Source: a virus (Duplodnaviria; Caudoviricetes). Taken from it: a stretch of DNA of 64,000 nt. The stretch is taken from positions 1-64,000 of the IMG/VR virus record IMGVR_UViG_3300028591_000073; one strand, 5' to 3'. This document shows positions 1 to 64,000 of the stretch, piece after piece; positions within the stretch are counted from its first letter, which is position 1; every line of letters begins with the position of its first letter. The notes beneath the pieces were generated by a model. The model saw nothing but the letters and a program-made list of their open reading frames with translations. It did not search any database and was not told the DNA's origin. The translations under genes were made by a program, and so were the position numbers.

Positions 1-2721
1 TTAGAGCCATATACATTATCTGGAGCATATGGCTCTAATAATAATACTTGGGTGACGACATTAACTCCATCTTCAGGAACTGCAACTACGTCAACAATAC
101 CAACGGCAACAACGGGTGCCTATGGAATTACAAAACTATCATCAGCAACAAATAGCACTTCGGCTGATTTAGCAGCAACACCATATGCTGTAAAAGCGGC
201 ATATGATTTAGCATCATCAAAATCGGTCGTATCTTTCTCACCTAATATATCAAGTAATGCAACAAATGCATACAAAATTGGTACGATCACAATTAATGGT
301 ACTGTAACAAATATCTACGGTGAACATTATATTTCCGGATATAATTGGGATGGGGATGGAAATGTAATCACAAGCGTAGTACTTGCAAATGGTGAATGGA
401 CATTTTACAAAAATCTTTATTGTTTAAAAGCAGAAGATGTGATATCAGGAACTGGAATTTCTGTTGCAATAACTGGAGCATCATCAGATGCACCACAAAC
501 TGTAACGATCAATCATGCTAACTCCGTCACTGCAGTTACAACAGCTAGTATGTTGAAAGTGAAGTATGATGCACAAGGACACATTACTGGTTCTTCCTCT
601 ATTACGAAATCAGATATTACTGGATTGGGGATTTCTGCATCTGACCATACACACTCTAATTATCTTGGTGCAACTATCGTGTCTGGAAATTCGTATTATG
701 GAATGGCAGACCCTGATGGCACTGACACAAACTGGATTCGTACGACATCAAAAGGAATCATACCATACCAATCTGGTTCTCGTGGCGATGGACATTCACA
801 ATTAGGAACTTCAACATATTATTTTTCAACATCTTACATTGATAACATGTATTCCAGTTTTATTAATATCGCAGGAGATCTTCCACAATTAAAATTTCAA
901 CAAACAACATCTGAATCTGAATATAATAGTAATAATGCGGGTATCAAGTGTTATCCCGGTGACACCTCTGGTATGAATATGGTGATTCAGTCTGGTGGAA
1001 ACATGATCATTGGTAGCGGGGAATTTCCCACGAATTTTTATAATGCAACAAAATTTGCCGCAGAATCATATAATAATACTACTGGTGAAAAAACATACAT
1101 TGGTTCTGACGGTGATGTTTATGTTATAACAAACGGAAATACAATTGCCGATAGAAAGGTGTTTGGATTTGGATCAAATTTCAATTTAGCAATTGGAGGA
1201 AATGTTGTTTTCAGACATGGTACCTATGATTCTCATACATCGAGCACATTGACATCTGCCGCAACAACAACTGCAAGAACATGGACATTGCCTGATAAAA
1301 CGGGTACAGTTGCATTGACATCTGATTTGGTGGATACCAAAGTAACACAATCTGCGGCTATTGGTAATAATTATAGACCATTGATTATGGGTAGTAAATA
1401 TTCATCCACTGCAGGTGCTTCCACATTACAAGATACTACAACAGATCAGGTATATACAAATGCTTCGATATATGCAAATCCAAATACTGGTACAATTTAT
1501 GCAAATAAATTTAATGATTATCCAATCAATAAAAACGGTACTGATTCATGGGAAACGATACCATGTGTCTATAGTAATGGATCAATGGAAATTGGACGTT
1601 ATTTAGATTTTCATGCAACAGATGGTTCAACCAATAACTATGATATCAGACTATATACATCATCAGCAGCAATGTCATCTTCTATCGTTGGTTCATTGAT
1701 TTTTATGACACAAGGTGAAGCCGAGGGGTCAAACTTTAGGCCAAATATAACAAGCAACTATGATCTTGGATCAAGTTCTTACAAATGGAGAAATGTATAC
1801 GGTGATTCATTCAAAGGTGCATCCGATTATGTTAGACATTGTTATGCGAAGAATGAAACTGCATTAACTAATAAATGGATTAAAATTGCAACTTGTACAT
1901 CGACAGCTGCAAGTGATGACAGAATGCTAGTATTGTTGGTTTCAAATGGTTATGCTTCCGCTTATCAGGGTCACGGTATATTGCGTTGTCGTTTCCGCAC
2001 CGGTTCGACAAAAGGAACATTGCATACAGCTTCCTTAAGTTGGGATTACATTACAAATGGATTACAAACGCCTGTTGGTACATCTGCTCCAGATAAAGCT
2101 TGGGCTACAACACATGATATCAATCCATCGAATTTTGTTGCCACATATACAACTACATCAGGAACATCGTTTGTATATGATTTATGGGTAAAAGTTGCCG
2201 CAAATTATCAATCTTGGACATTTACTGCATTGAATGATGTCAGTCGAGCAGGTAATGTGTGGGGTCCATTCTGGACATTATCTGATTATATAAATACCGG
2301 CGGACAAGATGCGTTACCATCCACCACTGGTCAAGTTGTTTCGAAAGTCGCTACATTATACGGTATTAATGATAATCCAGAATGGGTAACATTAACAAAT
2401 GGGAGCCAATTAAATGGTGCGAGTGTGTTAAAATGTAGAAAACAAGGAAACATTGTTTACATCAGAGGAATGTTTGGCGTTACAGCTACAACAGGTACAA
2501 TTACACCAATGGCTGTATTGCCAGATGGATATTATGCAACGGATGAACTACGGCATATCACATACAGTCCATTGATTATCGGTGGTTCTCCTTCTGCTGG
2601 TACTGGCGATTTACAGATAAACACCGCTGGCACAATGAATTTGTACACAAATAGTTCAACTACATTTACCGGTAATACAACTGCTGCGGTCTACATCATG
2701 GATGCTTCATTCATGATTTAA
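1..2721 (+). CDS. Tail fibre / receptor-binding protein, 5'-truncated by the window edge
   Basis: Frame 1 is open from base 1 (LEPYTLSGAYGSNNNTW precedes the tracked start at 52). It has a tail-fibre repeat (YGITKLSSATNSTSADLAATPYAVKAAYDLA), a DLGSSSYKWRNVY fibre motif, Thr/Ser/Gly-rich composition and a C-terminal RKQGNIVYIRG...LPDGY receptor-binding-type head. Confidence 0.85.
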   Translation, partial: LEPYTLSGAYGSNNNTWVTTLTPSSGTATTSTIPTATTGAYGITKLSSATNSTSADLAATPYAVKAAYDLASSKSVVSFSPNISSNATNAYKIGTITINGTVTNIYGEHYISGYNWDGDGNVITSVVLANGEWTFYKNLYCLKAEDVISGTGISVAITGASSDAPQTVTINHANSVTAVTTASMLKVKYDAQGHITGSSSITKSDITGLGISASDHTHSNYLGATIVSGNSYYGMADPDGTDTNWIRTTSKGIIPYQSGSRGDGHSQLGTSTYYFSTSYIDNMYSSFINIAGDLPQLKFQQTTSESEYNSNNAGIKCYPGDTSGMNMVIQSGGNMIIGSGEFPTNFYNATKFAAESYNNTTGEKTYIGSDGDVYVITNGNTIADRKVFGFGSNFNLAIGGNVVFRHGTYDSHTSSTLTSAATTTARTWTLPDKTGTVALTSDLVDTKVTQSAAIGNNYRPLIMGSKYSSTAGASTLQDTTTDQVYTNASIYANPNTGTIYANKFNDYPINKNGTDSWETIPCVYSNGSMEIGRYLDFHATDGSTNNYDIRLYTSSAAMSSSIVGSLIFMTQGEAEGSNFRPNITSNYDLGSSSYKWRNVYGDSFKGASDYVRHCYAKNETALTNKWIKIATCTSTAASDDRMLVLLVSNGYASAYQGHGILRCRFRTGSTKGTLHTASLSWDYITNGLQTPVGTSAPDKAWATTHDINPSNFVATYTTTSGTSFVYDLWVKVAANYQSWTFTALNDVSRAGNVWGPFWTLSDYINTGGQDALPSTTGQVVSKVATLYGINDNPEWVTLTNGSQLNGASVLKCRKQGNIVYIRGMFGVTATTGTITPMAVLPDGYYATDELRHITYSPLIIGGSPSAGTGDLQINTAGTMNLYTNSSTTFTGNTTAAVYIMDASFMI

Positions 2722-2759
2722 ACTCGAATATAATGATTTACAAAAAAGGAGGTCTCCAT

Positions 2760-3155
2760 ATGAGACAAGAAATTCAACAGAGAATGAATGAGCAAATCGC
2801 ATTCTCAACAAAACAAAATACAATCTTCGATTTGGTTGTAACAGTCATCGATGAAAGTATCGATACAACGACATTCAGTGGTGTATCAGAATTCCGCGTA
2901 GAAGAAGGTGGTCTTCGTTATGTGATTCAGACAAATGAAGATATGAACTACGGAAATGGTGCAATCTATGTGTATATTGATGATACAACAACAAACACTC
3001 GTTATGCAAATCTAAATATCAATACCGTGGATGGTTCCATTTCGGAAGACTATTTTACGATGCCTCGTGCAAAACGGAATGCAATCTTTGCACTATTTGG
3101 AGATATCATTGATGCAGTTGATAGTTATATCAACAATGAAACAACAAACGAATGA
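2760..3155 (+). CDS. Hypothetical protein directly downstream of the tail fibre (possible fibre chaperone)
   Basis: AAAGGAGGT SD just upstream of ATG 2760. Function is inferred from position only. Confidence 0.6.
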   Translation: MRQEIQQRMNEQIAFSTKQNTIFDLVVTVIDESIDTTTFSGVSEFRVEEGGLRYVIQTNEDMNYGNGAIYVYIDDTTTNTRYANLNINTVDGSISEDYFTMPRAKRNAIFALFGDIIDAVDSYINNETTNE

Positions 3156-3164
3156 TATAATAAT

Positions 3165-3186
3165 ACCGGGGCCATATGGCCCCGGT
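3165..3186. terminator. Perfect palindrome ACCGGGGCCATATGGCCCCGGT, probable bidirectional terminator
   Basis: 22-bp perfect palindrome between convergent genes; member of the CATATG-centred family. Confidence 0.7.
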
Positions 3187-3195
3187 TTATATTGA

Positions 3196-3612
3196 TTATT
3201 CGTGATTTTCTTCTTGTGATTTGTTGATAATGAAATTGCGAATCGCTCTGGAAATGATAATGGCATCCAGTACAACTCTTTCAAAGCATCCTCCAACTGA
3301 CAACCCAGCATATCGAAACATATTGATTTTGAGATTCACCAGATATCCCAAACATGTATTGTATATGGATTTTGATGTGTCATTAAATTCATCTGCATCA
3401 ACATCCAATGTTCTATAATCCAAATACAGTTGTACAAGCTGGTCAGATTCATTAATGACTCTCTGTACCACTTCGTCCGAGATTTGGTATTGGATTTTGA
3501 TAGATTCCTTTTGTCCACTTGTCAGTGCCACATCAATTGTTGCTTCTTCAACTTCAGTTTGAGAATTGATATCCTCACCAACTGTTGTTTCAATGATATT
3601 ATTTTCTTCCAT
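3196..3612 (-). CDS. Hypothetical protein (138 aa)
   Basis: AAGGAGG SD upstream; acidic N-terminus; no recognised motif. Confidence 0.7.
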   Translation of the reverse strand: MEENNIIETTVGEDINSQTEVEEATIDVALTSGQKESIKIQYQISDEVVQRVINESDQLVQLYLDYRTLDVDADEFNDTSKSIYNTCLGYLVNLKINMFRYAGLSVGGCFERVVLDAIIISRAIRNFIINKSQEENHE

Positions 3613-3653
3613 AAATAATTCCTCCTTGGAAATAATTAATTTGTAATCAAATG

Positions 3654-4580
3654 TTATGGGTTCGTATCATTTTCATTAAATCCAACATTTAATGTTAACA
3701 CATCAAGATATTGTAATAAATCTAATGATTCTTTTTGTTGGTTGGAACTCGATTTTTCTAACACCCATACATCATCTCGTTTGACGGTATAGTTACTAAC
3801 AATGCCTGTGTAATCGATTCTTTTTACATTATCACTGACAGTTGTAATGGAAATATCACGTCCACTGATATATGTGATGGCATCTCCAGAAGGTGTCGGT
3901 GGTGTGATATCAATCGACACCCATGTGCCATCTCCACGCAAGAATTTATTTTGATCACCTTTTAATGGAGCTGGGACTAATCCACTTGTGCCATCTGTCG
4001 TTGATGTTGCACCGGTAAAATCTGTGTATATCTTAATATCCAGATGATCCAAGATATCTTTGTATTCGATCGTAAATGATGCTGTTGTTTCATCCAATAT
4101 GAGTTTATTATCATGATTATGCAATTCCTCTTTCTTTGCATAATCCGATAAATCAATATCAATGTTGTCAATCTTATCATTTAATTCATGATATCGATCA
4201 TCACATTCAGCATTCAATTGTGAAACTATTTCTTCTAACGATTCTACGTTTTCAACTGTTGCATATTTTGAAAAATCTATATTTGCAATTTCTTCTTGTA
4301 ATGAAGCGATTGCATCATTGAATGTGTCATTGTTAACCTTATCACCAATTAATGATTCCAGATGTTTTAATGAAGATTCCGTGTTAGAAAAAATAGTTTC
4401 TTCTTGATAATAGCTATGTGTTAAATATGGGAGATTCCGATAAGATCGTTTACCATCACCAACCTTTGCTCGAAAATCTTGATCATTCACGATCTCAATA
4501 CATAATGTACCACTTGGAATGATATACCCTGTCATAGATGTTGCATTCCATTGTTGGGTTGTTTTTATCATATGATCCAT
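3654..4580 (-). CDS. Tail-fibre-associated structural protein
   Basis: SD GAAAGGAG supports ATG 4580 (ORF track starts at 4646). N-terminal GTLCIE...KVGDGKRSYRNLPY fibre module, a coiled-coil middle and the common fibre motif GATSTTDGTSGLVPAP...KFLRGDGTW. Confidence 0.7.
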   Translation of the reverse strand: MDHMIKTTQQWNATSMTGYIIPSGTLCIEIVNDQDFRAKVGDGKRSYRNLPYLTHSYYQEETIFSNTESSLKHLESLIGDKVNNDTFNDAIASLQEEIANIDFSKYATVENVESLEEIVSQLNAECDDRYHELNDKIDNIDIDLSDYAKKEELHNHDNKLILDETTASFTIEYKDILDHLDIKIYTDFTGATSTTDGTSGLVPAPLKGDQNKFLRGDGTWVSIDITPPTPSGDAITYISGRDISITTVSDNVKRIDYTGIVSNYTVKRDDVWVLEKSSSNQQKESLDLLQYLDVLTLNVGFNENDTNP

Positions 4581-4663
4581 GCTATAAACTCCTTTCGAAA
4601 TATAAGTTAATCCCCGGTTTTCCCGTGTAGCATACAAAATTTGCATTTTTTTATTTTTTGATA

Positions 4664-4680
4664 TATATATTATTTATATG
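4664..4680 (+). promoter_or_regulatory. Candidate early promoter TATATATTATTTATATG
   Basis: Aligns with the motifs at 52170-52186(-) and 53154-53170(-). Resembles the TATATTA(C/T)-type early promoters described for phiKZ/AR9-type phages. Confidence 0.55.
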
Positions 4681-4744
4681 AATTAAGATCGTATTCAAAT
4701 TTATGTTCTTAATTTACCAAGCGTCTAACAGATGCTTTTTCATC

Positions 4745-4833
4745 CGACCCAAGCATGTCGTTAAACTGCTCAATCGTAAACATAAGACCAGCTCATGTCT
4801 TAAGAAACCGAGCGATATTCCAAAGGAGGAATT
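4745..4833 (+). ncRNA. Structured 5' leader: two tandem predicted H-type pseudoknots plus SD
   Basis: CGAC-CCAAGCAT-GTCG-TTAAAC-TGCTC and TAAGAC-CAGCTCAT-GTCTTA-AGAAACC-GAGC share one architecture with different stem sequences. Bases 4782-4833 recur identically at 53075-53126(-). Confidence 0.6.
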
Positions 4834-4837
4834 CATT

Positions 4838-5485
4838 ATGAAACCGAATACAACACTGACAGAAGCCATTAAAATCGCCAAGATGGAAACATCTGCTCGT
4901 CTGAAGACGGCATGGCAGCAGTACCTTAAGGCCGAGGCTGAGATTGCACGAATCAATCTTGAGAATATTATGGCTGAAATCGTCAATCTTCTCACAGACC
5001 ATGAAATCCTGTGCGAAGAACTGCCGGACACTGGTATCACGGATACTCATTATGAGTACTTCAAAAACAAGGTAGGAATTCATTTCTCCCTTCTTGATTC
5101 CCAGATAGGTAAGCGCGAAATCGTAATTGCAGTGGATGATTACGATGTCAGAGCCGAAACATTCACATTGATTGCCGGATGGGTATATGACGGCAATATC
5201 TCTGACATCGTAATGGCACCGATTGCCATTCGTCTTCCGCGTGATGAGTGGACAGGTCTCCCGCGTGAAGAAGACCTCGATGAAATGTTTTTGCTCAAAG
5301 AGGTCGACATCAAAACACGAGAGCTCGTGTTTGAGCACGGCATTAAGACAGGAATCACTCTCGAAGATGCAATCGAATATATCGAGGATGAATTGATGGT
5401 GTATGAAGACCTTGTGACCAAGAAAGGTTATAAGGTTGCAACACCTATCTCACCTGCATCGAAAGACAAGGATCTCGGACTCTAA
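4838..5485 (+). CDS. Orphan acidic protein, probable early gene (215 aa)
   Basis: AAAGGAGG SD before ATG 4838 (ORF track starts at 4703, inside the leader). Lone + strand gene among - strand structural genes, with its own promoter, leader and palindromic terminator. Confidence 0.75.
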   Translation: MKPNTTLTEAIKIAKMETSARLKTAWQQYLKAEAEIARINLENIMAEIVNLLTDHEILCEELPDTGITDTHYEYFKNKVGIHFSLLDSQIGKREIVIAVDDYDVRAETFTLIAGWVYDGNISDIVMAPIAIRLPRDEWTGLPREEDLDEMFLLKEVDIKTRELVFEHGIKTGITLEDAIEYIEDELMVYEDLVTKKGYKVATPISPASKDKDLGL

Positions 5486-5496
5486 TCATCATTGCA

Positions 5497-5520
5497 ATCC
5501 CCCGGCATATGCCGGGGGAT
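5497..5520. terminator. Perfect palindrome ATCCCCCGGCATATGCCGGGGGAT
   Basis: 24-bp perfect palindrome between convergent genes. Confidence 0.7.
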
Positions 5521-5607
5521 ATACATGAATAATGTTGATGTTATCATTTTTGATTTTTTGTTTGAAGTATCTGTTACTTTTCTCTCTCTTGTTCTTGTAC
5601 AATTTCA

Positions 5608-7221
5608 TCAATCGTTGTCATTATCATCACCCACTGTAACATCTAATATTTTATCTTTACCAGTGCGAGTTTTGTATGCCGCCTGTTTCTTCTCAGCACG
5701 TTGTTGCAGTTTCTCTTCAGAAATGTTATCACGCTGACCACAGCCATAGTCAATACATACCCAACAATCACGATCGCTTGACCACATGATATTTCCATCA
5801 TTAAAGTCGGTAACCACCAATCTTAATTCAGGATGACGTTGTACAAAGTCTATGAACTGTCCCTTTACTTGATTTAACATTTTTGGATTGGGGTGTTTCC
5901 CAACTTTATCGACAACACGTTCCATATCAATAACTGCACAGTCTTTACCATATTTCCCAACAATCGGAGCAGCAATCTTGATCATGTCCTCTTCTTTACT
6001 CCGCTGGATAAATTCACTCATTCTCACTTCGTTCTTGTTGGAAGTTAATCCACGACCACTAAACGCAATCTTGGTAATGATCTTTTTATCCTTCGGGAAG
6101 AGTACCATTCTGGTTTGCCCCATTGGCACTTTATTAAAGTCTACCTTATCACCACGGATTTCTTCATTTGCAATCAGCCATGTATTATATGCAACAAACT
6201 TTGGTGGTACACCAGCATCAATACACATCTCCACAAACTTTGCCAAGTCATTTTTATCCGTGATGGAGTTCACATATTGTGCTTTGATCATGTACAGCTT
6301 ACCAACTTCATTTGCCAAACCATTGATACCATGTTGACAAGTTTCCAATTCACGGACCAGTTGGTTCATTGCCGTAATTGTTTCAGAATCAAAACCTTTC
6401 AAGTGATTATTACCATTCTGGAATTTGTCCATTGCATTTGTTAACTGATTCACTTTAGCAGCAAATGTTGTCAATTCCTTCATGGTTAATCTTGTACCAC
6501 CAGCATTGAATTCACGACCGGGAGCATGGCTCTTCGCAACCGTCTTTTTGATGGCTTCACGAAGCTTTGCTTGGTCAACATTTCCACCATCTACCAAATC
6601 ACCGGCTTGTTCCACAATCCTTGCAAGATTCTCAAATGCTTCTGGATGTTTGATATAATACACCATGTTCTTGTAGATGATGGTATTGTCTTCCAGTCCC
6701 TTGATACCATGGGAGTTGGAAACATGTTCCAACTGCCCCTTTTCATTCTTGATATAGTTGACACCGAATAATCCGATGTATAAACCTTCATCTTGTGTAA
6801 TTTCCTTAATAAAAATAGGAGTTGCACTTAATACCACATTCTCTTTTCCTTTGAATGGTGTTTTCAAATTCTTTTCCACTTCCTGTTGTGCTTTTGGAAG
6901 TTTGGAACTCGGTACAACTTGTTGTGCAATTGCATTTGGAGTTTTTGTTGGTCTTTTACTCCCATTTTTCACATGGAAGATACCCTTTAACAAGTTAACT
7001 GCATGATCGGCAATACCACTTGTGGCTTTACTTGTTTTCTTAAGCAATTGCCATAGACGAATTCCCATGTCAGAACTTTCCAATGTGATTCTACCTTCTG
7101 CTTGTTTCATCAGGTATTGTTCCACCAACATATGTTCCTTTTCATTTTCTGCAACGATTGCATCAAATACATTCTGTTTGGATTCCACCATACACTCCCA
7201 GAAATATTCTAATTCTTCCAT
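5608..7221 (-). CDS. Putative virion-internal protein with C-terminal protein-kinase-like domain (paralog 1)
   Basis: Kinase motifs in canonical order: GQTRMV, ITKIA (Lys), NKNE (alphaC Glu), MERV, DFNDGN (catalytic loop), IDYG. N-terminus has the shared cargo motif and an ITLE|S site. Confidence 0.75.
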   Translation of the reverse strand: MEELEYFWECMVESKQNVFDAIVAENEKEHMLVEQYLMKQAEGRITLESSDMGIRLWQLLKKTSKATSGIADHAVNLLKGIFHVKNGSKRPTKTPNAIAQQVVPSSKLPKAQQEVEKNLKTPFKGKENVVLSATPIFIKEITQDEGLYIGLFGVNYIKNEKGQLEHVSNSHGIKGLEDNTIIYKNMVYYIKHPEAFENLARIVEQAGDLVDGGNVDQAKLREAIKKTVAKSHAPGREFNAGGTRLTMKELTTFAAKVNQLTNAMDKFQNGNNHLKGFDSETITAMNQLVRELETCQHGINGLANEVGKLYMIKAQYVNSITDKNDLAKFVEMCIDAGVPPKFVAYNTWLIANEEIRGDKVDFNKVPMGQTRMVLFPKDKKIITKIAFSGRGLTSNKNEVRMSEFIQRSKEEDMIKIAAPIVGKYGKDCAVIDMERVVDKVGKHPNPKMLNQVKGQFIDFVQRHPELRLVVTDFNDGNIMWSSDRDCWVCIDYGCGQRDNISEEKLQQRAEKKQAAYKTRTGKDKILDVTVGDDNDND

Positions 7222-7232
7222 AGTATCACCCC

Positions 7233-8930
7233 TTATTCTTTTGCAACATTCTTCAATGACTTTGGTTCTCCTCCATCATCATTTGTTTCGTTCTGTTTAT
7301 GATATTGCTTGATGGCTTTATCTGCCTTCTTGTCAACGACTTCTTGTTTCTGTGTATTACGTTTACCAAGACCATAGTCGATACAGATCCAACGATCTTT
7401 ATCACTCGACCACATGACATTGCCATCATTAAAGTCAGAAACAACCAATCTCAATTCAGGATGTCGATCAGTAAATGCTTTATATTTTGATTTCATATCA
7501 TTCAGAATCTGTAAGTCAGGATGTTTTCCAACTCTATCGACAACACGTTCCATTGCCAATATGGCATCTTCCGCATAAGTATTTGTAACAAGTGCGGAAA
7601 TATCAATCATCTCTTGTTCCTTGGAACGTTTTAAGAATTCTGAGAAACGAATTTCATTCTTATTGGATGTGATACCAATACCGGATGTGGCAATTTTAAG
7701 AATTTCCTTTTTATTATCATTCGGGAAGAATACACAACGTGTTTGACCACCGACAGGTTTATATCTGGATGCACTACCACGAATGCTTTCATTGGCGATT
7801 AACCATGTATTGTACGCGATATACTTGGGCGGGATACCATTCTGAATGCAATCATATACAAACTTTGACAACACATTTCTGTCAGTGATAGAGTTCATAT
7901 ATTTCAAATCAATCAGATGTACCTTTTGCATTGCATTCGATAAGGAAGATAATCCAAACTGAAAATGTTCTGTAATATGAACCAATGTATTCAAAGCTTG
8001 AATGACACTTGTATCCACATCATTCAATTTGTTATTACCATTTTGCGCAAAGTCCAATTGTTCTTCCAACTTATTCAATTTGGATTGGAACGTCGTGAGT
8101 TCTTGCATGGTTAATCTTGTACCACCAGCAGCAATACCATTTGCTTTATTGAATGCGGCACTGCTCAATTTATTAACTCTCTTGGCATATTCGGCTGGTG
8201 CAATTTCTTGTTCACCATTTGTGATCTTGAATCCCAATGCAATCAATTCACATAATGTTTCCATTTCACTTGGATGTTTGATGAAGTAAATCATGGAGTT
8301 TGTATAAACGAATAGAGATGCCAATGAAGGAACACCTTCTCCTTTATCAGAGACAGCTCTCACTTTACCACGATCATTCTTCACATAGTTTACACCCATC
8401 AAATCCACTTCGAAATTGTTATCATCATCAAATTCTTTGATTAAGATTGCAGAGTTAATCAATTCAATCTCATCTTGTTTGATGTCTCCTTCGTATGGCA
8501 CTTTTACACGTGCTTGTGATTCTGCCATCTTCTTCTCAGGATCCAATTTCTTACGAAGATTTTCATGTGCAATTTGAGATGCACTTTTCTTAGCACCACT
8601 CTTGCGGAATTTACCACTGAAACCGGCAGTAACATCTTTTACATGTGAAAACAATGTTTTCAATACCACAAGATTTCGACGAGTCAATGCACGAAGTCTT
8701 GTGATGATACTGCGGATGCCTCCCGCAGTATCTTTCACGCCTGTGTGTATTTTCTTTAAAAATGACTCTTGAACGAGTGTTGGATCTTTGTGATAGGTAA
8801 TGCAGTGATCAAGATATTCCCATTCTTTCATACTTTCTGTCACAAGATATTCTAACACCTTTTGTGTTGTTTCCAACTCATTTTCTTTTGCTTCCATTAC
8901 TTGATCGAGAATATAATCATTCAATGTCAT
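7233..8930 (-). CDS. Putative virion-internal protein with C-terminal protein-kinase-like domain (paralog 2)
   Basis: GGQTRCV, ILKIA, NKNE, MERV, DFNDGN, IDYG. Clear full-length paralog of 5608-7221. Has the cargo motif and an LVQE|S site. SD GAGGTG favours ATG 8930 over GTG 8939. Confidence 0.75.
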   Translation of the reverse strand: MTLNDYILDQVMEAKENELETTQKVLEYLVTESMKEWEYLDHCITYHKDPTLVQESFLKKIHTGVKDTAGGIRSIITRLRALTRRNLVVLKTLFSHVKDVTAGFSGKFRKSGAKKSASQIAHENLRKKLDPEKKMAESQARVKVPYEGDIKQDEIELINSAILIKEFDDDNNFEVDLMGVNYVKNDRGKVRAVSDKGEGVPSLASLFVYTNSMIYFIKHPSEMETLCELIALGFKITNGEQEIAPAEYAKRVNKLSSAAFNKANGIAAGGTRLTMQELTTFQSKLNKLEEQLDFAQNGNNKLNDVDTSVIQALNTLVHITEHFQFGLSSLSNAMQKVHLIDLKYMNSITDRNVLSKFVYDCIQNGIPPKYIAYNTWLIANESIRGSASRYKPVGGQTRCVFFPNDNKKEILKIATSGIGITSNKNEIRFSEFLKRSKEQEMIDISALVTNTYAEDAILAMERVVDRVGKHPDLQILNDMKSKYKAFTDRHPELRLVVSDFNDGNVMWSSDKDRWICIDYGLGKRNTQKQEVVDKKADKAIKQYHKQNETNDDGGEPKSLKNVAKE

Positions 8931-8940
8931 ATTTGTCACC

Positions 8941-11133
8941 TCAATTCATTTGATATGATTCCGTCACAGGAATGCTATTATTCAGAATTAAATTCTGTAC
9001 ATGTTCATCTAAGTCATGTGCTTCCTTTGGATCAAATGTGGTCTTGTTATAATTATTTTCCACACCAGCACTGCTAATCTTGGAATAGTTATTGACAATC
9101 CATTCACAATACCGTTTCACCTCGGGTGAAATCTTTTCTTTCCCACTCATAATGGTTTTTGCAATTTGGTAAGCTGCATAGTTCCGCTCACTATTTGTTG
9201 GATAAGGTGATAAGGTAAACTGACGGAGTTGCTTTTCCAAATCTTGTAAATACTTCAAACGATCATCGGAAATATCATTTGCGGCAAAGTCACGTTTGGT
9301 ATAGCCATAGGTGAATGATAATGGAAGATTGTACATGCCAGCAAACATGTCACAATAGTATTCTTCTTTGTTGGTATGATTCAGATAATCCGTATACGCT
9401 TGTGCCAATGCAGCGTCACTTCTGTTTGGTAACAGCTTTAACATCGGCAATCCAATCGGAGCACCGATAATGGAACAACTTAATCCAGTTGCAATCTTAT
9501 TTAAGATTTTATAACCACTTGGATTACTGATGTACTTATTCCCTTTCTTGGTAGCATGTGGAATCTTCTTCTGATATTGTGCGATTGCTTTTTCATATCG
9601 AGCAATCAATGCATCCACTTGCTGATCTGCATCACTGATGGAATTAGAATGATCCAAAGCATTCTGAATCTTCGTCAATTCCTGTTGGTTATCAGACAAT
9701 GCAGAAATGTAACAAAGCTTTTTGATCAGCTTCTTCTTTTCCATATCATTCAGATTCTTTCCTTGAATTACAACGGTATCTGCAAACTTGGAAAAGATCT
9801 CTCGACGTGTACTAGCATCTGTTGTATTCAAAGCCATTGCCATTGCACTTGTAGATGTATAAATAAACATGTTTGTTTTACATCTGATGGCATTTACAAC
9901 ATTATGGAATATCTCATGACACAAGGAAGCACACATGAATTGACCAAATAAATCCTTATCTGCACTCTTTGTCATCTCTTCGTCGATTGCATTATTTACA
10001 CAAACAATTGTGATGGGTAATCCATTTAATTGGAAACCTTTGGATTTGGAGACATAAATCTTATCAGAATGCTGATGATCAAATACTAATGTGAACAGAT
10101 TGGTTTTATCCGCTTCTTTTACATTATCTTTGAAATGCACACTGAGTTTACAATCAAACTGTTTCTCCAATTCATTGATGCCACGTTTGTAATGTTGAGA
10201 AGATGTGAATTGATCCAAATCAAACATACCTTTTTCTTTGTCGGCTTGTTCGTCACGTGCCATATTGAAACACTTGATTGCATTTGTAATATGGGTATTG
10301 TCAAACTTCATATGTTTGATATCTTCTGGATTGACCTTGGGTTTTTCATTTTCCACATCCGCTTCCAAAGCAAAGGATTCTGTTGGTTTTACATAATCAA
10401 ATCCCTGTTCTTGTAACAGTTCATAACCAAGATAATCCGTATCATGATAATGAGAAATTAAATCCAAATGAAATGCATTTTCTTGAATGAGTTTTGCCAT
10501 ATCAGTTGGACGTGGTTCATTATCACATGCCAAATCCAAATCAATATTTGCCATGAATTCTAATTCAATCGCATCTTCTTTTTTGAAGTAATCATCTTTT
10601 TTCTTATTGAATTCATCTTGTTTGAATTCTGGTATTTTATTCTTTTCACGTAATTCATCTGCTTTTAGATGTCCTTCTTTTGTATTGGGAAGGTCCATCA
10701 ATCCGGAATCATATACGAGAACTTCATCACCATTTGCATCTACATGACGTTCGATGACTTCTCCTTTATTGGGATTTGCATTTTGAGAAACATGAGGATG
10801 TAATCTTCCTTCATTCGTTTCTGCATCATGACGTTCGTCTAATTTATCATTGACTCTTTGTGAGATATGATCTAATACACCACCAATACTACATACGATT
10901 GCTTTTGTATTCGGACGAACATCTGGTGGTGTCATAACATGATCATCAACAATTCGTAATGTTTTAATCTCTGGCTCAACAGTGAAATGTGTGGGTGGAA
11001 TACCATACATGGCACCAACGCATTCCAAAGCAGTAATCATATCCGGCGAACCGGATATGATTTCTTCCACTTTCTGTTTTGCATGTTGATTAAATTCGGG
11101 AATGTTGACAATCTCCTTTTGATATTTCAACAT
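8941..11133 (-). CDS. Zincin (HExxH) metalloprotease-domain virion protein, M48-like
   Basis: LCHEIFHN, downstream EEYYCDMFAGMY and YPTNSER, one hydrophobic segment, and FALE|A and VTE|S protease-type sites. SD GAAAGGAG favours ATG 11133. Confidence 0.7.
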   Translation of the reverse strand: MLKYQKEIVNIPEFNQHAKQKVEEIISGSPDMITALECVGAMYGIPPTHFTVEPEIKTLRIVDDHVMTPPDVRPNTKAIVCSIGGVLDHISQRVNDKLDERHDAETNEGRLHPHVSQNANPNKGEVIERHVDANGDEVLVYDSGLMDLPNTKEGHLKADELREKNKIPEFKQDEFNKKKDDYFKKEDAIELEFMANIDLDLACDNEPRPTDMAKLIQENAFHLDLISHYHDTDYLGYELLQEQGFDYVKPTESFALEADVENEKPKVNPEDIKHMKFDNTHITNAIKCFNMARDEQADKEKGMFDLDQFTSSQHYKRGINELEKQFDCKLSVHFKDNVKEADKTNLFTLVFDHQHSDKIYVSKSKGFQLNGLPITIVCVNNAIDEEMTKSADKDLFGQFMCASLCHEIFHNVVNAIRCKTNMFIYTSTSAMAMALNTTDASTRREIFSKFADTVVIQGKNLNDMEKKKLIKKLCYISALSDNQQELTKIQNALDHSNSISDADQQVDALIARYEKAIAQYQKKIPHATKKGNKYISNPSGYKILNKIATGLSCSIIGAPIGLPMLKLLPNRSDAALAQAYTDYLNHTNKEEYYCDMFAGMYNLPLSFTYGYTKRDFAANDISDDRLKYLQDLEKQLRQFTLSPYPTNSERNYAAYQIAKTIMSGKEKISPEVKRYCEWIVNNYSKISSAGVENNYNKTTFDPKEAHDLDEHVQNLILNNSIPVTESYQMN

Positions 11134-11154
11134 GGAGAATTCTCCTTTCATTCA

Positions 11155-14100
11155 TTATGCGGGTTGAGCTTGTGCATTTGCGGCTGGCTGAGCAGGAGCT
11201 GCCGGTTTTTGTGCCGGTTGTGCATTGGCATTTGGTTGTTGCTGCTCGAAGCTACCAGAAGCATCTTTGTATTTTTTGATAATATCGGAATATAATTTGT
11301 AAGAAGTCACAAAAAATGCATCTTGCATACTGTGAGCAAATCCAATACTATATTCATTTGAAATTTCGGTAACAATCTTAATCAGATCTTCCAAGCGAGT
11401 AATATCTGCATTACCCGTATTATTCGCATTTGCAGCATCACCTTGTGCTTCACTGGCGTTTGCATTTGCTTCTTTTAAGGCAGCCAATTTCGATTTCAAT
11501 TCATCACTCGTTGATTTGATATCTGCAGTAATTTCTTTGATACCAACTGTAACTGCTTTGTCACAGTTGATAATATTATTAATGGTATCTTGCCATAATT
11601 CCGGAGTTAATTCATTGGAATAGTTAGCATTGGATGCATCCGGTTTACCGAATAAGAAGAAATTTTGTAATTTCTTACCATTTTCGCTGTCTGGTTCAAA
11701 CTTCTTTGGAGCATCGATTTTGGATTGTAATGCTGCATTTACATTTGCTTTCACATTTTTTGCTGTAAGTGCTGCCTTTCCAACATTTGCGGGTTGTGCT
11801 TGTGGTGCCTGAATTTGTGGTGTTTGACCAGATTCCAATACATAGGATTCCGTAATAACAGCTGCAACTGCTTCTGGATAGAATGCTTTCTTCACACTAA
11901 GTGCTGTAAGTGGTTCTTTTGCTGTACCATCCAACCAAGGTTTGATGACCTCGGATAATTTCTTCTGTCCAATCTCTTTGATGGGAATATTATATTTCGG
12001 CCAGTCTTCGACTTTTGGTTTGAATGAACCATTTCCCAAATCTGTTTTGATCTGTTCATTCATTGTCTTATTTGCAGCAACATAACCCACTTGTGCTTTA
12101 TAATTACCTTTGAATTTTTCAGCAACTTTCGTCAAGGTACCTTGTACCCATTTGGTGAATTCATCAAGCATCCGTTTACACCAGCTCTTCTTTTGTTCAG
12201 CTTGTGCAGATGTCACTTGGCCATTTCCACCACCAGTCGGTTTCCCGTCATTACCAGTTTCCACAACCTTTGGTTCATGTTCATCTGCTTCCAACACAAA
12301 TGCTTCTGTATACATATATCCGGGAGCATCCACATCATCCATGTTATCAGACACAACCAAAACCATATGTCTGTCATATAGTTTGATCATGCTTCTTGTC
12401 ATGATTTCACCAAGAACAGCCAAGATGTCACGTACGAGTTCCCAATTGTATAATCCATCGCTTCCATAACATTGAATGATGCCTTCCATCACATGTGCGA
12501 TTTTAAGAATATGATTGCACAATTCTTCCTTTGTCTTCAGTCTTGTTTCACTGAACATGTGATACAAAGTTTCCAATGTTTGTTTAATCGGATGACGATG
12601 TTCCAATCCTAATGCATCGGTTCTGTAATTGTCATCTTGGAAATTGTTACCAAATGCAATACGATCCAACCAACATACATCTGTATGGAAGTCGGCTTGA
12701 TGTAGTTTATTTGCATATTCATCATAACTTTCACATCTTGCACATGGATCGTTGATAAACATACGACAAATCATCATACCATCCATTCCATCTAATACCT
12801 TGGAAGGATTGCCGTAACGATAAATGAGTTGTGCAAATGGGGAACGTGTGTCTTTTGTAATATATTCGATTGCTGCAACCGTATCTTTGAACTTTGGATG
12901 CATATCTTGTAATACAATATTTCTCATATTGATATCAAAAGGAATCTTGTTGAAGTGACGAGAACGATTGGTCTTTAACAAGCAGCATTCTGTGATGACA
13001 TCACCTTTTGCAAGTTTCTTGGTTTCTTCACGTTTTGCAAAGTCTTTTACACGAGAACGGAATTCTTCTATCTTGAACTGATCAGATGTACCAGAGAACA
13101 CTTGGTTGAATTGATTCATTCTCACAAGCATGTTTGCTTCAAAGTCAGCAGGTGCTGGAAGTACTTTCTTTGTCAAATCAATATCCGCAGATTTCAGAAT
13201 ACTATTGACAAAGGTGGAGCAAACTTCTTTTAGTTCATGATCTGGTGCAGTATCACTCTTATGTGGTTTTTCATCATTCCACAATTGTCTCCAAATAATA
13301 CCAAGTGAGTATTTAGACTTGGGACTATTCTTCACATGATCTGCATATTTCTTCATCGTATTCCATTTATCATTGGAAACAAATGCAACAAAGACAGTGA
13401 ATCGAATACCTTTGTGATGGTCAGAGAACATATCATCCATGCGGAAACCATTTCGAACAATTGTGTCTTCATTCACGGGATTTTGTAAGCCAAATGAATA
13501 AACATGGTGTAAGGAATCATCAAATGACAAACCGGAATGGGAATAACGAGAACGAGTATGACGTTTTACTTGGTCGGATACAAATTCCACACCCTCTGTC
13601 AATACGACATAAATCGGTTTTGTTTTCGATGTATCAACAGCTTCTGTTACCACATCATCTGCATTATTGGTTTTCTTATATTTTGCAAAGTTTTTCACAC
13701 GATCCAACATGTCTTGTTCGTCGAAGTGCTCGGGTTTTCCATTGAACACACGTTCGAAATGTACCATGTCATTTGCCATACTTCTGTCGAAGTCTTGTGG
13801 GGATGGCAGGTGTTTTCCAGTAACATTTACGCCAGCTTCTTTTAATACACGATCCACAAATGTGGAACATACAAATGCCATGTCCTTTGGTTTATGAGAT
13901 TCTTTATCAGAATGCCACAACTGCTTCCAGATCGTTCCTAATGAATAATCCGTCTTTTTATCACCGACATAATTATCTTCCACAAAAGATTTCATTTTGT
14001 TATAATTTTCATTGGACATGTATCCGGCATATACACTCATGGTGACATCTTTGTGATTTTCCGTAAAGAAAGAATCAATACGGAATCCATTCTTACGCGG

Positions 14101-15090
14101 AGCTTCTTCGGTGCGATTCTTATTGAACATGCCGAATGAATAAATTCGATTCATAGAAGAATCAAATGAAATTCCAGCATGTGATATAGCACTCAGTGTT
14201 GTTTTCTGTACTGCTTTTGAGATGGCACCGTTTCCACTCATCAGAACAATGTATACCGGTTTATATTTCGATGTGTCAACTGCTTCCGTATACAATCCGC
14301 CATCGTCCATATCGGCATCATCCAATAATGTGTTGGAATCTACGTGCTCTTTCTTTTCAATGAATTTTGTATCATATGTGGATTTCGGAACACAGAAGAA
14401 GATCATGTTGCTCATGATGATTGTATTCAGCATAATCGTAAACAGAATGAATTCTTCAATGAATGTTTGAACTGCTTTCTGTTCCACATAAGTCAATTCC
14501 AAGAAATCAGTTTGTGTGATGAGTTTCGGTAAACCCTCTACAATCTTCATGATATTGGCATTGAAATGCATGTCGGCAATCTTTTTATAATCTTCCTTCA
14601 TTACTTTCACACGTTCTTGCATTTCAAATCTAGAAACAACAGTGGTATGATAGAAGTCATTTTCACAAAGAACCAACAAATCTCGTAGAGTCATATTGTC
14701 GGTAGTGTAATTGTACAAACCATAGATGGAAGAATGTTCGATTGGAACACAACCATGATCTTCCACGTATTGCTTTGCACATACAACAGAAAACTTCTGT
14801 AAATCTGTCACATGTGGACAGATCATACGATTCTTCAATACCTTAATTAGATTAGAAGTGTAAGTTGCAATATCAGATGGTGTGATATAACGGAACTTGT
14901 ACAAGTTATTGACAACACCATATTCTTCGGAGAATTCGATCTTTCCATTGGAGATGGATGTCAATTCTTTAAAGACGCGATCAAATGCTTTTAATGCCAA
15001 TTCAATCTCATTCGGGAATTCTTGACTGAATGCGAATTCACGTTTTGGCTCATTCTTTTTCGCATCATGCTTTATCTCATTTAATTGCAT
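11155..15090 (-). CDS. Large head polyprotein with two tandem permuted papain-like amidase (YaeF/YiiX-type NlpC/P60) domains
   Basis: Two repeats starting TE|AVDTSK-P(V/I)Y, each with His before Cys (SHAG...VCSTFV; SHSG...VCSTFV) and ending LP(S/A)PxDF. C-terminal domain has an amphipathic helix. SD AAGGAG favours ATG 15090. Confidence 0.7.
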   Translation of the reverse strand: MQLNEIKHDAKKNEPKREFAFSQEFPNEIELALKAFDRVFKELTSISNGKIEFSEEYGVVNNLYKFRYITPSDIATYTSNLIKVLKNRMICPHVTDLQKFSVVCAKQYVEDHGCVPIEHSSIYGLYNYTTDNMTLRDLLVLCENDFYHTTVVSRFEMQERVKVMKEDYKKIADMHFNANIMKIVEGLPKLITQTDFLELTYVEQKAVQTFIEEFILFTIMLNTIIMSNMIFFCVPKSTYDTKFIEKKEHVDSNTLLDDADMDDGGLYTEAVDTSKYKPVYIVLMSGNGAISKAVQKTTLSAISHAGISFDSSMNRIYSFGMFNKNRTEEAPRKNGFRIDSFFTENHKDVTMSVYAGYMSNENYNKMKSFVEDNYVGDKKTDYSLGTIWKQLWHSDKESHKPKDMAFVCSTFVDRVLKEAGVNVTGKHLPSPQDFDRSMANDMVHFERVFNGKPEHFDEQDMLDRVKNFAKYKKTNNADDVVTEAVDTSKTKPIYVVLTEGVEFVSDQVKRHTRSRYSHSGLSFDDSLHHVYSFGLQNPVNEDTIVRNGFRMDDMFSDHHKGIRFTVFVAFVSNDKWNTMKKYADHVKNSPKSKYSLGIIWRQLWNDEKPHKSDTAPDHELKEVCSTFVNSILKSADIDLTKKVLPAPADFEANMLVRMNQFNQVFSGTSDQFKIEEFRSRVKDFAKREETKKLAKGDVITECCLLKTNRSRHFNKIPFDINMRNIVLQDMHPKFKDTVAAIEYITKDTRSPFAQLIYRYGNPSKVLDGMDGMMICRMFINDPCARCESYDEYANKLHQADFHTDVCWLDRIAFGNNFQDDNYRTDALGLEHRHPIKQTLETLYHMFSETRLKTKEELCNHILKIAHVMEGIIQCYGSDGLYNWELVRDILAVLGEIMTRSMIKLYDRHMVLVVSDNMDDVDAPGYMYTEAFVLEADEHEPKVVETGNDGKPTGGGNGQVTSAQAEQKKSWCKRMLDEFTKWVQGTLTKVAEKFKGNYKAQVGYVAANKTMNEQIKTDLGNGSFKPKVEDWPKYNIPIKEIGQKKLSEVIKPWLDGTAKEPLTALSVKKAFYPEAVAAVITESYVLESGQTPQIQAPQAQPANVGKAALTAKNVKANVNAALQSKIDAPKKFEPDSENGKKLQNFFLFGKPDASNANYSNELTPELWQDTINNIINCDKAVTVGIKEITADIKSTSDELKSKLAALKEANANASEAQGDAANANNTGNADITRLEDLIKIVTEISNEYSIGFAHSMQDAFFVTSYKLYSDIIKKYKDASGSFEQQQPNANAQPAQKPAAPAQPAANAQAQPA

Positions 15091-15163
15091 ATGATAAATC
15101 TCCTTTACTACATAATTTTTCTCCATATATAAAAGGTATATGGACAAAGTTAACATCTCGTTT

Positions 15164-15183
15164 GGTGGGCCAATTGGCCCACC
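15164..15183. promoter_or_regulatory. Perfect palindrome GGTGGGCCAATTGGCCCACC between divergent operons
   Basis: 20-bp palindrome, CAATTG-centred variant of the family. Not downstream of any gene end. Confidence 0.5.
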
Positions 15184-15279
15184 TCATCTGTTTTATTTTA
15201 TATCAAAAAGGTTCTTTATATTTCTCAACAACGAAAAGCTAAAACCTTTCATTACGAATGGAAAGGCGGTGATCGCATT

Positions 15280-16023
15280 ATGCGTAACACAAGATGTCTT
15301 TTTTGTAATCGAATCTTTGATGACAAACATGCATATTGCCATCATATCGCATATCAACATAATGACCAAATCCCAGATGAAAATGAACCATTGGAATTTG
15401 CATATTCATTACTGGTTCACAAGCCAGTGGGAAGATTATGTTTGATGTGTCGAAAGAACCAGGTTCACTTTAATAAAGAGACATTGAAGTATGAGAGGTT
15501 GTGTGACAATCCCGCATGTAAAGAAGCGTATGTTCATCAAATGAAACAACGTATGGTGAATGTATATGGGAAAGAGCATTTGCTCAATGATGCAGAGATG
15601 CAACGTAAGATGATTCATAATCATCCTATGTCAAAAGATTATGTTTGGGATGACACACATCAATTTCATGTTATCGGAACTTATGAGTCAGACTTTTTAA
15701 ATCAATTGAAAAGTTTGGACTGGTCTCCTGATGACATTATCGCACCTTCTCCTAATAATTACTGGTACAAGTGGAAAGATGGGTCAACCCATCTTTACAT
15801 TCCTGATTTTTTTATTCCTTCTTTATCATTAGAAGTGGAAATCAAGGAATCAGATAACACCCATCCACGAATGGAACATGCTCGTGAGATTGAATATTTG
15901 AAAGATGCCAGAATGAAAGTGGAGATGAAAAAGACGAGTATCAATTACATTAAGATTGTCGATAAGAATTATGATGAATTCTTAGAGACCTATGTAAAGT
16001 CCGATACAAATAAACCTGAGTAA
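15280..16023 (+). CDS. Zinc-finger PD-(D/E)XK nuclease (TnsA-N / T4 gp4 head-completion-like)
   Basis: CLFC...HIAYQH, CLMC and a further Cys pair; HLYIPDFFIPSLSLEVEIKES nuclease motif. Confidence 0.7.
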   Translation: MRNTRCLFCNRIFDDKHAYCHHIAYQHNDQIPDENEPLEFAYSLLVHKPVGRLCLMCRKNQVHFNKETLKYERLCDNPACKEAYVHQMKQRMVNVYGKEHLLNDAEMQRKMIHNHPMSKDYVWDDTHQFHVIGTYESDFLNQLKSLDWSPDDIIAPSPNNYWYKWKDGSTHLYIPDFFIPSLSLEVEIKESDNTHPRMEHAREIEYLKDARMKVEMKKTSINYIKIVDKNYDEFLETYVKSDTNKPE

Positions 16024-16039
16024 AGGAGAGATTATAATC

Positions 16040-18394
16040 ATGAGTCGTTTAAGAAGAGATTATGATGAAAGCATCTTCCAAGAATCCAACAATGAAAAGA
16101 TTGATGACTTCAAGGAATGTGGTAATGGTTGTGGTTCAAAAGATGGAAAGAGCATTACATTTGGAACAGAATCTGCAAAGAAATCCAAAAGAAGAGATGT
16201 TGTAGATGATGTAGAAGAATGTGGAGATGGTTGTGGTACTAAAGTTGGATTTGGAAAAGAATCCGCAGATACTACAGCAAATGATACAAATGACACAGCT
16301 GAAGATATGGATGCTGGTGGAAATGATGATTCCAGTTCATCTGATATCGACACAACAACCGAAGCAGCAACTCCGAAGAAATCTAAGAAGCAGGATACCG
16401 ATTTGGAATTCGATGATGATGAAGAATGCGAAGACGGTGAATGTGATGATGACGATGTTGATGAATTCGACAAAGACATCGATGAAAAACCCAAAAAGAA
16501 ATCCAGGAAAAAGAAATCTAAGAAAACAGATACAGATGTTGACTTAGATGATGATACAGATGATTTCGATTCGGATAATGATGAATGCGATGACGATGAA
16601 TGCGATGACGATGAGTGTGATGATGACGAGTGTGACAAGAAACCCAAAAAGAAATCATCCAAGAAAAAGGGTGTCTCCGATGATGACTCCGATGAAGATG
16701 TTGATTTCGATGAAGAGGGTTTCTTTGATGTCTTTAAGAAAAAGAAGAAAGCAGATATCGATGATCCAGAACTTGCAAAGATGAAACAGCAACGTGAAAA
16801 TGCTGCTCGCAAGTTGCAGTCTTCAGCTAATATGTCTGGTGCAGACAAAGCCGCAAGAATCAGAGAAGCAAGAATTGCATTGACACAAGAAGAAGTGGCT
16901 TCCTCCTATTCCCCGAAGCCTGGAATGGTGGAACATGATGACACTGTAAAAGAATATGCATTGGAATCTTATCTGAACCAGATCTCCGAAGATCAATTGA
17001 AAACAGAACGTCAGATCATGACATCCATGATTGATGATTTGTATAAGGAATACATGCTATCTGATTTCTATGGTGAAGATGTTGTCGTAGAATCTGATGA
17101 AGAAACCATCGAAGATGGTGAAGAAGTTGTACAGGAAAGATTCTTCGGTGGTACAGGCAAAACCGCTTCTGGTTTGGTAAAGCCTGTTGCAAAAGGTGCA
17201 AAGCGTATTCTCGATTTCAAGAACGGTGTTCCTCGTAAAGGAATCATTCGTAACGTTGTACATCGTACCAGTAAGGATTTGAAAAAGGGCGGTGTATTAT
17301 ACAAGCTCGTGGCTTGGCCATTCCTGGTCATCAAGAATCTTGTACAAACACTTTATCACAAAACAAAATCCTTTATTGCATACAAAGGCTTGTTGATTGG
17401 TATTGAAGTGAAAATCAATCGTGAAATTTCCAAGATCAGAAAGAGAGCAAGAAATATGCCGAAGATGGCATTGGCTGGTGGTGCGGGTTATGCAACCGCT
17501 GCACTTGCAAGTATTGCGAAAGGTGAACCATTACCTTTGAAGCCGACAGACTTTATTGCCTCTGAAGGTGCTAAACTAGTGGAAGAACTTGGTCGAGATA
17601 CGATGCTTCGTGCATTAACTTCCAGATTGGCTGAAGCCATTGAAGAATCTCCTGAAAAAATTCGTGCAGCCATCCAGCAAGGGAAAGATAAGGTTGGTAA
17701 GGTAACTCCAGAAATGGGTAAAAATGCAAAGCCTGTAATTACCATGAATCAAAATAAAATCACCATGGAAGGTCTCGTGAACATGAATGGTATTTCCAAG
17801 ATGATGGATGATATCGATGATTGGGCTGATATTGCAGAAGGTGTTGCACTTGGTGTGCGCAGTGGAGATGAATCTTGTGTATCTGGTTATCTGTCTAAGA
17901 TTAAACAGATGGAAGAAACATACATGCCAGATGGTAAATTGAATCTTGGTATTATCTTTAATGCAAAATCCGGTGCTGTTAAGATTGCGGATTTCTATGA
18001 AGAACTCGCATCCAAATTGACAGAGAAAACAAAGAAACTGGAGAAGGGTTTGGAAAAGATTACCGGATTGGAAAATGCTGTGAAGGAAGGAAATATCAGT
18101 ATTGCTTCTGATACAGAAAAGGGCTTGGCAGAATTGAATACATCTGTACAGCATACATGTAATGCATTTGTGGAAATGATTGATTCCATCGATGATCTTG
18201 GTAAATATGTCATGAATACCATGGAAACATATCTTGGTTGTTTGGAACAAACAGAATCTGCTCTTGCAAATGGAAAAGGTAGAGATGATGGTGAGATGAC
18301 ATCAAATCATGATGAACCAGAATTCAAACCGAAGAAGAAACGTCACAAGTTATTTGGTAAGAAAGATCTTGAGGAAGATGATGTAGATGCTTGA
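16040..18394 (+). CDS. Head/scaffold-like protein with long acidic-basic disordered N-terminus and internal cargo motif
   Basis: D/E tracts alternate with KKxKKK blocks; (DDDEC)n repeat; IFQE|S, YALE|S, VVVE|S and VVQE|R sites; internal copy of the cargo motif (TERQIMTSMIDDLYKEYML). Confidence 0.6.
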   Translation: MSRLRRDYDESIFQESNNEKIDDFKECGNGCGSKDGKSITFGTESAKKSKRRDVVDDVEECGDGCGTKVGFGKESADTTANDTNDTAEDMDAGGNDDSSSSDIDTTTEAATPKKSKKQDTDLEFDDDEECEDGECDDDDVDEFDKDIDEKPKKKSRKKKSKKTDTDVDLDDDTDDFDSDNDECDDDECDDDECDDDECDKKPKKKSSKKKGVSDDDSDEDVDFDEEGFFDVFKKKKKADIDDPELAKMKQQRENAARKLQSSANMSGADKAARIREARIALTQEEVASSYSPKPGMVEHDDTVKEYALESYLNQISEDQLKTERQIMTSMIDDLYKEYMLSDFYGEDVVVESDEETIEDGEEVVQERFFGGTGKTASGLVKPVAKGAKRILDFKNGVPRKGIIRNVVHRTSKDLKKGGVLYKLVAWPFLVIKNLVQTLYHKTKSFIAYKGLLIGIEVKINREISKIRKRARNMPKMALAGGAGYATAALASIAKGEPLPLKPTDFIASEGAKLVEELGRDTMLRALTSRLAEAIEESPEKIRAAIQQGKDKVGKVTPEMGKNAKPVITMNQNKITMEGLVNMNGISKMMDDIDDWADIAEGVALGVRSGDESCVSGYLSKIKQMEETYMPDGKLNLGIIFNAKSGAVKIADFYEELASKLTEKTKKLEKGLEKITGLENAVKEGNISIASDTEKGLAELNTSVQHTCNAFVEMIDSIDDLGKYVMNTMETYLGCLEQTESALANGKGRDDGEMTSNHDEPEFKPKKKRHKLFGKKDLEEDDVDA
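16574..16636 (+). repeat. 15-bp coding tandem repeat, about (DDDEC)x4
   Basis: gatgaatgcgatgac repeated with synonymous changes. Confidence 0.85.
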
Positions 18395-18869
18395 TACAAA
18401 AGGAATCACTTTGGCGGAAGTCAATGCTAGATATCCTTCCACAGTTCAGTTACTTGGATATGACGCACTCATGGATATTGATGAATTTCATAAACCAAAA
18501 ATCATTTCCACATTTGAAATGTGTTGTAATGTCATTGTCACATTACTGATGATGAAGCCGGGTCAATATCCAAGTATACCTGAATTGGGAATTGATATCG
18601 AACAGTATCTATTTGAATATTCTGATGATAATACAATTCCGACAAAGATAAAAAACGCAATCTATGATCAATGTAATCGATTGGAATTAACTGGAATTGA
18701 AATCGATGTCTATATCAATAAGACATACCAATCTTGCAATGAGTTACGTGTTGTCATTAAAGGTTCTGATTACATTACTGCAAATACAGAAATACCAGAA
18801 GTGATTATTGGTATCACATATGACAAACTGAATCGATTATATCTCCGAAAATATCAAGTATCTAATTAA
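18387..18869 (+). CDS. Baseplate wedge protein, gp25/GPW-like
   Basis: LLMMKPGQYPSIPELGIDIEQYLFE matches the gp25-family pattern; 160 aa. Confidence 0.7.
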   Translation: MLDTKGITLAEVNARYPSTVQLLGYDALMDIDEFHKPKIISTFEMCCNVIVTLLMMKPGQYPSIPELGIDIEQYLFEYSDDNTIPTKIKNAIYDQCNRLELTGIEIDVYINKTYQSCNELRVVIKGSDYITANTEIPEVIIGITYDKLNRLYLRKYQVSN

Positions 18870-18883
18870 AGAGGTGATTTAAC

Positions 18884-20020
18884 ATGACGGAAGAAATCTT
18901 AACAACACTTGAAGACCTTGGTGATATCCAGTTGGAATCTGAATTGATGACACTGGATAAGCTGGGTATTCAATTAGTAAAAGAATATTATATGGAAGAA
19001 GCAGATATCTTCCAAGAAGGCGGTAGTAGTAAGAACAACCGTCGTCATGAAACAGTACAAGATGACGGACATGTCCCAACCATCAATCGTATCATTGATT
19101 GGTTTGCCCGTATCATTAACAGAATCCGTTCCCATTTTCTCAGTGCACATGCAGACAAACTTGCCAGACGTATTCGCAATCTGGATAATTATAAAAAGAA
19201 CGATGTATTCGAAGGAATCATGGTCGATTACAAATGGTACAAAGAAAATGTATCAGATGTGATTGGATTAAATGATATCGGAAAACATCATACAAATGGC
19301 AGTGGAATTAATTTTGGACAACCTCGTCTGTCTGCTGGCGGTAACGTGCATACCTCTCACATGGGTGGTCCAGCAACTGGCACATTGCTGTTTTATATGA
19401 TACTATTTGTTCCGAACAACGCTGTTGCACGCGCAAACGGAGTTGATGCAAATGTAATGGTTTTTGATCAGCGTTCTGATTTCGTAAAAATTGCAAGAAA
19501 TATCGGAAAGCTTCGTGAGAAGTTGCAAGATTCTTATGATGAAATTCGTCATCTAAGTAGCATTAATAGCCATGGTCCATTGAAACATCGTCATGATATT
19601 GGCAAGGACAGTGATGTGGATGTCGAACTTGCAAAAATCAGAGGCGACAATGGAAACTATGTAGATCATAATAACAAAGGTGAAATTCTTAAAATAAAAG
19701 AAGAACATGCAAAACGTGGTGATGCACGTAACGTGGATGTCTTCCTGGATTCTATTATCGTAACAAATAACGTGATTAAAGAGTCATTAGATTTGATTCG
19801 TAAAGGCATTCCGGAAATGAGACAGCAAGCGCATAATTTAGCGAGCCAGAATCTAAATCGTTCACAAGATATCCAGCGTCGTCAAGAAGCGTATGTGCAT
19901 GCTATGACAGATCTTGGTCGTGCATTCATGTATGTAACGCAAATTCAAGTAATCATTTTACAGTGGATGAGATGGACACTTGGTCCTGACCATAATCCGG
20001 CTTCATTAAAGGAGGTGTGA
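18884..20020 (+). CDS. Putative internal head (cargo) protein
   Basis: Cargo motif, IFQE|GG site, amphipathic helix TINRIIDWFARIINRIRSHF. Confidence 0.65.
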   Translation: MTEEILTTLEDLGDIQLESELMTLDKLGIQLVKEYYMEEADIFQEGGSSKNNRRHETVQDDGHVPTINRIIDWFARIINRIRSHFLSAHADKLARRIRNLDNYKKNDVFEGIMVDYKWYKENVSDVIGLNDIGKHHTNGSGINFGQPRLSAGGNVHTSHMGGPATGTLLFYMILFVPNNAVARANGVDANVMVFDQRSDFVKIARNIGKLREKLQDSYDEIRHLSSINSHGPLKHRHDIGKDSDVDVELAKIRGDNGNYVDHNNKGEILKIKEEHAKRGDARNVDVFLDSIIVTNNVIKESLDLIRKGIPEMRQQAHNLASQNLNRSQDIQRRQEAYVHAMTDLGRAFMYVTQIQVIILQWMRWTLGPDHNPASLKEV

Positions 20021-20023
20021 TAA

Positions 20024-21094
20024 ATGGTAAATATTGAGACAATGGAAGAATATTATGCAACGAATGTTCTTTTGGAAATGGGAAATAACTTGATTAAAGA
20101 AATGGCATTGGCTGAATATACCATGGAAGCTGCACAGCCTGTCAATATTATTCGTCGAGCTGCTGATTTCTTTTCCAGAGTCATCACGAGATTTATTGGA
20201 TGGATTCGTAAAGGACAATTGACTCGTGCAAAGAAACGCTTGGAAAAGATGAAGAAAGATTCTCGATATACAAATACACATACACCGGCTGGAGACGAGC
20301 ACATGAGTACCATCTTTTGGGACATGACATGGTTGAATAAAAATGTACTCAATGTGCTTTACGATTTCAACAGCAGCCAGCTTGTTAAGATGATCACAGA
20401 TGGTCATGTAAAAACATCATATGATCGAAATGTAGCAGGTCATGTGACAGCGGCAAATCAGTATATGGATCGATTACATCGTGCATATCAGAGAATGACA
20501 GCAAACAATGTTCGGATGATACCAGTTGCACAAAATCTCAAAATTCTTGATCAAATCATTGATAATATCATTGATTATGCCATCAATGATGTGTATGATA
20601 ATTTGGTAAAGTCAAGAGAAGCCATCCGTGTCATTCGTGATACGGAATTGGATGAGAAACAACTCCAAGATTCTCGAAATATGGCACAACAATATGCACA
20701 CGTTATGACAATTCTTGGAAATTGTTTTGTGGAAGAAATGAGAATTATACAAACAATTGCGAATGTGTTGATCGGTGGTGCACGTCAACAAGCATCACCA
20801 CTTTTCAGTCGTAATGATCAACGTCGTCCGATTATTGAGAATTTGACATTAAATCGGTTTTTCGAAGAGCTGGATAATGTGTTCACACAGAAACCTGCAT
20901 CAAGAAATGGTATTGATGCAATCATCAGAGACGAAGATAAGGACGACAATTCAAAATGCCGTATTGAATTATATTGGAATGATAATAATAGAATCGTGCG
21001 CTGGTATATTAGCTGTAATAAGATTCAAAGTGCAGTTAAAACATTTATTAACCAACATGCACAATCTGGAATTAAACCAAATGACATTCGTTGA
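20024..21094 (+). CDS. Putative internal head (cargo) protein
   Basis: Cargo motif, YTME|AA site, amphipathic helix IIRRAADFFSRVITRFIGWIRK. Confidence 0.65.
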   Translation: MVNIETMEEYYATNVLLEMGNNLIKEMALAEYTMEAAQPVNIIRRAADFFSRVITRFIGWIRKGQLTRAKKRLEKMKKDSRYTNTHTPAGDEHMSTIFWDMTWLNKNVLNVLYDFNSSQLVKMITDGHVKTSYDRNVAGHVTAANQYMDRLHRAYQRMTANNVRMIPVAQNLKILDQIIDNIIDYAINDVYDNLVKSREAIRVIRDTELDEKQLQDSRNMAQQYAHVMTILGNCFVEEMRIIQTIANVLIGGARQQASPLFSRNDQRRPIIENLTLNRFFEELDNVFTQKPASRNGIDAIIRDEDKDDNSKCRIELYWNDNNRIVRWYISCNKIQSAVKTFINQHAQSGIKPNDIR

Positions 21095-21116
21095 TCACGA
21101 AAGAAAGTGATACTGT

Positions 21117-21854
21117 ATGACAGACAAACGTAAAAAGATACAAGATCTTATTATCAAAACCATGCAGCTATTAGATCCCACTAATATTAACGCAAAGAAA
21201 TATGCAGATATGTTCAATGGTATGTCAGACCCACAATTCAACAAATGGATTACGGATTTCTTGAAAGATGAGAAGTCTAATTTCCGGTTGGATATTGAAG
21301 AATTTGGTGATGGTTCTCGAATTTTAAAATTCGAGAACGTTACCAAAGCTGCAGAGTTTTTGAAAGTACCCATATTTGAATATATCTACTTACCACATGT
21401 ATCTGGAGATCCCAATAGACCATATCGTTCCAAGCAACCTGTATTGGTTGGATATCTGAATATCAAACGTGTACAGCAAATGGTTACTAAGAAAACTGGT
21501 TTGACATATGATGATAAAGATCGTGATGAATCCACAGGTCGTTTGAAAGGTGACTCCAAGGGTGGTGTGATGACACCAATTGAAAATGAAGTTCTTGCGG
21601 GAATGGGTGCGGATGTTGTCATGTCCGAATTCTTGGGTGCTCGTGCGGATAATGTGGAAGAATACGATAACATGTTACAACAAATTGCCGAAACGGGTAA
21701 TTGCAAATTGGAAGATTGTAAGACAGGTGTTTATGATAAACCATCCATTCTAAAAGCGGATGTGTATTTCATGTGCATGGGTATTAAAACAGACCTTGTA
21801 TCAGAAGCATATTATTCAATTGATAAGGTGCGTTCCATCATGGGACGTGATTAA
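21117..21854 (+). CDS. Phage multisubunit RNA polymerase, beta-subunit C-terminal fragment (probably virion RNAP)
   Basis: PVLVGYLNIKRVQQMVTKK...TGRLKGDSKGG...ENEVLAGMGADVVMSEFLGARADN parallels the RpoB C-terminus (VGYMYMLKLxHxVxDK...TQQPLGGKAQFGGQR...[24 protein letters not shown]). Confidence 0.75.
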   Translation: MTDKRKKIQDLIIKTMQLLDPTNINAKKYADMFNGMSDPQFNKWITDFLKDEKSNFRLDIEEFGDGSRILKFENVTKAAEFLKVPIFEYIYLPHVSGDPNRPYRSKQPVLVGYLNIKRVQQMVTKKTGLTYDDKDRDESTGRLKGDSKGGVMTPIENEVLAGMGADVVMSEFLGARADNVEEYDNMLQQIAETGNCKLEDCKTGVYDKPSILKADVYFMCMGIKTDLVSEAYYSIDKVRSIMGRD

Positions 21855-21871
21855 CAGAAGGAGGTAATCTC

Positions 21872-22360
21872 ATGAAAGTAAATATCTTAGGCAAAGGTGT
21901 CATTCCTGGAATTGGCACACTTGCACCAAAATATGATGTGGAACTTTCTGAAACAGAAATCAGAAGACTCGTGAATTTTGAAAGACTCAGAATTGGTGAT
22001 ACTGTCACCGGTTTATTGATTACAAAGAAAAACGTGAACGATTTCTTCAAGAAACCGGAAGAAGTGACCAAATTGACAACTCCGATTGAGGTTCCCAAAA
22101 AGGTGGAACCCAAGAAAGTGGTGAAAGTACCAGAACCGGTCATTGAAAAAACAGTTCCTGAAGTAATGGTTGAAACATTGCCAGATTTGGAAATCGAAAC
22201 ACCAGATGTCGTTGTTGAAGTCACATCTACATCTGAGAAAATTGGTAATGTGATAGAAGTGGAACAGGAGCCGTATGAAACTCCAGAAATCACAATTGAA
22301 GAAACTACCGAAGCAGAACCTCAGACATACTATAAGAAGAAAAAGAAAAGAAATAGATAA
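21872..22360 (+). CDS. Hypothetical protein with E/K/P/V-rich tail
   Basis: AAGGAGGT SD; small folded N-terminus, low-complexity acidic C-terminus ending KKKKKRNR. Confidence 0.65.
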   Translation: MKVNILGKGVIPGIGTLAPKYDVELSETEIRRLVNFERLRIGDTVTGLLITKKNVNDFFKKPEEVTKLTTPIEVPKKVEPKKVVKVPEPVIEKTVPEVMVETLPDLEIETPDVVVEVTSTSEKIGNVIEVEQEPYETPEITIEETTEAEPQTYYKKKKKRNR

Positions 22361-22372
22361 GGTGGGATTCTC

Positions 22373-23566
22373 ATGTATTTCATGGAACAAGAATACACCG
22401 AACATGAAATGGCAATATGGTTACAAGAAACGGCAGACACATCGTCTGCCTTCTGTACCGAAATTATGAATCCAATTGTGAAAGTGTTAGAAACCCCGAA
22501 AGGTAGAAAAGAATATATTGCATTGGGTACGGAATTCTTGGATGCAAATGCAAATATGTTAGCGAAAGAATTCCCAACAAAGCGAGTTTCTTATCCAAGA
22601 TTATATGTTGATAGATGTGTGTCGTTATTTGGATTCACCAATGCTTCTTTGAAAGAAACATTTAAAGATGTATTGAAAGAAGTCTCGGATAAGACAGACT
22701 TCAAAACATTAACAGCAACTCCAACAAATATCATTCATGCCGTCGCATTAGTATATGCAGACCAAGTATTGCATCGTGAATTGCGTGATTCCGCAAAACA
22801 ACAATTGGGTTTGACAACATATGGTTTGGTATTCAACCATTCTTTCCCAGACTCGGAACCATCGATTCCGGTTATGACATATACGTATATGCATTTGGAT
22901 AACTCATGGGGATTGGTGAAGAGTGAGAATATTATGAACTGGATTGGTACGACAACCGAAACATGTTTTGCATATTGGAGATCCAAGATGACATTGGAGA
23001 TGAGTATCAATATCATGGTTGGATTCTTAAACCGTGTACGAACCTCATTTCAACAAAATATGAGAACCTTGGCAAATCGATATTATAAAGATATTGAAGA
23101 CCCAGATCATCAGATTGGTGATGATTTAAAAGGTGACGAAGATTATGTAACCACTTCCAATACTACAACACTCCGAAACAATTTGGTTCGTTTGATTACA
23201 ACGAATGACCGAGATTATCGGACAAAGAGCAAATTGTATAAAGCCACCGCAGAACAAAAGAATGTTCGTGCGGATGAATTATACGAATTGGCACAACGTG
23301 TAGAAACCAAAGACATCGCCAATATCATTGATTTGATTTTTTATGTATTTATCGTCAAAGAACACCATTCCATTGATGATATCAATTCAACAGCATACAT
23401 CTCTCGTATCACGAAAATGCCAACGGCAATTGATCGTGCCATTCCTGGTAAACCGGTAATCGATCCATTCTGTAAGAAATATAAATGTTCTGATTTATTG
23501 GCGAAGGCTTATATTTGTTTACTAGCAACATTTATCATTCTAAAAATTAATCAAGTTAGAAATTAA
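22373..23566 (+). CDS. Hypothetical, probable virion/head-module protein
   Basis: N-terminal YFME|Q and WLQE|T protease-type sites; lies immediately before the prohead protease. Confidence 0.55.
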   Translation: MYFMEQEYTEHEMAIWLQETADTSSAFCTEIMNPIVKVLETPKGRKEYIALGTEFLDANANMLAKEFPTKRVSYPRLYVDRCVSLFGFTNASLKETFKDVLKEVSDKTDFKTLTATPTNIIHAVALVYADQVLHRELRDSAKQQLGLTTYGLVFNHSFPDSEPSIPVMTYTYMHLDNSWGLVKSENIMNWIGTTTETCFAYWRSKMTLEMSINIMVGFLNRVRTSFQQNMRTLANRYYKDIEDPDHQIGDDLKGDEDYVTTSNTTTLRNNLVRLITTNDRDYRTKSKLYKATAEQKNVRADELYELAQRVETKDIANIIDLIFYVFIVKEHHSIDDINSTAYISRITKMPTAIDRAIPGKPVIDPFCKKYKCSDLLAKAYICLLATFIILKINQVRN

Positions 23567-23585
23567 AGAAAGGAGAGAACCCATT

Positions 23586-24428
23586 ATGAGAAAATCTACA
23601 CAAAGTGCTTCTTCTAAATATAATACAGCATGCTTTATTCAAGAATCACCACAATCTTCTGAAATGAAGAAGGATGGTTATATCGTAAAGAAAGCAACAA
23701 CTGGACAGCCTTTCTGTATCTTTGAAGCAACACTACAAACATTTGATTGCTATAATCGAATGGGTAGAAGATATGATGCACACAATGTTTGTTCTGTCAT
23801 TGATAATGATGAAAGAATCCAAACATTGTTGAAGCAGAATAAATGGAGAGGTGAACTCAATCACCCCAATCCAGATATCAAAGGACAACAATATTCGGAT
23901 ATTCGTATGACGATTCCTGAACCATTGAATTCCTCACACTTTATTTCACATCCCCGTTTGGAAGGTTCCAAGTACAAAGGAAGAATTACAACACATCCCG
24001 GCACAAAGGCCGGAATCTGTGCATCTTCTGAAGTCATTGATTTGGGAATCGTACCTTCCTTCTCCGTACGTTTGTTGGGAAATATGATTCCAAATGCACC
24101 ACGTAATCAGCCGAACATGAGAGTCACAAAGGTCATCACATGGGATATGGTTGACTTCCCATCTCATGTGGGTGCGGATGCGGATATTGAAGCAAAGTAT
24201 ATGGAAGCCGCAACAGAAACACTATTCCTCAAAGATCTTGCGGATTATTGTCATGACCAATCTGAAACACTGAAGGTTGTTTGTGAATCATTCCAAATTT
24301 CCAATGATGAAATCATGGGAATTAAAGACGGTAACATTGTTGTGGAACAACATGACATGACAAAAATGTGGATTCCATTACCAACGGATATTCGTCGTGA
24401 AGCATTATCTATTTTAAGGGGAGTGTAA
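23586..24428 (+). CDS. Prohead core protease, T4 gp21-like
   Basis: NRMGRRY, GELNHP (His), PSFSVRLLG (Ser), ITWDMVDFPSH (Asp). Self-cleavage-type sites FIQE|S and YME|A. Confidence 0.9.
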   Translation: MRKSTQSASSKYNTACFIQESPQSSEMKKDGYIVKKATTGQPFCIFEATLQTFDCYNRMGRRYDAHNVCSVIDNDERIQTLLKQNKWRGELNHPNPDIKGQQYSDIRMTIPEPLNSSHFISHPRLEGSKYKGRITTHPGTKAGICASSEVIDLGIVPSFSVRLLGNMIPNAPRNQPNMRVTKVITWDMVDFPSHVGADADIEAKYMEAATETLFLKDLADYCHDQSETLKVVCESFQISNDEIMGIKDGNIVVEQHDMTKMWIPLPTDIRREALSILRGV

Positions 24429-24431
24429 TGA

Positions 24432-27227
24432 ATGGCAGCAATAACTGAAAACACATTGGAAATGCATGTTGACTCGGATTATATGGAAGAAATGAAAGAT
24501 GCAGCAGATGCCATTCGTAAATTTGTACAATCTGGATTTAAGACAAAAGATTTCCCCGATCTAGATGAAGATAATGATGAAGAGTTGGAGCCATCTCTGT
24601 TTAATATGATAAAATGGTTTAATCGCATTGATCCATCGTGGTTTCACGATGGATCTCGTATTGAAGAAGCATTGGATGAAATTCGAGATATCCCACAAAA
24701 GCTTGGTAACTACGAAGATGTGATGGATACCTTGTCTGATGAGAATGATGATACGGATATGGGAAAGATTCATTCATATATCGCATATCAAATGACACAA
24801 ACCATTGATTCTCACAAAACGGAATTCAATCAATTGTTAGATGGCATATGTGATATGACATTATTCACAACACCATCGCATTATCAAAGACCATTATCGA
24901 TATTTGATTCTGAATTGTCATTGAGTGATATTCGTGATATTATTGGTGATAGAAATATATTTCGTATTTTTGATGGAGAAACATATGTCAAGGGAATCTT
25001 CCGTACGGATCAGATTCAATTGCCGAAAACAATGAAATTGGAATCTGAACTAAAACGTTTTAAAGAACGTCGGGATATCTCTGTTGAGATTACAAAAGAA
25101 GAATCCTTTAACGAACAAGCAGAAATCAATTTCTTTTCCATGATTAATCCCAATCATATTCGTTATCATCAGAATCGTTTTCAACCATCCCAACAGTTTG
25201 TTTCTGTGATTAAGAAACTGATTGCAGGATTACGTGAATGCAATACACCAGAGGATGTAAAGAATTGGTTGAATGATCGTAAGAATCATGTAAATCCGGA
25301 TGATTATACATCCATGGTATTACCATCGATTCTTGCACGTGTGTTTATGGATCCCACATTATTCAGAGATCGTTTATTCAATGAAAAGAATCTGAAGAAA
25401 TATACGGATTCTTACGATTCCATCATTGATCAAGATAAGAATGTAAAGCGGTTTAAGGATTATGATTTATTTACCACATTCAAAGCAGATAAAGAAGGAA
25501 CCATTAAATTCTTGGAAGACTTCTTATCACTGAGACTGGTATCTGATCCACAAGCATATATCTCCAATCACACATTGCTTGTCCTGTTCAATATCTTTGA
25601 TTCTCGCATCTATTTGGATATCCTATATAATGTATTGCCCCAATCTGAGAAGAAAGATGAGTTTGAAACCGAAGATGGATTTGTGAAATCTGTCCGTGCT
25701 CGTATCAATGATAATTCCAATAAAGCAACACCTTATGCGAAAGCAAAGGATGATGACAAAATGAAACCGGTGAAACTCACATCATCTAAAGTATCAGAAC
25801 AAGCACTTACCATGATTGAATCACTTGGGGATTTTGATATGGGTGATTATCCATATATTGGTAAAGTCATCAGAGAAGCTTGTCACATGGATATCTCCAC
25901 ATTACCAGATAAAGCATACAATGCTGGATTGTGTGAAAATGATTTATTGGAATTCATTGGTGAATCACTTGGATATGAGATTGATGGTAAAGTACCAGCG
26001 TACATGCAAGACCGTATTAAAAATACAGAGAAACCAGATATCGATGTAGAAGAAGCACCTCTTCCAGAAGGTGTTCCCACAAATGACATTAACACATTAA
26101 TCAATTCTATTGAAGATCGTGTGGACGAAGTACAACCTGACGAGAATGGTGACATGAATCTGGAAGATGGATTTGGTGCAACTGCCGAAGTCACACCAAA
26201 AGACCAAAACTCACATATCGTGTATAACATCACATACAACTACAACAACTCCAACAATACTACCAACACAACGGATTCTCACAACATCACAACCGATCGT
26301 TCTCAAAATAAAACAACGGGTGGTACATCCACCAATACAGTTGATCGATCCATTAATAAGACGACAGGTGGAACTTCAAACAGTCGTTATCGACGTGGAT
26401 CTGACCCCCACCAAAACAGGGGATCAAACAATTATAATAATGACACATCTTCCTCTAATCTTATGGATACAAGTGATCAGAACCAAATGAATGATGCCAC
26501 ATTTTCCACCGGCAAAAGCATTCAAGAAGTATTTGATATGTTAAATTCCAAAGAGCCCCTATTAGTTGAAGAAGGTGCCTCCAAAGTCGCCGGTTCTCTT
26601 GTCGGTGGATTTGGTGCTGATATGGGATTAATTCCCGATTATAATCCAAAACCTCATCAAAGTCTTATGGTAAAAGCACAAGATTTCGATCGTAAGTTAC
26701 TGGATAAACAAGAAAAAGCCAAGAAAGGATTTATCCAAGCTCAGAATACTGCGAAAGCAATTGGTCAACCCTTTGAACGAACACGTGATTGGGTCACCAA
26801 ACAAGTTGACACAATTCTGGCTCGGGATGAAAACGAACAGAAAGCACGAATGGTGGAAGATAAAAATTATCGAACACTCGTTCGTAAAGTTTTCCGTATT
26901 GCAACGGATCTTGGTATGTACACTGTTGCATTTGCACTTGGTCCATTGATTGGATGTCTTGCACTTGGTCGGGGAGCAATTCAATTTGCAAACCGTGATC
27001 GTATGAAGAAAGAAGTACAAAAGGATTTTGTAACAGAATTGGAGATTATCGATGACAAGATTCGTCGAGCCAATGAACAAGGCGAGCATGAGAAAAAATA
27101 CCAACTCATGAGAATCCGTCGTAAGATGGTAGAAAAAGCAACAAATGTGACAACGAATTCGTTGCAAAAAGCCGCACCATTACATCCCATGAATCGTCAT
27201 GGATATGATTATGGTGGATGGATTTAA
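24432..27227 (+). CDS. Large head/ejection protein with C-terminal hydrophobic segment
   Basis: Between protease and capsid genes. LVEE|G site precedes a C-terminal domain with hydrophobic LGMYTVAFALGPLIGCLALG and helical ELEIIDDKIRRA...KYQLMR; internal 15-aa duplication (DRSxNKTTGGTS). Confidence 0.55.
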   Translation: MAAITENTLEMHVDSDYMEEMKDAADAIRKFVQSGFKTKDFPDLDEDNDEELEPSLFNMIKWFNRIDPSWFHDGSRIEEALDEIRDIPQKLGNYEDVMDTLSDENDDTDMGKIHSYIAYQMTQTIDSHKTEFNQLLDGICDMTLFTTPSHYQRPLSIFDSELSLSDIRDIIGDRNIFRIFDGETYVKGIFRTDQIQLPKTMKLESELKRFKERRDISVEITKEESFNEQAEINFFSMINPNHIRYHQNRFQPSQQFVSVIKKLIAGLRECNTPEDVKNWLNDRKNHVNPDDYTSMVLPSILARVFMDPTLFRDRLFNEKNLKKYTDSYDSIIDQDKNVKRFKDYDLFTTFKADKEGTIKFLEDFLSLRLVSDPQAYISNHTLLVLFNIFDSRIYLDILYNVLPQSEKKDEFETEDGFVKSVRARINDNSNKATPYAKAKDDDKMKPVKLTSSKVSEQALTMIESLGDFDMGDYPYIGKVIREACHMDISTLPDKAYNAGLCENDLLEFIGESLGYEIDGKVPAYMQDRIKNTEKPDIDVEEAPLPEGVPTNDINTLINSIEDRVDEVQPDENGDMNLEDGFGATAEVTPKDQNSHIVYNITYNYNNSNNTTNTTDSHNITTDRSQNKTTGGTSTNTVDRSINKTTGGTSNSRYRRGSDPHQNRGSNNYNNDTSSSNLMDTSDQNQMNDATFSTGKSIQEVFDMLNSKEPLLVEEGASKVAGSLVGGFGADMGLIPDYNPKPHQSLMVKAQDFDRKLLDKQEKAKKGFIQAQNTAKAIGQPFERTRDWVTKQVDTILARDENEQKARMVEDKNYRTLVRKVFRIATDLGMYTVAFALGPLIGCLALGRGAIQFANRDRMKKEVQKDFVTELEIIDDKIRRANEQGEHEKKYQLMRIRRKMVEKATNVTTNSLQKAAPLHPMNRHGYDYGGWI

Positions 27228-27257
27228 TTATGAAATGTACGGAGGTGACGCAATCAA

Positions 27258-27866
27258 ATGGAAGAAGACAATTTTTTTGTCATGGTGATGGAAGCCGGTG
27301 GCAGTATTGCAGAACCATTTGATGCTGGTGGAGCAGACATGGGCATGGATGCTTCAGCAGGTGCTCCGCCCGATGCCTCTATGGGTGATCCGCCCGCATT
27401 ACCAGATGGCGGTGGAATGGACATGGGTGACATGGCATTCGACGCAGGTGATGGAATGGATATGGGTGGAGACCCAGCCGCTGGAGAAGATGGACAACAA
27501 GAAGAAGGTACCCAGAATCCCGGTGCTAAGTTATCTGATAAAGCAAATTCAATTTTGAATCAGAGATTGTACACACAGATGATGGATCGTAACCAAGAAA
27601 TTGAAGATACAATTGAAAGTATCAACCGATTAATTCCATTACTTCCATATGAAGCAATTAGAGAAAACGATGATAATATGACTCGATTAAAAGCTGCACT
27701 TGATAAAGGGAAATCCTACTTGATCGGAAACTTTGTTGGTGCAAAATATGGTGAGAATTTAATATTCTTTCAAAAACTCGATGCTTTATATACAATGCTA
27801 ATCCAGCAATTAAATGACAACTTGAAAAAGCTAAAAGATTCAAACGAGAATAATCAATTGAATTAA
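27258..27866 (+). CDS. Head protein preceding the capsid gene (scaffold/core-like)
   Basis: MVME|AG site, G/M/D-rich disordered N-half, helical C-half. Confidence 0.55.
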   Translation: MEEDNFFVMVMEAGGSIAEPFDAGGADMGMDASAGAPPDASMGDPPALPDGGGMDMGDMAFDAGDGMDMGGDPAAGEDGQQEEGTQNPGAKLSDKANSILNQRLYTQMMDRNQEIEDTIESINRLIPLLPYEAIRENDDNMTRLKAALDKGKSYLIGNFVGAKYGENLIFFQKLDALYTMLIQQLNDNLKKLKDSNENNQLN

Positions 27867-27891
27867 TATGATACCAAAGGAGATGTTTTCT

Positions 27892-30054
27892 ATGGCATAC
27901 GGACGTTCCGCTGCCTCACATGGCACATGGTTCCAGGAACAGCAAGCAATGATCAATTCCGCATCTCAGACAGAACTTGACAACTTGTCTGATGGATTTG
28001 ATAGACACTTTGAAAATACTGTTGGAACACTGAAAAGAGCATATAACGGCGTCAATGTAATGAAGGACGCAAAGAGAATGATGGAGAATCCTGCCATCAT
28101 GGAAGAATACAAGCAGATGCTGCTTGAACCGGTTATTCAGGAATTGACAGCTCTGAAAGATGAAACAGAAGTGGAAGCTGAAAAGGTACATCTGGAATCT
28201 GTCATCGATCAGATTGATAAAGCATGGGATTCTTCTGCACAGTCCTTCCTGGTACAGGAATCTTATAACGTATCTAACTATCTACCGCTTGCAACTCTGG
28301 ACTTCCCGGCTCTCGTAAAGCAGTATGTGAGATTCCTCGGTAAGGAACTGATTCCTGTTCAGACTGCAAACTCTACAAATATCGAACAGCGTATCTTCGT
28401 AAAGTATCTGGTAAACAATCAGACTGGTGAAGAATATGAAACACCAAAGATCTGGTTCGTAAAGGATGAAGATGGTAAGCCGCTGTGGAAGAAACTCTGG
28501 AATGCAGGTAAGGGTTACAGAATCAAGGACAATGCTCCTCTGCTGATTTCCCAAATTCAGGCTTCTCCGAACAAGAAGTTTGATATGTATACATGGCTTC
28601 TGGATGATGATGGCAATGATTTCTCTATCGACAGAAAATCCAATCTAAGAGCCAGACTATCTTACGACTTCAACATCCAGTATGTGCAGATTGGTACTGC
28701 AGGCACTGATATTGATACTTATGCACTCACCACTTCTCAGCCGAGTGATTGGGCTACTGCATATACAAATTACTATACCTCTACTGGTACAACATATACT
28801 GCTGTAACTGGTGCATCTGCTCCTACATGGGAAGCTGGCAAATACTATAAGAAGACCGGTACGATCACTGGTGGTTCTAAAGTAAAGCTTCCGGGTGCTG
28901 GTATCGCAATCGACGTACAGAACGGTGGTGTATTCGAAAACGGTAGAATCACTGAAGAAATGGTTCTTCCGATTGTTGATGCAAACAACCTGCCGACTGG
29001 ACAGACTGTAACTGGTATCTCTGACTACCTCGCAGGTATTGTTGACTTTGTAAAGGGTTATGTCACTGCATCTACATGTGGTGTGATCACCGGTTTCTAT
29101 ATTCAGGGTAGAATGTCCAATGAAACCAACCTGAGAACTGTTGGTTTCCGTGAATATCCTGAAATTCGTAAGTTCCTCATTTCCGATGGTATGAGATTCC
29201 AGCTTCCGTTTACCGTAGAAGACTTTGCTGAAGCTAACGCTTCTCTCAACTTCAACCTCTACAACAGACTGGTTCAGGAACTCGTAACAGCTCAGGAAAT
29301 GTTCGAAGACCAGTACATTCTGGACTTCCTGGAAGATGAATTTGCAAAATATGATGGATATGAATCTGATGTATATGCACTGGATTCTTATACACATACT
29401 GAATATGTTGATCTGGATCCTTGCTCCATTTCCAATAGCTTTGCTGGAGATCCTTGGGAATACAGAACCAATGCAATTCATAATGCAATCAATTCTCTGA
29501 TCTATGAACTCTGTGACAGAGGTAAATTGGAAAACCTCGGCTTTGTTATCTATGCAAACCCGAAGGCTACCAGACTGCTCAAGAAGTTTGTATCTTGGAC
29601 AGTAACCAAGTCTACCAATATCGGTGGTATCATGATGAACCATGCATTTGGTGTTATGACTGATTCTGAAATCCCGATTCGTGTTGTTGCATCCAACAGA
29701 ATTGATGCATATATGACAATTGATGCATATCAGGATGGTGCTGCTACAACAGACAAATCTCGTGAATACTTCTTCCGAATTGTTGCATATCCGATGGATA
29801 AATTCCATATTGGTTACAAGCATCTGAGATTTGCACGTCACCTCACCAACTCTCCTGAAAATGCTGGTTATGCTGATATCAACAATCCTGGCGGTCAGGC
29901 TGTACTGGTTACTACATCTTCTCAGTACAGAACAATCGCAATCCAAGGTATTCAGGGTCTGGTAATCTGTAAGAATACCAAGCTTGTTCCTGATATCAAG
30001 GCTGGTCTGGTTCAAACAACAACAGCTTCTGGTGGATCCGGTACAGGCGGCTAA
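27892..30054 (+). CDS. Major capsid protein precursor
   Basis: Last gene of the protease operon; strongly biased codon usage (CTG, GGT, AAC, TTC); helical propeptide ending FLVQE|S; internal IYANP motif; followed by the longest hairpin of the palindrome family. SD AAAGGAG favours ATG 27892. Confidence 0.8.
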   Translation: MAYGRSAASHGTWFQEQQAMINSASQTELDNLSDGFDRHFENTVGTLKRAYNGVNVMKDAKRMMENPAIMEEYKQMLLEPVIQELTALKDETEVEAEKVHLESVIDQIDKAWDSSAQSFLVQESYNVSNYLPLATLDFPALVKQYVRFLGKELIPVQTANSTNIEQRIFVKYLVNNQTGEEYETPKIWFVKDEDGKPLWKKLWNAGKGYRIKDNAPLLISQIQASPNKKFDMYTWLLDDDGNDFSIDRKSNLRARLSYDFNIQYVQIGTAGTDIDTYALTTSQPSDWATAYTNYYTSTGTTYTAVTGASAPTWEAGKYYKKTGTITGGSKVKLPGAGIAIDVQNGGVFENGRITEEMVLPIVDANNLPTGQTVTGISDYLAGIVDFVKGYVTASTCGVITGFYIQGRMSNETNLRTVGFREYPEIRKFLISDGMRFQLPFTVEDFAEANASLNFNLYNRLVQELVTAQEMFEDQYILDFLEDEFAKYDGYESDVYALDSYTHTEYVDLDPCSISNSFAGDPWEYRTNAIHNAINSLIYELCDRGKLENLGFVIYANPKATRLLKKFVSWTVTKSTNIGGIMMNHAFGVMTDSEIPIRVVASNRIDAYMTIDAYQDGAATTDKSREYFFRIVAYPMDKFHIGYKHLRFARHLTNSPENAGYADINNPGGQAVLVTTSSQYRTIAIQGIQGLVICKNTKLVPDIKAGLVQTTTASGGSGTGG

Positions 30055-30091
30055 TATCTAACATGATCGATTCCTCCAAGAATTTTATATA

Positions 30092-30133
30092 GAATAAGAT
30101 GATTGCGGGGCATATGCCCCGCACATCTTATTC
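30092..30133. terminator. Extended palindrome centred on TGCGGGGCATATGCCCCGCA
   Basis: Perfect core 30104-30123 plus outer arms GAATAAGATG/CATCTTATTC; between convergent genes. Confidence 0.75.
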
Positions 30134-30136
30134 CAA

Positions 30137-30622
30137 TTATTGATTGTCTTTGACAAATTGTGTGATAATACTTGTTGCTTTCTTAATAATGTATTCTTCA
30201 TTAATATTTGGATACGTTCGAATTGTAGATAAAATCACATTGTTTACAGAATCTCTTCTAGGTACATTCATATCTTGTGATAAGACAATTTCAATTGCTA
30301 ATAGATCCCGTATGGATGATTCAATCTGTTCGGCTTCTTGTGGGGTTGGCATATGCTTTTCTCCATAAACCTTTTTGTATGCCGCCTGAAGTATGGAAAA
30401 ACCTTCGTGTAACTGCTTGGTATATTCATCTACTTCGTATAATGTATCACGACAATCATCATACTTTTGATGAATGCGATATAGTAACGTGGCAAACTGA
30501 TTCATTTGTCGTTGCATTTTATCAATATGCAACCATGTGACAAGATGAAATACGAAACAACAAAGAATTCCAATTATGATGAAAACGGAATTCAAATCAA
30601 ATGTGATATGCATAATAAGCAT
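30137..30622 (-). CDS. Membrane protein (N-terminal TM helix plus coiled coil)
   Basis: VFIIIGILCCFVFHLVTWL hydrophobic segment; AAAGGAG SD. A holin-like role is possible but unsupported. Confidence 0.6.
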   Translation of the reverse strand: MLIMHITFDLNSVFIIIGILCCFVFHLVTWLHIDKMQRQMNQFATLLYRIHQKYDDCRDTLYEVDEYTKQLHEGFSILQAAYKKVYGEKHMPTPQEAEQIESSIRDLLAIEIVLSQDMNVPRRDSVNNVILSTIRTYPNINEEYIIKKATSIITQFVKDNQ

Positions 30623-30660
30623 CTCCTTTAAAATAATTTAATAGAAAGGACTGATAAGAT

Positions 30661-32340
30661 GTGAATCTAACGAGAGATCTAATCAAGAAAGCAATTGACA
30701 ATCGTGACGGTAACATGCTGCATCAAGTCTTAACGATTCAGTTCCCGGAAAAGAAATGTTCCAATTGTTTGATCATGGAATATGATGGCGACGTGCCTCG
30801 TTTGTTTGGTGAACGTAACTCGATTGAAATGTTAATTCCCAAAGATATGGATGTGTATGTGGAGAATGCTGTTGTTGATGCAATTGAATCTGGTTCTCTA
30901 TTTGATGATAAGGAAGACATTGATAACAAAGTGAAATACATCAGTATGACACATTTACCACACTTGGGAATGATGCATAAACATATTGATGAACCACATG
31001 CAATGCATCATGCAATTGGTATGGTGGTTGGCGCCATGAATCCAGATGGACACTTTGGTTCTTCTGACACAGATATGAAGAATGGTTCTAATTATACCAT
31101 GGATTTGACAAAGCATGGTGATGAAAAAGATACATCTGTGATGGATTTAACTGCCGACTATCTTGACATCAAAGACAAAGAAGGAAAAGGTGCACCTAAA
31201 GAACTTCGTCATTCTTTGGCAAAAGTTCCCGAAGAAATCAAGGAAATCAAAGAAGTGAAAGCAGAAGATACTGTTGATGAAAATGATTATGAAGAAATTG
31301 GTTTAGACCATGAAACGGATGAAGAAGAACCGGATGAGGAACCAATGGATGAGGAATCCGAAGATGACGAAGACGATGATGATGCCGAGGAAGACGAAGA
31401 GGATTCTGAAGAAGATGCCGGTGATGAAAATGGTATCATGGGTGCATACATCGGATCAAAGGTTGCTAAGAAGGTAGTCAAGAAAGGTGCAAAGTATGCT
31501 GCCAAGAAAGCTGCTAAGAAAGTCGTTAAGAAAGGTGCTAAGAAAGTAAAGCAATATTACGATGATAAAAAGCAATCTAATGAAGAAGACGATGATAACG
31601 ATCATGACAAGGATTCCGATCAAGAGAAATCGATCGAGAAGTTCTTGAAAGGTCGTAAGAAAGACATCGATATTGACATCGAGGATGTAGATGATCAAGA
31701 TGTTGGTTTTGCCAAAGAAAGTGATAGTTCTTATGAACCAACTGTTGTTCATGGTAGAGGTGCTGGTACAACTGCTGGTGCTGGTGGTACCACACCACCA
31801 ATGATGCCCTCGCAGAAATCTTCATTTGAAACGAATAATAAAATTATATCCTCATCGAATGATGCAATGCCTTCAAAAGCAAGTGCATCTTCCAGTAAAT
31901 CATCTTATCCAGATCCACCTTCTCCAAAGAAGGATATTCCGCAAGTGAAAAAGGAATATGTACAACGGTATCGTGAATATGATGAAGAAGAATATTATCA
32001 AGAGTTTGGTGCAATGTTGGCGAAACCGAAGAAATTGAAACCGATTCCTCGTGAAGTAGTTGCCTATATTATCACACAGAAAAATGCAATTCGTGATGCA
32101 AATGACCAATCTATGATTGCTGGATATTGTTGTTCTAAACTGGAATTGGTTGATTTCTATTTAAACTGCTTGGACACACATGACTATCGATACATTGTGC
32201 CACACAATCGTCAATATCTGGTACAAATGCAAAATGATCTCAATCGATGTCTCCAAGAAATTCTTCGTATGAGACCGGTTAATCGTACAGATCGTATGTG
32301 GCAAGTTGGCGTAAATTATCCTGAAGGATGGAGGGGTTGA
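30661..32340 (+). CDS. Head-associated protein with acidic tracts and a histone-H1-like basic repeat
   Basis: KVAKKVVKKGAKYAAKKAAKKVVKKGAKKVK between D/E tracts; YYQE|F site before a compact C-terminal helical domain. Confidence 0.6.
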   Translation: MNLTRDLIKKAIDNRDGNMLHQVLTIQFPEKKCSNCLIMEYDGDVPRLFGERNSIEMLIPKDMDVYVENAVVDAIESGSLFDDKEDIDNKVKYISMTHLPHLGMMHKHIDEPHAMHHAIGMVVGAMNPDGHFGSSDTDMKNGSNYTMDLTKHGDEKDTSVMDLTADYLDIKDKEGKGAPKELRHSLAKVPEEIKEIKEVKAEDTVDENDYEEIGLDHETDEEEPDEEPMDEESEDDEDDDDAEEDEEDSEEDAGDENGIMGAYIGSKVAKKVVKKGAKYAAKKAAKKVVKKGAKKVKQYYDDKKQSNEEDDDNDHDKDSDQEKSIEKFLKGRKKDIDIDIEDVDDQDVGFAKESDSSYEPTVVHGRGAGTTAGAGGTTPPMMPSQKSSFETNNKIISSSNDAMPSKASASSSKSSYPDPPSPKKDIPQVKKEYVQRYREYDEEEYYQEFGAMLAKPKKLKPIPREVVAYIITQKNAIRDANDQSMIAGYCCSKLELVDFYLNCLDTHDYRYIVPHNRQYLVQMQNDLNRCLQEILRMRPVNRTDRMWQVGVNYPEGWRG

Positions 32341-32342
32341 GT

Positions 32343-32900
32343 ATGGAAGATACATTAGCTGTACAAGATTATGTATTGAAGAACCGTGATTTGTTTACTG
32401 CGGTACAAGATTCCTCCCATCGTAATCAGGGTAATTCGAGAATCGGTGAACACACCATATTGAATTACACAAAAATTCTGGATGAGATGATTAAGTATCT
32501 CAAAGGATATCGTGAATACAAAAGCTCGGGTGAGAAGACATATAAACACAAAGTATTGGAATCCACCTATACATTTTACAACAAGATGTTTGAGAGTGAT
32601 AAGTATCGTAAGAAAATCACAATATCTGAATTTCCAGATTTGAATTATAAATTCATCGAACGTTCCAAAGAACTAAATGCTTTTATTCGTGCGATGAAAA
32701 AAAGTGTGGATAATGAAACATTAAATGTCGCAAGAGTGACGGAAAAACAGTATAAGAAATTGGCAAAGGTGAATCATGATGATATGCTAATCTACATGTG
32801 GTTGACCACAAATCAATCCATTTCGTCAGAACTTCGCGTATATTATAATGACCCAACCACACCAGTGATGCATAAAGCAAATTCAAAATATAATAGATAA
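32343..32900 (+). CDS. Hypothetical protein
   Basis: GGAGGGG SD favours ATG 32343; co-oriented in the structural operon. Confidence 0.65.
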   Translation: MEDTLAVQDYVLKNRDLFTAVQDSSHRNQGNSRIGEHTILNYTKILDEMIKYLKGYREYKSSGEKTYKHKVLESTYTFYNKMFESDKYRKKITISEFPDLNYKFIERSKELNAFIRAMKKSVDNETLNVARVTEKQYKKLAKVNHDDMLIYMWLTTNQSISSELRVYYNDPTTPVMHKANSKYNR

Positions 32901-32914
32901 GGAGACTGATTATC

Positions 32915-34495
32915 ATGACACAAACAATGTTTGATATTATTAATGAATATGCAGTATCTGCTGAATTGGATGCAGCTTATGATTTAATGAATGATTGTAT
33001 TAAGAATTCTACAATTTTGGAGCAATATGATTTCGATGAATCTATGATTCCTGAGGAGTTCTTAATGGAAGCTGCTACAACAAATAATGGTCCCGGATTT
33101 GGGACAAGAGTGAGAGCTCGTATGTATGAACATCGTGTAAAAACAGACCGTGCAATTGATCAAGCGAATGATAGACTTGCAAGACGTCCTGGTGAAAAAA
33201 TGTTGACAAGATTCCTGCTATTCTTACCTCGTCTGATTATGGCGATTATCAATTTCTTTAGATGGTTGATTCGCAGATTGACTCGTCGTAGAAATACTGT
33301 ACACACTGCTGCAAAAGCTGTAGCTGGAGCAAATACTGCAACTAAAAATAAAATTAATACTTCCTGGAATACTACGACATTCACCGTAAACATTCGCTCT
33401 GGTAGTACATTGTCATCTGCGACAAAAGCCGCACTCAGCAGTGGTCATCAGCTTCCTGGACCAACACCAAAAGCTGGAAGTACATTTGTCGTTGGTAATA
33501 AAAATGGAAGACCTGCGTCTGTAGGCCATCAGCTTCCGGGTGGTGCAAAACAAGGAAGCAATAATGGATCAAATCCATCTGGTGGTGCTGGTAGCGGAAG
33601 TCGTGCAACAACGGGTCGTCAGCTTCCGGGTGGAGGCACTAGTTCAAATAAAGGTAACGGTCAGCCTCCGGCAAATGTTTCATCAGGTAATTTTGAAAGC
33701 TGGGCAAACCAGGCCAAGTCTACTGATGGACTTAAGAAAGAAAAGACAGTAAAAGAAGTCGTTGATGAAAAATTCACAAAGACTGCTGTTGATGCAGCTG
33801 TTACTGGTAAATTCAGAGGTCTCCCAATTCTTAATAAGAAATTTGTTTCTGCATTAAATAATGCAAGCAAAGCACTTGACGATTTGAATGACTGGTGTGG
33901 CAGACTTGATAGAGCTGATAATAAGGTTACTTCAGGCGGTGGTCACATCAATGATCATGGTGATAAATACACAATCGGATTTAATCAAGCACAGGGATGG
34001 GCACGTTCCTTAGAGACAAAGTCTAATAAACTTCGTGAGTGCTATAATAAAATGGTAGAAACCATTAAGAGTGAAGATCATACAAGCTTTACAGGTCAAC
34101 AACTGACTGAAGCATATGATGCAATTTCCGATACATTGAACCATATGAATGATACACTCACAAATCTTCAGCATGAAGTAAGTGGTTCTGGAAGTTCTCA
34201 GCTTGCAAAAATTGTAAAGGCATTGCAGAAGAAAGATGCTGAAATTGATCCTCGTGCACAAGGTGCATATATGAGTGGTGTGAAAGCATTGGCTGAAGCA
34301 ATGACAAAAATGAAAGAAGCAGTTGCTATGACATCTGAAGGTCTGGATTACACTGTTCATTGTTGCGAACTCATTATTGAAATGATCAAACAGGCTGGTG
34401 GTAATGTCGAAAACCCAAGAACAGTTGGATTCTCCACTGCGGTAAGAAATGAACGTGGTCAACTCAACGACAGTGAAAAGATGCCGGAAGACTGA
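32915..34495 (+). CDS. Putative internal head (cargo) protein
   Basis: Cargo motif, FLME|AA site, helix MLTRFLLFLPRLIMAIINFFRWLIRR, three G(H/R)QLPG repeats. Confidence 0.65.
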   Translation: MTQTMFDIINEYAVSAELDAAYDLMNDCIKNSTILEQYDFDESMIPEEFLMEAATTNNGPGFGTRVRARMYEHRVKTDRAIDQANDRLARRPGEKMLTRFLLFLPRLIMAIINFFRWLIRRLTRRRNTVHTAAKAVAGANTATKNKINTSWNTTTFTVNIRSGSTLSSATKAALSSGHQLPGPTPKAGSTFVVGNKNGRPASVGHQLPGGAKQGSNNGSNPSGGAGSGSRATTGRQLPGGGTSSNKGNGQPPANVSSGNFESWANQAKSTDGLKKEKTVKEVVDEKFTKTAVDAAVTGKFRGLPILNKKFVSALNNASKALDDLNDWCGRLDRADNKVTSGGGHINDHGDKYTIGFNQAQGWARSLETKSNKLRECYNKMVETIKSEDHTSFTGQQLTEAYDAISDTLNHMNDTLTNLQHEVSGSGSSQLAKIVKALQKKDAEIDPRAQGAYMSGVKALAEAMTKMKEAVAMTSEGLDYTVHCCELIIEMIKQAGGNVENPRTVGFSTAVRNERGQLNDSEKMPED

Positions 34496-34511
34496 TTAAG
34501 GAGGTATTAAT

Positions 34512-35996
34512 ATGACCGATTTTATGATGAGAGAACTGGAATTAGAAAAATATTCCAGTGAATTTGATACATGTATTGCAATTCTTGAATATGCCCAAAA
34601 ATGTAATCTTCTAGAATCTTATTATTCTGAAGGATTATCTCCCATATCTCCAGCTCCCGCTGGTTCACAACCACCAGCTGGTGGTGGAGCAGGTGCCCCC
34701 GCACCAGCACCAGCTGCAGCACCGGCTCCGAATCCAAATGCTCCAGGAAATATTAAACCAACTTCTGGAAACACCATTCCGAGTCCACAGGCTGGTGCTA
34801 CAGGTGCCGGTGCGACATCTGCTCAAACAAAAGTAATGAAACCCTCAGGTGGTAATCCAACACAGAAAAGGAACATTTTCCAAAGAATCTTTGATGCAAT
34901 TATTGGAGTCTTCAAAAAGGTTGGTGAATTTTTCACTGGTAAACAAACAGAGGGAATTGTTGATGAGGCAACACAAGTTGTTGAAAAAGCCAGATCCAGT
35001 GGTATGTCTGAAGATGAATTCATTTCTCAAATGATGACAAATTGGCAGAATAAATCCGGTGGTATGTTCAAAGGACCGATGGATGATTCAACAAGTGGTT
35101 CACAATCTTCAAAACCAACAAATGTAGATACTGGTAAATTGGAGGAATTCTATCGAATCTGGTTCAGAGAAGGAAACATTCCCACCCACATGTCAAAAGA
35201 CAGTGTAAATGCGATGCAAGCTTTGACTGATTTGATTAATCAGATTGCAACAAAGTTAAAGGGATATACAGCACAACAGATTACCGCAGAAGGAAATGGT
35301 ATGATTCAACAATTGAATCAGAGCTCAGAAGTTTTGATGAAAGCATTGAATCAAAATGTACAATCCCCTCCTTCTGTTTGGAAAGCTTATTTCTTTAAGG
35401 CTGGAAGTATGTGCAGAAAAATGAACGATGCATTTTCCAACTTACAGAAGACAATGAATCAATTATATGCTGATCCAGAAAAAGGTCCAGCAGTCGATCA
35501 GGCATTTGGTCAAATGACAGGTCCGATGAAAGCTGTTATGAATGCGGCAAAAATTGTGAATCAAGAAGTGCAAGCAATTCAATTAACTGCTGCTGATGCA
35601 AATTATGCAAAACATAAAGGTGCTGAAGGACAGAGATTGTTTGGCACAAGTGACCATGTGATGTCCAAGGGTAAACAAGACACGATCAAAGCTGGTCAAC
35701 AGAGTTATGAAGAAAAACTTCGCGCATCTGGCGATTACAGTGAGAAAGAAATTCAGCGACTTGTTAAGATGGCAGGTAAAGAATTTGGTAAAGAATATAG
35801 CAACAAATTTGATCAAGCACATGATGAAGCGACTGCTTATTATGACATCAGAAATGGTAAACGTCGTAAAGCTGATCGTAAGGAAAAACAAGCAGCAGAC
35901 TTGGAAGAAAAAGCAAGAAAAGCGCAAGAAGCTGCAGATAGAGCAAAGGCTAAAGCCGATGCATTATCTGCAAGAAAAGCTGCAAAACGTGGTTAA
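34512..35996 (+). CDS. Putative internal head (cargo) protein
   Basis: Cargo motif, YYSE|G site, Pro/Ala linker, helix IFQRIFDAIIGVFKKVGEFF. Confidence 0.65.
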   Translation: MTDFMMRELELEKYSSEFDTCIAILEYAQKCNLLESYYSEGLSPISPAPAGSQPPAGGGAGAPAPAPAAAPAPNPNAPGNIKPTSGNTIPSPQAGATGAGATSAQTKVMKPSGGNPTQKRNIFQRIFDAIIGVFKKVGEFFTGKQTEGIVDEATQVVEKARSSGMSEDEFISQMMTNWQNKSGGMFKGPMDDSTSGSQSSKPTNVDTGKLEEFYRIWFREGNIPTHMSKDSVNAMQALTDLINQIATKLKGYTAQQITAEGNGMIQQLNQSSEVLMKALNQNVQSPPSVWKAYFFKAGSMCRKMNDAFSNLQKTMNQLYADPEKGPAVDQAFGQMTGPMKAVMNAAKIVNQEVQAIQLTAADANYAKHKGAEGQRLFGTSDHVMSKGKQDTIKAGQQSYEEKLRASGDYSEKEIQRLVKMAGKEFGKEYSNKFDQAHDEATAYYDIRNGKRRKADRKEKQAADLEEKARKAQEAADRAKAKADALSARKAAKRG

Positions 35997-36023
35997 TTTT
36001 TCACAATAAAGGTGTGATGTAAT

Positions 36024-36782
36024 ATGAATATCTCCGATGTAACAAATGATATCAAACTCACATTGGGTTTGAATACAATTGCATTACCATATAAAGATTC
36101 CACAGAGAATGTGATCGGAGAAATTTTAAAAGTATCGATCCGGACATTTTCTCAATTTAAACCTTTGATCAAGGAAGGATTTGAAGAAAAGAAGAGACTT
36201 CGTTCTCCGGATGATATTGCAAAGAAGAATTGCATCTATTATGTGCCTGAAGCATTAACAACAACACCAGTGATTTATGCAGACGCCTACGTGGCGTCTG
36301 CTACAAATCAAGATGGAGAGATTTTAACAAATGCTTTTACGGTTGGATCACCGTTTGTCGGATTTGGTTCTTATTATCCACAAGATATTCTAAACGCGAC
36401 ACAAACAGGTGCTGCCATTAATAAATATGCAGGCATTACCCAAACCACTCCAACATCCAAATGGCTGGGCTATAATAAGATACAATTATTCAATTTTCCC
36501 GAAAACATTTTTGTGAAATTTGTGGTAAAATGTGAACATGACTTAACTGGCGAAACGATTCCAGAATCTTGTCGTGAGTCTTTCATGGAACTTGCTGTAT
36601 TAGATGTGCAACGAGTTCTGTATAATCAATTAAAGAATATGAATCAAGTTGGTTCTGCATTTAAAGAAATTAATGTTAAAATTGATGACTGGAGTGGCGC
36701 AGAAGCAGCACGTAAAGAGCTTGTTGATAAATGGACACAGTCTTTCCATTATGACGATCTGGAATTGGTTCAATTCTTCTAA
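36024..36782 (+). CDS. Neck / head-tail adaptor protein (T4 gp13-like)
   Basis: N-terminal IKLTLGLNTIALP...SIRTFSQF and C-terminal basic-G-x-acidic helical pattern resemble myovirus neck proteins. Confidence 0.55.
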   Translation: MNISDVTNDIKLTLGLNTIALPYKDSTENVIGEILKVSIRTFSQFKPLIKEGFEEKKRLRSPDDIAKKNCIYYVPEALTTTPVIYADAYVASATNQDGEILTNAFTVGSPFVGFGSYYPQDILNATQTGAAINKYAGITQTTPTSKWLGYNKIQLFNFPENIFVKFVVKCEHDLTGETIPESCRESFMELAVLDVQRVLYNQLKNMNQVGSAFKEINVKIDDWSGAEAARKELVDKWTQSFHYDDLELVQFF

Positions 36783-36802
36783 TACAGAAAGGGTGAAAGA
36801 AA

Positions 36803-38506
36803 TTGAATCTAAATAATGTAATTTGTGAAATTGATGATGCACAGGTATTTTATGATACAGAATCCCTTCTTCAGTTATGTGAATACTATCAGAAAGAATT
36901 GTCAATGAGAATCTACATGGAGAATATGGGTTACTACATGGAAGATGAAACACCACCTGACAATACATCTACAACTGATAACAAACAGTCAGATGCTGAG
37001 GTTGATGTAGGAAATAGTGCCCCATCTCAGGGTGAACAAAAACAACCACCTGCTCTGGTACAACAACAATCTGGTGATAATAATCAACAACCTGAAACTG
37101 AAGAAAAGCCTGTTGTGTCAAATGATAATAAACCCAACGAAAATGCTGAAAATAATGATAATCAAGAACCAGGATTCTTACAAAAAATCATCGATACTGT
37201 TAAAAAGATTTTTATGTGGATTCCAAATTTGATTACGAAATGTATTGAGAAAATGGTTGACAAAAAACTTGCTGAAAGTAAACAGGAATTTTCAAATATA
37301 GTTGACAATATGTCAGATCAAGAGATTGATACATTGCTACAGAAGATTGAAGCCAAGAAGGGAACGCAAGGCGATGGTCAACCACTGACAACGGATACAC
37401 AAACGCCTGTAGCTGATCAACCATCTTCAACCGTGCCAACTGGAGAAGAAACAAAGGTGGATTATTCCATACATGATTTCCGTTCATTTGATGAAATTTA
37501 TCAAGAACTGGGAACTGCATTCGGTGTTGCTATGGGAGCGAAAGGTGCAAGAACTGCGGCAAGTAATGAAATTGCACGACAAAATGTTATGGCTTCTGCA
37601 ACTGGTCAAAACAATTTGTCAGATGCAGAACTTGCAAAAAGGTCTTCCCTTGGTATGGTAGAAAATAGTGCAAAACAGGTTGCAACGACTGCGGCAAAAG
37701 CTGGTATGGTTGCCGGAGCTACTGCTCTTGGTGGAAGCGGTATCGTGTTAACAGGTGTTGGTTTGCTTGCAGGTATTGGTGCTGGAAAGTTATGGGATTT
37801 TGTTAGTAACAAAATTAAAGATGCTCGTGATAAAGATAAAATCACACATCTTCCAAGATATGAATTGATCGAAAAAGCTTGTCAATCGAGTGACCAAGAA
37901 CTTTCCAAAAAAATACAATTGCTTCAACAAGGTATCCCCAAATCAGATCCAAATGCTCCAAAACCGGATATCAAACAATCATTACAAAATATCTTACAAA
38001 ACTTCACATTGGTTGAAGATAAAGAATCGGAACAAACGATTCGTGTGATGAATTTGTGGTATGAGAAATTTGTGAAGTCATCCGCATTATTTGCAACTCC
38101 ACAACAAACGCAAGTCTCAAACATTACACCGGAAGAAGATCAAGCAATGTCAGAATGTGAACGTTTCGTAAAAGATATGAATGATCAAACCATGAACCCA
38201 TTACTGACCCAATTAAAACAGAAGTCTGAGCAACTTGTCAACTGGTTTAATGATCCAAGCAATCCCATTTTTGGAATGCAGACATCCGCTCGAATCGCAC
38301 AAGGAATTGCACAAAAAGCCCGTGTGGAAATGGGAATACAAGAAGACCAAGAAAGCAAAGGTTTGTTACAAAAGATTCTAGGTGTATTAACCAAGATTGG
38401 TCAAGGAATCATGTCGGTTGTAAATAATATCATAAACATTATTCGTATTGGTGGAGATGTAATACAAACTGTTGTGAATGGTGTCAATTCTGCTAATGCA
38501 ACATAA
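36803..38506 (+). CDS. Putative internal head/ejection protein with glycine-zipper hydrophobic segment
   Basis: TTG start with SD; cargo motif; YYME|D and IYQE|L sites; helix FLQKIIDTVKKIFMWIPNLI; AGMVAGATALGGSGIVLTGVGLLAGIGAG. Confidence 0.65.
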   Translation: MNLNNVICEIDDAQVFYDTESLLQLCEYYQKELSMRIYMENMGYYMEDETPPDNTSTTDNKQSDAEVDVGNSAPSQGEQKQPPALVQQQSGDNNQQPETEEKPVVSNDNKPNENAENNDNQEPGFLQKIIDTVKKIFMWIPNLITKCIEKMVDKKLAESKQEFSNIVDNMSDQEIDTLLQKIEAKKGTQGDGQPLTTDTQTPVADQPSSTVPTGEETKVDYSIHDFRSFDEIYQELGTAFGVAMGAKGARTAASNEIARQNVMASATGQNNLSDAELAKRSSLGMVENSAKQVATTAAKAGMVAGATALGGSGIVLTGVGLLAGIGAGKLWDFVSNKIKDARDKDKITHLPRYELIEKACQSSDQELSKKIQLLQQGIPKSDPNAPKPDIKQSLQNILQNFTLVEDKESEQTIRVMNLWYEKFVKSSALFATPQQTQVSNITPEEDQAMSECERFVKDMNDQTMNPLLTQLKQKSEQLVNWFNDPSNPIFGMQTSARIAQGIAQKARVEMGIQEDQESKGLLQKILGVLTKIGQGIMSVVNNIINIIRIGGDVIQTVVNGVNSANAT

Positions 38507-38526
38507 TATGATCGAAGGTGAGAAAT

Positions 38527-41097
38527 GTGATATATAAAGAGGATATAGAACTCCAGACTTTTTACACGGAGATGGATGTTCTTGAAAAATTGATTATGTT
38601 TTATGATAAACAAATCACAATGGAATCGTATCTATTTGAAAATGGATGTGAAGTGGATCCATATCATGATGCATTTATTTTTAAAGAAGATGGCGAAACT
38701 CAGCCAAATCCGACACCGCAACAGCCTGAACCAAAGCCACAGCAACCCCAACCTCAGCCACAACCAGACACTTCTTCTGCAAATAGTGCACCTGATGCAT
38801 CTGCTGAACAAAAACAACCACCTGCTGTGGTACAACAACCCGATGCCAATAATGCACTAAAACAAGATGTAAAGCAGCCTAATGCTGGAGAAAATCAACA
38901 GCCGCAAAATCAGCAACCTACCCCAGGTGAGAGACAAGCTGAAGCCGAAAATCAACAACAGCAACAAGAACAGAATGGTGAGGTTCCAAAAACGAATTGG
39001 CAGAAATTCGTTGATTTTGTAAAAAAATTGATTCATGATATTGCACAAGGAATTTCCAAATTAATGGGAAGGATTATGGATAAAACATCCGTTGCAATTG
39101 AGCAAAAGAATGAAGCTGCGATTGAAAAGGCTGGTGATGAACATCCAGATTTGATTGAGGGATTGGAAGCATTTGCAAATGAAAGTGCGAATTCCAATAG
39201 TACACCAACAGTTCAGCAAGCGGCATTTATAAAATATGCAGAACCAAATGAGATGGTCATGCAAGAGTCAGGTGACGAAGTTGTCCAAGAAGGTGTATTA
39301 GATGCCGCCAAATTTATTGTCGAAAAGATTACTGAAAAGCACATGGGAGTTATTCCCATTCCGGATACAGGAAAGGGATTCATCGGATTGATGGAGTCAC
39401 TAAGTGTGTTAAATGTCAGCAATCTTGGTGATTATGTGATGGATGGTACGAGAAACATGGATAATGAAGTTGGTGCAAAAGGCAGTTTCGCTTATGCGAC
39501 AACGAATATCAGATGGCTTGACATTATGAAGAATCTAAAGATGCATGGTGCTGAAATTGATAATCTCGGTCAATTTATCCAAGAATTATCAAAAACAAAA
39601 GATGGTACATCTACAATTCCTATGGATCAGATATTTGTGATCGGGCCACCATTAACGCTTTTTGGTCTCCCGATACCTGAACCAATTCAAAAGGTATTTG
39701 CAGGCATGTCTGATTTACTTGGTGGAAAAATTCCTGGAACAAGTGCAGTTACATCATTGCCATGGCTATGGATTATTTTGGATCTTATTACAAAAACATA
39801 TCGTAGAATGAAAGAGCCGAGCAATAATGATAATGCAGCGACAGCTGTTGTTAATGTTTGTACAAGATCATTGAAGAACATTGCTGATGTATTTTGTTCT
39901 GCAGCAGAAGCTTGTAATACCGTAATTGATCAAGCAATACAGGTAAATGGTTCTAAAGATATAGAAGAAGCAGAAAATGCTTTAAACAATCTGGACAACT
40001 TTTTCCGTGGAATGGATCAAAATGGTGAAAATACCAATCCGACAAACACGCTAATGCACGTGCTACAAACGAAAGTGTACGCTGGTGTTAACGAAAATCG
40101 ATTGTTGGGAAATTTACAAATGATAGTCAATAAAATCGATGATGCATTTTCTAAACCGGATACATTTGCAAGTAACATGGTTGATCTATTGTCAGGAACT
40201 CAGAATCTTGGAACTGTAGAGAGAACCACACAAGGTGGATTGGATTTCTCCGGTGGATTGGATTTCTCCGGTGGTGTGATGAAAACTTTAACAAATGAGA
40301 ATGGTGAGAAGATTGGTTTAAAAATTAATTCTGACAAAAAAGCAGGCGTTAAGTTAGAACAAAGACATAGTATGTGGACACGATTGGCAGTTGGATTTAT
40401 TGGCAAATCTAAACTTCTGATACCAATGATGATAGGTCTAAATACACTAACAATATGGTGCACATCCTTTGTCTCCAATGTTTTAAATGGCTTTATTCAG
40501 TCTTGGGAAGCATTTGTATCTGAAACTCGCGGTGATAAAGTAGAAATGAAACTTGTTCAGAATCAGATGGGTGAAGAAGTTCCAGTTGAAATGACACCTG
40601 AGGAGAAACAAATGATGGATAATTGGAGAGCGGATCCTAATAAAAACAAGGGTAAAGAACCACCAATCAAAACAACATTTGTTACAGTCGGAGCTGGTCA
40701 GAAGAGTACTAAGGATGCATTCAAAGACATGATGTCAAATACAGCCCAAGGTGTCCAGAATGCACGAGATGAATTAAATCAGAGAGTTAATCAAGATGAA
40801 AGTAATTTCAGAGCAAATATGGCAACGATGAAAATTGCACAAGCTGACAATGGAAATGGTCTTGTGCAACAAGATGCTGGGCAAAGATTCCGAGACACAG
40901 GTCAATATCTTAGCTCTAACGCTGGCTCTGATCTTACATCCGATATTAATCAAACAGCACAAAATATCGGTTCTCAGATTAAAACAAAAATCGACCAAGG
41001 ATTTGATCAAGAAAATAAAGCACGTGTTGATCGAATGCGGCATTCAAATGATGGCACATACGGCTTCAATATGCCATTTAACGTTCCAACTTATTAA
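38527..41097 (+). CDS. Putative internal head/ejection protein, N-terminal paralog of 36803-38506
   Basis: Cargo motif; IFKE|D, VMQE|S and VVQE|G sites; helix WQKFVDFVKKLIHDIAQGISKL; several hydrophobic segments. AAGGTG SD favours GTG 38527. Confidence 0.65.
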   Translation: MIYKEDIELQTFYTEMDVLEKLIMFYDKQITMESYLFENGCEVDPYHDAFIFKEDGETQPNPTPQQPEPKPQQPQPQPQPDTSSANSAPDASAEQKQPPAVVQQPDANNALKQDVKQPNAGENQQPQNQQPTPGERQAEAENQQQQQEQNGEVPKTNWQKFVDFVKKLIHDIAQGISKLMGRIMDKTSVAIEQKNEAAIEKAGDEHPDLIEGLEAFANESANSNSTPTVQQAAFIKYAEPNEMVMQESGDEVVQEGVLDAAKFIVEKITEKHMGVIPIPDTGKGFIGLMESLSVLNVSNLGDYVMDGTRNMDNEVGAKGSFAYATTNIRWLDIMKNLKMHGAEIDNLGQFIQELSKTKDGTSTIPMDQIFVIGPPLTLFGLPIPEPIQKVFAGMSDLLGGKIPGTSAVTSLPWLWIILDLITKTYRRMKEPSNNDNAATAVVNVCTRSLKNIADVFCSAAEACNTVIDQAIQVNGSKDIEEAENALNNLDNFFRGMDQNGENTNPTNTLMHVLQTKVYAGVNENRLLGNLQMIVNKIDDAFSKPDTFASNMVDLLSGTQNLGTVERTTQGGLDFSGGLDFSGGVMKTLTNENGEKIGLKINSDKKAGVKLEQRHSMWTRLAVGFIGKSKLLIPMMIGLNTLTIWCTSFVSNVLNGFIQSWEAFVSETRGDKVEMKLVQNQMGEEVPVEMTPEEKQMMDNWRADPNKNKGKEPPIKTTFVTVGAGQKSTKDAFKDMMSNTAQGVQNARDELNQRVNQDESNFRANMATMKIAQADNGNGLVQQDAGQRFRDTGQYLSSNAGSDLTSDINQTAQNIGSQIKTKIDQGFDQENKARVDRMRHSNDGTYGFNMPFNVPTY
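40234..40274 (+). repeat. Exact 18-bp in-frame tandem duplication (GGLDFS)x2
   Basis: ggtggattggatttctcc repeated twice, then ggtgg. Confidence 0.9.
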
Positions 41098-41108
41098 TGA
41101 TAATCGTC

Positions 41109-41133
41109 ATACAGCGGGCATTGCCCGCTGTAT
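41109..41133 (+). terminator. Hairpin ATACAGCGGGCA-T-TGCCCGCTGTAT
   Basis: 12-bp perfect arms directly after a stop codon and before the tape-measure gene. Confidence 0.7.
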
Positions 41134-41172
41134 CTATATTATAAAATATATTAAAGGAGGTGCCGATGATAT

Positions 41173-44100
41173 ATGGCAAAAAAAGGTAGTAGTTTCATTC
41201 CGAATATTCCCGGACAGATTCTTTATATTGGTAAAGAAGTTGCTAAGGATTATTTTAGTGATTATACTGAAAACATCACAACCTTTATCAATGATGCAAA
41301 GGAAGTCGGTGATCAATTAACCCAAGGAAAATCCAAAGTAGTTGATATTGTTGCTGATATCAAACAAAATGGTGGTAAGAAAGCATTAGATTGGTTCATG
41401 CAACGTTCCGATGAATCTGATGAATATGGTTTATTGAACGGAGGTAATGATTCTGATTTTGATGCTGGTTTCCAAGTTGGTGATGGTGACGGCGAACAAG
41501 AATCTCCGAGTTCGAAAATTGCGGATGAAGAAAGCATGAAAGACATTGCTCGTGGACAAGTGAATGCGATGTACCAAATTGGTGCAAAACAAGCAGAAGC
41601 ATCCATGATCAATGCTGCTGAAATCGTATCCCATATTGATGGTCGTGCAAGTGAAATTGTAACATCATTAAACAATATGAACAAATCTATCATTGGTATT
41701 GGTGAAAAGATTGATGCATTGGGTAAGTTGTTACAAACCCAAACACAAATTGAAGAAGAACAAATGAAAGCACAGAATCAATCAGCAATTGATTCAAATG
41801 GACGTGTGACACTGGGTTCATGGTTTAACCAAATGAGATCCAATGTGAAAGATGCTGCAACAAACAATATCGTTGCACAAATGTTATCGATGGGAAAAGA
41901 TGCATTAACACCAGCAGGTATCATCAGTATGTTATTGAGTGATACAAAGGATAAGAAAACTGGTAGAGTTGGAGCAGCTGTTGGTAGTGGTATTGACTTT
42001 CTTACAGAATTGATTGGTGGTAAACAAACCAATTTTTCTGAAAAGTTTGCAAATAATTCACTCAACACAATCGGAAACAGTTTCAATGATATAATTGGTA
42101 ATGCAATCTCCAATGTATTGTTGGGTGGAAATAAGAAACTCAATGATGCATTAAGTAAGATTCCATTTTTTGGTGATATGTTATCCGGAGCATTAAATAA
42201 AGGATTAACATTGAAATCCGGTACAGTTGGGGATTATAAAGCTGAAATTAAAAATGAATACACGAGAGACAAAGCTGTCTTTGATGGTATCACTAGACAA
42301 TCTATCACAGAAATCATCCCGGGTTATTTAAAGATTATTGCACAATCGATGACGGGTGTCGCATGGGATCACAAAAATGGACATGTCACACAACATGGCA
42401 GCTCCCGTAAATCTCAAGATAAAATCTTAGATGCTGTAGATAATTCAAATATTAGTGCAATGAAAAATTCTGACCATGATGCGGTTATTAATAAACATGC
42501 TGCTTATAGAGCCAGCAAAACAAATATCGATGATTCCGAATTGAAAGATAGATGGAATAAAAAACAAGATGAATTGGAAGCTGAAGCAACAAAGAATGGG
42601 GGAACCTATCAACGAGCCGCATTTGATAAGGATGCAGAAAAGCAAATGCGTAGCGAAATCCAAAATGAAAGAGCCCAACAGATTGTTGCAGAAATAAAAA
42701 TGAATACGGCTGATTTTGAATCTGCATTCAAGCTTGCTGTATTGATTGTTTATAAGGGTGATGGAATTGAAGTTCAAAGTGTTGATGAATTTAAGAAAAC
42801 ATTCAGTTGGTCGGCTGTGAAAAAGAAATGTCTCAATATTATGAAAAAATCATTGGAAGGTGCAAATGGAGCTAAGAAACGAGAGAATTTCAATTCATGG
42901 TTTAATTCATTACAAATTGCCATAATGAATCCATCTCTTGGGAAAAATCTATTTGATGATACAAGTACAATTCCTGGTCAATTCATGAATGATGTATTTA
43001 ATTCATTAAAAGCTGCAAATGAAGCTGATATGAAACGAAAAAATGATGATGCTTCCATGGGTCGTTTGAGTGAAGATTTAACAGAGGCTGACGCGATTAG
43101 ATATTTTGAAGAAGGACAATCTGTTCGTACTGCACAAACCAACAATGAACAAAGACGTGCTAAAGAACGTGAAAAATATATGCAGACGGAAGAATACAAA
43201 GAGAGACTTGAAAAATTTAATAAAGCAAATGAAAGTAAATTTACCAGAGGGACCGTAGAAGATCCAGAGAAGTGGCTTGAGGAAATGGTTACCAAGAGCA
43301 TGAAAAAAATGGAAGAGTATGTCAAAGATGAAAAAACAATAGAAAAGAGTCAACGTGAAAAGGCAGGTATTGTTCGTGAAGACATTGATGCAACAAAGAT
43401 TTCTAAAACAGAAACTGTTGGTATTAGTGCAAATTTCGAAAAAGATTTGTTTGGAAGACTAGACGGTATCATCAATGCTATTAACCATCTTAATGTGACA
43501 AATACAACAGGTGGTGGTAATATTCCTTCTATCTTAAATAACATCTATGGTCGTGGTGATGACAAAAAAGAAGGAGACGAAACTTCCAAAGAAGATGAAA
43601 TCATTTCTGATACTGCAACAAAGATGGCACAAACACAAGCCGCTGATGGTGATCTCGCAAGTGATTTACCGTTCTTAAAACGAATCACCTCTCAAATGAA
43701 AAATAAAGGATTGGGTAACAAACTGAGCCAGATGTTCACCATGTGGGGTACCAACATGAAGAATGGTATCAAGGACAAAGTACAAGGAGCTCTTAATAAA
43801 TCCCCACTTGGTAGTGCGATTTCCAAATACATTCTTCCGGCAATTGGAGTCATTGGTGCATGGATTAAAAAGAAAATAGGTGCAGCATTTAGACTTATCG
43901 GACAGAAGGTTCTCACACCAGCATTGAATCTGGTGAAAAAGGGAATGAAATCCGGTATGGATGATGTGAAAAAAGGATGGACACAAATCTGGGGTACGGA
44001 AGAAGAACGTGCAAAACGCAAGGAAGAACGTGAGAAACGTGCAGAAGCAAAGAAAGCCCAACGAGACGAGAGACGTGCACAAAAACGGGCTGAAAAAGAA

Positions 44101-47100
44101 GCAAAAGCATTATCAAAAGCTGCAGAGAAAGGCACACGTGAAGGTTCCGAAAAGGGTGCAAAAGAAGGTGTGAAAGCAGGCACAAATGGAGGGTCCGGTG
44201 GTGGAGGCTTCTTCTCGAATATTAAAAATAAATTCTTTAAAAAGAAAGGTGATTCTGAAGACGGAACCACAACAAGTGATCCAACAATTGGTGCACCTGC
44301 GTCCGGAAAAGGCGGAGCATTGGGAGGTGTGCTGAGGGCTGTAAAAGGAATCGGTAATATCTTAAAGGGTTTTGGTAAAATGATATTGACTGCAATTGCA
44401 TCATTAACTGCTGTGAAAGTCATCATGGATCTCGTTCAAAAAACATTGACAACTGCAGTTCAGCCATTAAATAAAGCATTTAAGAAGTTGACAGGAACCA
44501 TTAAGAAGCTATTAAAAGCTGTTGGCGATTCCATTAAATATGTTGCAAATTTAGTTGTTAAATTAGTTGAGTCGTTAATGCCCGTGCTAAATGTATTGGT
44601 TGATCTAGTTGGTGAGTTGTTAGGTGGAATCATAGGAGCGCTTGATCCCATTTTAAATGTACTAACAGGATTAATCGATGTGCTGGTTGGACCAATTAAC
44701 ATGATATTGGATCTTGTCATGGATGTTGTCGGACCGATTCTTACGTCAGTTGGTACGATCGTTGAATCAATCGGTGAAGTATTAACCGGGGTATTGACTC
44801 CAATTCTACAAGCTGCTGGTGCTTTAATAAGTGCATTAATGCCAATTCTCAATCCATTATTAAATCTGACGACATTAGCAATCAATTGGTTGGTGACAGA
44901 TGGACCATTAGGCAAATTCATTGATGATGCAACATGGCTCTTGACAAAGGTTGCAAATGTTCTTGGTATTCTCGCAGGAGGTATACAAGGTGCAGTTGGT
45001 GCGATCCAAATGGTCCTCGGTAAAATCTTAGAAGGTATTGGTACTGTCATAGATTTAATGCCATTTACGGGAAGTATCGGTAAGAAGATTAAACAAGCGG
45101 GAATCGACATGTTTGGTGCTTCGGAAGAAACATTTGAAGGTGCACAAGAACAGATTGATTCGTCGGTTGGCGCATTGACTGGTAAAAATAAAGAAACCAA
45201 ATCTGATGCGTCCGCTTCTGGATTAAAGGCCGATCAATCGAATGCGATTGCAACACCTATTCCATCAACTGGTGGTTCGATGGATTCTATCAATGGTTCT
45301 GGTGATACCTATAGTGAGGATCAACGGTATAATCCAATCGAAACATTTGGTCCATTCATGGAAGCGATTTGGAATGAATTGAACAAGATGCGAACTGTTC
45401 AAGAAGAAACAGTAGAACCGTCGATGGAAAATAGTAATGCATATCAAGAAATGATGTTGGGTAATGTAACCAAGCATATCAATAAACAAATGATGATGGC
45501 GTCTAAGGTATTCATTCCGATGTATGCATCATTCAAGGCAGATGTTGTTCCCACATTGGAATCGATTGAGTCATTGACAAAATTGTCGATTGGTAATGAT
45601 CAAGCTTATTACGGACAACAACTTGCTGCTGATGCATTACAATTGATCGCTGCTGGATCCACTGCTGCTGGTGCAGCTTTATTCCAAACATCAATTGGTA
45701 TGTCTGCTTCTGGTATGGCATATCAAGCTGAAGGTATTACATCGAAAGCAAATCAAGTATCGTATCTTACAACAGGACAGCCTTTCTATATTTCATCATT
45801 GTATCCGGATGCTACTGACACAACAACATCCTCTGAGATTGCAGAAGATAATACATCAGTTGCCAATGAAACTTCTAATGATCCTACTAATACTAATACT
45901 AACACAACTGTGACAATCCCAACAATACCGGTTACGACAACACCAGTGAGTGGTTATCGCGATTACTTTGGTTCTGGTGATTCACAAGGCAGATATGGAT
46001 CTTATTTGAACATGAGTCAACGTGGATGTGGTCCTGTTGCACTAGCGGATGCTGCCAACAGACGTGGTGGAAATGTAAATGCTGGTGCGTTAGCAAGTAG
46101 CATGGCATCCTCTGGTAGTTATTCTTCTTCTCGTGGTACAAGTGTTGGTGGATTTATTGATACAGCTGCATCCATGGGTATGGGATATCAGGTCGGTGGT
46201 GTGACATCACAATCTTTGAATCGTGCAACTCCAAATAACCCTGTTACACTTGTTGGTAGTGGTGCTGGATTCGGAACACGTTCTGGAAACACACACTACA
46301 TCAACGTCGTTGGTACAGACCATGCTGGTGGTGCTTATGTATCCAATCCATTAAGTGGTCGAGTAGAACGTCGTTCTGCAAATGAATTAGCATCTTCTTC
46401 TGTTGTTGGTCTATATGGTTCTGGAGATGTTCGTGGAACACATGGTACATTGTATGGTTTATATGGGAATGGTCCAACGACAACAACTACTACATTGACA
46501 AATGAAGAATTTGCCAATAGGAGCAAAGCTGTTTACAATTATATCAAATTTGACGATTCATCCACTCAATACTCTGGAACAAAATGGTGGCTGAATGGTG
46601 CTGGTGCAGGCAATTTAACAGATTCGGAGAGAGACGCGATTAATAGCCTCTATAGCATGTATAGTGCAAAAATGACAACAAGTTCTGTTGGCAAATACAA
46701 GTGGCTCGCAAATGAATGGAATGCAGCATATTTCAATGTACAATATTTGTCAAATGGAAAATTAGCGGAAAAAGATTATCAAACATTGATTCAAAAAATC
46801 AAAAATTGGATTAGACAGAATTATGTTATTAACACACTGAATATACCTTCATCCTCTTCTTCTAATGAACAAACATCATCTGTCACTAATACCACTGGAT
46901 CAAATATTGCTAATACTTCAGATGCTGATTCTGCTCGTTTGAAGTGGTGGAGTAATATGTCGGCAGATCAACGTGCAGAATGGGTAATTAGCACAATGCA
47001 AAAACAATCTTCTACATTATACAACGCTGTCAACGCCAACTTCCAAAATGAACTTGCAACATATATGCAGAAAAATCCAAACTCTACACCACCATATCCG

Positions 47101-50100
47101 ACATTAAAGAAATGGATTGCAAACCATATCAAGAATATTAATATTAACACGGTCAATTGGGCAAACCTATTCAAGACAATGGCTGGTTCTTATCTGAAAG
47201 AATATGGATTAACTAGTGTTGCAACAGATATCATCGAAGATTCCATCGATGATGCAACATCTTCTGATTATACAGGTAGCACAATTGCTGGAACAGCCAG
47301 CACTACTATCACCGCAGCTCCTGGTGGTAGTACAGGATACATTAGCACAGAACAAAAACTCTCTGCTGATTCAAATTCAAGTGTGATACCAACAATCGAA
47401 GGTGATAGCTTCTCCGAACGTATTAAGAATGCGATGAGTGGACTCACTGGTATCTTCTCGAATATTCTGAAAATGTTCTCTGCAAATGAAGATTCCGAAG
47501 TAGAAGAATCAGTGAATGAAGCAGAAGAAAAACGTGTTGAAAAAGTAATTCGTGAAGCAGTTGGTAATGAAGAATATGAACAATATGAATCACAAGCATA
47601 TCAATTGCTAGTTCAGAATAATCCAAAATATGAAACTGAAACAGATGATCATTATAATGCTAGAATTAAGGCTCTATGGGATAATGAATCCACAAAACGT
47701 AAATACTTGAATGCTGTTGCTAAGAACAATGCTAACATCATGAATGCTATGAAAGTTAATGGCATGATGGATGCATCTGAAGGTAGTATGTCTTCTATTT
47801 ATGGTGAATATGATGCCGAGACCGGTACATGGAGTGGCGGTATGTTAAATGCTGCTCTCGGCCAAGGTAGCAGTATTGTAGAATCCTCTTATAATGACCC
47901 ATACGCTGGCAAGTTTGTTTCTGATGGTGGTGCTGTCATGTGGACGGATGCATATCAGCCAACCATCTTTGATACAAACATCACTGAAGATGGTGGTGTT
48001 TCACAATCACAATCTCCCATTCATGAATTCTTCTTGAAGACAAGTGGTGCAAGTGAATCAGAATACTCATTCTCAAAGAATAATAACTGGTACACCAGAC
48101 GTTCTGATCCGGATACTAGTGGTACTGGTTCATCTGGTGATTCTCACCAGGGTGTGGATATTCTCACATATCCTGCATCGATTATGCAAGCTGGTAAGTC
48201 TGAATTACATGCAATCACAGGTGGTAAAGTAATCGACGTTCGATATGCTAATGAGGGAAATCCGAATTCCCCATATAACCAAGGTAGCGATGGTGGTTGG
48301 GGCAACTCCGTACAGTTCGAAGATGCTGCCGGATACTTCCACCGTTATGCACATATGCGTGATAAACCGACGGTCAATGTGGGTGATACCATTACGCCTG
48401 GTCAACTGCTTGGTGTGATTGGTACAACTGGTATGTCAACTGGAGAACATCTCCACTATCAAATCAATCCACCTGGACATGGTAATGAAGATGGATCATG
48501 GGTTAATCCATTAACATACTTTAAGTACCATCAACCTGCTGCATCTACGGGAACGGTACAAGGTGAAATCCCATTTGAAGGTTCACTTGAAAGTGGTAAC
48601 GTTTGGGACACTTATGCAACAAGATATGCCGATGAATGGCCAGCATTTATCCAAAAAGGTGCGGCCGCTGGTATGACTCCAGCTGAAATTGCAACAATCA
48701 TTTCCACAGGTATCTGGGAAGATGGTGCAAAAAAACTGGTTAACACAAAGAGCTTAACTGCAACAACATATGATGGATCTGGTCAACGTGCTGAAGGTAT
48801 CATGAACTGGGTTGAATCAGGTGTTGCTGGAAGTACTGTGGAAGAACAATTGAAGTATATTAAAGATAGATATTGGAGAATGACTCCAATGGATGGTAAA
48901 ACCACTTCAGGAACATATCGTGATGATATTGTGAAAGGGGGCGGTGAATCTGTCTTTAAACAAACAACTGGTAGAGCTGGGTTTACACTTAGCCCTGGTG
49001 ATCGTTATGCAGATAAATTGAATACTGATTTGATTGAAGGTTCCACATACTTCTATCAAGGCGACTTGCAACCTCCAAAAGTTTATACCACAAAAGGATT
49101 GGCAGAGAATGTTGGTACTGCTGTCGGTGTCTATAACTGGTTATTGAGAAATGGTTATGCAGTTGCGCCATCATCTTATGAAACAAATGCACAAACCAAT
49201 TATGCTGAGAATGCTTCACAAATCGGAACTGGTACTGGTGGTCCTGATGCATATTCCACATATTCCAACCAAGATACGAATATGGGTGTTATCTGGAATT
49301 ATCTGAGAAATAACTTGGGATATTCCGAAGAGGCATCTGCTGGTGTTATGGGTAACCTTTCCGCAGAAAGTGCATATTATCCGATGGCAGTCTATGTACA
49401 AGGCGGATCCGACCATTCACAACCCGATAGCTTCAACAGAGATTTGGTTGACAAATTTGATTCCACACATAGTTGGCCACTTGGTACAAATGATCCATAC
49501 GGTATTGCACAATGGCTTAGTGGTCGTCGAACAAGCATGCTATCTAAAGCCACATCTGACGGAAAGTCAATTGCTGACTTACCAATGCAATTGGAATTCA
49601 TGAAGAGCGAATTGGAAAGTAGCGAAAAGAGTGCACACTCCGCAATGCAAAATGTTGGTTCTGTACAAGCAGCTGCAGACACATGGATGAATAAATTTGA
49701 ACGTTGTAATGGTCAAGCACAATCTAAACGTCGTGAACGTGCACAACAAGCATATGATAAATTCAAGGGAACAAATGGTGGTGTGGTTGACGTAAACGGT
49801 GGTCAGTTTGATAGTACCAGCACTATTCCAACAGATCCAAAAGATTCTGTATGGGTTAATGCATTAAATAAAGTCATTCATCAAACCGACTTGGAAGGTT
49901 TACATGACTATGCACAAGTAGAACATACAATCACATTGGATGGTCAGACATTACATGGTCGACCCGATTGTACAGGCATGTTCAAATATGCAATTGATTA
50001 TCTCGGATATGATACTGGAAATGTCCAATCTAGTGCATTAGTCAGTGCATCTGATAAAAGCAATCACCCCATTAAGAAAGATAAAGAGGATTCTTCAGAC

Positions 50101-50967
50101 TTCACAGCATACAAATGGAGTGAAATTGGTAAAGAAGGTGTACAACCTGGAGATATACTGGTTTATGATGGACATGGTGAAGTCGGTTATGGAATGATCG
50201 ATGGCCGTTTAAAAGGTTGGAACTATGGGTATACTGATGGTATCTTAAACACACAAAAAATCGCAGAACGTATGTTAAATGGTGAAGCATCTGCTGAAGT
50301 TATGAAAGATGGGGAAAATTTGGGAGGAAACTATACTTACGTCATCCGCCCATCTGGACCATTATCTGTATCTGCAGCAACTGGTGGTACCAGCGGTACT
50401 GGATTGGCATTAAGTGGATATCAAGTTGGTAAACATCCAACTGCAGTAAACTGGGCAGCTAAGACATATGGCTATACAGGCATTGCACGTAACAGTGGCC
50501 AAGGAAAAGGATTCTCCAACTATGCATTTGGATCTATTGGTGGTATTGCAAACTATGTAGATGCATCACAGTATGCTGGATTGAGTAGTGTTGTAAACAA
50601 TGCCATTACTGGTAGCGGTGATGAGATACCGATTCCACCAATTGATCAAAGCAAAATCATGCAAACTGTTGGTACAAATGATCTATCCAATCTAATGATT
50701 GATACAAACGAACTTCCGCAAGCATCTACTACGAATGTGATTGTCACAAAGTCTTCTAAAGCAGAAGATGAAATGATAGATCGTATGATGAATCATACGT
50801 ACAATGTTCGTGCGGAACAAGTGGAAATTCTGTTACAACAGATTCTGGATAAAATGGATAACTTATCAGGCAAACAACAAACCACAACTCCAAAACAAAC
50901 ACCACAGAATGCTTTCCCAGATAACAATATTCCAAAACAAATTCAACGTCTTGCAAAAGGTGTTTAA
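41173..50967 (+). CDS. Tape-measure-like protein / tail lysin with C39-like peptidase, M23 peptidase, lysozyme-like and NlpC/P60 domains
   Basis: 3264 aa with long helical and amphipathic repeat regions. GCGPVALA...HYINV...SNP (C39-like); HQGVD...YAHM...HLHY (M23); AGVMGNLSAES...YGIAQW...QLEF...FER (phage tail lysozyme); DCTG...PGDILVYDGHGE (NlpC/P60). Confidence 0.85.
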   Translation: MAKKGSSFIPNIPGQILYIGKEVAKDYFSDYTENITTFINDAKEVGDQLTQGKSKVVDIVADIKQNGGKKALDWFMQRSDESDEYGLLNGGNDSDFDAGFQVGDGDGEQESPSSKIADEESMKDIARGQVNAMYQIGAKQAEASMINAAEIVSHIDGRASEIVTSLNNMNKSIIGIGEKIDALGKLLQTQTQIEEEQMKAQNQSAIDSNGRVTLGSWFNQMRSNVKDAATNNIVAQMLSMGKDALTPAGIISMLLSDTKDKKTGRVGAAVGSGIDFLTELIGGKQTNFSEKFANNSLNTIGNSFNDIIGNAISNVLLGGNKKLNDALSKIPFFGDMLSGALNKGLTLKSGTVGDYKAEIKNEYTRDKAVFDGITRQSITEIIPGYLKIIAQSMTGVAWDHKNGHVTQHGSSRKSQDKILDAVDNSNISAMKNSDHDAVINKHAAYRASKTNIDDSELKDRWNKKQDELEAEATKNGGTYQRAAFDKDAEKQMRSEIQNERAQQIVAEIKMNTADFESAFKLAVLIVYKGDGIEVQSVDEFKKTFSWSAVKKKCLNIMKKSLEGANGAKKRENFNSWFNSLQIAIMNPSLGKNLFDDTSTIPGQFMNDVFNSLKAANEADMKRKNDDASMGRLSEDLTEADAIRYFEEGQSVRTAQTNNEQRRAKEREKYMQTEEYKERLEKFNKANESKFTRGTVEDPEKWLEEMVTKSMKKMEEYVKDEKTIEKSQREKAGIVREDIDATKISKTETVGISANFEKDLFGRLDGIINAINHLNVTNTTGGGNIPSILNNIYGRGDDKKEGDETSKEDEIISDTATKMAQTQAADGDLASDLPFLKRITSQMKNKGLGNKLSQMFTMWGTNMKNGIKDKVQGALNKSPLGSAISKYILPAIGVIGAWIKKKIGAAFRLIGQKVLTPALNLVKKGMKSGMDDVKKGWTQIWGTEEERAKRKEEREKRAEAKKAQRDERRAQKRAEKEAKALSKAAEKGTREGSEKGAKEGVKAGTNGGSGGGGFFSNIKNKFFKKKGDSEDGTTTSDPTIGAPASGKGGALGGVLRAVKGIGNILKGFGKMILTAIASLTAVKVIMDLVQKTLTTAVQPLNKAFKKLTGTIKKLLKAVGDSIKYVANLVVKLVESLMPVLNVLVDLVGELLGGIIGALDPILNVLTGLIDVLVGPINMILDLVMDVVGPILTSVGTIVESIGEVLTGVLTPILQAAGALISALMPILNPLLNLTTLAINWLVTDGPLGKFIDDATWLLTKVANVLGILAGGIQGAVGAIQMVLGKILEGIGTVIDLMPFTGSIGKKIKQAGIDMFGASEETFEGAQEQIDSSVGALTGKNKETKSDASASGLKADQSNAIATPIPSTGGSMDSINGSGDTYSEDQRYNPIETFGPFMEAIWNELNKMRTVQEETVEPSMENSNAYQEMMLGNVTKHINKQMMMASKVFIPMYASFKADVVPTLESIESLTKLSIGNDQAYYGQQLAADALQLIAAGSTAAGAALFQTSIGMSASGMAYQAEGITSKANQVSYLTTGQPFYISSLYPDATDTTTSSEIAEDNTSVANETSNDPTNTNTNTTVTIPTIPVTTTPVSGYRDYFGSGDSQGRYGSYLNMSQRGCGPVALADAANRRGGNVNAGALASSMASSGSYSSSRGTSVGGFIDTAASMGMGYQVGGVTSQSLNRATPNNPVTLVGSGAGFGTRSGNTHYINVVGTDHAGGAYVSNPLSGRVERRSANELASSSVVGLYGSGDVRGTHGTLYGLYGNGPTTTTTTLTNEEFANRSKAVYNYIKFDDSSTQYSGTKWWLNGAGAGNLTDSERDAINSLYSMYSAKMTTSSVGKYKWLANEWNAAYFNVQYLSNGKLAEKDYQTLIQKIKNWIRQNYVINTLNIPSSSSSNEQTSSVTNTTGSNIANTSDADSARLKWWSNMSADQRAEWVISTMQKQSSTLYNAVNANFQNELATYMQKNPNSTPPYPTLKKWIANHIKNININTVNWANLFKTMAGSYLKEYGLTSVATDIIEDSIDDATSSDYTGSTIAGTASTTITAAPGGSTGYISTEQKLSADSNSSVIPTIEGDSFSERIKNAMSGLTGIFSNILKMFSANEDSEVEESVNEAEEKRVEKVIREAVGNEEYEQYESQAYQLLVQNNPKYETETDDHYNARIKALWDNESTKRKYLNAVAKNNANIMNAMKVNGMMDASEGSMSSIYGEYDAETGTWSGGMLNAALGQGSSIVESSYNDPYAGKFVSDGGAVMWTDAYQPTIFDTNITEDGGVSQSQSPIHEFFLKTSGASESEYSFSKNNNWYTRRSDPDTSGTGSSGDSHQGVDILTYPASIMQAGKSELHAITGGKVIDVRYANEGNPNSPYNQGSDGGWGNSVQFEDAAGYFHRYAHMRDKPTVNVGDTITPGQLLGVIGTTGMSTGEHLHYQINPPGHGNEDGSWVNPLTYFKYHQPAASTGTVQGEIPFEGSLESGNVWDTYATRYADEWPAFIQKGAAAGMTPAEIATIISTGIWEDGAKKLVNTKSLTATTYDGSGQRAEGIMNWVESGVAGSTVEEQLKYIKDRYWRMTPMDGKTTSGTYRDDIVKGGGESVFKQTTGRAGFTLSPGDRYADKLNTDLIEGSTYFYQGDLQPPKVYTTKGLAENVGTAVGVYNWLLRNGYAVAPSSYETNAQTNYAENASQIGTGTGGPDAYSTYSNQDTNMGVIWNYLRNNLGYSEEASAGVMGNLSAESAYYPMAVYVQGGSDHSQPDSFNRDLVDKFDSTHSWPLGTNDPYGIAQWLSGRRTSMLSKATSDGKSIADLPMQLEFMKSELESSEKSAHSAMQNVGSVQAAADTWMNKFERCNGQAQSKRRERAQQAYDKFKGTNGGVVDVNGGQFDSTSTIPTDPKDSVWVNALNKVIHQTDLEGLHDYAQVEHTITLDGQTLHGRPDCTGMFKYAIDYLGYDTGNVQSSALVSASDKSNHPIKKDKEDSSDFTAYKWSEIGKEGVQPGDILVYDGHGEVGYGMIDGRLKGWNYGYTDGILNTQKIAERMLNGEASAEVMKDGENLGGNYTYVIRPSGPLSVSAATGGTSGTGLALSGYQVGKHPTAVNWAAKTYGYTGIARNSGQGKGFSNYAFGSIGGIANYVDASQYAGLSSVVNNAITGSGDEIPIPPIDQSKIMQTVGTNDLSNLMIDTNELPQASTTNVIVTKSSKAEDEMIDRMMNHTYNVRAEQVEILLQQILDKMDNLSGKQQTTTPKQTPQNAFPDNNIPKQIQRLAKGV

Positions 50968-50978
50968 TACACAAGAAA

Positions 50979-51006
50979 AACAACCGGGGCATATGCCCCG
51001 GTTGTT
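50979..51006. terminator. Perfect palindrome AACAACCGGGGCATATGCCCCGGTTGTT
   Basis: 28-bp palindrome between convergent genes; T-rich tail on the minus strand. Confidence 0.75.
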
Positions 51007-51016
51007 CATTGTGTGA

Positions 51017-51607
51017 TTAATATTCATCATCATACTCATTGCATCTCATTTTTGATTCCAGCTGCATGTCAATTGGAATTCCACCATCATCCATTTCTTT
51101 ATCAAGGTCTTTGATTAAATTGTAAATCCAATCAAACATTGCTTCATTGTTGAACCGCTTGATAGCTCTGTCATGTTTCATGATACTTTTATATTTTCTA
51201 CCATAATCGATGAAACAAATACTGTTGATAGTCGAAGCCAATTCTACTGGAGATGGACTTGTTTGCACATTCACGGATGGATTATTTACCAAATTTGATG
51301 TGTATCCGTTCGGAATACGATGGGATTGTTCTCGAGCTGATTGTGCTTTTTCACTTATTCCGATATATGCAACAGGTGTTCCATTTGCATATACCTGCGG
51401 AATGATACGCATGTCATATTCAAATGTTCTACCGCCAGTATTAAAGGTAGCACAGATATTAATCATGCTTGGAACACCTTTCACTGTCAATTTTAAATCC
51501 GGATAAGTCTCATATAATTTGTCAACCATTTTTGCCAATACATCATATGCGAATTCGATATCCGGAATCATCTGTTCTTTGAGCATCTTAAATACATTAT
51601 TTTCCAT
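51017..51607 (-). CDS. Hypothetical protein
   Basis: GGAGGT SD favours ATG 51607. Confidence 0.65.
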   Translation of the reverse strand: MENNVFKMLKEQMIPDIEFAYDVLAKMVDKLYETYPDLKLTVKGVPSMINICATFNTGGRTFEYDMRIIPQVYANGTPVAYIGISEKAQSAREQSHRIPNGYTSNLVNNPSVNVQTSPSPVELASTINSICFIDYGRKYKSIMKHDRAIKRFNNEAMFDWIYNLIKDLDKEMDDGGIPIDMQLESKMRCNEYDDEY

Positions 51608-51628
51608 GATAAAAACCTCCATAAAGTC

Positions 51629-51650
51629 ATCCCCCACATATGTGGGGGAT
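51629..51650. terminator. Perfect palindrome ATCCCCCACATATGTGGGGGAT
   Basis: 22 bp, downstream of the 51667-52107 stop codon. Confidence 0.7.
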
Positions 51651-51666
51651 ATTGTTGTGATACTGA

Positions 51667-52107
51667 TTAGTCTTTGAACTGTTTGTTGTTGCTCTTGATT
51701 TTGTATTCATCATGAGCAGCTACCTTGGATTCATATGGCTGACCTTTCTTGTCACCCATCTGAATGATACCTGTATTGACAGTTTCATACTTGTGAATGA
51801 GTTTGAGTGTTGCAGGTGCTGTATTCTTGTCTGGTGCGGGAAGATTCAGTGCACGGCCTGTTTCAGCCATGTACTTGGCAACTGCATTGGGAATCTGTTC
51901 GGCAATCGGTGTCACATCGAAGTCATTGATTTCATCGATGATACCGAGTTCTGCTTCACAGCTCGGATAATTTGCTTTCTTAATACCAGCTTTCAAAGTC
52001 TGGCGGAAAGCTTGCTGAAGTTCGGGAGTAGTTCCATTCACATTGTTGAATGCCTGGTTTCCCCATTCAGCGATGGCGGCTAACGAATGATTTGCTGTTG
52101 TAATCAT
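51667..52107 (-). CDS. Hypothetical protein, probable highly expressed early gene
   Basis: AGGAGGT SD, own candidate early promoter, 5' hairpin and terminator. Confidence 0.7.
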   Translation of the reverse strand: MITTANHSLAAIAEWGNQAFNNVNGTTPELQQAFRQTLKAGIKKANYPSCEAELGIIDEINDFDVTPIAEQIPNAVAKYMAETGRALNLPAPDKNTAPATLKLIHKYETVNTGIIQMGDKKGQPYESKVAAHDEYKIKSNNKQFKD

Positions 52108-52169
52108 AATAGATTACCTCCTGTAATAAAATAATTAATTTATGATTAGGATACATTGTATCTCTAATA

Positions 52170-52186
52170 CACTGTAATACTATATA
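52170..52186 (-). promoter_or_regulatory. Candidate early promoter TATATAGTATTACAGTG
   Basis: Aligns with the other two copies; followed by a hairpin at 52145-52168. Confidence 0.5.
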
Positions 52187-52203
52187 TGCCAAAATTATTT
52201 TAT

Positions 52204-52404
52204 TTATCCTGGCATAACACAATCAGCAACACCGACTGTATTGAGTAATTCGGATTCACTCATTTCCAATCCAGTTGCCATGTTAATCACAACCATTCCT
52301 TTTCTCAGGAACTTTAATACATCTTCCATGGATGCATTCATTGCATCTGCGATGTGGTTGTGATTGATATCTAGAATCTGAATGTTAAATGTCATAATAT
52401 TCAC
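52204..52404 (-). CDS. Small hypothetical protein (66 aa)
   Basis: Co-oriented ORF filling the gap; start uncertain. Confidence 0.55.
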   Translation of the reverse strand: MNIMTFNIQILDINHNHIADAMNASMEDVLKFLRKGMVVINMATGLEMSESELLNTVGVADCVMPG

Positions 52405-52416
52405 CTGCCTACGTTA

Positions 52417-52830
52417 TCATATTGACCTATCCAATATTGGAGTGAAGAAGTTTATTATCATACCATGTGTAATATCCAAACTATCAAATGGAATCGGTAG
52501 TATTTGTAGTATGGTATAATCATCTGTTATGATAAGCGAATGCTTTAATGGAAATTCAATTAAATCATGCAACATAGAAGAATACATGTTCTCTCGAGTA
52601 TCTGATTGATATACTTCATCAAATGGTTCATCAAATAATATGAAATCCGGATCATTGAATTCTTCAGCTGTCAATGACATTGTTGGGAATTTCCATTTGA
52701 ACAATTGTATGATGTGTGATGTAAATTGATTTAACACATCTTGGTCTAAGTGTAATGGAAGCCGTTTATAACTCAAGTAGTAGTAATATAACATCATTGC
52801 ACTTGTTTGTATTGCTTGATACAATATCAT
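52417..52830 (-). CDS. Hypothetical protein (137 aa)
   Basis: GAGGGGGTG SD-like sequence upstream. Confidence 0.6.
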   Translation of the reverse strand: MILYQAIQTSAMMLYYYYLSYKRLPLHLDQDVLNQFTSHIIQLFKWKFPTMSLTAEEFNDPDFILFDEPFDEVYQSDTRENMYSSMLHDLIEFPLKHSLIITDDYTILQILPIPFDSLDITHGMIINFFTPILDRSI

Positions 52831-52863
52831 TGTATCACCCCCTCAATTAAACAATATGTGTGT

Positions 52864-52927
52864 ACAAGAAAAGAAAAAAGCAGAGAGGTCAATATACGAT
52901 AATTCATATACTCACCTCCCTGCTTTT
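52864..52927 (-). terminator. Canonical intrinsic terminator after the 44-aa ORF
   Basis: Minus strand AAAAGCAGGGAGGT...ACCTCTCTGCTTTT followed by TTCTTTTCTT. Confidence 0.7.
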
Positions 52928-52936
52928 CGCAGGGTT

Positions 52937-53071
52937 TCAGGTATCGTTATTCATCGCCTTAATGGTGTCGATACCCATCTTCCAAATTTCTTCGCTGGTA
53001 TAAATATATCCAGCATTGGAATTATTTGAGTCATTGATTTCTACTTCTTCAATTTCATCGATTTCAAACAT
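52937..53071 (-). CDS. Small acidic protein, 44 aa (not in the ORF track)
   Basis: MFEIDEIEEVEINDSNNSNAGYIYTSEEIWKMGIDTIKAMNNDT; AAAGGAGG SD; has its own promoter, leader and terminator. Confidence 0.7.
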   Translation of the reverse strand: MFEIDEIEEVEINDSNNSNAGYIYTSEEIWKMGIDTIKAMNNDT

Positions 53072-53074
53072 AGT

Positions 53075-53126
53075 AATTCCTCCTTTGGAATATCGCTCGG
53101 TTTCTTAAGACATGAGCTGGTCTTAT
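53075..53126 (-). repeat. 52-bp exact inverted copy of the pseudoknot+SD leader at 4782-4833
   Basis: ATAAGACCAGCTCATGTCTTAAGAAACCGAGCGATATTCCAAAGGAGGAATT, 52/52 identical. Confidence 0.95.
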
Positions 53127-53153
53127 AATAATATTATTGATATATTTCTATAT

Positions 53154-53170
53154 CATATTAATTATATATA
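53154..53170 (-). promoter_or_regulatory. Candidate early promoter TATATATAATTAATATG
   Basis: 15/17 match to 4664-4680; upstream of the same leader. Confidence 0.55.
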
Positions 53171-53193
53171 GATACAAAATTAAAATAATAGAA

Positions 53194-53213
53194 GAGGGCC
53201 CATATGGGCCCTC
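53194..53213. terminator. Perfect palindrome GAGGGCCCATATGGGCCCTC
   Basis: Ends the minus-strand structural operon; followed on the minus strand by TTCTATTATTTT. Confidence 0.75.
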
Positions 53214-53226
53214 ACATTATATCATT

Positions 53227-54402
53227 TTAGAAATCGAGATCTCCCGTGTCAACCTTTGGTGGTTTGGGTTTCTCTTCCGTCGGTTTTTGTTCAGATGGGG
53301 AAGGTTCTGGCTTCGGCATTTCTTTTGGAACAGATGTTGTTGGCTTTGGAATAGAAGAAGTCGGACGTGTCGGTTCTGGTTTGGGAGCTGGTCTTGTATT
53401 CTCCTTTCTTTCAGAAGCCTTTCTTTCCGCTTCTTCTTTCATCTTCTGACGTTGTTCCATTCTTGCTTTATACATCTTTTCTTCCGCTTCTGCTTGTGCA
53501 CGAGAGTCATAATGCGCAAGCTTTGCTTGTAATGTTTTCATGGCAATGTTGTATTTCTTGAGGTTTCTCATATATCTACCTTCAATCGCTATATCTTTTC
53601 TTCCGGGAGAATTCTTATATTCTTCATAAGCTTCTTTTGTTGCATTATACATCTTCTGTGTATCTTCAAATCGATCTACCAAAGAATCATAACTTTTGGT
53701 CAAACGATGACTGATGAAGGAGATCGGATTCAATTCTTTTCGAGCACCGAAGATGAAATTGAAAATGTCACGGAAGAATGCGGTAATCGGTCCAAGTTCA
53801 TGTGCACGAGAGAATGTAGATAATGCAGTAACACCAGAGCCAATTGCGGAGAACAAAGCACCTTCCTGATGCATTTTGGGTTTGTTTCCATTTCTACGAA
53901 CAGCTTTGTTGTACTCTTCATCAACATTCTTATTGAATGCTTTAATGAAGGATTTTGTTAATGCACGTTGTTTTGCAGCTTGGTCAGGATGGTATACGAT
54001 ACCACTTTCTGTGGCTTCCGTTGCTGCATAGATACGTGACAAATCTCCCAATAACGTACGATAACCAAGTGTGAAGATTGTTGTAAATGCAGTATTCTGT
54101 TCATTCGGAGATTTCAGATATTCAGCAACCATCTTCTTGTACATGGGTTTGTGCAATGCATTAAACAGATTCTGGTAATCTGAAACATCTTGTTTTGGAA
54201 AACCTTTTAATGTGCTCAGATTTGCAACAGCAGATTCAATTCCATCATAGACAGGAGACTTGGTAATGTCTCCTGCCATCTTGTATTCGTCGGAACTTTT
54301 ATTCTTATAAATGTCATTTAATTCTTTCATCACATTTACAATTGCTTTTTGAATTTGATCATCTGACAGATTTCCTTTTAAATTGCTTTCAGGTTCTTTC
54401 AT
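53227..54402 (-). CDS. Probable virion head protein
   Basis: MHQE|GA site, then amphipathic ITAFFRDIFNFIFG, a coiled coil and a Pro-rich tail. Confidence 0.55.
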   Translation of the reverse strand: MKEPESNLKGNLSDDQIQKAIVNVMKELNDIYKNKSSDEYKMAGDITKSPVYDGIESAVANLSTLKGFPKQDVSDYQNLFNALHKPMYKKMVAEYLKSPNEQNTAFTTIFTLGYRTLLGDLSRIYAATEATESGIVYHPDQAAKQRALTKSFIKAFNKNVDEEYNKAVRRNGNKPKMHQEGALFSAIGSGVTALSTFSRAHELGPITAFFRDIFNFIFGARKELNPISFISHRLTKSYDSLVDRFEDTQKMYNATKEAYEEYKNSPGRKDIAIEGRYMRNLKKYNIAMKTLQAKLAHYDSRAQAEAEEKMYKARMEQRQKMKEEAERKASERKENTRPAPKPEPTRPTSSIPKPTTSVPKEMPKPEPSPSEQKPTEEKPKPPKVDTGDLDF

Positions 54403-54417
54403 AAATCAACCCTCCTA

Positions 54418-56028
54418 TTACTTAATCAATTTGAACAGGTCTCTTGTCTTAGAACCTGCAGTGGATAATTCAGCAAGTTGTTTTTCAACACTTGCGAGTG
54501 AGTGGATTTCCCAATCTTTATATAATTCAGGAATATAAAGTTTAATGGATTCTGCATCTTGGTCAATTACCACAAATGAAATGAGGAATAATTCATTACA
54601 CAATCTCTTTGCCAATGATGGTTTCAATACATCAAGTTTGGTTTGAGATTTAATATTTTCCACATCTCCATTTGTAATCATAATGGTTGCATTTGGAATC
54701 AGACCAGTTGTACCATTTCCAGATACAGATCCAGACACATTTGCATCACCTTTGGAATGTGCCAATTCATATAAACGACGATACCATTTCCGTTTTGGAT
54801 CCTTTGCATCAACAGCGGTTTGTTTTCTTTCTTTAATCTGGAATACGATATCTCTCATGAATTTCAATTCGCCAGCTTTCCATTTTGCACGACGAGCAAT
54901 TGCATTCATCTCTTTCAATGGGAACTTAACAACATCTGGCAAAGTAGATGGTTCAATCAAACGAGCATGACAGTGTACACCGATTACAAATTCACGTGGA
55001 TCATCTGGTTGACCTGGACGAGTAACCCTCATCTGAAGTTTCATCAATAAAGGTTTCATGGAATTCATCTTTCTCATGTCTTCCTCTTTCAATACTTCAG
55101 GAGAACGATTCATCATCTTCATACGATGTCCTTCTGTGTTCTCACGTTCATGTTTGTTGTAATTCTTCAAATCACGTGCAGCAATTTCAGCATCGGCAAC
55201 AGCTTTTTCGGAATCAGCTCTGTTCTTAAGACGACGACGGAATACGTCCCTGTTATACTGCTCAAAAGGAGTGTCCTGATGACGTCCAACAATGTTTCCA
55301 TGTGCATCATAATCCACACGATTTCCACGAGCATCTACATTTTGAATATCCTGACGGGCTTGTACGTTTCTTGCATTTGCAGCTGGAATAGGATTTTGAC
55401 CATTTCCTCCATTACCAGCTCCGGCACCTGCTCCGGCCCCGGCTCCTGCGCCAGCACCACCGCCTTCTTGGAAGAAGTCATCGAATTCAGATAATGCTTC
55501 ATAATTCATTTCTTGTAGAATACCTTCCGCATCTTCATCAGATACATCAATCATATCAAATACGAATTCTGCATCTTCCGTGTAGATTTCATTATGACAA
55601 GCATCATGTTGATATTCTGTGTCTGTTAATGCAACATATTCAACATACTTTGTGATGTTGGTATTGAACTTGGCTAATAGACCACCACATTCAACACTCT
55701 TTGCATCAACATATGGATTCTGAGATACCGCCATCTGTACATATGCCGCATACAATTGTTCCAATAACATTGTTGTTGCAGTCGCATAATCCAGAGGTAC
55801 ACTCTTGGAAATAAAAACTGGGAAATCAAAGGTGTTACGAGAAGCCATACCAATAATAGATTTGGTACTTTTCGCTTTCTTCACTCCCTTTTGAAATCTA
55901 CCAAGTGAAGATTTATATAAATCTTTTGTATTACCAATCGTATCCATGGTAGTCTCATAATCTTCATCACTCGGACCACCATTTCGTGATATCCAATCTT
56001 TGTATTCATCACGTGGCATATCAATCAT
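54418..56028 (-). CDS. Probable virion head protein
   Basis: FFQE|GG site followed by a (GA)n linker; two folded-looking halves. Confidence 0.55.
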   Translation of the reverse strand: MIDMPRDEYKDWISRNGGPSDEDYETTMDTIGNTKDLYKSSLGRFQKGVKKAKSTKSIIGMASRNTFDFPVFISKSVPLDYATATTMLLEQLYAAYVQMAVSQNPYVDAKSVECGGLLAKFNTNITKYVEYVALTDTEYQHDACHNEIYTEDAEFVFDMIDVSDEDAEGILQEMNYEALSEFDDFFQEGGGAGAGAGAGAGAGAGNGGNGQNPIPAANARNVQARQDIQNVDARGNRVDYDAHGNIVGRHQDTPFEQYNRDVFRRRLKNRADSEKAVADAEIAARDLKNYNKHERENTEGHRMKMMNRSPEVLKEEDMRKMNSMKPLLMKLQMRVTRPGQPDDPREFVIGVHCHARLIEPSTLPDVVKFPLKEMNAIARRAKWKAGELKFMRDIVFQIKERKQTAVDAKDPKRKWYRRLYELAHSKGDANVSGSVSGNGTTGLIPNATIMITNGDVENIKSQTKLDVLKPSLAKRLCNELFLISFVVIDQDAESIKLYIPELYKDWEIHSLASVEKQLAELSTAGSKTRDLFKLIK

Positions 56029-56605
56029 CCTTCTTTCTTAATTTCATAATATTCTTAATACATTCTGGAATTTTTGTCATATAAGTGATTGTGATTTCAT
56101 ATCGTGGTGTAGCTGAATAATACTTGTTGGAATTTAATTCAATCACCAATGAGTCATCTGCGAGAATACCTCGATGACCACGTTTCTTGTTCGGTTGTAT
56201 TTGATCCATCGCCGATTTACAGTAGTTATCAATATCACCTGTATGTGCCCACGGGCGAAGTATTTTCATCTCAGCCAATAACTTTTGTGCTTTTGAGAAA
56301 GATGTTGGTGTTTTTGCGTAGATATCAACATTCATCTTACATGGTGTATCAATCCATAGATCTCCAAGCTTGGGTAATACGTTCTTATTGAAAAAGGCAG
56401 CATTTTTGTATGCTCCTGGAACGTAAACTCGATATCCAGATAACCTGGGTCTTTGGGATGGCTTTGGTTCATTATTTACAACAATCTTTACCGTAGACCA
56501 ACCGATATGGCTCCAGTATCCAATGACAGTTGCAACATTATTCAGTATGGAATTAGAATATTCCTCTCGCATCTTCAATTCATTTTCATGATTTACATCA
56601 GACAC
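56021..56605 (-). CDS. rusA: RusA-family Holliday junction resolvase
   Basis: EPKPSQRPR, GDIDNYCKSAMD, DDSLV motifs; GAGGAGGT SD before GTG. Confidence 0.85.
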   Translation of the reverse strand: MSDVNHENELKMREEYSNSILNNVATVIGYWSHIGWSTVKIVVNNEPKPSQRPRLSGYRVYVPGAYKNAAFFNKNVLPKLGDLWIDTPCKMNVDIYAKTPTSFSKAQKLLAEMKILRPWAHTGDIDNYCKSAMDQIQPNKKRGHRGILADDSLVIELNSNKYYSATPRYEITITYMTKIPECIKNIMKLRKKDD

Positions 56606-56623
56606 GAAATCACCTCCTCATAG

Positions 56624-57979
56624 TTAATTCGCATAGATTCGATAGTTAATCAGAATTTCCCAGTTTTGAGAAATCGGAATACTATTGAATGTATAATATG
56701 TGACCAGTTTGATTCTCTGTGCTTCATCCAATGTCAAGTTTACAGTATCAGCATCTTGTAATTTAGTCAAGAAATTATCTTCCACATACTGAATGGTGTC
56801 ATCCTGATTATAGAATGCTTGTGCACCGATATTACTATCAGCGGAAAATTCTTGTTGCAACAACTGATAATTCTCAACTGGATATTCATCAGATTCCAAA
56901 TCTTCTGCAGTAAAGTCAGGAATTGCTTCAATAAATGCTTGAATATTGCTTTGACTGATTGTAGATGCAAGTGGTCTTAGAATCGTTTTGATTTCGGTTG
57001 CTAATAACTTGAACATCTTATTTTGATTGGATGTTGGGGTTTTATTACCTTTTGCAGTATATACAATCTTCAAGAAATCATAAATCTTTTGATTGTAACA
57101 TGTTTCGATGATAGAACGTTCACCCAAAACAGTATCAAATGCAACCAACCCGAGTTCATTGATTTGTGCAGTACTGGTAACACCAGCATGCTTGAAGTAA
57201 TCTTGGCAATCCGTATCGGAAATGGATAATTTGCATTCCACATATGTCTCAATACGATTTGTCTTCCAAACAGTTGTATCTGTATCAGGACCAAGATAGT
57301 TCTGTGTAACTGGATCGACATAATCCCATCTCTGATCATCTACCCACCAAGAATGATAGATATGTGGGGTGGAATCAAACTTCTTAATGTATGCCGCCTT
57401 TACAATTTTACCAACATTCGCATCTTCATTACCAAAGTAACAACCAAGATATTTACCAGCGGTTGTTGTGTCGGTAGAGGTTGTTTCACGGAATGGAATC
57501 GGATTTCGAAGATTAATAAAGGAATAAGATGTATTCTTTGTGGTAACAGAATCTTCACCAGCACCACCATTACCAATCATAAATCCTTGACAGATATGAT
57601 TTACGGCGATATTATCTTCCATTCTGGTATATCCATCGATTGAACCAGATGCACTTCCTTCTGGTGTATCTTCACCGGGATTAACACCAATTTGCATTCT
57701 GTTATTCAAATCTGGAATTGCCAATGTGGTATCTCTTGTCAAATCATCTGTCACTTTACCGTGAGAACTGTCCAAGAACAAACCGAACATCTTCATCAAT
57801 ATCCATTGATACCCACCCAGTACGATCGTGTTCTCACTTTCATCCCAGAATGAAACTTCACCAGTTTCTTTGTTCTTACGATAAATCTGAATGACACCAC
57901 GAAGGCCATGTTTTTCTTCAGCTAATGACGATTTATCCTTGAATGACATTTGTTCATTTGCAATGTATTCTTTTTGCAT
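56624..57979 (-). CDS. Baseplate/tail structural protein
   Basis: NTIVLGG...FMIGNGG...INELGL pattern seen in tail-collar/baseplate proteins; AGGAGG SD favours ATG 57979. Confidence 0.55.
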   Translation of the reverse strand: MQKEYIANEQMSFKDKSSLAEEKHGLRGVIQIYRKNKETGEVSFWDESENTIVLGGYQWILMKMFGLFLDSSHGKVTDDLTRDTTLAIPDLNNRMQIGVNPGEDTPEGSASGSIDGYTRMEDNIAVNHICQGFMIGNGGAGEDSVTTKNTSYSFINLRNPIPFRETTSTDTTTAGKYLGCYFGNEDANVGKIVKAAYIKKFDSTPHIYHSWWVDDQRWDYVDPVTQNYLGPDTDTTVWKTNRIETYVECKLSISDTDCQDYFKHAGVTSTAQINELGLVAFDTVLGERSIIETCYNQKIYDFLKIVYTAKGNKTPTSNQNKMFKLLATEIKTILRPLASTISQSNIQAFIEAIPDFTAEDLESDEYPVENYQLLQQEFSADSNIGAQAFYNQDDTIQYVEDNFLTKLQDADTVNLTLDEAQRIKLVTYYTFNSIPISQNWEILINYRIYAN

Positions 57980-58007
57980 ATTTGCATTCCTCCTACAATA
58001 AATGTTA

Positions 58008-58901
58008 TTATGAAATATTGTAATCGCTGTCTTCATAAATGTTAGTTAAATCCCACTGACCATAGTCCCTTGATGCTGAATCATGAGTTCCTAGTAAATA
58101 AGAACCTTTTGTCCATCCATAACTATTTGCGAATATCGGGAATGATGTTTGGTCGCTCCACAAACATTTCAGTCGAATCTTCATCAAGCATTGATAAGTA
58201 GATGGTGTTGCACCCGGAAATGTTGATTTGGAATAATTCTGTTTGTTTGCACCAGCTTCTGTATATTGTGCACGTGTAACCATAAACAATGCATAAATCT
58301 TTTGTGGAGCGGTCAACTTCTCAATGGTACTTCCATTTTTTGTATAAGTGGTCAAACAAGGAAATCTGGTACCGTCTTCATAGATTCTTGTTGAACCAAC
58401 CGTCGTTCCATAGACCACATCGGAAAATGCAATTAATGAACCGGGTCTCGGGGTTACTCGAGATGCGGCATAAGAACCATCAGATTCTTTTGCTGCATAA
58501 AAGCGTTGTAAATTGATTTCTCGAACCAAATCATCTGCGGATTTTAAATCATCTGCAGTTGCAACAGATGGGTCTTTTGTACGAAGGATACGAACACGGT
58601 CTGGATCATCTGCATCATCAGAAGACCACAATCGTTTTGTTCGCAACATGCAAAATACATAACATCTCCCAACAACTCTGGCATTGCCATAAATGGTTCT
58701 TTCATCACCAGTTTCATTTGGTTTGGTGATCACACTCCATTCATCCGTACATTGGTCACTGAGTGTCTTCTGACCTTTTGCCCAAATCCCATTTTCAGAA
58801 CCTTTTAATTCTGTTGATTTAGAAGCATCCAATGCAACAGTGAGTTCACCATCATCGGTGATTTTGATTCCCTTTCCAGCTTCAATATCAATCGATGGCA
58901 T
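58008..58901 (-). CDS. Tail-fibre-like structural protein (MPxI(E/D) group)
   Basis: AGKGIKITDDGELTV beta-spiral-like repeat; TAATG stop/start overlap at 58901. Confidence 0.55.
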   Translation of the reverse strand: MPSIDIEAGKGIKITDDGELTVALDASKSTELKGSENGIWAKGQKTLSDQCTDEWSVITKPNETGDERTIYGNARVVGRCYVFCMLRTKRLWSSDDADDPDRVRILRTKDPSVATADDLKSADDLVREINLQRFYAAKESDGSYAASRVTPRPGSLIAFSDVVYGTTVGSTRIYEDGTRFPCLTTYTKNGSTIEKLTAPQKIYALFMVTRAQYTEAGANKQNYSKSTFPGATPSTYQCLMKIRLKCLWSDQTSFPIFANSYGWTKGSYLLGTHDSASRDYGQWDLTNIYEDSDYNIS

Positions 58902-59314
58902 TAACTCCACTCTCCTTTGTATGTTTCATTTTTGGCATAAGATTCCTTTGGCCAAAAAGTAACACTCAAATCATATCCATCATTTGTCATGAGTTCAGTA
59001 AACAGACCAATCAAATTAACACCGTCTCTACCTTCCACTCCAGTTGCTCCAGTTTCTTTCACGTCACCATTTGTATCGTTCCAGTTTGCCAAACGTGTAC
59101 ATGAGGAATCAGCGCCAATCTGTTCTAGATGGACATCATATTCTCCAATGACACCATTCAATGGTAGATAACCTGTTGCCTCTATCTCTTTTAATGTCAA
59201 TTCACCTTTATCATTAAATTCCAATCGATTTGCCGATCGTTTGGATAATTGTAATGACAAACCATCATCATTTGATACCAATGATGTATCTGTTGTAATT
59301 TCAATCACTGGCAT
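58901..59314 (-). CDS. Small tail-fibre-like structural protein (MPxI(E/D) group)
   Basis: MPVIEITTDTSL...NRLEFNDKGEL; TAATG overlap at 59314. Confidence 0.55.
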   Translation of the reverse strand: MPVIEITTDTSLVSNDDGLSLQLSKRSANRLEFNDKGELTLKEIEATGYLPLNGVIGEYDVHLEQIGADSSCTRLANWNDTNGDVKETGATGVEGRDGVNLIGLFTELMTNDGYDLSVTFWPKESYAKNETYKGEWS

Positions 59315-60066
59315 TACCAATCACCTGCAATTCCTAAAGAAGCCCAAGATACTGGCTTATTACCCGGCAACCCGATTAACTCATCAACACCTTCGGTTGA
59401 TTGTTTTAGTATGGGTTGTCCACAGATCGGACAAATCTTTGGTGCTTCATAATTATTTTCATTCACACTTGTTACTTCATTTCCTTCTGCTTCAGGATCA
59501 TATGCGGGATTATCAGTTTGATTATAATAATATTTTGGATTACCGTGTTCACAATATCCATCATATGGATAGATTAATTGACCACATCCAGAACATGTTC
59601 TTGTTATTGGACCTGGTGATACTTCCGTGATGATGAAGTATTCATATCTGTTTTCATCTACTTTGACACGGAAGAAATCTCCCGGTAATACCCAATCGAT
59701 TTCCGGACGAAATTTGTCTTCTTCATTTTTTCCAGATACTAAAGTTGGCACTCTGGTTGCTTCATCATCTGTATCAAACGTAGCATCCCAACAACGATGT
59801 GCTTGACAATCACAACAGATGTAGTTATCAAATTGATCATTATCTCCATTATAGTTTGCATCCCATGGACTCATATCTGTATTGATGTAATAATAATGGA
59901 GTTTCTTTTTCAATTTAATACCACCAGAACCATCAGAGGTGCTACCGTTCACATATAATCCATCTGCGTATACACATAAATCATTATTTGGTGTGACAGC
60001 ATCCAATTTTACTTGTAATTTAGAAGTGGACAAACCATCACCCGTATTCAATTCAATTAATGGCAT
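59314..60066 (-). CDS. Structural protein with inserted Cys-rich zinc-ribbon-like segment (MPxI(E/D) group)
   Basis: MPLIELNTGDGL...NDLCVYADGLYV; CSGC...CEHG...CPIC. Confidence 0.55.
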   Translation of the reverse strand: MPLIELNTGDGLSTSKLQVKLDAVTPNNDLCVYADGLYVNGSTSDGSGGIKLKKKLHYYYINTDMSPWDANYNGDNDQFDNYICCDCQAHRCWDATFDTDDEATRVPTLVSGKNEEDKFRPEIDWVLPGDFFRVKVDENRYEYFIITEVSPGPITRTCSGCGQLIYPYDGYCEHGNPKYYYNQTDNPAYDPEAEGNEVTSVNENNYEAPKICPICGQPILKQSTEGVDELIGLPGNKPVSWASLGIAGDW

Positions 60067-60079
60067 ATTAACACCTCCA

Positions 60080-62491
60080 TTATGCTGGTTTTATTTTTCC
60101 CTCGTAATCTGGATATTTTGTAACATACAACGTTTCAAGATCAGACGTTGTTAATCCAATACTCAATTCTGTTGCGGTTTTACCCAGTCTAGCTCCCAGA
60201 TGTAATAACATACCATAGCTAACAAAGTTTTCCACATAATCATTTTTATATAAAATGGATTTGCTATCGGATACCAATTTATCATAATCCAACCCATCCG
60301 TAGAATGGTACAATGTTGCAATTCTTGTTTTTAAATCAACAAATGTCATATCATCCAACACATGATTTTCATCAAAGATTCCACTATTTCGCAATTGTGA
60401 CATGGTAAATTGGAATAACAAAAGTTGTGGGAAATCCTCTTCAATATATTTTAAGCGTAAACCATCACCCAAACGGAATATGGTTTTTGTTTCCGAACCA
60501 TCCAGCAACTGATCTTCATGCATGATTTGATGTCGATTTGGATTGTTAACAATCTCATTCAGATATTGATAAGACCCATCTCCATATTGGAATTCAATAA
60601 TTCGATCAAATGAGGTATCCGCACCGAATGCACTATCTGCAATTTCAATACGTCCATAATCATCGAATGTCAAACCATTGCCGATACGCACATTCACTTT
60701 CCCTTGTGTATTGAAATCTTCACCATGTTCTGGTACTGCTGTTGGCATGATTTCCAAACCTTTCCCAACATTCACCATGAGTCCACCTGTAAAGGGTAAG
60801 TCAAATGGTGATGAAACATTTGCATCTTTCAATAATCGTTCACTATCGACTGTTTCATCTAGTCCTAAATCAGCCCATGTTAATGCTCCATGTTTATTGG
60901 CATCATATGCATCAATTACTTTTAATCCAGAGATGGGGATTAAAGTAATTGCAGTGTCACCACCATCTTCAACCTCATTTTTCCATTTCACAAGATTAAT
61001 ACCGATGAATGTTGGTTTGTTAAGATAACCCTCATGAGATTCCAATTGTGTTTGATCCAGATGGTATGGTGTATTTGCAAACCAGTTATCAATTCTAGAG
61101 GATGATAGTTCTGTTGATGCATTCTTTAATTCTGGTTTTAAACCATATTCATCATAAGAGTATGTCATTAATGATGCATCTGTCGGAATAAACAGTCCAC
61201 CTTGTCTGGTAGATGCGGTTGTATAAATTGTATGAATTCCTTCTGGAGTAAACTTCCAATTCATTTGTGAATTCGGGATAGACTTATTGTAATTACCATC
61301 ATTTGCCACATTTGCAATGTCATATTGTGTTGGTTTTGATAAAGCTTGAATGCCGGATGTATCGCCGATTGTATCCACTCTCAAAATACTGTCATTGATA
61401 TGTCGAATCGTGTTTGGTGTTTGATATACAGAATCTGTTGTCAAACCCCATGATGCTGCTTGCTTTATTGCAATAAGTCTTAACATCCAATTACCAGTGT
61501 TACTGGAATGACTCAAAATACCAACCAATGTATTATGATGAATCAATTCTGGTGTGATCGACAAAGAATCAATATTTTCAATTTGAGCAATATCATTTTC
61601 ACTATTTGTGATAATGATATATGCACTAGATATCCCATCTTCCAATAATTTAAAACCTGCTATATTGGAAATACTGTCATAATTTAATTTAAATAAAGAT
61701 TGACCTGTTGTCTTATTAATCACATTTCGATCATTAATTCTGACATATATATTTGGAGCTGATTCATCTCCATAATGATCATCTGTCAATAATAACCCAT
61801 CTAATGCATTATTTAAATTTGAAAAATCATAGATGGAATTAAAAGTATACAATAAATGTCCTGTTGTATTCCAGTCTACAGATAATCCATCATCTGCATT
61901 ATATAATACATTTGCTAATATAGCAGATATACCTACTTCCAATTTTCCATTTTGGTAAATGAGGCTTTGGTCTGTTTCACCAACTGTATTGATGGCTTTG
62001 TGTCCAGATATATACAATGCATCATTGTTTGTATCATATTTCAAATAACCAATCATACCACGATATTCGTTGTTTTCATCAATCGATTGTATATAGAACA
62101 ATACGTTGTCATAGATTGGGTCATTATGGTTCTCCATCCAATCATCCAATGATGCTTGTGTATCTGCCAATATGAGTCTCTTGTTTGCAAACATTTGGAC
62201 GATGGCATCATCTGTCCATTCTTTGATTTCTGCATAAGACACATTGTCTACATTTCCCAAACCAACATCAGATGCGTCCAATACAACAACACCTGTTCTA
62301 TTGTTAACAGAATTCACAACACGTGTGAGTTTGTCATTGATCATTTCTACAAGATAATCCAACTTGACATCCAACGATGCTCCAGTCACAGGATCTTCAA
62401 CAGATGTGGTATCTGTTTTTGGATAAATATCGGATAATACAACTTCTTGTCCAACAATCTCTTGTTCTTTTAATTGCACTTTCTTCTCCAT
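60080..62491 (-). CDS. Tail fibre / baseplate-associated fibre protein
   Basis: VNSVNNRTGVVVLDASDVGLGNVDN fibre repeat and VGKGL/IGNGL/LGDGL repeats. Confidence 0.7.
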   Translation of the reverse strand: MEKKVQLKEQEIVGQEVVLSDIYPKTDTTSVEDPVTGASLDVKLDYLVEMINDKLTRVVNSVNNRTGVVVLDASDVGLGNVDNVSYAEIKEWTDDAIVQMFANKRLILADTQASLDDWMENHNDPIYDNVLFYIQSIDENNEYRGMIGYLKYDTNNDALYISGHKAINTVGETDQSLIYQNGKLEVGISAILANVLYNADDGLSVDWNTTGHLLYTFNSIYDFSNLNNALDGLLLTDDHYGDESAPNIYVRINDRNVINKTTGQSLFKLNYDSISNIAGFKLLEDGISSAYIIITNSENDIAQIENIDSLSITPELIHHNTLVGILSHSSNTGNWMLRLIAIKQAASWGLTTDSVYQTPNTIRHINDSILRVDTIGDTSGIQALSKPTQYDIANVANDGNYNKSIPNSQMNWKFTPEGIHTIYTTASTRQGGLFIPTDASLMTYSYDEYGLKPELKNASTELSSSRIDNWFANTPYHLDQTQLESHEGYLNKPTFIGINLVKWKNEVEDGGDTAITLIPISGLKVIDAYDANKHGALTWADLGLDETVDSERLLKDANVSSPFDLPFTGGLMVNVGKGLEIMPTAVPEHGEDFNTQGKVNVRIGNGLTFDDYGRIEIADSAFGADTSFDRIIEFQYGDGSYQYLNEIVNNPNRHQIMHEDQLLDGSETKTIFRLGDGLRLKYIEEDFPQLLLFQFTMSQLRNSGIFDENHVLDDMTFVDLKTRIATLYHSTDGLDYDKLVSDSKSILYKNDYVENFVSYGMLLHLGARLGKTATELSIGLTTSDLETLYVTKYPDYEGKIKPA

Positions 62492-62623
62492 ATCATTCTC
62501 ATCTCCTTCTATTATATATGATATAAAAACGAAATCATAAGTTCGTCAACGTGCGAACACCTATGGTGCACGGACTTACATGTCCGTTCCACCTTTATAT
62601 ATTACACTTAAGGAGGAATTCAC

Positions 62624-64000
62624 ATGCCAGATATTGTTTTAAATAACTATTCGGATGACTCACGAATCAAACAATATATCCAGCAAAACTTGATGTCACG
62701 TGTATTTCACGACATTCCATTGAATGTGTTGAACACCGGTGCATTCAGTATTATTAATGAATACATTTCACAAGCAACTGAACAGATGGCATTCACATCA
62801 TCTTTTTATTTTAATGAATCATTCATCACAAAAGCAGTGTTGCCAGATTCCATTTATGCAGAAGCCGCCATCTTTAATCTGGGATATGCTTTTGCAACTC
62901 CTAGTTGTACGAATCTATTATTGGAACTTCGCATGTCAGATTTGATGAATAATGCAGTTGATAATCCAAATACCGGATTCAAAGAATTCATTTTGGATAA
63001 AGATACCAAGTTTAATCTTCCAAATGGAAATGTATATTCATTGGATTATGACATCTTATTCCAATACAAAACGGTGGAAACTGCAACCAATCATGGTGCT
63101 GCAGCTCCTGCATGGAATATTCAATATACCAATTTTGAACCAAACTGTGTTGCTGTCAATAAAAACCGATATATCGTTTATCGTGTGACAGACACATGGT
63201 TGTGTTTGTTTGTTTCGGTATCTGAATATACGAGAACAAAATATACCGTCATTAATTCTAATACACAAGCCATTCCCAATGAAGATTATCTGATTCAAAC
63301 AGATAGACATATTTGTGGATTCGATGTCACATATGTCTACACGGATACGGATGGAAATGAAGTTAGAAAACCATTATCCAGAGATCATATCTTAGCAATC
63401 CATGATGATGTAAAGGATATGGAACCATATGTACATTACATCATGGACAATCCAAAAACGATTCGTCTCATGTTTCAATTAATGGGAACTCGTTTCTTTG
63501 TACCGAAAATGAACTCTTCATTTGAGATTGTGGTGTACACTTCTCATGGACAAGCTGCTAACTTCACGGAAGCTCCATCCGTACAACCCAGTGTCATTAC
63601 AGCCACAACCAAATATCCGAATAATGCAAATGTAACAAAAGCCGCATTTGTCATTAGTGGTTCTTTGGGCGGCACGGATATTGGGAATACCGAAACACTT
63701 CGTCGAGAAACCATCGAAGCATATAATACCGCAAATGTTATTTCCACAGATCATGATATTGATGAATGGTTTAAGACATTTTATTTCAAGAATATCTTAT
63801 ATCCCTTTTTCTATAAACGACGCGATGATCCATGGGGAAGAATTTGGAGTGGTTATCTTGCATTGAAAGATGACAATGATAATGTATATCGGACGAACAC
63901 ATTACATGGTAAAATTCCATATTATATGTTATTCAACAACTCCGACAACACCATTACACAAAATGAAATTGTCATTCCACCTGGCTGGATTTGGAGATAT
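62624..64000 (+). CDS. Baseplate wedge subunit, T4 gp6-like, 3'-truncated (absent from the ORF track)
   Basis: AAGGAGG SD, ATG 62624, MPDIVLNNYSDD...FNESFITKAVLPDSIYAEAAIFNLGY matches the gp6 N-terminal pattern. A GGTDIGNTETLRRE baseplate-J-like motif occurs later and the frame appears open to the window end. Confidence 0.8.
   Translation, partial: MPDIVLNNYSDDSRIKQYIQQNLMSRVFHDIPLNVLNTGAFSIINEYISQATEQMAFTSSFYFNESFITKAVLPDSIYAEAAIFNLGYAFATPSCTNLLLELRMSDLMNNAVDNPNTGFKEFILDKDTKFNLPNGNVYSLDYDILFQYKTVETATNHGAAAPAWNIQYTNFEPNCVAVNKNRYIVYRVTDTWLCLFVSVSEYTRTKYTVINSNTQAIPNEDYLIQTDRHICGFDVTYVYTDTDGNEVRKPLSRDHILAIHDDVKDMEPYVHYIMDNPKTIRLMFQLMGTRFFVPKMNSSFEIVVYTSHGQAANFTEAPSVQPSVITATTKYPNNANVTKAAFVISGSLGGTDIGNTETLRRETIEAYNTANVISTDHDIDEWFKTFYFKNILYPFFYKRRDDPWGRIWSGYLALKDDNDNVYRTNTLHGKIPYYMLFNNSDNTITQNEIVIPPGWIWRY

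Follow-up and report, generated by a model that had tools for sequence, protein, structure and literature searches.

Coremin is a short RNA element found in beny-, cucumo- and many other eukaryotic RNA viruses (PMC6546385; PMC10520033). Its 20-mer is composed of a 3-bp GUC/GAC hairpin with the loop CGAA, followed by G-UUAAAC-UAC (PMC10520033). Stalling of the exoribonuclease Xrn1 requires a YGAD/YGNNAD loop, the conserved spacer and a second hairpin, hp2, the last of which is called strictly necessary for Xrn1 resistance (PMC6546385, PMC10520033). Besides Xrn1, coremin stalls scanning ribosomes, and it drives -1 frameshifting, also in an E. coli screen (PMC10520033, PMC10321173). This activity is directional and is exerted from the 5' side; natural coremin loops of 5-8 nt have been mentioned, of which those of 7-8 nt were not characterised (PMC10520033). 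A Watson-Crick form, xrRNA-WCC, has been described in Sanxia picorna-like virus 5 and in two selected variants; here the spacer end is the pairing partner of the loop, and frameshifting is stimulated without hp2 (PMC10321173). The published coremin searches covered RNA viruses only (PMC10520033), and in papers to 2023 the three-dimensional structure of the coremin fold is described as unsolved. A flaviviral exoribonuclease-resistant RNA (xrRNA) also blocks the bacterial enzyme RNase J1, which indicates that such blocks are not enzyme-specific.

Judged by its sequence, the element described here represents a novel form of the coremin class of pseudoknots that is carried by phages, and a function is proposed for it below. 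The source record is a jumbo phage from IMG/VR of 294,548 bp with 37.6% G+C, and the window, meaning the whole stretch of DNA that was analysed, comprises its first 64 kb. The pseudoknot locus is a 191-nt gap between the divergent gene 3654-4646(-) and a gene encoding a protein of 215 aa, and its features are collected in Table 1.

Table 1. Features of the pseudoknot leader and its second copy in the window (window coordinates; SD, Shine-Dalgarno; MFE, minimum free energy)
Feature	Position	Strand	Characteristics
Promoter-like AT-rich block	4639..4680	+	Overlaps the start codon of the divergent gene 3654-4646(-)
AT hairpin	4681..4714	+	Inverted repeat, 13-nt arms, 85% complementary
GC hairpin then U-run, terminator- or attenuator-like	4719..4740	+	Present in the MFE fold
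Pseudoknot 1 (unit 1), canonical, coremin-like	4745..4771	+	Best match of covariance model R1 in the genome, 40.8 bits
Pseudoknot 2 (unit 2), lineage-specific variant	4783..4813	+	R1 matches weak, 13-16 bits
SD hairpin	4814..4834	+	MFE fold; adjoins pseudoknot 2; position equals that of the second hairpin of coremin
Downstream gene	4838..5485	+	215 aa, no known family; ATG 4838 behind the SD
Second window copy of pseudoknot 2	53095..53125	-	52 nt identical to 4782-4833

Comparative analysis confirmed the prediction that the 5' leader of gene 4838-5485 contains, on its sense strand, two H-type RNA pseudoknots that are self-contained and lie next to each other. Stem 1 of unit 1 pairs CGAC (4745-4748) with GTCG (4757-4760) around the loop 4749-4756, of which 4749-4750 constitute L1, and is followed by the linker L3, TTAAAC (UUAAAC in the RNA, 4761-4766). 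Stem 2 of this unit is formed between TGCT (4767-4770) and AGCA (4752-4755), that is, 4 bp plus A.C at 4751/4771. In unit 2, the 6-bp stem 1 is composed of TAAGAC (4783-4788) and GTCTTA (4797-4802) with the loop 4789-4796, and after the linker AGAAACC (4803-4809) a second stem is formed by GAGC (4810-4813) with GCTC (4791-4794); this loop and its partner were also found with the canonical spacer in L050 and L075. The stems, loops and linkers of both units, together with the two upstream hairpins, agree in sequence with their description in the first-pass annotation. The two units alone prove little, because their shared word GACC-N5-ATGTC is no rarer than chance within the window (16 matches at ≤1 mismatch versus 13 expected), and the decisive evidence comes from outside the window, from 166 homologous elements. 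Positions 4767-4771 and 4810-4814, the 3' strands of knots 1 and 2, can also pair with each other over 5 bp including one U.G. The MFE fold of the leader, whose nested structure shows a modest gain over shuffles (z = -2.3), uses this pairing, a nested alternative in which neither stem 2 can form. The near-palindromic nature of the stem-2 sequences could account for it as a by-product, or it could reflect switching between two folds.

Upstream of the knots, the AT-rich block of ~40 nt has the pattern GATATATATAT-N-ATTTATATGA and is repeated at genome positions 94905, 264855, 272323 and 87445(-) and at ~53138-53170(-) of the window. At all six sites a short hairpin follows directly after the block, which is probably an early-type promoter of this phage with a structured 5' end. 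The hairpin and T-run at 4719-4740 failed a consensus terminator scan; they are kept in the two relatives L133 and L134, where the loop differs and one G.U is replaced by G-C. GC-rich palindromic hairpins of the type GGGCCC-ATAT-GGGCCC or CCCCGGC-ATAT-GCCGGGG, which are terminator-like and located just 5' of promoter blocks or knots, occur at 53195-53215(-) of the window and at ~98870-98890 of the genome, and a similar hairpin heads a small-ORF cassette in the relatives. Downstream of the knots, a strong Shine-Dalgarno sequence, AAAGGAGG (4822-4829), sits in the loop and 3' arm of the SD hairpin, and a similar SD hairpin was found after five of six unit-2 copies. Homologues of the 215-aa gene product with 76-79% identity are encoded in two related phages, in which the leader is likewise kept. 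The ORF call made by the program, 4703-5485 (ATG 4703), reads in frame across both pseudoknots. The true start is almost certainly ATG 4838 behind the SD; this call is probably too long, and automatic annotation may over-extend the gene.

The family to which unit 1 belongs was collected as 166 distinct versions of a ~27-nt motif from IMG/VR and GenBank phages of many host phyla. The motif is composed of stem 1 (N-GAC/GUC-N), an 8-nt loop, UUAAAC and then 5 nt that pair with the loop. Stem 1 of this form is present in all 166 pattern-derived copies, and the loop reads C, mostly U, four variable bases, A, and mostly U or A. Between loop positions 5-9 and the five bases after UUAAAC, 92.8% of cells are paired over the 166 copies, versus 24-44% when the register is shifted; stem 2 has all five pairs in 116 copies and lacks one of the five in a further 42, with many different helices in use. 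In an alignment of 91 sequences, for which the search pattern had left the stem-2 columns free, 93.0% of the stem-2 cells are paired versus 27-51% in slid controls, 137 cells are changed on both sides versus 46.5 in shuffles, and the covariation score is 0.466 versus 0.169 in shuffles, a value reached by none of 500 shuffles. Double compensatory changes were found in four of the five pairs of stem 2. Unit 1 is included in alignment A1, which shows the family-wide covariation, and the earlier proposal of two H-type pseudoknots with constant GACC, ATGTC and AAAC and a compensatory second stem is backed by it.

G.U wobbles are tolerated on this strand only, with U.G at one pair in 43 of the 166 copies. 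The outer pair of stem 1 covaries as well (C-G, U-A, A-U, G-C), and in further copies found by the model on the same contigs the middle pair changes from A-U to U-A. Six further copies, e.g. L088:67-94(-), possess a GUC/GAC stem, as in coremin. In the spacer R-UUAAAC-U, UUAAAC is invariant in the collected set and is also seen in model-found copies, with a rare extra A; this invariance is partly imposed, as several of the "invariant" columns were fixed by the search patterns, and among the model-derived extra copies the stem orientation and the number of A residues in L3 can vary. No conservation was detected in the flanks outside ~27 nt, and the element is thus a stand-alone module, which argues against a larger ribozyme-like structure. 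Taken on this comparative evidence, it is a widespread and strongly supported structured RNA family that is absent from Rfam.

Within the jumbo phage genome, unit 2 is present as an identical 32-mer at four positions, 4782(+), 103483(+), 249619(+) and 53126(-), each 8-17 nt 5' of the SD of a different gene. The genes behind these copies encode mutually unrelated products: the 215-aa protein, a 250-aa HNH_3 endonuclease and proteins of 180 aa and 44 aa. The second copy in the window lies ~12 nt after the hairpin of a promoter block and before the SD of the 44-aa ORF 53071-52937. The HNH_3 gene, 103545-104297(+) (Pfam PF13392, E = 6e-6), is possibly a free-standing homing endonuclease. Variants of unit 1 occur at 249585 and 98911, and the covariance model matches in the genome amount to three canonical and four unit-2-type elements; a further array of four units near 215.9 kb has its stem written GUC...GAC. 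A pattern derived from the stem and linker of unit 2 recovered the two relatives and chance matches without loop complementarity and nothing else, and unit 2 is for this reason regarded as lineage-specific. The covariation of stem 2 anticipated among homologues holds across the canonical family and is not seen among the direct homologues of unit 2 (four copies here and those of two relatives), in which stem 2 does not vary and the only change is from U-A to U.G in stem 1. Stem-1 U.G wobbles are found in both units of the relative L133, which fits an RNA on this strand.

The same two relatives carry, at L133:1120-1375 and L134:1140-1405, a cassette with an ORF of ~45 aa and its own GC hairpin and SD between two units, and this insertion corresponds to positions 4760-4767 of the window and 103290-103480 of the genome. 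There, the first unit, without a stem-2 partner, is located before the cassette, and the second unit plus unit 2 are located after it. A small ORF homologous to that of the cassette lies 5' of the unit-2 copy at 103483. From this arrangement, unit 1 of the window looks like a recombinant (hybrid) of two units that are separate in the relatives, which would explain its weaker stem 2, and the knots at the cassette borders may serve as recombination points for module shuffling.

Beyond this lineage, a degenerate unit-1 pattern retrieved the element from more than 110 IMG/VR contigs, whose flanks and G+C are unrelated. These loci are not chance matches, since ~95 of the first 100 score above 30 bits with the covariance model. 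With a query of 34 nt centred on the motif, 112 phage records of GenBank were identified as carriers of the element, of which 85 are Staphylococcus phages (including 80, phiETA, phiMR11, 55, 29, 88, X2 and B236); the other carriers include Lactobacillus, Latilactobacillus, Anoxybacillus, Rhizobium, Nostoc, Acaryochloris and Pasteurella phages and a crAss-like phage. A blastn search of 1.3 kb around the element against GenBank phages gave no match. In 185,579 species genomes there are only 33 occurrences of the canonical 26-mer, scattered among Bacillota, Bacteroidota, Chloroflexota, Patescibacteria, Planctomycetota, Campylobacterota, Alphaproteobacteria and others, with none in Gammaproteobacteria. 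The 5,426 complete E. coli genomes, searched with the canonical sequence, which leaves room for divergent variants, contain no full-length copy and only 19-nt partial matches inside a gene.

The idea that an Rfam search might identify a known family was not borne out: no family of Rfam 15 matches the element, either at gathering thresholds over the whole window, at E≤10 over 4000-5600, or at E≤1 at five other loci with canonical copies, and the covariance models of preQ1-I, pistol, hatchet, twister, fluoride and SAM-II have no match on it. Literature searches returned no description of the motif sequence or of a phage pseudoknot motif of this kind, no paper joining coremin with bacteriophage, and no description of exoribonuclease-resistant phage pseudoknots in connection with RNase J. 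In the record of phage B236 (KP893290, 21303-21341), and also in B166 and B122, the knot is annotated as a BPROM-predicted promoter, and small annotated ORFs cover it in phages 88, X2, 55 and 29; the annotations concerned, all of Staphylococcus phages, are probably wrong.

The genomic context was counted over 143 copies dereplicated by their flanks. The nearest long ORF upstream is on the same strand in 108 cases versus 17 on the other. The knot starts a median of 17 nt after the stop codon of the upstream ORF (first quartile 9 nt, third quartile 116 nt), and the next start codon follows at a median of 77 nt 3' of the knot (third quartile 151 nt). In eight of the 143 copies, among them L013, L080, L057, L169, L197, L248 and L253 (Nostoc phage NMeng1), a tRNA starts 3-10 nt after the knot, so that the leader fragment released by RNase P would carry the knot at its 3' end. 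A terminator-like hairpin lies just upstream of the knot in 8 of 143 copies and downstream of it in 0-3, a slight excess by which the knot tends to head an RNA segment, not to end one. In Staphylococcus phage B236, Lactobacillus phage phiEF-1.1 and Anoxybacillus phage A403, it is located between the gene for a minor head protein and the highly expressed scaffold and capsid genes, and at other loci it is followed by a primase gene, a tRNA or small ORFs. Tandem pairs also occur in other phages, with two to four units in some. A hairpin 0-5 nt after stem 2 was found in 59 of the 143 copies versus 51-61 at six control offsets, which is no enrichment, and the mean folding energy after stem 2 equals that of the controls.

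Based on these data, a possible mechanism was proposed in which the knot is a cofactor-free mechanical roadblock in cis that acts in a direction-dependent manner and stabilises or insulates the downstream RNA, a proposal that is the likeliest of those considered and that we regard as evenly poised between right and wrong. Stem 1, with 3-4 bp around GAC/GUC (or GUC/GAC), is followed by the cytosine-led L1, and L3, rich in A, is presumably placed in the stem-1 minor groove. Any enzyme threading along the RNA from its 5' side would be halted by the knot. Such enzymes could include a 5'-3' exoribonuclease, for example RNase J where the host has one, and possibly also 5'-end-dependent scanning endonucleases or ribosomes. 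The RNA 3' of the knot, which in the window contains the SD and gene 4838-5485, would then outlive the RNA 5' of it. The structure, its conservation, its strand, its intercistronic or leader position and its likeness to coremin are established. Roadblock activity and the stabilising outcome are what we infer from the likeness to coremin and from the stalling of Xrn1 and ribosomes by coremin itself, and the very wide host range fits a cofactor-free mechanism. Counted against the roadblock are the position of the knot, nearer the upstream stop than the downstream start and equally compatible with a function at the end of that upstream cistron, the lack of enrichment of hp2 in the family, and the stem 2 of unit 1 with only 4 bp plus A.C. 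A specific link to RNase J of Bacillota, as suggested in the first-pass annotation, finds no backing: the enzyme is present in 23 of 31 motif-bearing genomes versus 10 of 14 control genomes. RNase J is missing from a Segatella genome with the motif, and the motif is also borne by a crAss-like phage. A stronger version of the proposal, to which we give somewhat less than an even chance, is that the 27-nt phage knot, with a 5-bp stem 2 and without hp2, would represent, in DNA phages of many bacterial phyla, the minimal exoribonuclease- and ribosome-resistant fold of coremin, and would serve as a portable module by which the relative stabilities of polycistronic phage RNA segments are set; it would then be the first natural xrRNA class in prokaryotic systems and the first common to viruses of bacteria and of eukaryotes.

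Other partners than a 5'-3' nuclease could be considered for the knot. It may be directed at the ribosome, by causing a pause at the upstream stop codon, by blocking sliding or re-initiation, or, in the case of unit 2 and the SD hairpin, by tuning initiation. Only the ribosome is a partner available in every host phylum found, coremin halts ribosomes during scanning and promotes -1 frameshifting, in E. coli as well, the median and first-quartile distances from the stop codon are close to the spacing at which downstream pseudoknots act, and unit 2 sits just 5' of an SD that is held in a hairpin. The distances to stop and start codons vary widely at their third quartiles, however, no ribosome arrives at some of the copies, which lie 5' of tRNA genes or 3' of terminators or promoters, and neither a slippery site nor an extended reading frame was found at the copies read, which leaves this explanation doubtful. 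The strong conservation of the unpaired positions could instead point to a pocket of GAC/GUC, the L1 cytosine and UUAAAC that serves as a binding site for a protein or ligand or as a catalytic core. Small ligand-binding pseudoknots resemble the phage knot in architecture, the T4 gene 32 leader pseudoknot (a translational operator) and the preQ1-I topology (a riboswitch) could serve as models, and several copies per genome before different genes would be expected of the operator of a regulon. We regard a binding site or active RNA as unlikely, as no phage protein is common to Staphylococcus, Rhizobium, cyanobacterial, Bacteroidota and Patescibacteria hosts, the gene contexts fit no single pathway, no riboswitch or ribozyme of Rfam 15 matched at E≤10, and the copies before tRNA genes are ill-suited to a translational operator. 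Protection of the upstream RNA is judged quite unlikely. Here, the knot would block 3'-5' exonucleases after intergenic or RNase P cleavage, or leave a stable non-coding RNA, in keeping with its closeness to the upstream stop codon, with the tRNA-adjacent copies and with the four-unit array of this genome, which is located at an operon end just before a terminator. Against this, the known activity of coremin runs from the 5' side, many copies lie 3' of an intrinsic terminator, where the upstream 3' end is already protected, and in the window only the promoter and leader hairpins lie upstream.

Two further readings are still less probable. The resemblance to ToxI and CptI noted in the first-pass annotation suggested a type III antitoxin mimic, a decoy that would neutralise ToxN-family abortive-infection toxins of the host, and the size, the pseudoknot topology, the two to four tandem units and the A-rich linker are indeed similar. 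Membership in the type III antitoxins was rejected, as there is no array of near-identical direct repeats and no Pfam or PADLOC toxin downstream. The mimic itself is very improbable: the units are dissimilar and not identical head-to-tail repeats, no toxin gene is nearby, and the four unrelated genes downstream encode no toxin or defence family, with one HNH_3 match as the only Pfam or PADLOC hit. The element is dispersed as single copies before structural genes and tRNAs, and its sequence hardly differs from one host phylum to the next, unlike that of type III antitoxins, each of which is specific for its own toxin. A signal at the DNA level, such as an operator, promoter or recombination site, is scarcely credible, although three GenBank records place a predicted promoter over the element and units lie at the borders of shuffled gene cassettes in this lineage. 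The pseudoknot covariation, the frequent G.U pairs, which would be A.C on the other strand, and the strong sense-strand bias speak for an RNA, and a site in double-stranded DNA needs no loop complementary to a downstream pentamer.

If the knots do halt 5'-3' decay and other machines, as the roadblock mechanism predicts, phages would control the fate of their RNA with a device of plant, fungal and insect RNA viruses, and the question of common descent or repeated invention would arise. The raised expression of scaffold and capsid genes within one late operon without a promoter would thereby be explained, and a portable 27-nt stabiliser or insulator would become available for bacterial synthetic biology. 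The hundreds of covarying versions would also constitute a rich natural set for RNA structural biology. Even if the proposed function is wrong, an RNA family absent from Rfam is present in the well-studied phages of Staphylococcus aureus.

Among known systems, the BWYV P1-P2 knot and the leader knots of T4/T2 gene 32 are comparable in size and topology and likewise combine an L1 cytosine with a short stem 1 that is spanned by an A-rich L3. Like the knots of the window, that of gene 32 is part of a phage 5' leader; it is tied to one gene and its protein. The phage element has no sequence likeness to either and precedes many unrelated genes and tRNAs, and knots of the BWYV type do not stall Xrn1. 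ToxI, CptI and TenpI share short, repeatable pseudoknotted units of ~35 nt, and in contrast to them the phage element has no identical tandem repeats, cognate toxin gene or processing signal. The 5' stabilisers of Bacillota (ermC, the aprE leader, SP82 and the STAB-SD of cryIIIA) protect downstream RNA by a 5'-proximal obstacle; they are simple hairpins or bound ribosomes and transcript-specific, not a portable conserved pseudoknot.

With coremin, on the other hand, the phage element shares a hairpin of 3-5 bp followed by the spacer G-UUAAAC-U, a loop that starts with a pyrimidine and ends with A-D, and a location in 3' UTRs or intergenic regions, sometimes in tandem. The hairpin length of coremin hp1 (3-5 bp) is found in the phage family, with 6 bp in unit 2, and R-UUAAAC-U of the phages agrees with the 10-nt spacer G-UUAAAC-UAC. 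The GUC/GAC stem of coremin is present in some phage copies and GAC/GUC in most. The loop rule of coremin, YGAD (4 nt) or YGNNAD (6 nt), does not hold for the phage loop of 8 nt, in which only the first Y and the final A-D agree; the coremin heptaloop CGAGUAA, which is Xrn1-resistant, is one base shorter than the phage loop CUGAGUAA. hp2 (at least 4 bp after the spacer) is not conserved in the phage family, with the SD hairpin after unit 2 as a local exception. Unlike coremin, the element resides in DNA phages of bacteria and has an 8-nt loop and a regular 5-bp Watson-Crick stem 2. This last feature is reminiscent of xrRNA-WCC, with which it shares a canonical antiparallel pseudoknot between the loop and the end of the spacer, and in the phage family 91-93% of the stem-2 cells are paired and four pairs are changed on both sides. 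The stem 2 of xrRNA-WCC has 3 bp, including the C of AAAC, with a loop of 4 nt, whereas that of the phages has 5 bp and starts one base after the C of AAAC, in a shifted register. The linker adenosines of xrRNA-WCC are predicted to occupy the stem-1 minor groove, as is presumed for L3 of the phage knot. On the evidence of these shared sequences and pairings, coremin of the eukaryotic RNA viruses, as xrRNA-C and in its Watson-Crick form, is the closest known relative of the phage element.

Follow-up and report, generated by a model that had tools for sequence, protein, structure and literature searches.

An N-terminal tag shared by otherwise dissimilar proteins of a jumbo phage most likely serves as a removable address label for the head, because these proteins start with the same acidic helix and this helix ends in the cut site of the capsid protein. 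Judging from sequence, we consider it about 65% probable that the tag is a capsid-targeting propeptide removed by a protease, and that it represents the first of two parts of a loading module on internal head proteins in a phiKZ-type clade of the ruminant gut. The analyzed window is the 64-kb head-gene region of IMGVR_UViG_3300028591_000073, a complete 294.5-kb phiKZ-type jumbo phage from a sheep gut metagenome, which is represented in metagenomes alone. Homologues of phiKZ gp80, gp99, and gp118 and a fragment of the virion RNA polymerase reveal a distant phiKZ kinship of the head module; neither this fragment nor most of the proteins encoded in the region carry the tag. The idea of a head-loading label is already known from phage T4, and this particular tag and its spread over hundreds of protein clusters appear to be undescribed. 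Ribosome-binding sites are strong and of the AGGAGG type, compatible with a host from the Bacillota; the Gram-positive host assumed in an earlier note on this DNA remains conjecture.

The earlier note had described the motif in nine proteins. All nine quoted segments were found at their genes, and the invariant Lys as well as the Leu, Ile, or Met six residues before it hold true for each of them. The copy in 16040 (genes are named by their first coordinate) is truly internal, as had been claimed, because no Shine-Dalgarno sequence precedes the internal ATG at position 16925. Shine-Dalgarno sites also agree with the proposed GTG start of ORF 38518 at position 38527, but for 7233 they indicate the ATG at 8930 instead of the GTG at 8939.

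An HMM built from the nine 27-residue segments, as the note had suggested, did not recover left-out groups in a leave-one-group-out analysis, the model having been overfitted on too small a sample. A 65-column profile based on relatives' proteins only, from which the near-identical L001 and L003 were left out, bore out the significance of the motif against shuffled sequences: eight genome copies were the top eight of 956 ORFs (E 3e-8 to 0.025). Five of them scored 16-29 bits compared with ∼12 bits for the best of 20x shuffles, while 36803, 16040, and 32915 with 10-13 bits lie at about this ceiling. With an iterated profile, which takes in the genome's own copies, scores were 20-51 bits versus a shuffled ceiling of 8.5 bits. 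The N-terminus of the 5608/7233 family aligned with the relatives' tag profile end to end over 55 columns (hhalign probability 90.8%, E 1.2e-6), and 20024 is linked to the tag via syntenic orthologues in the related genomes L002 and L004, whose matches are better. Searching all six frames of the genome with alignment A1 gave exactly 11 matches (E 1e-13 to 2e-7), the nine noted earlier and two beyond the window, and no further tag match up to E 1. Ten copies are N-terminal and begin at residues 1-6, the exception being 16040. By these sequence comparisons, the tag is a real homologous module. Five related complete genomes contain 1-8 copies each; since two of these have only 1-2, the tag is not the sole loading route in the clade.

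Tagged genes and relevant head genes. Positions refer to the window unless marked as genome positions; ↓, predicted cut.
Feature	Position	Strand	Tag	Predicted cut	Remarks
Tagged protein, 537 aa	5608..7221	-	aa 1-48, nt 7078-7221	after Glu48 (T-L-E↓S)	kinase-like C-terminal domain; basic helix from about aa 52
Tagged paralogue of 5608, 39% identity	7233..8930	-	nt 8766-8930	V-Q-E↓S	start ATG 8930
784-aa protein, sole internal tag copy	16040..18394	+	aa 307-351, nt 16958-17092	V-V-E↓S	second cut-like site I-F-Q-E↓S at aa 12-16
Tagged protein, 378 aa	18884..20020	+	aa 1-45, nt 18884-19018	I-F-Q-E↓G	amphipathic helix aa 66-102
Tagged protein, 356 aa	20024..21094	+	aa 1-35, nt 20024-20128	T-M-E↓A	weakest tag match; basic helix from aa 41
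Prohead maturation protease	23586..24428	+			Pfam Peptidase_S80, 33 bits versus 23.4 cut-off
Acidic Gly/Met/Asp-rich protein, 202 aa	27258..27866	+			between protease and major capsid protein
Major capsid protein, 728 aa	27868..30054	+
Tagged protein, 526 aa	32915..34495	+	nt 32915-33070	L-M-E↓A	h-h-P-R-L-I helix at about aa 100-125
Tagged protein, 494 aa	34512..35996	+	nt 34512-34631	Y-S-E↓G	Pro/Ala-rich linker of about 80 aa, then amphipathic helix aa 121-138
Tagged protein, 567 aa	36803..38506	+	nt 36803-36943	Y-M-E↓D	TTG start; helix aa 127-150
Tagged protein, about 856 aa (ORF 38518)	38527..41097	+	nt 38527-38688	F-K-E↓D	GTG start at 38527
Tagged protein outside window	genome 120849-122498	-			six-frame search with A1
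Tagged protein outside window	genome 266817-270563	-			six-frame search with A1

The tag is a strongly acidic amphipathic helix of 35-60 residues (64 profile positions) with a mean net charge of -11.9, and its conserved residues share one helical face. AF2 models residues 2-46 as one long helix with a pLDDT of about 90; this single-chain model (pTM 0.42) contains no partner and no confident tertiary packing of the tag with the basic helix described below. Among 1.84 billion representative proteins, 798 clusters contain the module at E<=1e-3 (191 of them at E<=1e-10), and its position is nearly always within residues 1-70; in 148 of the 150 best database matches, the tag lies within residues 1-82. 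Lys34 is invariant in 114 full-length representatives, and L7, I10, V24, Y32, I38, E40, Q54, and E55 are at least 90% conserved. Past the second helix, no position of these 114 sequences reaches a 50% majority residue, and tagged proteins range from about 200 to 1250 aa in length.

At its end, the tag carries the motif hydrophobic-x-x-Glu followed by Gly, Ala, Ser, or Asp, which is found in 130 of 133 representatives and in all 11 genome copies. A Phi-x-E site and a subsequent basic amphipathic helix had been proposed for each copy, and both are present after the tag; in 5608, the site exists but follows T-L-E, not Q-A-E. The same motif occurs in the major capsid protein as L-V-Q-E↓S (position two is Ile in some) at aa 128-132, with Glu131 encoded at nt 28258-28260. 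It is kept in 28 of 28 aligned major capsid proteins and marks the boundary between the variable N-terminal 130 residues and a near-invariant body. Further occurrences are F-I-Q-E↓S at aa 17-21 of the S80 prohead protease itself and sites in 54418 and at the N-terminal end of 16040. The 27258..27866 product, a scaffold candidate judging from its position only and without a family match, has V-M-E↓A at aa 10-13. Genome-wide, the motif occurs 33 times, compared with 7.7 ± 2.7 times in shuffles. In this genome, the Gln that the wider family has at P2 often gives way to other residues.

From this motif we infer that the S80 protease cleaves the tags after Glu. The proposed site is hydrophobic at P3 and P4, and a hydrophobic P3 is also a feature of T4 gp21 sites, whereas a small residue occupies P3 in the sites of S80 proteases characterized to date. 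The phiKZ site, attributed to Thomas et al. in 2012, is reportedly S/A/G-x-E. For SPN3US, the S80 protease site is A-x-E, again with a small P3 (PMC10052503). Because of this preference of the studied enzymes, the specificity proposed here is an assumption.

The cut site is followed by a linker of 3-110 residues and then by the basic amphipathic helix. For the best 18-mer after the tag, the hydrophobic moment is 0.71 and the charge averages +3.6, being positive in 98% of cases. This helix often contains h-h-P-R/N-L-I; the more general motif h-h-P-R/N/K-h-h is present in 75 of 133 proteins (56%), compared with one in shuffles.

The earlier note's proposal of a cleaved packaging tag is the best-supported reading in its propeptide part, given the S80 gene, the capsid motif, the location in the head module, and the 798 clusters. 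While the prohead is being assembled, the acidic helix would dock on the scaffold core or on the major capsid protein, either at its inner face or at its propeptide, and thereby carry the attached protein inside. The S80 protease would then cut the tagged proteins after Glu, just as the same motif would let it trim residues 1-131 from the major capsid protein. The mature cargo would stay in the head, its new N-terminus lying close to the basic helix, and by analogy with the phiKZ inner-body and SPN3US ejection proteins it probably enters the host together with the DNA. One cargo family (5608, 7233, and 120849) would be a protein-kinase-like enzyme, and cargo genes would turn over between strains as whole cassettes.

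The closest parallel in T4 is the capsid-targeting sequence (CTS) of IPI-III and Alt (Mullaney and Black 1996, as cited in PMC5694885). Like this CTS, the tag is an N-terminal signal common to otherwise different proteins and ends in a predicted prohead-protease site with Glu at P1. The T4 CTS is removed after loading and its cargo is ejected into the host; the corresponding steps are predicted here from sequence. In contrast to the 10-20 residues of the T4 CTS, the tag is a 35-60-residue helix with its own conserved pattern and invariant Lys, a second conserved element follows its cut site, and the protease is of the S80 type (phiKZ gp175) instead of T4 gp21.

The tagged proteins also resemble the phiKZ_IP family (PF12699: gp93, 94, 95, 162, and 163) and SPN3US gp53/gp54 in being paralogous, fast-varying, and encoded near head genes. 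N-terminal parts of those proteins are cut by the S80 protease, whose gene is present here, but the site motif differs. The T4 CTS and the SPN3US propeptides have been proposed to direct proteins into the head, and phiKZ/SPN3US propeptides are suspected to work like a CTS (PMC5694885, PMC10052503). These papers describe no common motif across families and state that the role of the propeptides needs study. SPN3US propeptides are mostly 111-254 residues long, unlike the much shorter tag. None of the 11 tagged proteins of this genome reached the PF12699 gathering score (27 bits) or matched at E<0.01; the best six-frame match was sub-threshold with 12.9 bits (120849, aa 51-98). PF12699 is nevertheless the commonest weak Pfam match, seen in two of 114 representatives (best E 1.1e-4). 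The tag profile did not match the phiKZ proteins, and gp92-97 of phiKZ have only a short L-x-S-L-E as a common start.

A further parallel is the delta-domain or propeptide of HK97-fold major capsid proteins, together with cargo loading by scaffolds in general. The delta-domain functions within the procapsid until the maturation protease cuts it off. Like the tag, it is a helical N-terminal segment with a site of the capsid-maturation type at its end. Unlike the delta-domain, the tag is borne by non-capsid proteins, at least 11 per genome here, and shows no sequence similarity to the capsid propeptide; the six-frame search of the whole genome with the tag profile did not match the major capsid protein.

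The payloads are indeed mostly diverse, but the nine proteins described as divergent are not independent of each other. Paralogy extends over the full length in 5608, 7233, and 120849 and over about 220 residues in the pair 36803 and 38518; the 11 tagged genes represent about seven payload groups. Among 132 proteins, the C-terminal payloads fall into 60 unlinked groups. Between strains, tagged genes are gained, lost, or replaced as a whole, including the tag. One close strain lacks exactly 32915-34495, an entire tagged gene. In L001, nucleotide similarity ends at 36808 and a different tagged gene replaces 36803 from its first bases, and L002 has tagged genes at other positions between conserved head genes. 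No case of tag transfer onto a known foreign domain was seen in these strain comparisons.

We weighed the targeting propeptide against other explanations. A chance or compositional likeness of acidic helical N-termini, to which the failure of the nine-segment HMM to generalize might point, was ruled out: the best genome copy reached 29 bits with the relatives-only profile, far above the shuffle ceiling, and the hhalign result, the clean separation of all 11 copies, and the hundreds of N-terminal clusters leave it next to no probability. We regard it as unlikely that the tag remains in the head as an anchor on the capsid lattice, with a primarily structural role; cleavage would then free the C-terminal domain inward and cargo loading would be a by-product. 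[quoted passage not shown] The one-sided conservation with its invariant Lys would be expected of a fixed docking site, and the weak PF12699 hints point in the same direction. However, gp93 uses an arm plus a helix-loop-helix instead of a single acidic helix, the phiKZ proteins show no sequence match to the tag, and 1 to 11 copies per genome fit an essential lattice element badly. Moreover, most propeptides of T4 and SPN3US exit the head (PMC10052503).

It seems quite improbable that the acidic tag masks a basic, possibly membrane-active or DNA-binding helix until it is inside the prohead, with cleavage as activation and targeting residing in the basic helix or another part. The opposite charges, the joint retention of both elements in 133 representatives, and the cut site between them would fit such a role, but the linker varies from 3 to about 110 residues, AF2 does not pack the two helices confidently, and charge masking leaves the invariant Lys unexplained, with conservation highest in the tag. 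There is little likelihood, too, that all these proteins represent one fast-evolving paralogous core or inner-body family, in which the N-terminus reflects common descent plus a shared assembly role and the payloads are diverged helical copies. Tandem genes, clear paralogue pairs, and PF12699 as the commonest weak match are in line with such a family, as are jackhmmer searches that tie 32915, 34512, 36803, and 38518 to many relatives via the first 60-200 mature residues. The globular kinase-like domain next to the long coiled-coil-type Pfam matches in 266817, the wide range of lengths, and the 60 unlinked groups argue against it, and since common descent does not conflict with targeting, this view rivals the propeptide reading only in part. 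Finally, as a rather doubtful extension, tag, cut site, and basic helix could form a portable two-step delivery cassette, in which docking is followed by cleavage that unmasks a cationic helix acting after ejection. The acidic helix would then dock whatever protein is attached at a fixed lattice site of the capsid or scaffold, and the composition of the cargo would depend on relative expression. The basic helix would, for example, insert into or remodel the host membrane (at the phiKZ-type early-infection vesicle stage) or move the payload along the DNA.

The heads of giant phiKZ-type phages are filled with dozens of proteins, many of which are injected. What directs each of them to the prohead is unsettled, and this clade supplies a clear consensus signal on solid statistical grounds, which has a defined end point and is followed by a second conserved element. 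Because the signal recurs on hundreds of protein clusters, the question becomes testable. If the two-step cassette existed, it would provide a general and engineerable rule for loading giant phage heads with proteins and delivering them. Under the targeting reading, the tag would also mark a large and fast-turning-over set of probable injected proteins in ruminant-gut phages, which are candidates for host take-over.

These candidates include the kinase-like enzyme, the only recognizable enzyme fold among the payloads. In an alignment of 35 sequences, including all three paralogues of this genome, Lys384, Glu398, Asp472, Asn477, and Asp491-Tyr-Gly are invariant with canonical spacing. AF2 models most of aa 180-530 with a pLDDT >85. 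The best Foldseek matches of this payload are all RIO (RIO2), Bud32, OspG, and NleH (E about 1e-3, probability 0.9-1.0), and VIA gave Z scores of 5.5-6.0 to kinases and APH, a range under the level that the tool calls safe.

The earlier note had proposed that nine proteins of the window share a capsid-loading tag, a cleavage site and an amphipathic helix, and all nine segments quoted there are present in the window. A hidden Markov model built from these 27-residue segments missed the left-out groups in a leave-one-group-out analysis but found a tenth copy outside the window, at the N-terminus of gene 266817 (genes are named by coordinate). Its failure on left-out members is due to the small sample and overfitting, and was solved by using profiles from relatives. 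An eleventh copy, in gene 120849 outside the window, was recognized by inspection. A scan of loci from the relatives yielded dozens of matches at residues 10–50 of open reading frames (ORFs), compared with a shuffled maximum of 3.8 bits. A profile made from relatives only placed eight copies of the genome at ranks 1–8 among 956 ORFs, and this profile can be aligned end to end with the 5608/7233 family N-terminus (hhalign probability 90.8%, E 1.2e-6). With an alignment of 55 tag sequences, a six-frame search of the genome returned exactly 11 copies and no further match up to E 1. Five related complete genomes carry 8, 5, 6, 1 and 2 copies. Among 1.84 billion representative proteins, 798 clusters matched the profile at E ≤ 1e-3, and for 191 of them E was ≤ 1e-10. 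Of the 150 best database matches, 148 begin within residues 1–20 and end by residue 82. Every tag-bearing database member that we looked up is a metagenomic protein without a name. We are virtually certain that the tag module is real.

An alignment of 114 full-length representatives revealed one invariant Lys and eight positions conserved in at least 90% (Leu7, Ile10, Val24, Tyr32, Ile38, Glu40, Gln54 and Glu55). The tag is followed by a second element with the majority consensus I-L-x-x-I-P-R-L-I, beyond which no residue attains a 50% majority at any position and the columns average 8% identity. In a set of 133 representatives, the tag is strongly acidic (mean net charge –11.9) and ends with hydrophobic-x-x-Glu followed by Gly, Ala, Ser or Asp in 130 cases. 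For the best 18-mer after it, the hydrophobic moment is 0.71 and the charge +3.6, and an h-h-P-R/N/K-h-h motif occurs in 75 of the 133 at a median of 21 residues past the tag, compared with one occurrence in shuffles. The 11 copies of the genome show the same layout. AF2 models residues 2–46 of 18884 (54-sequence alignment) as one helix with pLDDT of about 90, followed by a disordered segment surrounding the cut site and by another helix (66–102); in 5608, the tag is again a single helix (residues 2–39). The basic helix may bind DNA or the capsid, or act on membranes after ejection.

Shine-Dalgarno sites favor ATG 8930 over 8939, GTG 38527 over 38518 and ATG 270554 over 270563, so that the tag lies 1–3 residues from the initiator Met; the longest-ORF starts at 8939, 38518 and 270563 are probably wrong. 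In 16040, the tag is internal, preceded by an acidic extension of 300 residues. An internal start at ATG 16925 was rejected, as a ribosome-binding site is absent there and a strong one is present at 16040. Within the extension, a Cys-Gly-x-Gly-Cys-Gly-Ser/Thr-Lys motif, possibly a metal site, occurs twice, and residues 12–16 form an I-F-Q-E|S site. Another protein, P0085, combines a tag with a folate-dehydrogenase domain and looked like domain shuffling. Because its tag is internal (residues 114–172), behind a fragment of an upstream gene, we attributed the combination to a gene-call fusion and gave it no weight as evidence.

The virus record is a single contig of 294,548 bp, rated complete by CheckV, with the window as its initial 64 kb. 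PHROGs and Pfam also identified virion structural proteins among the head-module genes, and the genome encodes weak homologues of phiKZ gp80, gp99 and gp118. Neither the region nor the major capsid protein nor a typical tagged protein has a nucleotide or tblastn match among 50,697 deposited phage records; IMG/VR contains about 30 relatives, whose major capsid proteins are 61–99% identical. The DNA originates from a sheep gut metagenome. Bovine and goat gut sequencing runs gave word matches covering a small share, and one bovine run (X5) was confirmed. Contigs identical to parts of the region were found in RNA libraries; since DNA carry-over is possible, we make no claim of expression. The Gram-positive host suggested in the earlier note is a conjecture that would rest at most on strong AGGAGG-type ribosome sites.

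Coordinates of head-module genes, tagged genes and further features in the window or the complete genome.
Feature	Reference	Coordinates	Strand	Basis
Acidic extension before the internal tag of gene 16040	Window	16040–16960		
Virion RNA-polymerase beta fragment	Window	21117–21854		PHROGs/Pfam
Prohead protease, Peptidase_S80	Window	23586–24428		33 bits (cut-off 23.4)
Major capsid protein, 728 aa	Window	27868–30054		PHROGs/Pfam
Kinase-like C-terminal paralogue	Window	5608–7221	–	Invariant catalytic residues, fold
Kinase-like C-terminal paralogue	Window	7233–8930	–	Invariant catalytic residues, fold
Kinase-like C-terminal paralogue, eleventh tag copy	Genome	120849–122498	–	Invariant catalytic residues, fold
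Tenth tag copy	Genome	266817–270563	–	Nine-segment model
Untagged protein	Window	54418–56028	–	Cut-like motif
Untagged protein	Genome	143821–146043	–	Cut-like motif
Untagged protein	Genome	179635–184569	–	Cut-like motif
Untagged protein	Genome	187121–188098	–	Cut-like motif
Untagged protein	Genome	188220–191006	–	Cut-like motif
Untagged giant ORF, 3264 aa	Window	41173–50967	+	

In 28 aligned major capsid proteins, the motif F-L-V/I-Q-E|S-Y-N is kept in all 28, with the Leu absent from two relatives. It lies at residues 128–132 of the window protein, where a variable N-terminal part meets a near-invariant body, and corresponds in position to the maturation cut of phiKZ gp120 at Glu163|Asn164 (PMC11297242) and that of SPN3US gp75 at Glu130 (PMC5694885). 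BLASTP detected no similarity between the major capsid protein and gp120, so the two cleavage sites could not be aligned. Defined as two hydrophobic residues, Gln, Glu and then Gly, Ser, Ala or Asp, the five-residue motif occurs 33 times in the genome, compared with 7.7 ± 2.7 in shuffles, and is present in the protease (residues 17–21), the N-terminus of 16040 and 54418. In 5608, the predicted cut was placed at T-L-E|S because the site residue, Glu48, is invariant in a 35-sequence alignment of the 5608/7233 family. Several large untagged proteins carry one to five copies of a cut-like motif, which makes them candidates for further prohead-protease substrates, such as portal or other head proteins. 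The cut motif is closer to the hydrophobic-x-Glu rule of T4 gp21 than to the small-x-Glu rule reported for S80 proteases. For the phiKZ protease, Thomas et al. reportedly described S/A/G-x-E in 2012. The S80 protease of SPN3US follows A-x-E (PMC10052503).

Given the common cut motif, the S80 protease and the location in a head module, the most economical reading of these sequences is a protease-removed propeptide on internal head proteins. We put the probability that the tag is a cleaved propeptide of virion proteins at roughly 0.8. Its action as a loading signal appears somewhat more probable than the opposite, by analogy to the T4 capsid-targeting sequence (CTS), to a result on SPN3US gp47 (quoted in PMC5694885) and to phiKZ gp93 and gp162, whose N-terminal regions bind the capsid (PMC11297242). 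For ejection of the cargo, we consider the odds even. Two rival explanations differ from the propeptide reading only in the fate of the tag after cleavage. An AF2 model of residues 1–125 of 18884 did not place the tag against the basic helix with confidence and thus lends no support to a masking model.

The concept itself is already known from T4 and phiKZ/SPN3US, and the tag described here is a variant of it, set apart from the T4 CTS by its length, its sequence and an architecture of two parts. We found no counterpart in Pfam, PHROGs or the papers searched, and the tag profile matched neither the whole phiKZ record nor gp79–97. Membership in PF12699 was rejected, as all matches were sub-threshold. 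A short L-x-S-L-E-like start is common to the N-termini of phiKZ gp92, 93, 94, 95 and 97, and the published first cut of gp93 (after Glu13) lies within it. This start may be a miniature counterpart of the first turns of the tag, the likeness being very short.

The payloads are diverse: among 132 tagged proteins, the parts more than 80 residues past the tag make up 60 groups with no link between them at phmmer E 1e-3. In our genome, 5608, 7233 and 120849 belong to a single family, 36803 and 38518 have about 220 residues in common, 34512 and 266817 are weakly linked, and 18884, 20024, 32915 and 16040 lack partners. Searches of the tagged proteins in PHROGs and Pfam gave nothing meaningful, PDB sequence searches with four payloads were empty or returned coiled-coil noise alone, and leads from the protein atlas stayed below 0.8 for 18884 and were absent for 38518. 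The 5608 family has invariant residues in kinase spacing (Lys384, Glu398, Asp472-x4-Asn477 and Asp491-Tyr-Gly). A confident model of its C-terminal domain matches only kinase folds (RIO2, Bud32, OspG, NleH, DYRK1A and APH; Foldseek probability about 1, VIA Z 5.5–6), the first four being nearest. This domain could be a virion-delivered kinase.

The cargo genes behave as cassettes. In a contig from run X3, which belongs to a strain 95–99% identical, 32895 and 34498 are separated by just 11 other bases, so that exactly the gene 32915–34495 is missing, a presence/absence cassette. In the relative L001 (about 96% identical), nucleotide similarity does not extend past window 36808, which is five bases inside gene 36803, and two other tagged genes follow (window 36803–40054 compared with L001:19010–22187). 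The conserved head genes of L002 align at 70–80%, but the tagged genes occupy different positions between them, such as the interval from the 22373 homologue to the protease. Directly 3′ of the cargo-gene cluster of the window lies the untagged giant ORF.
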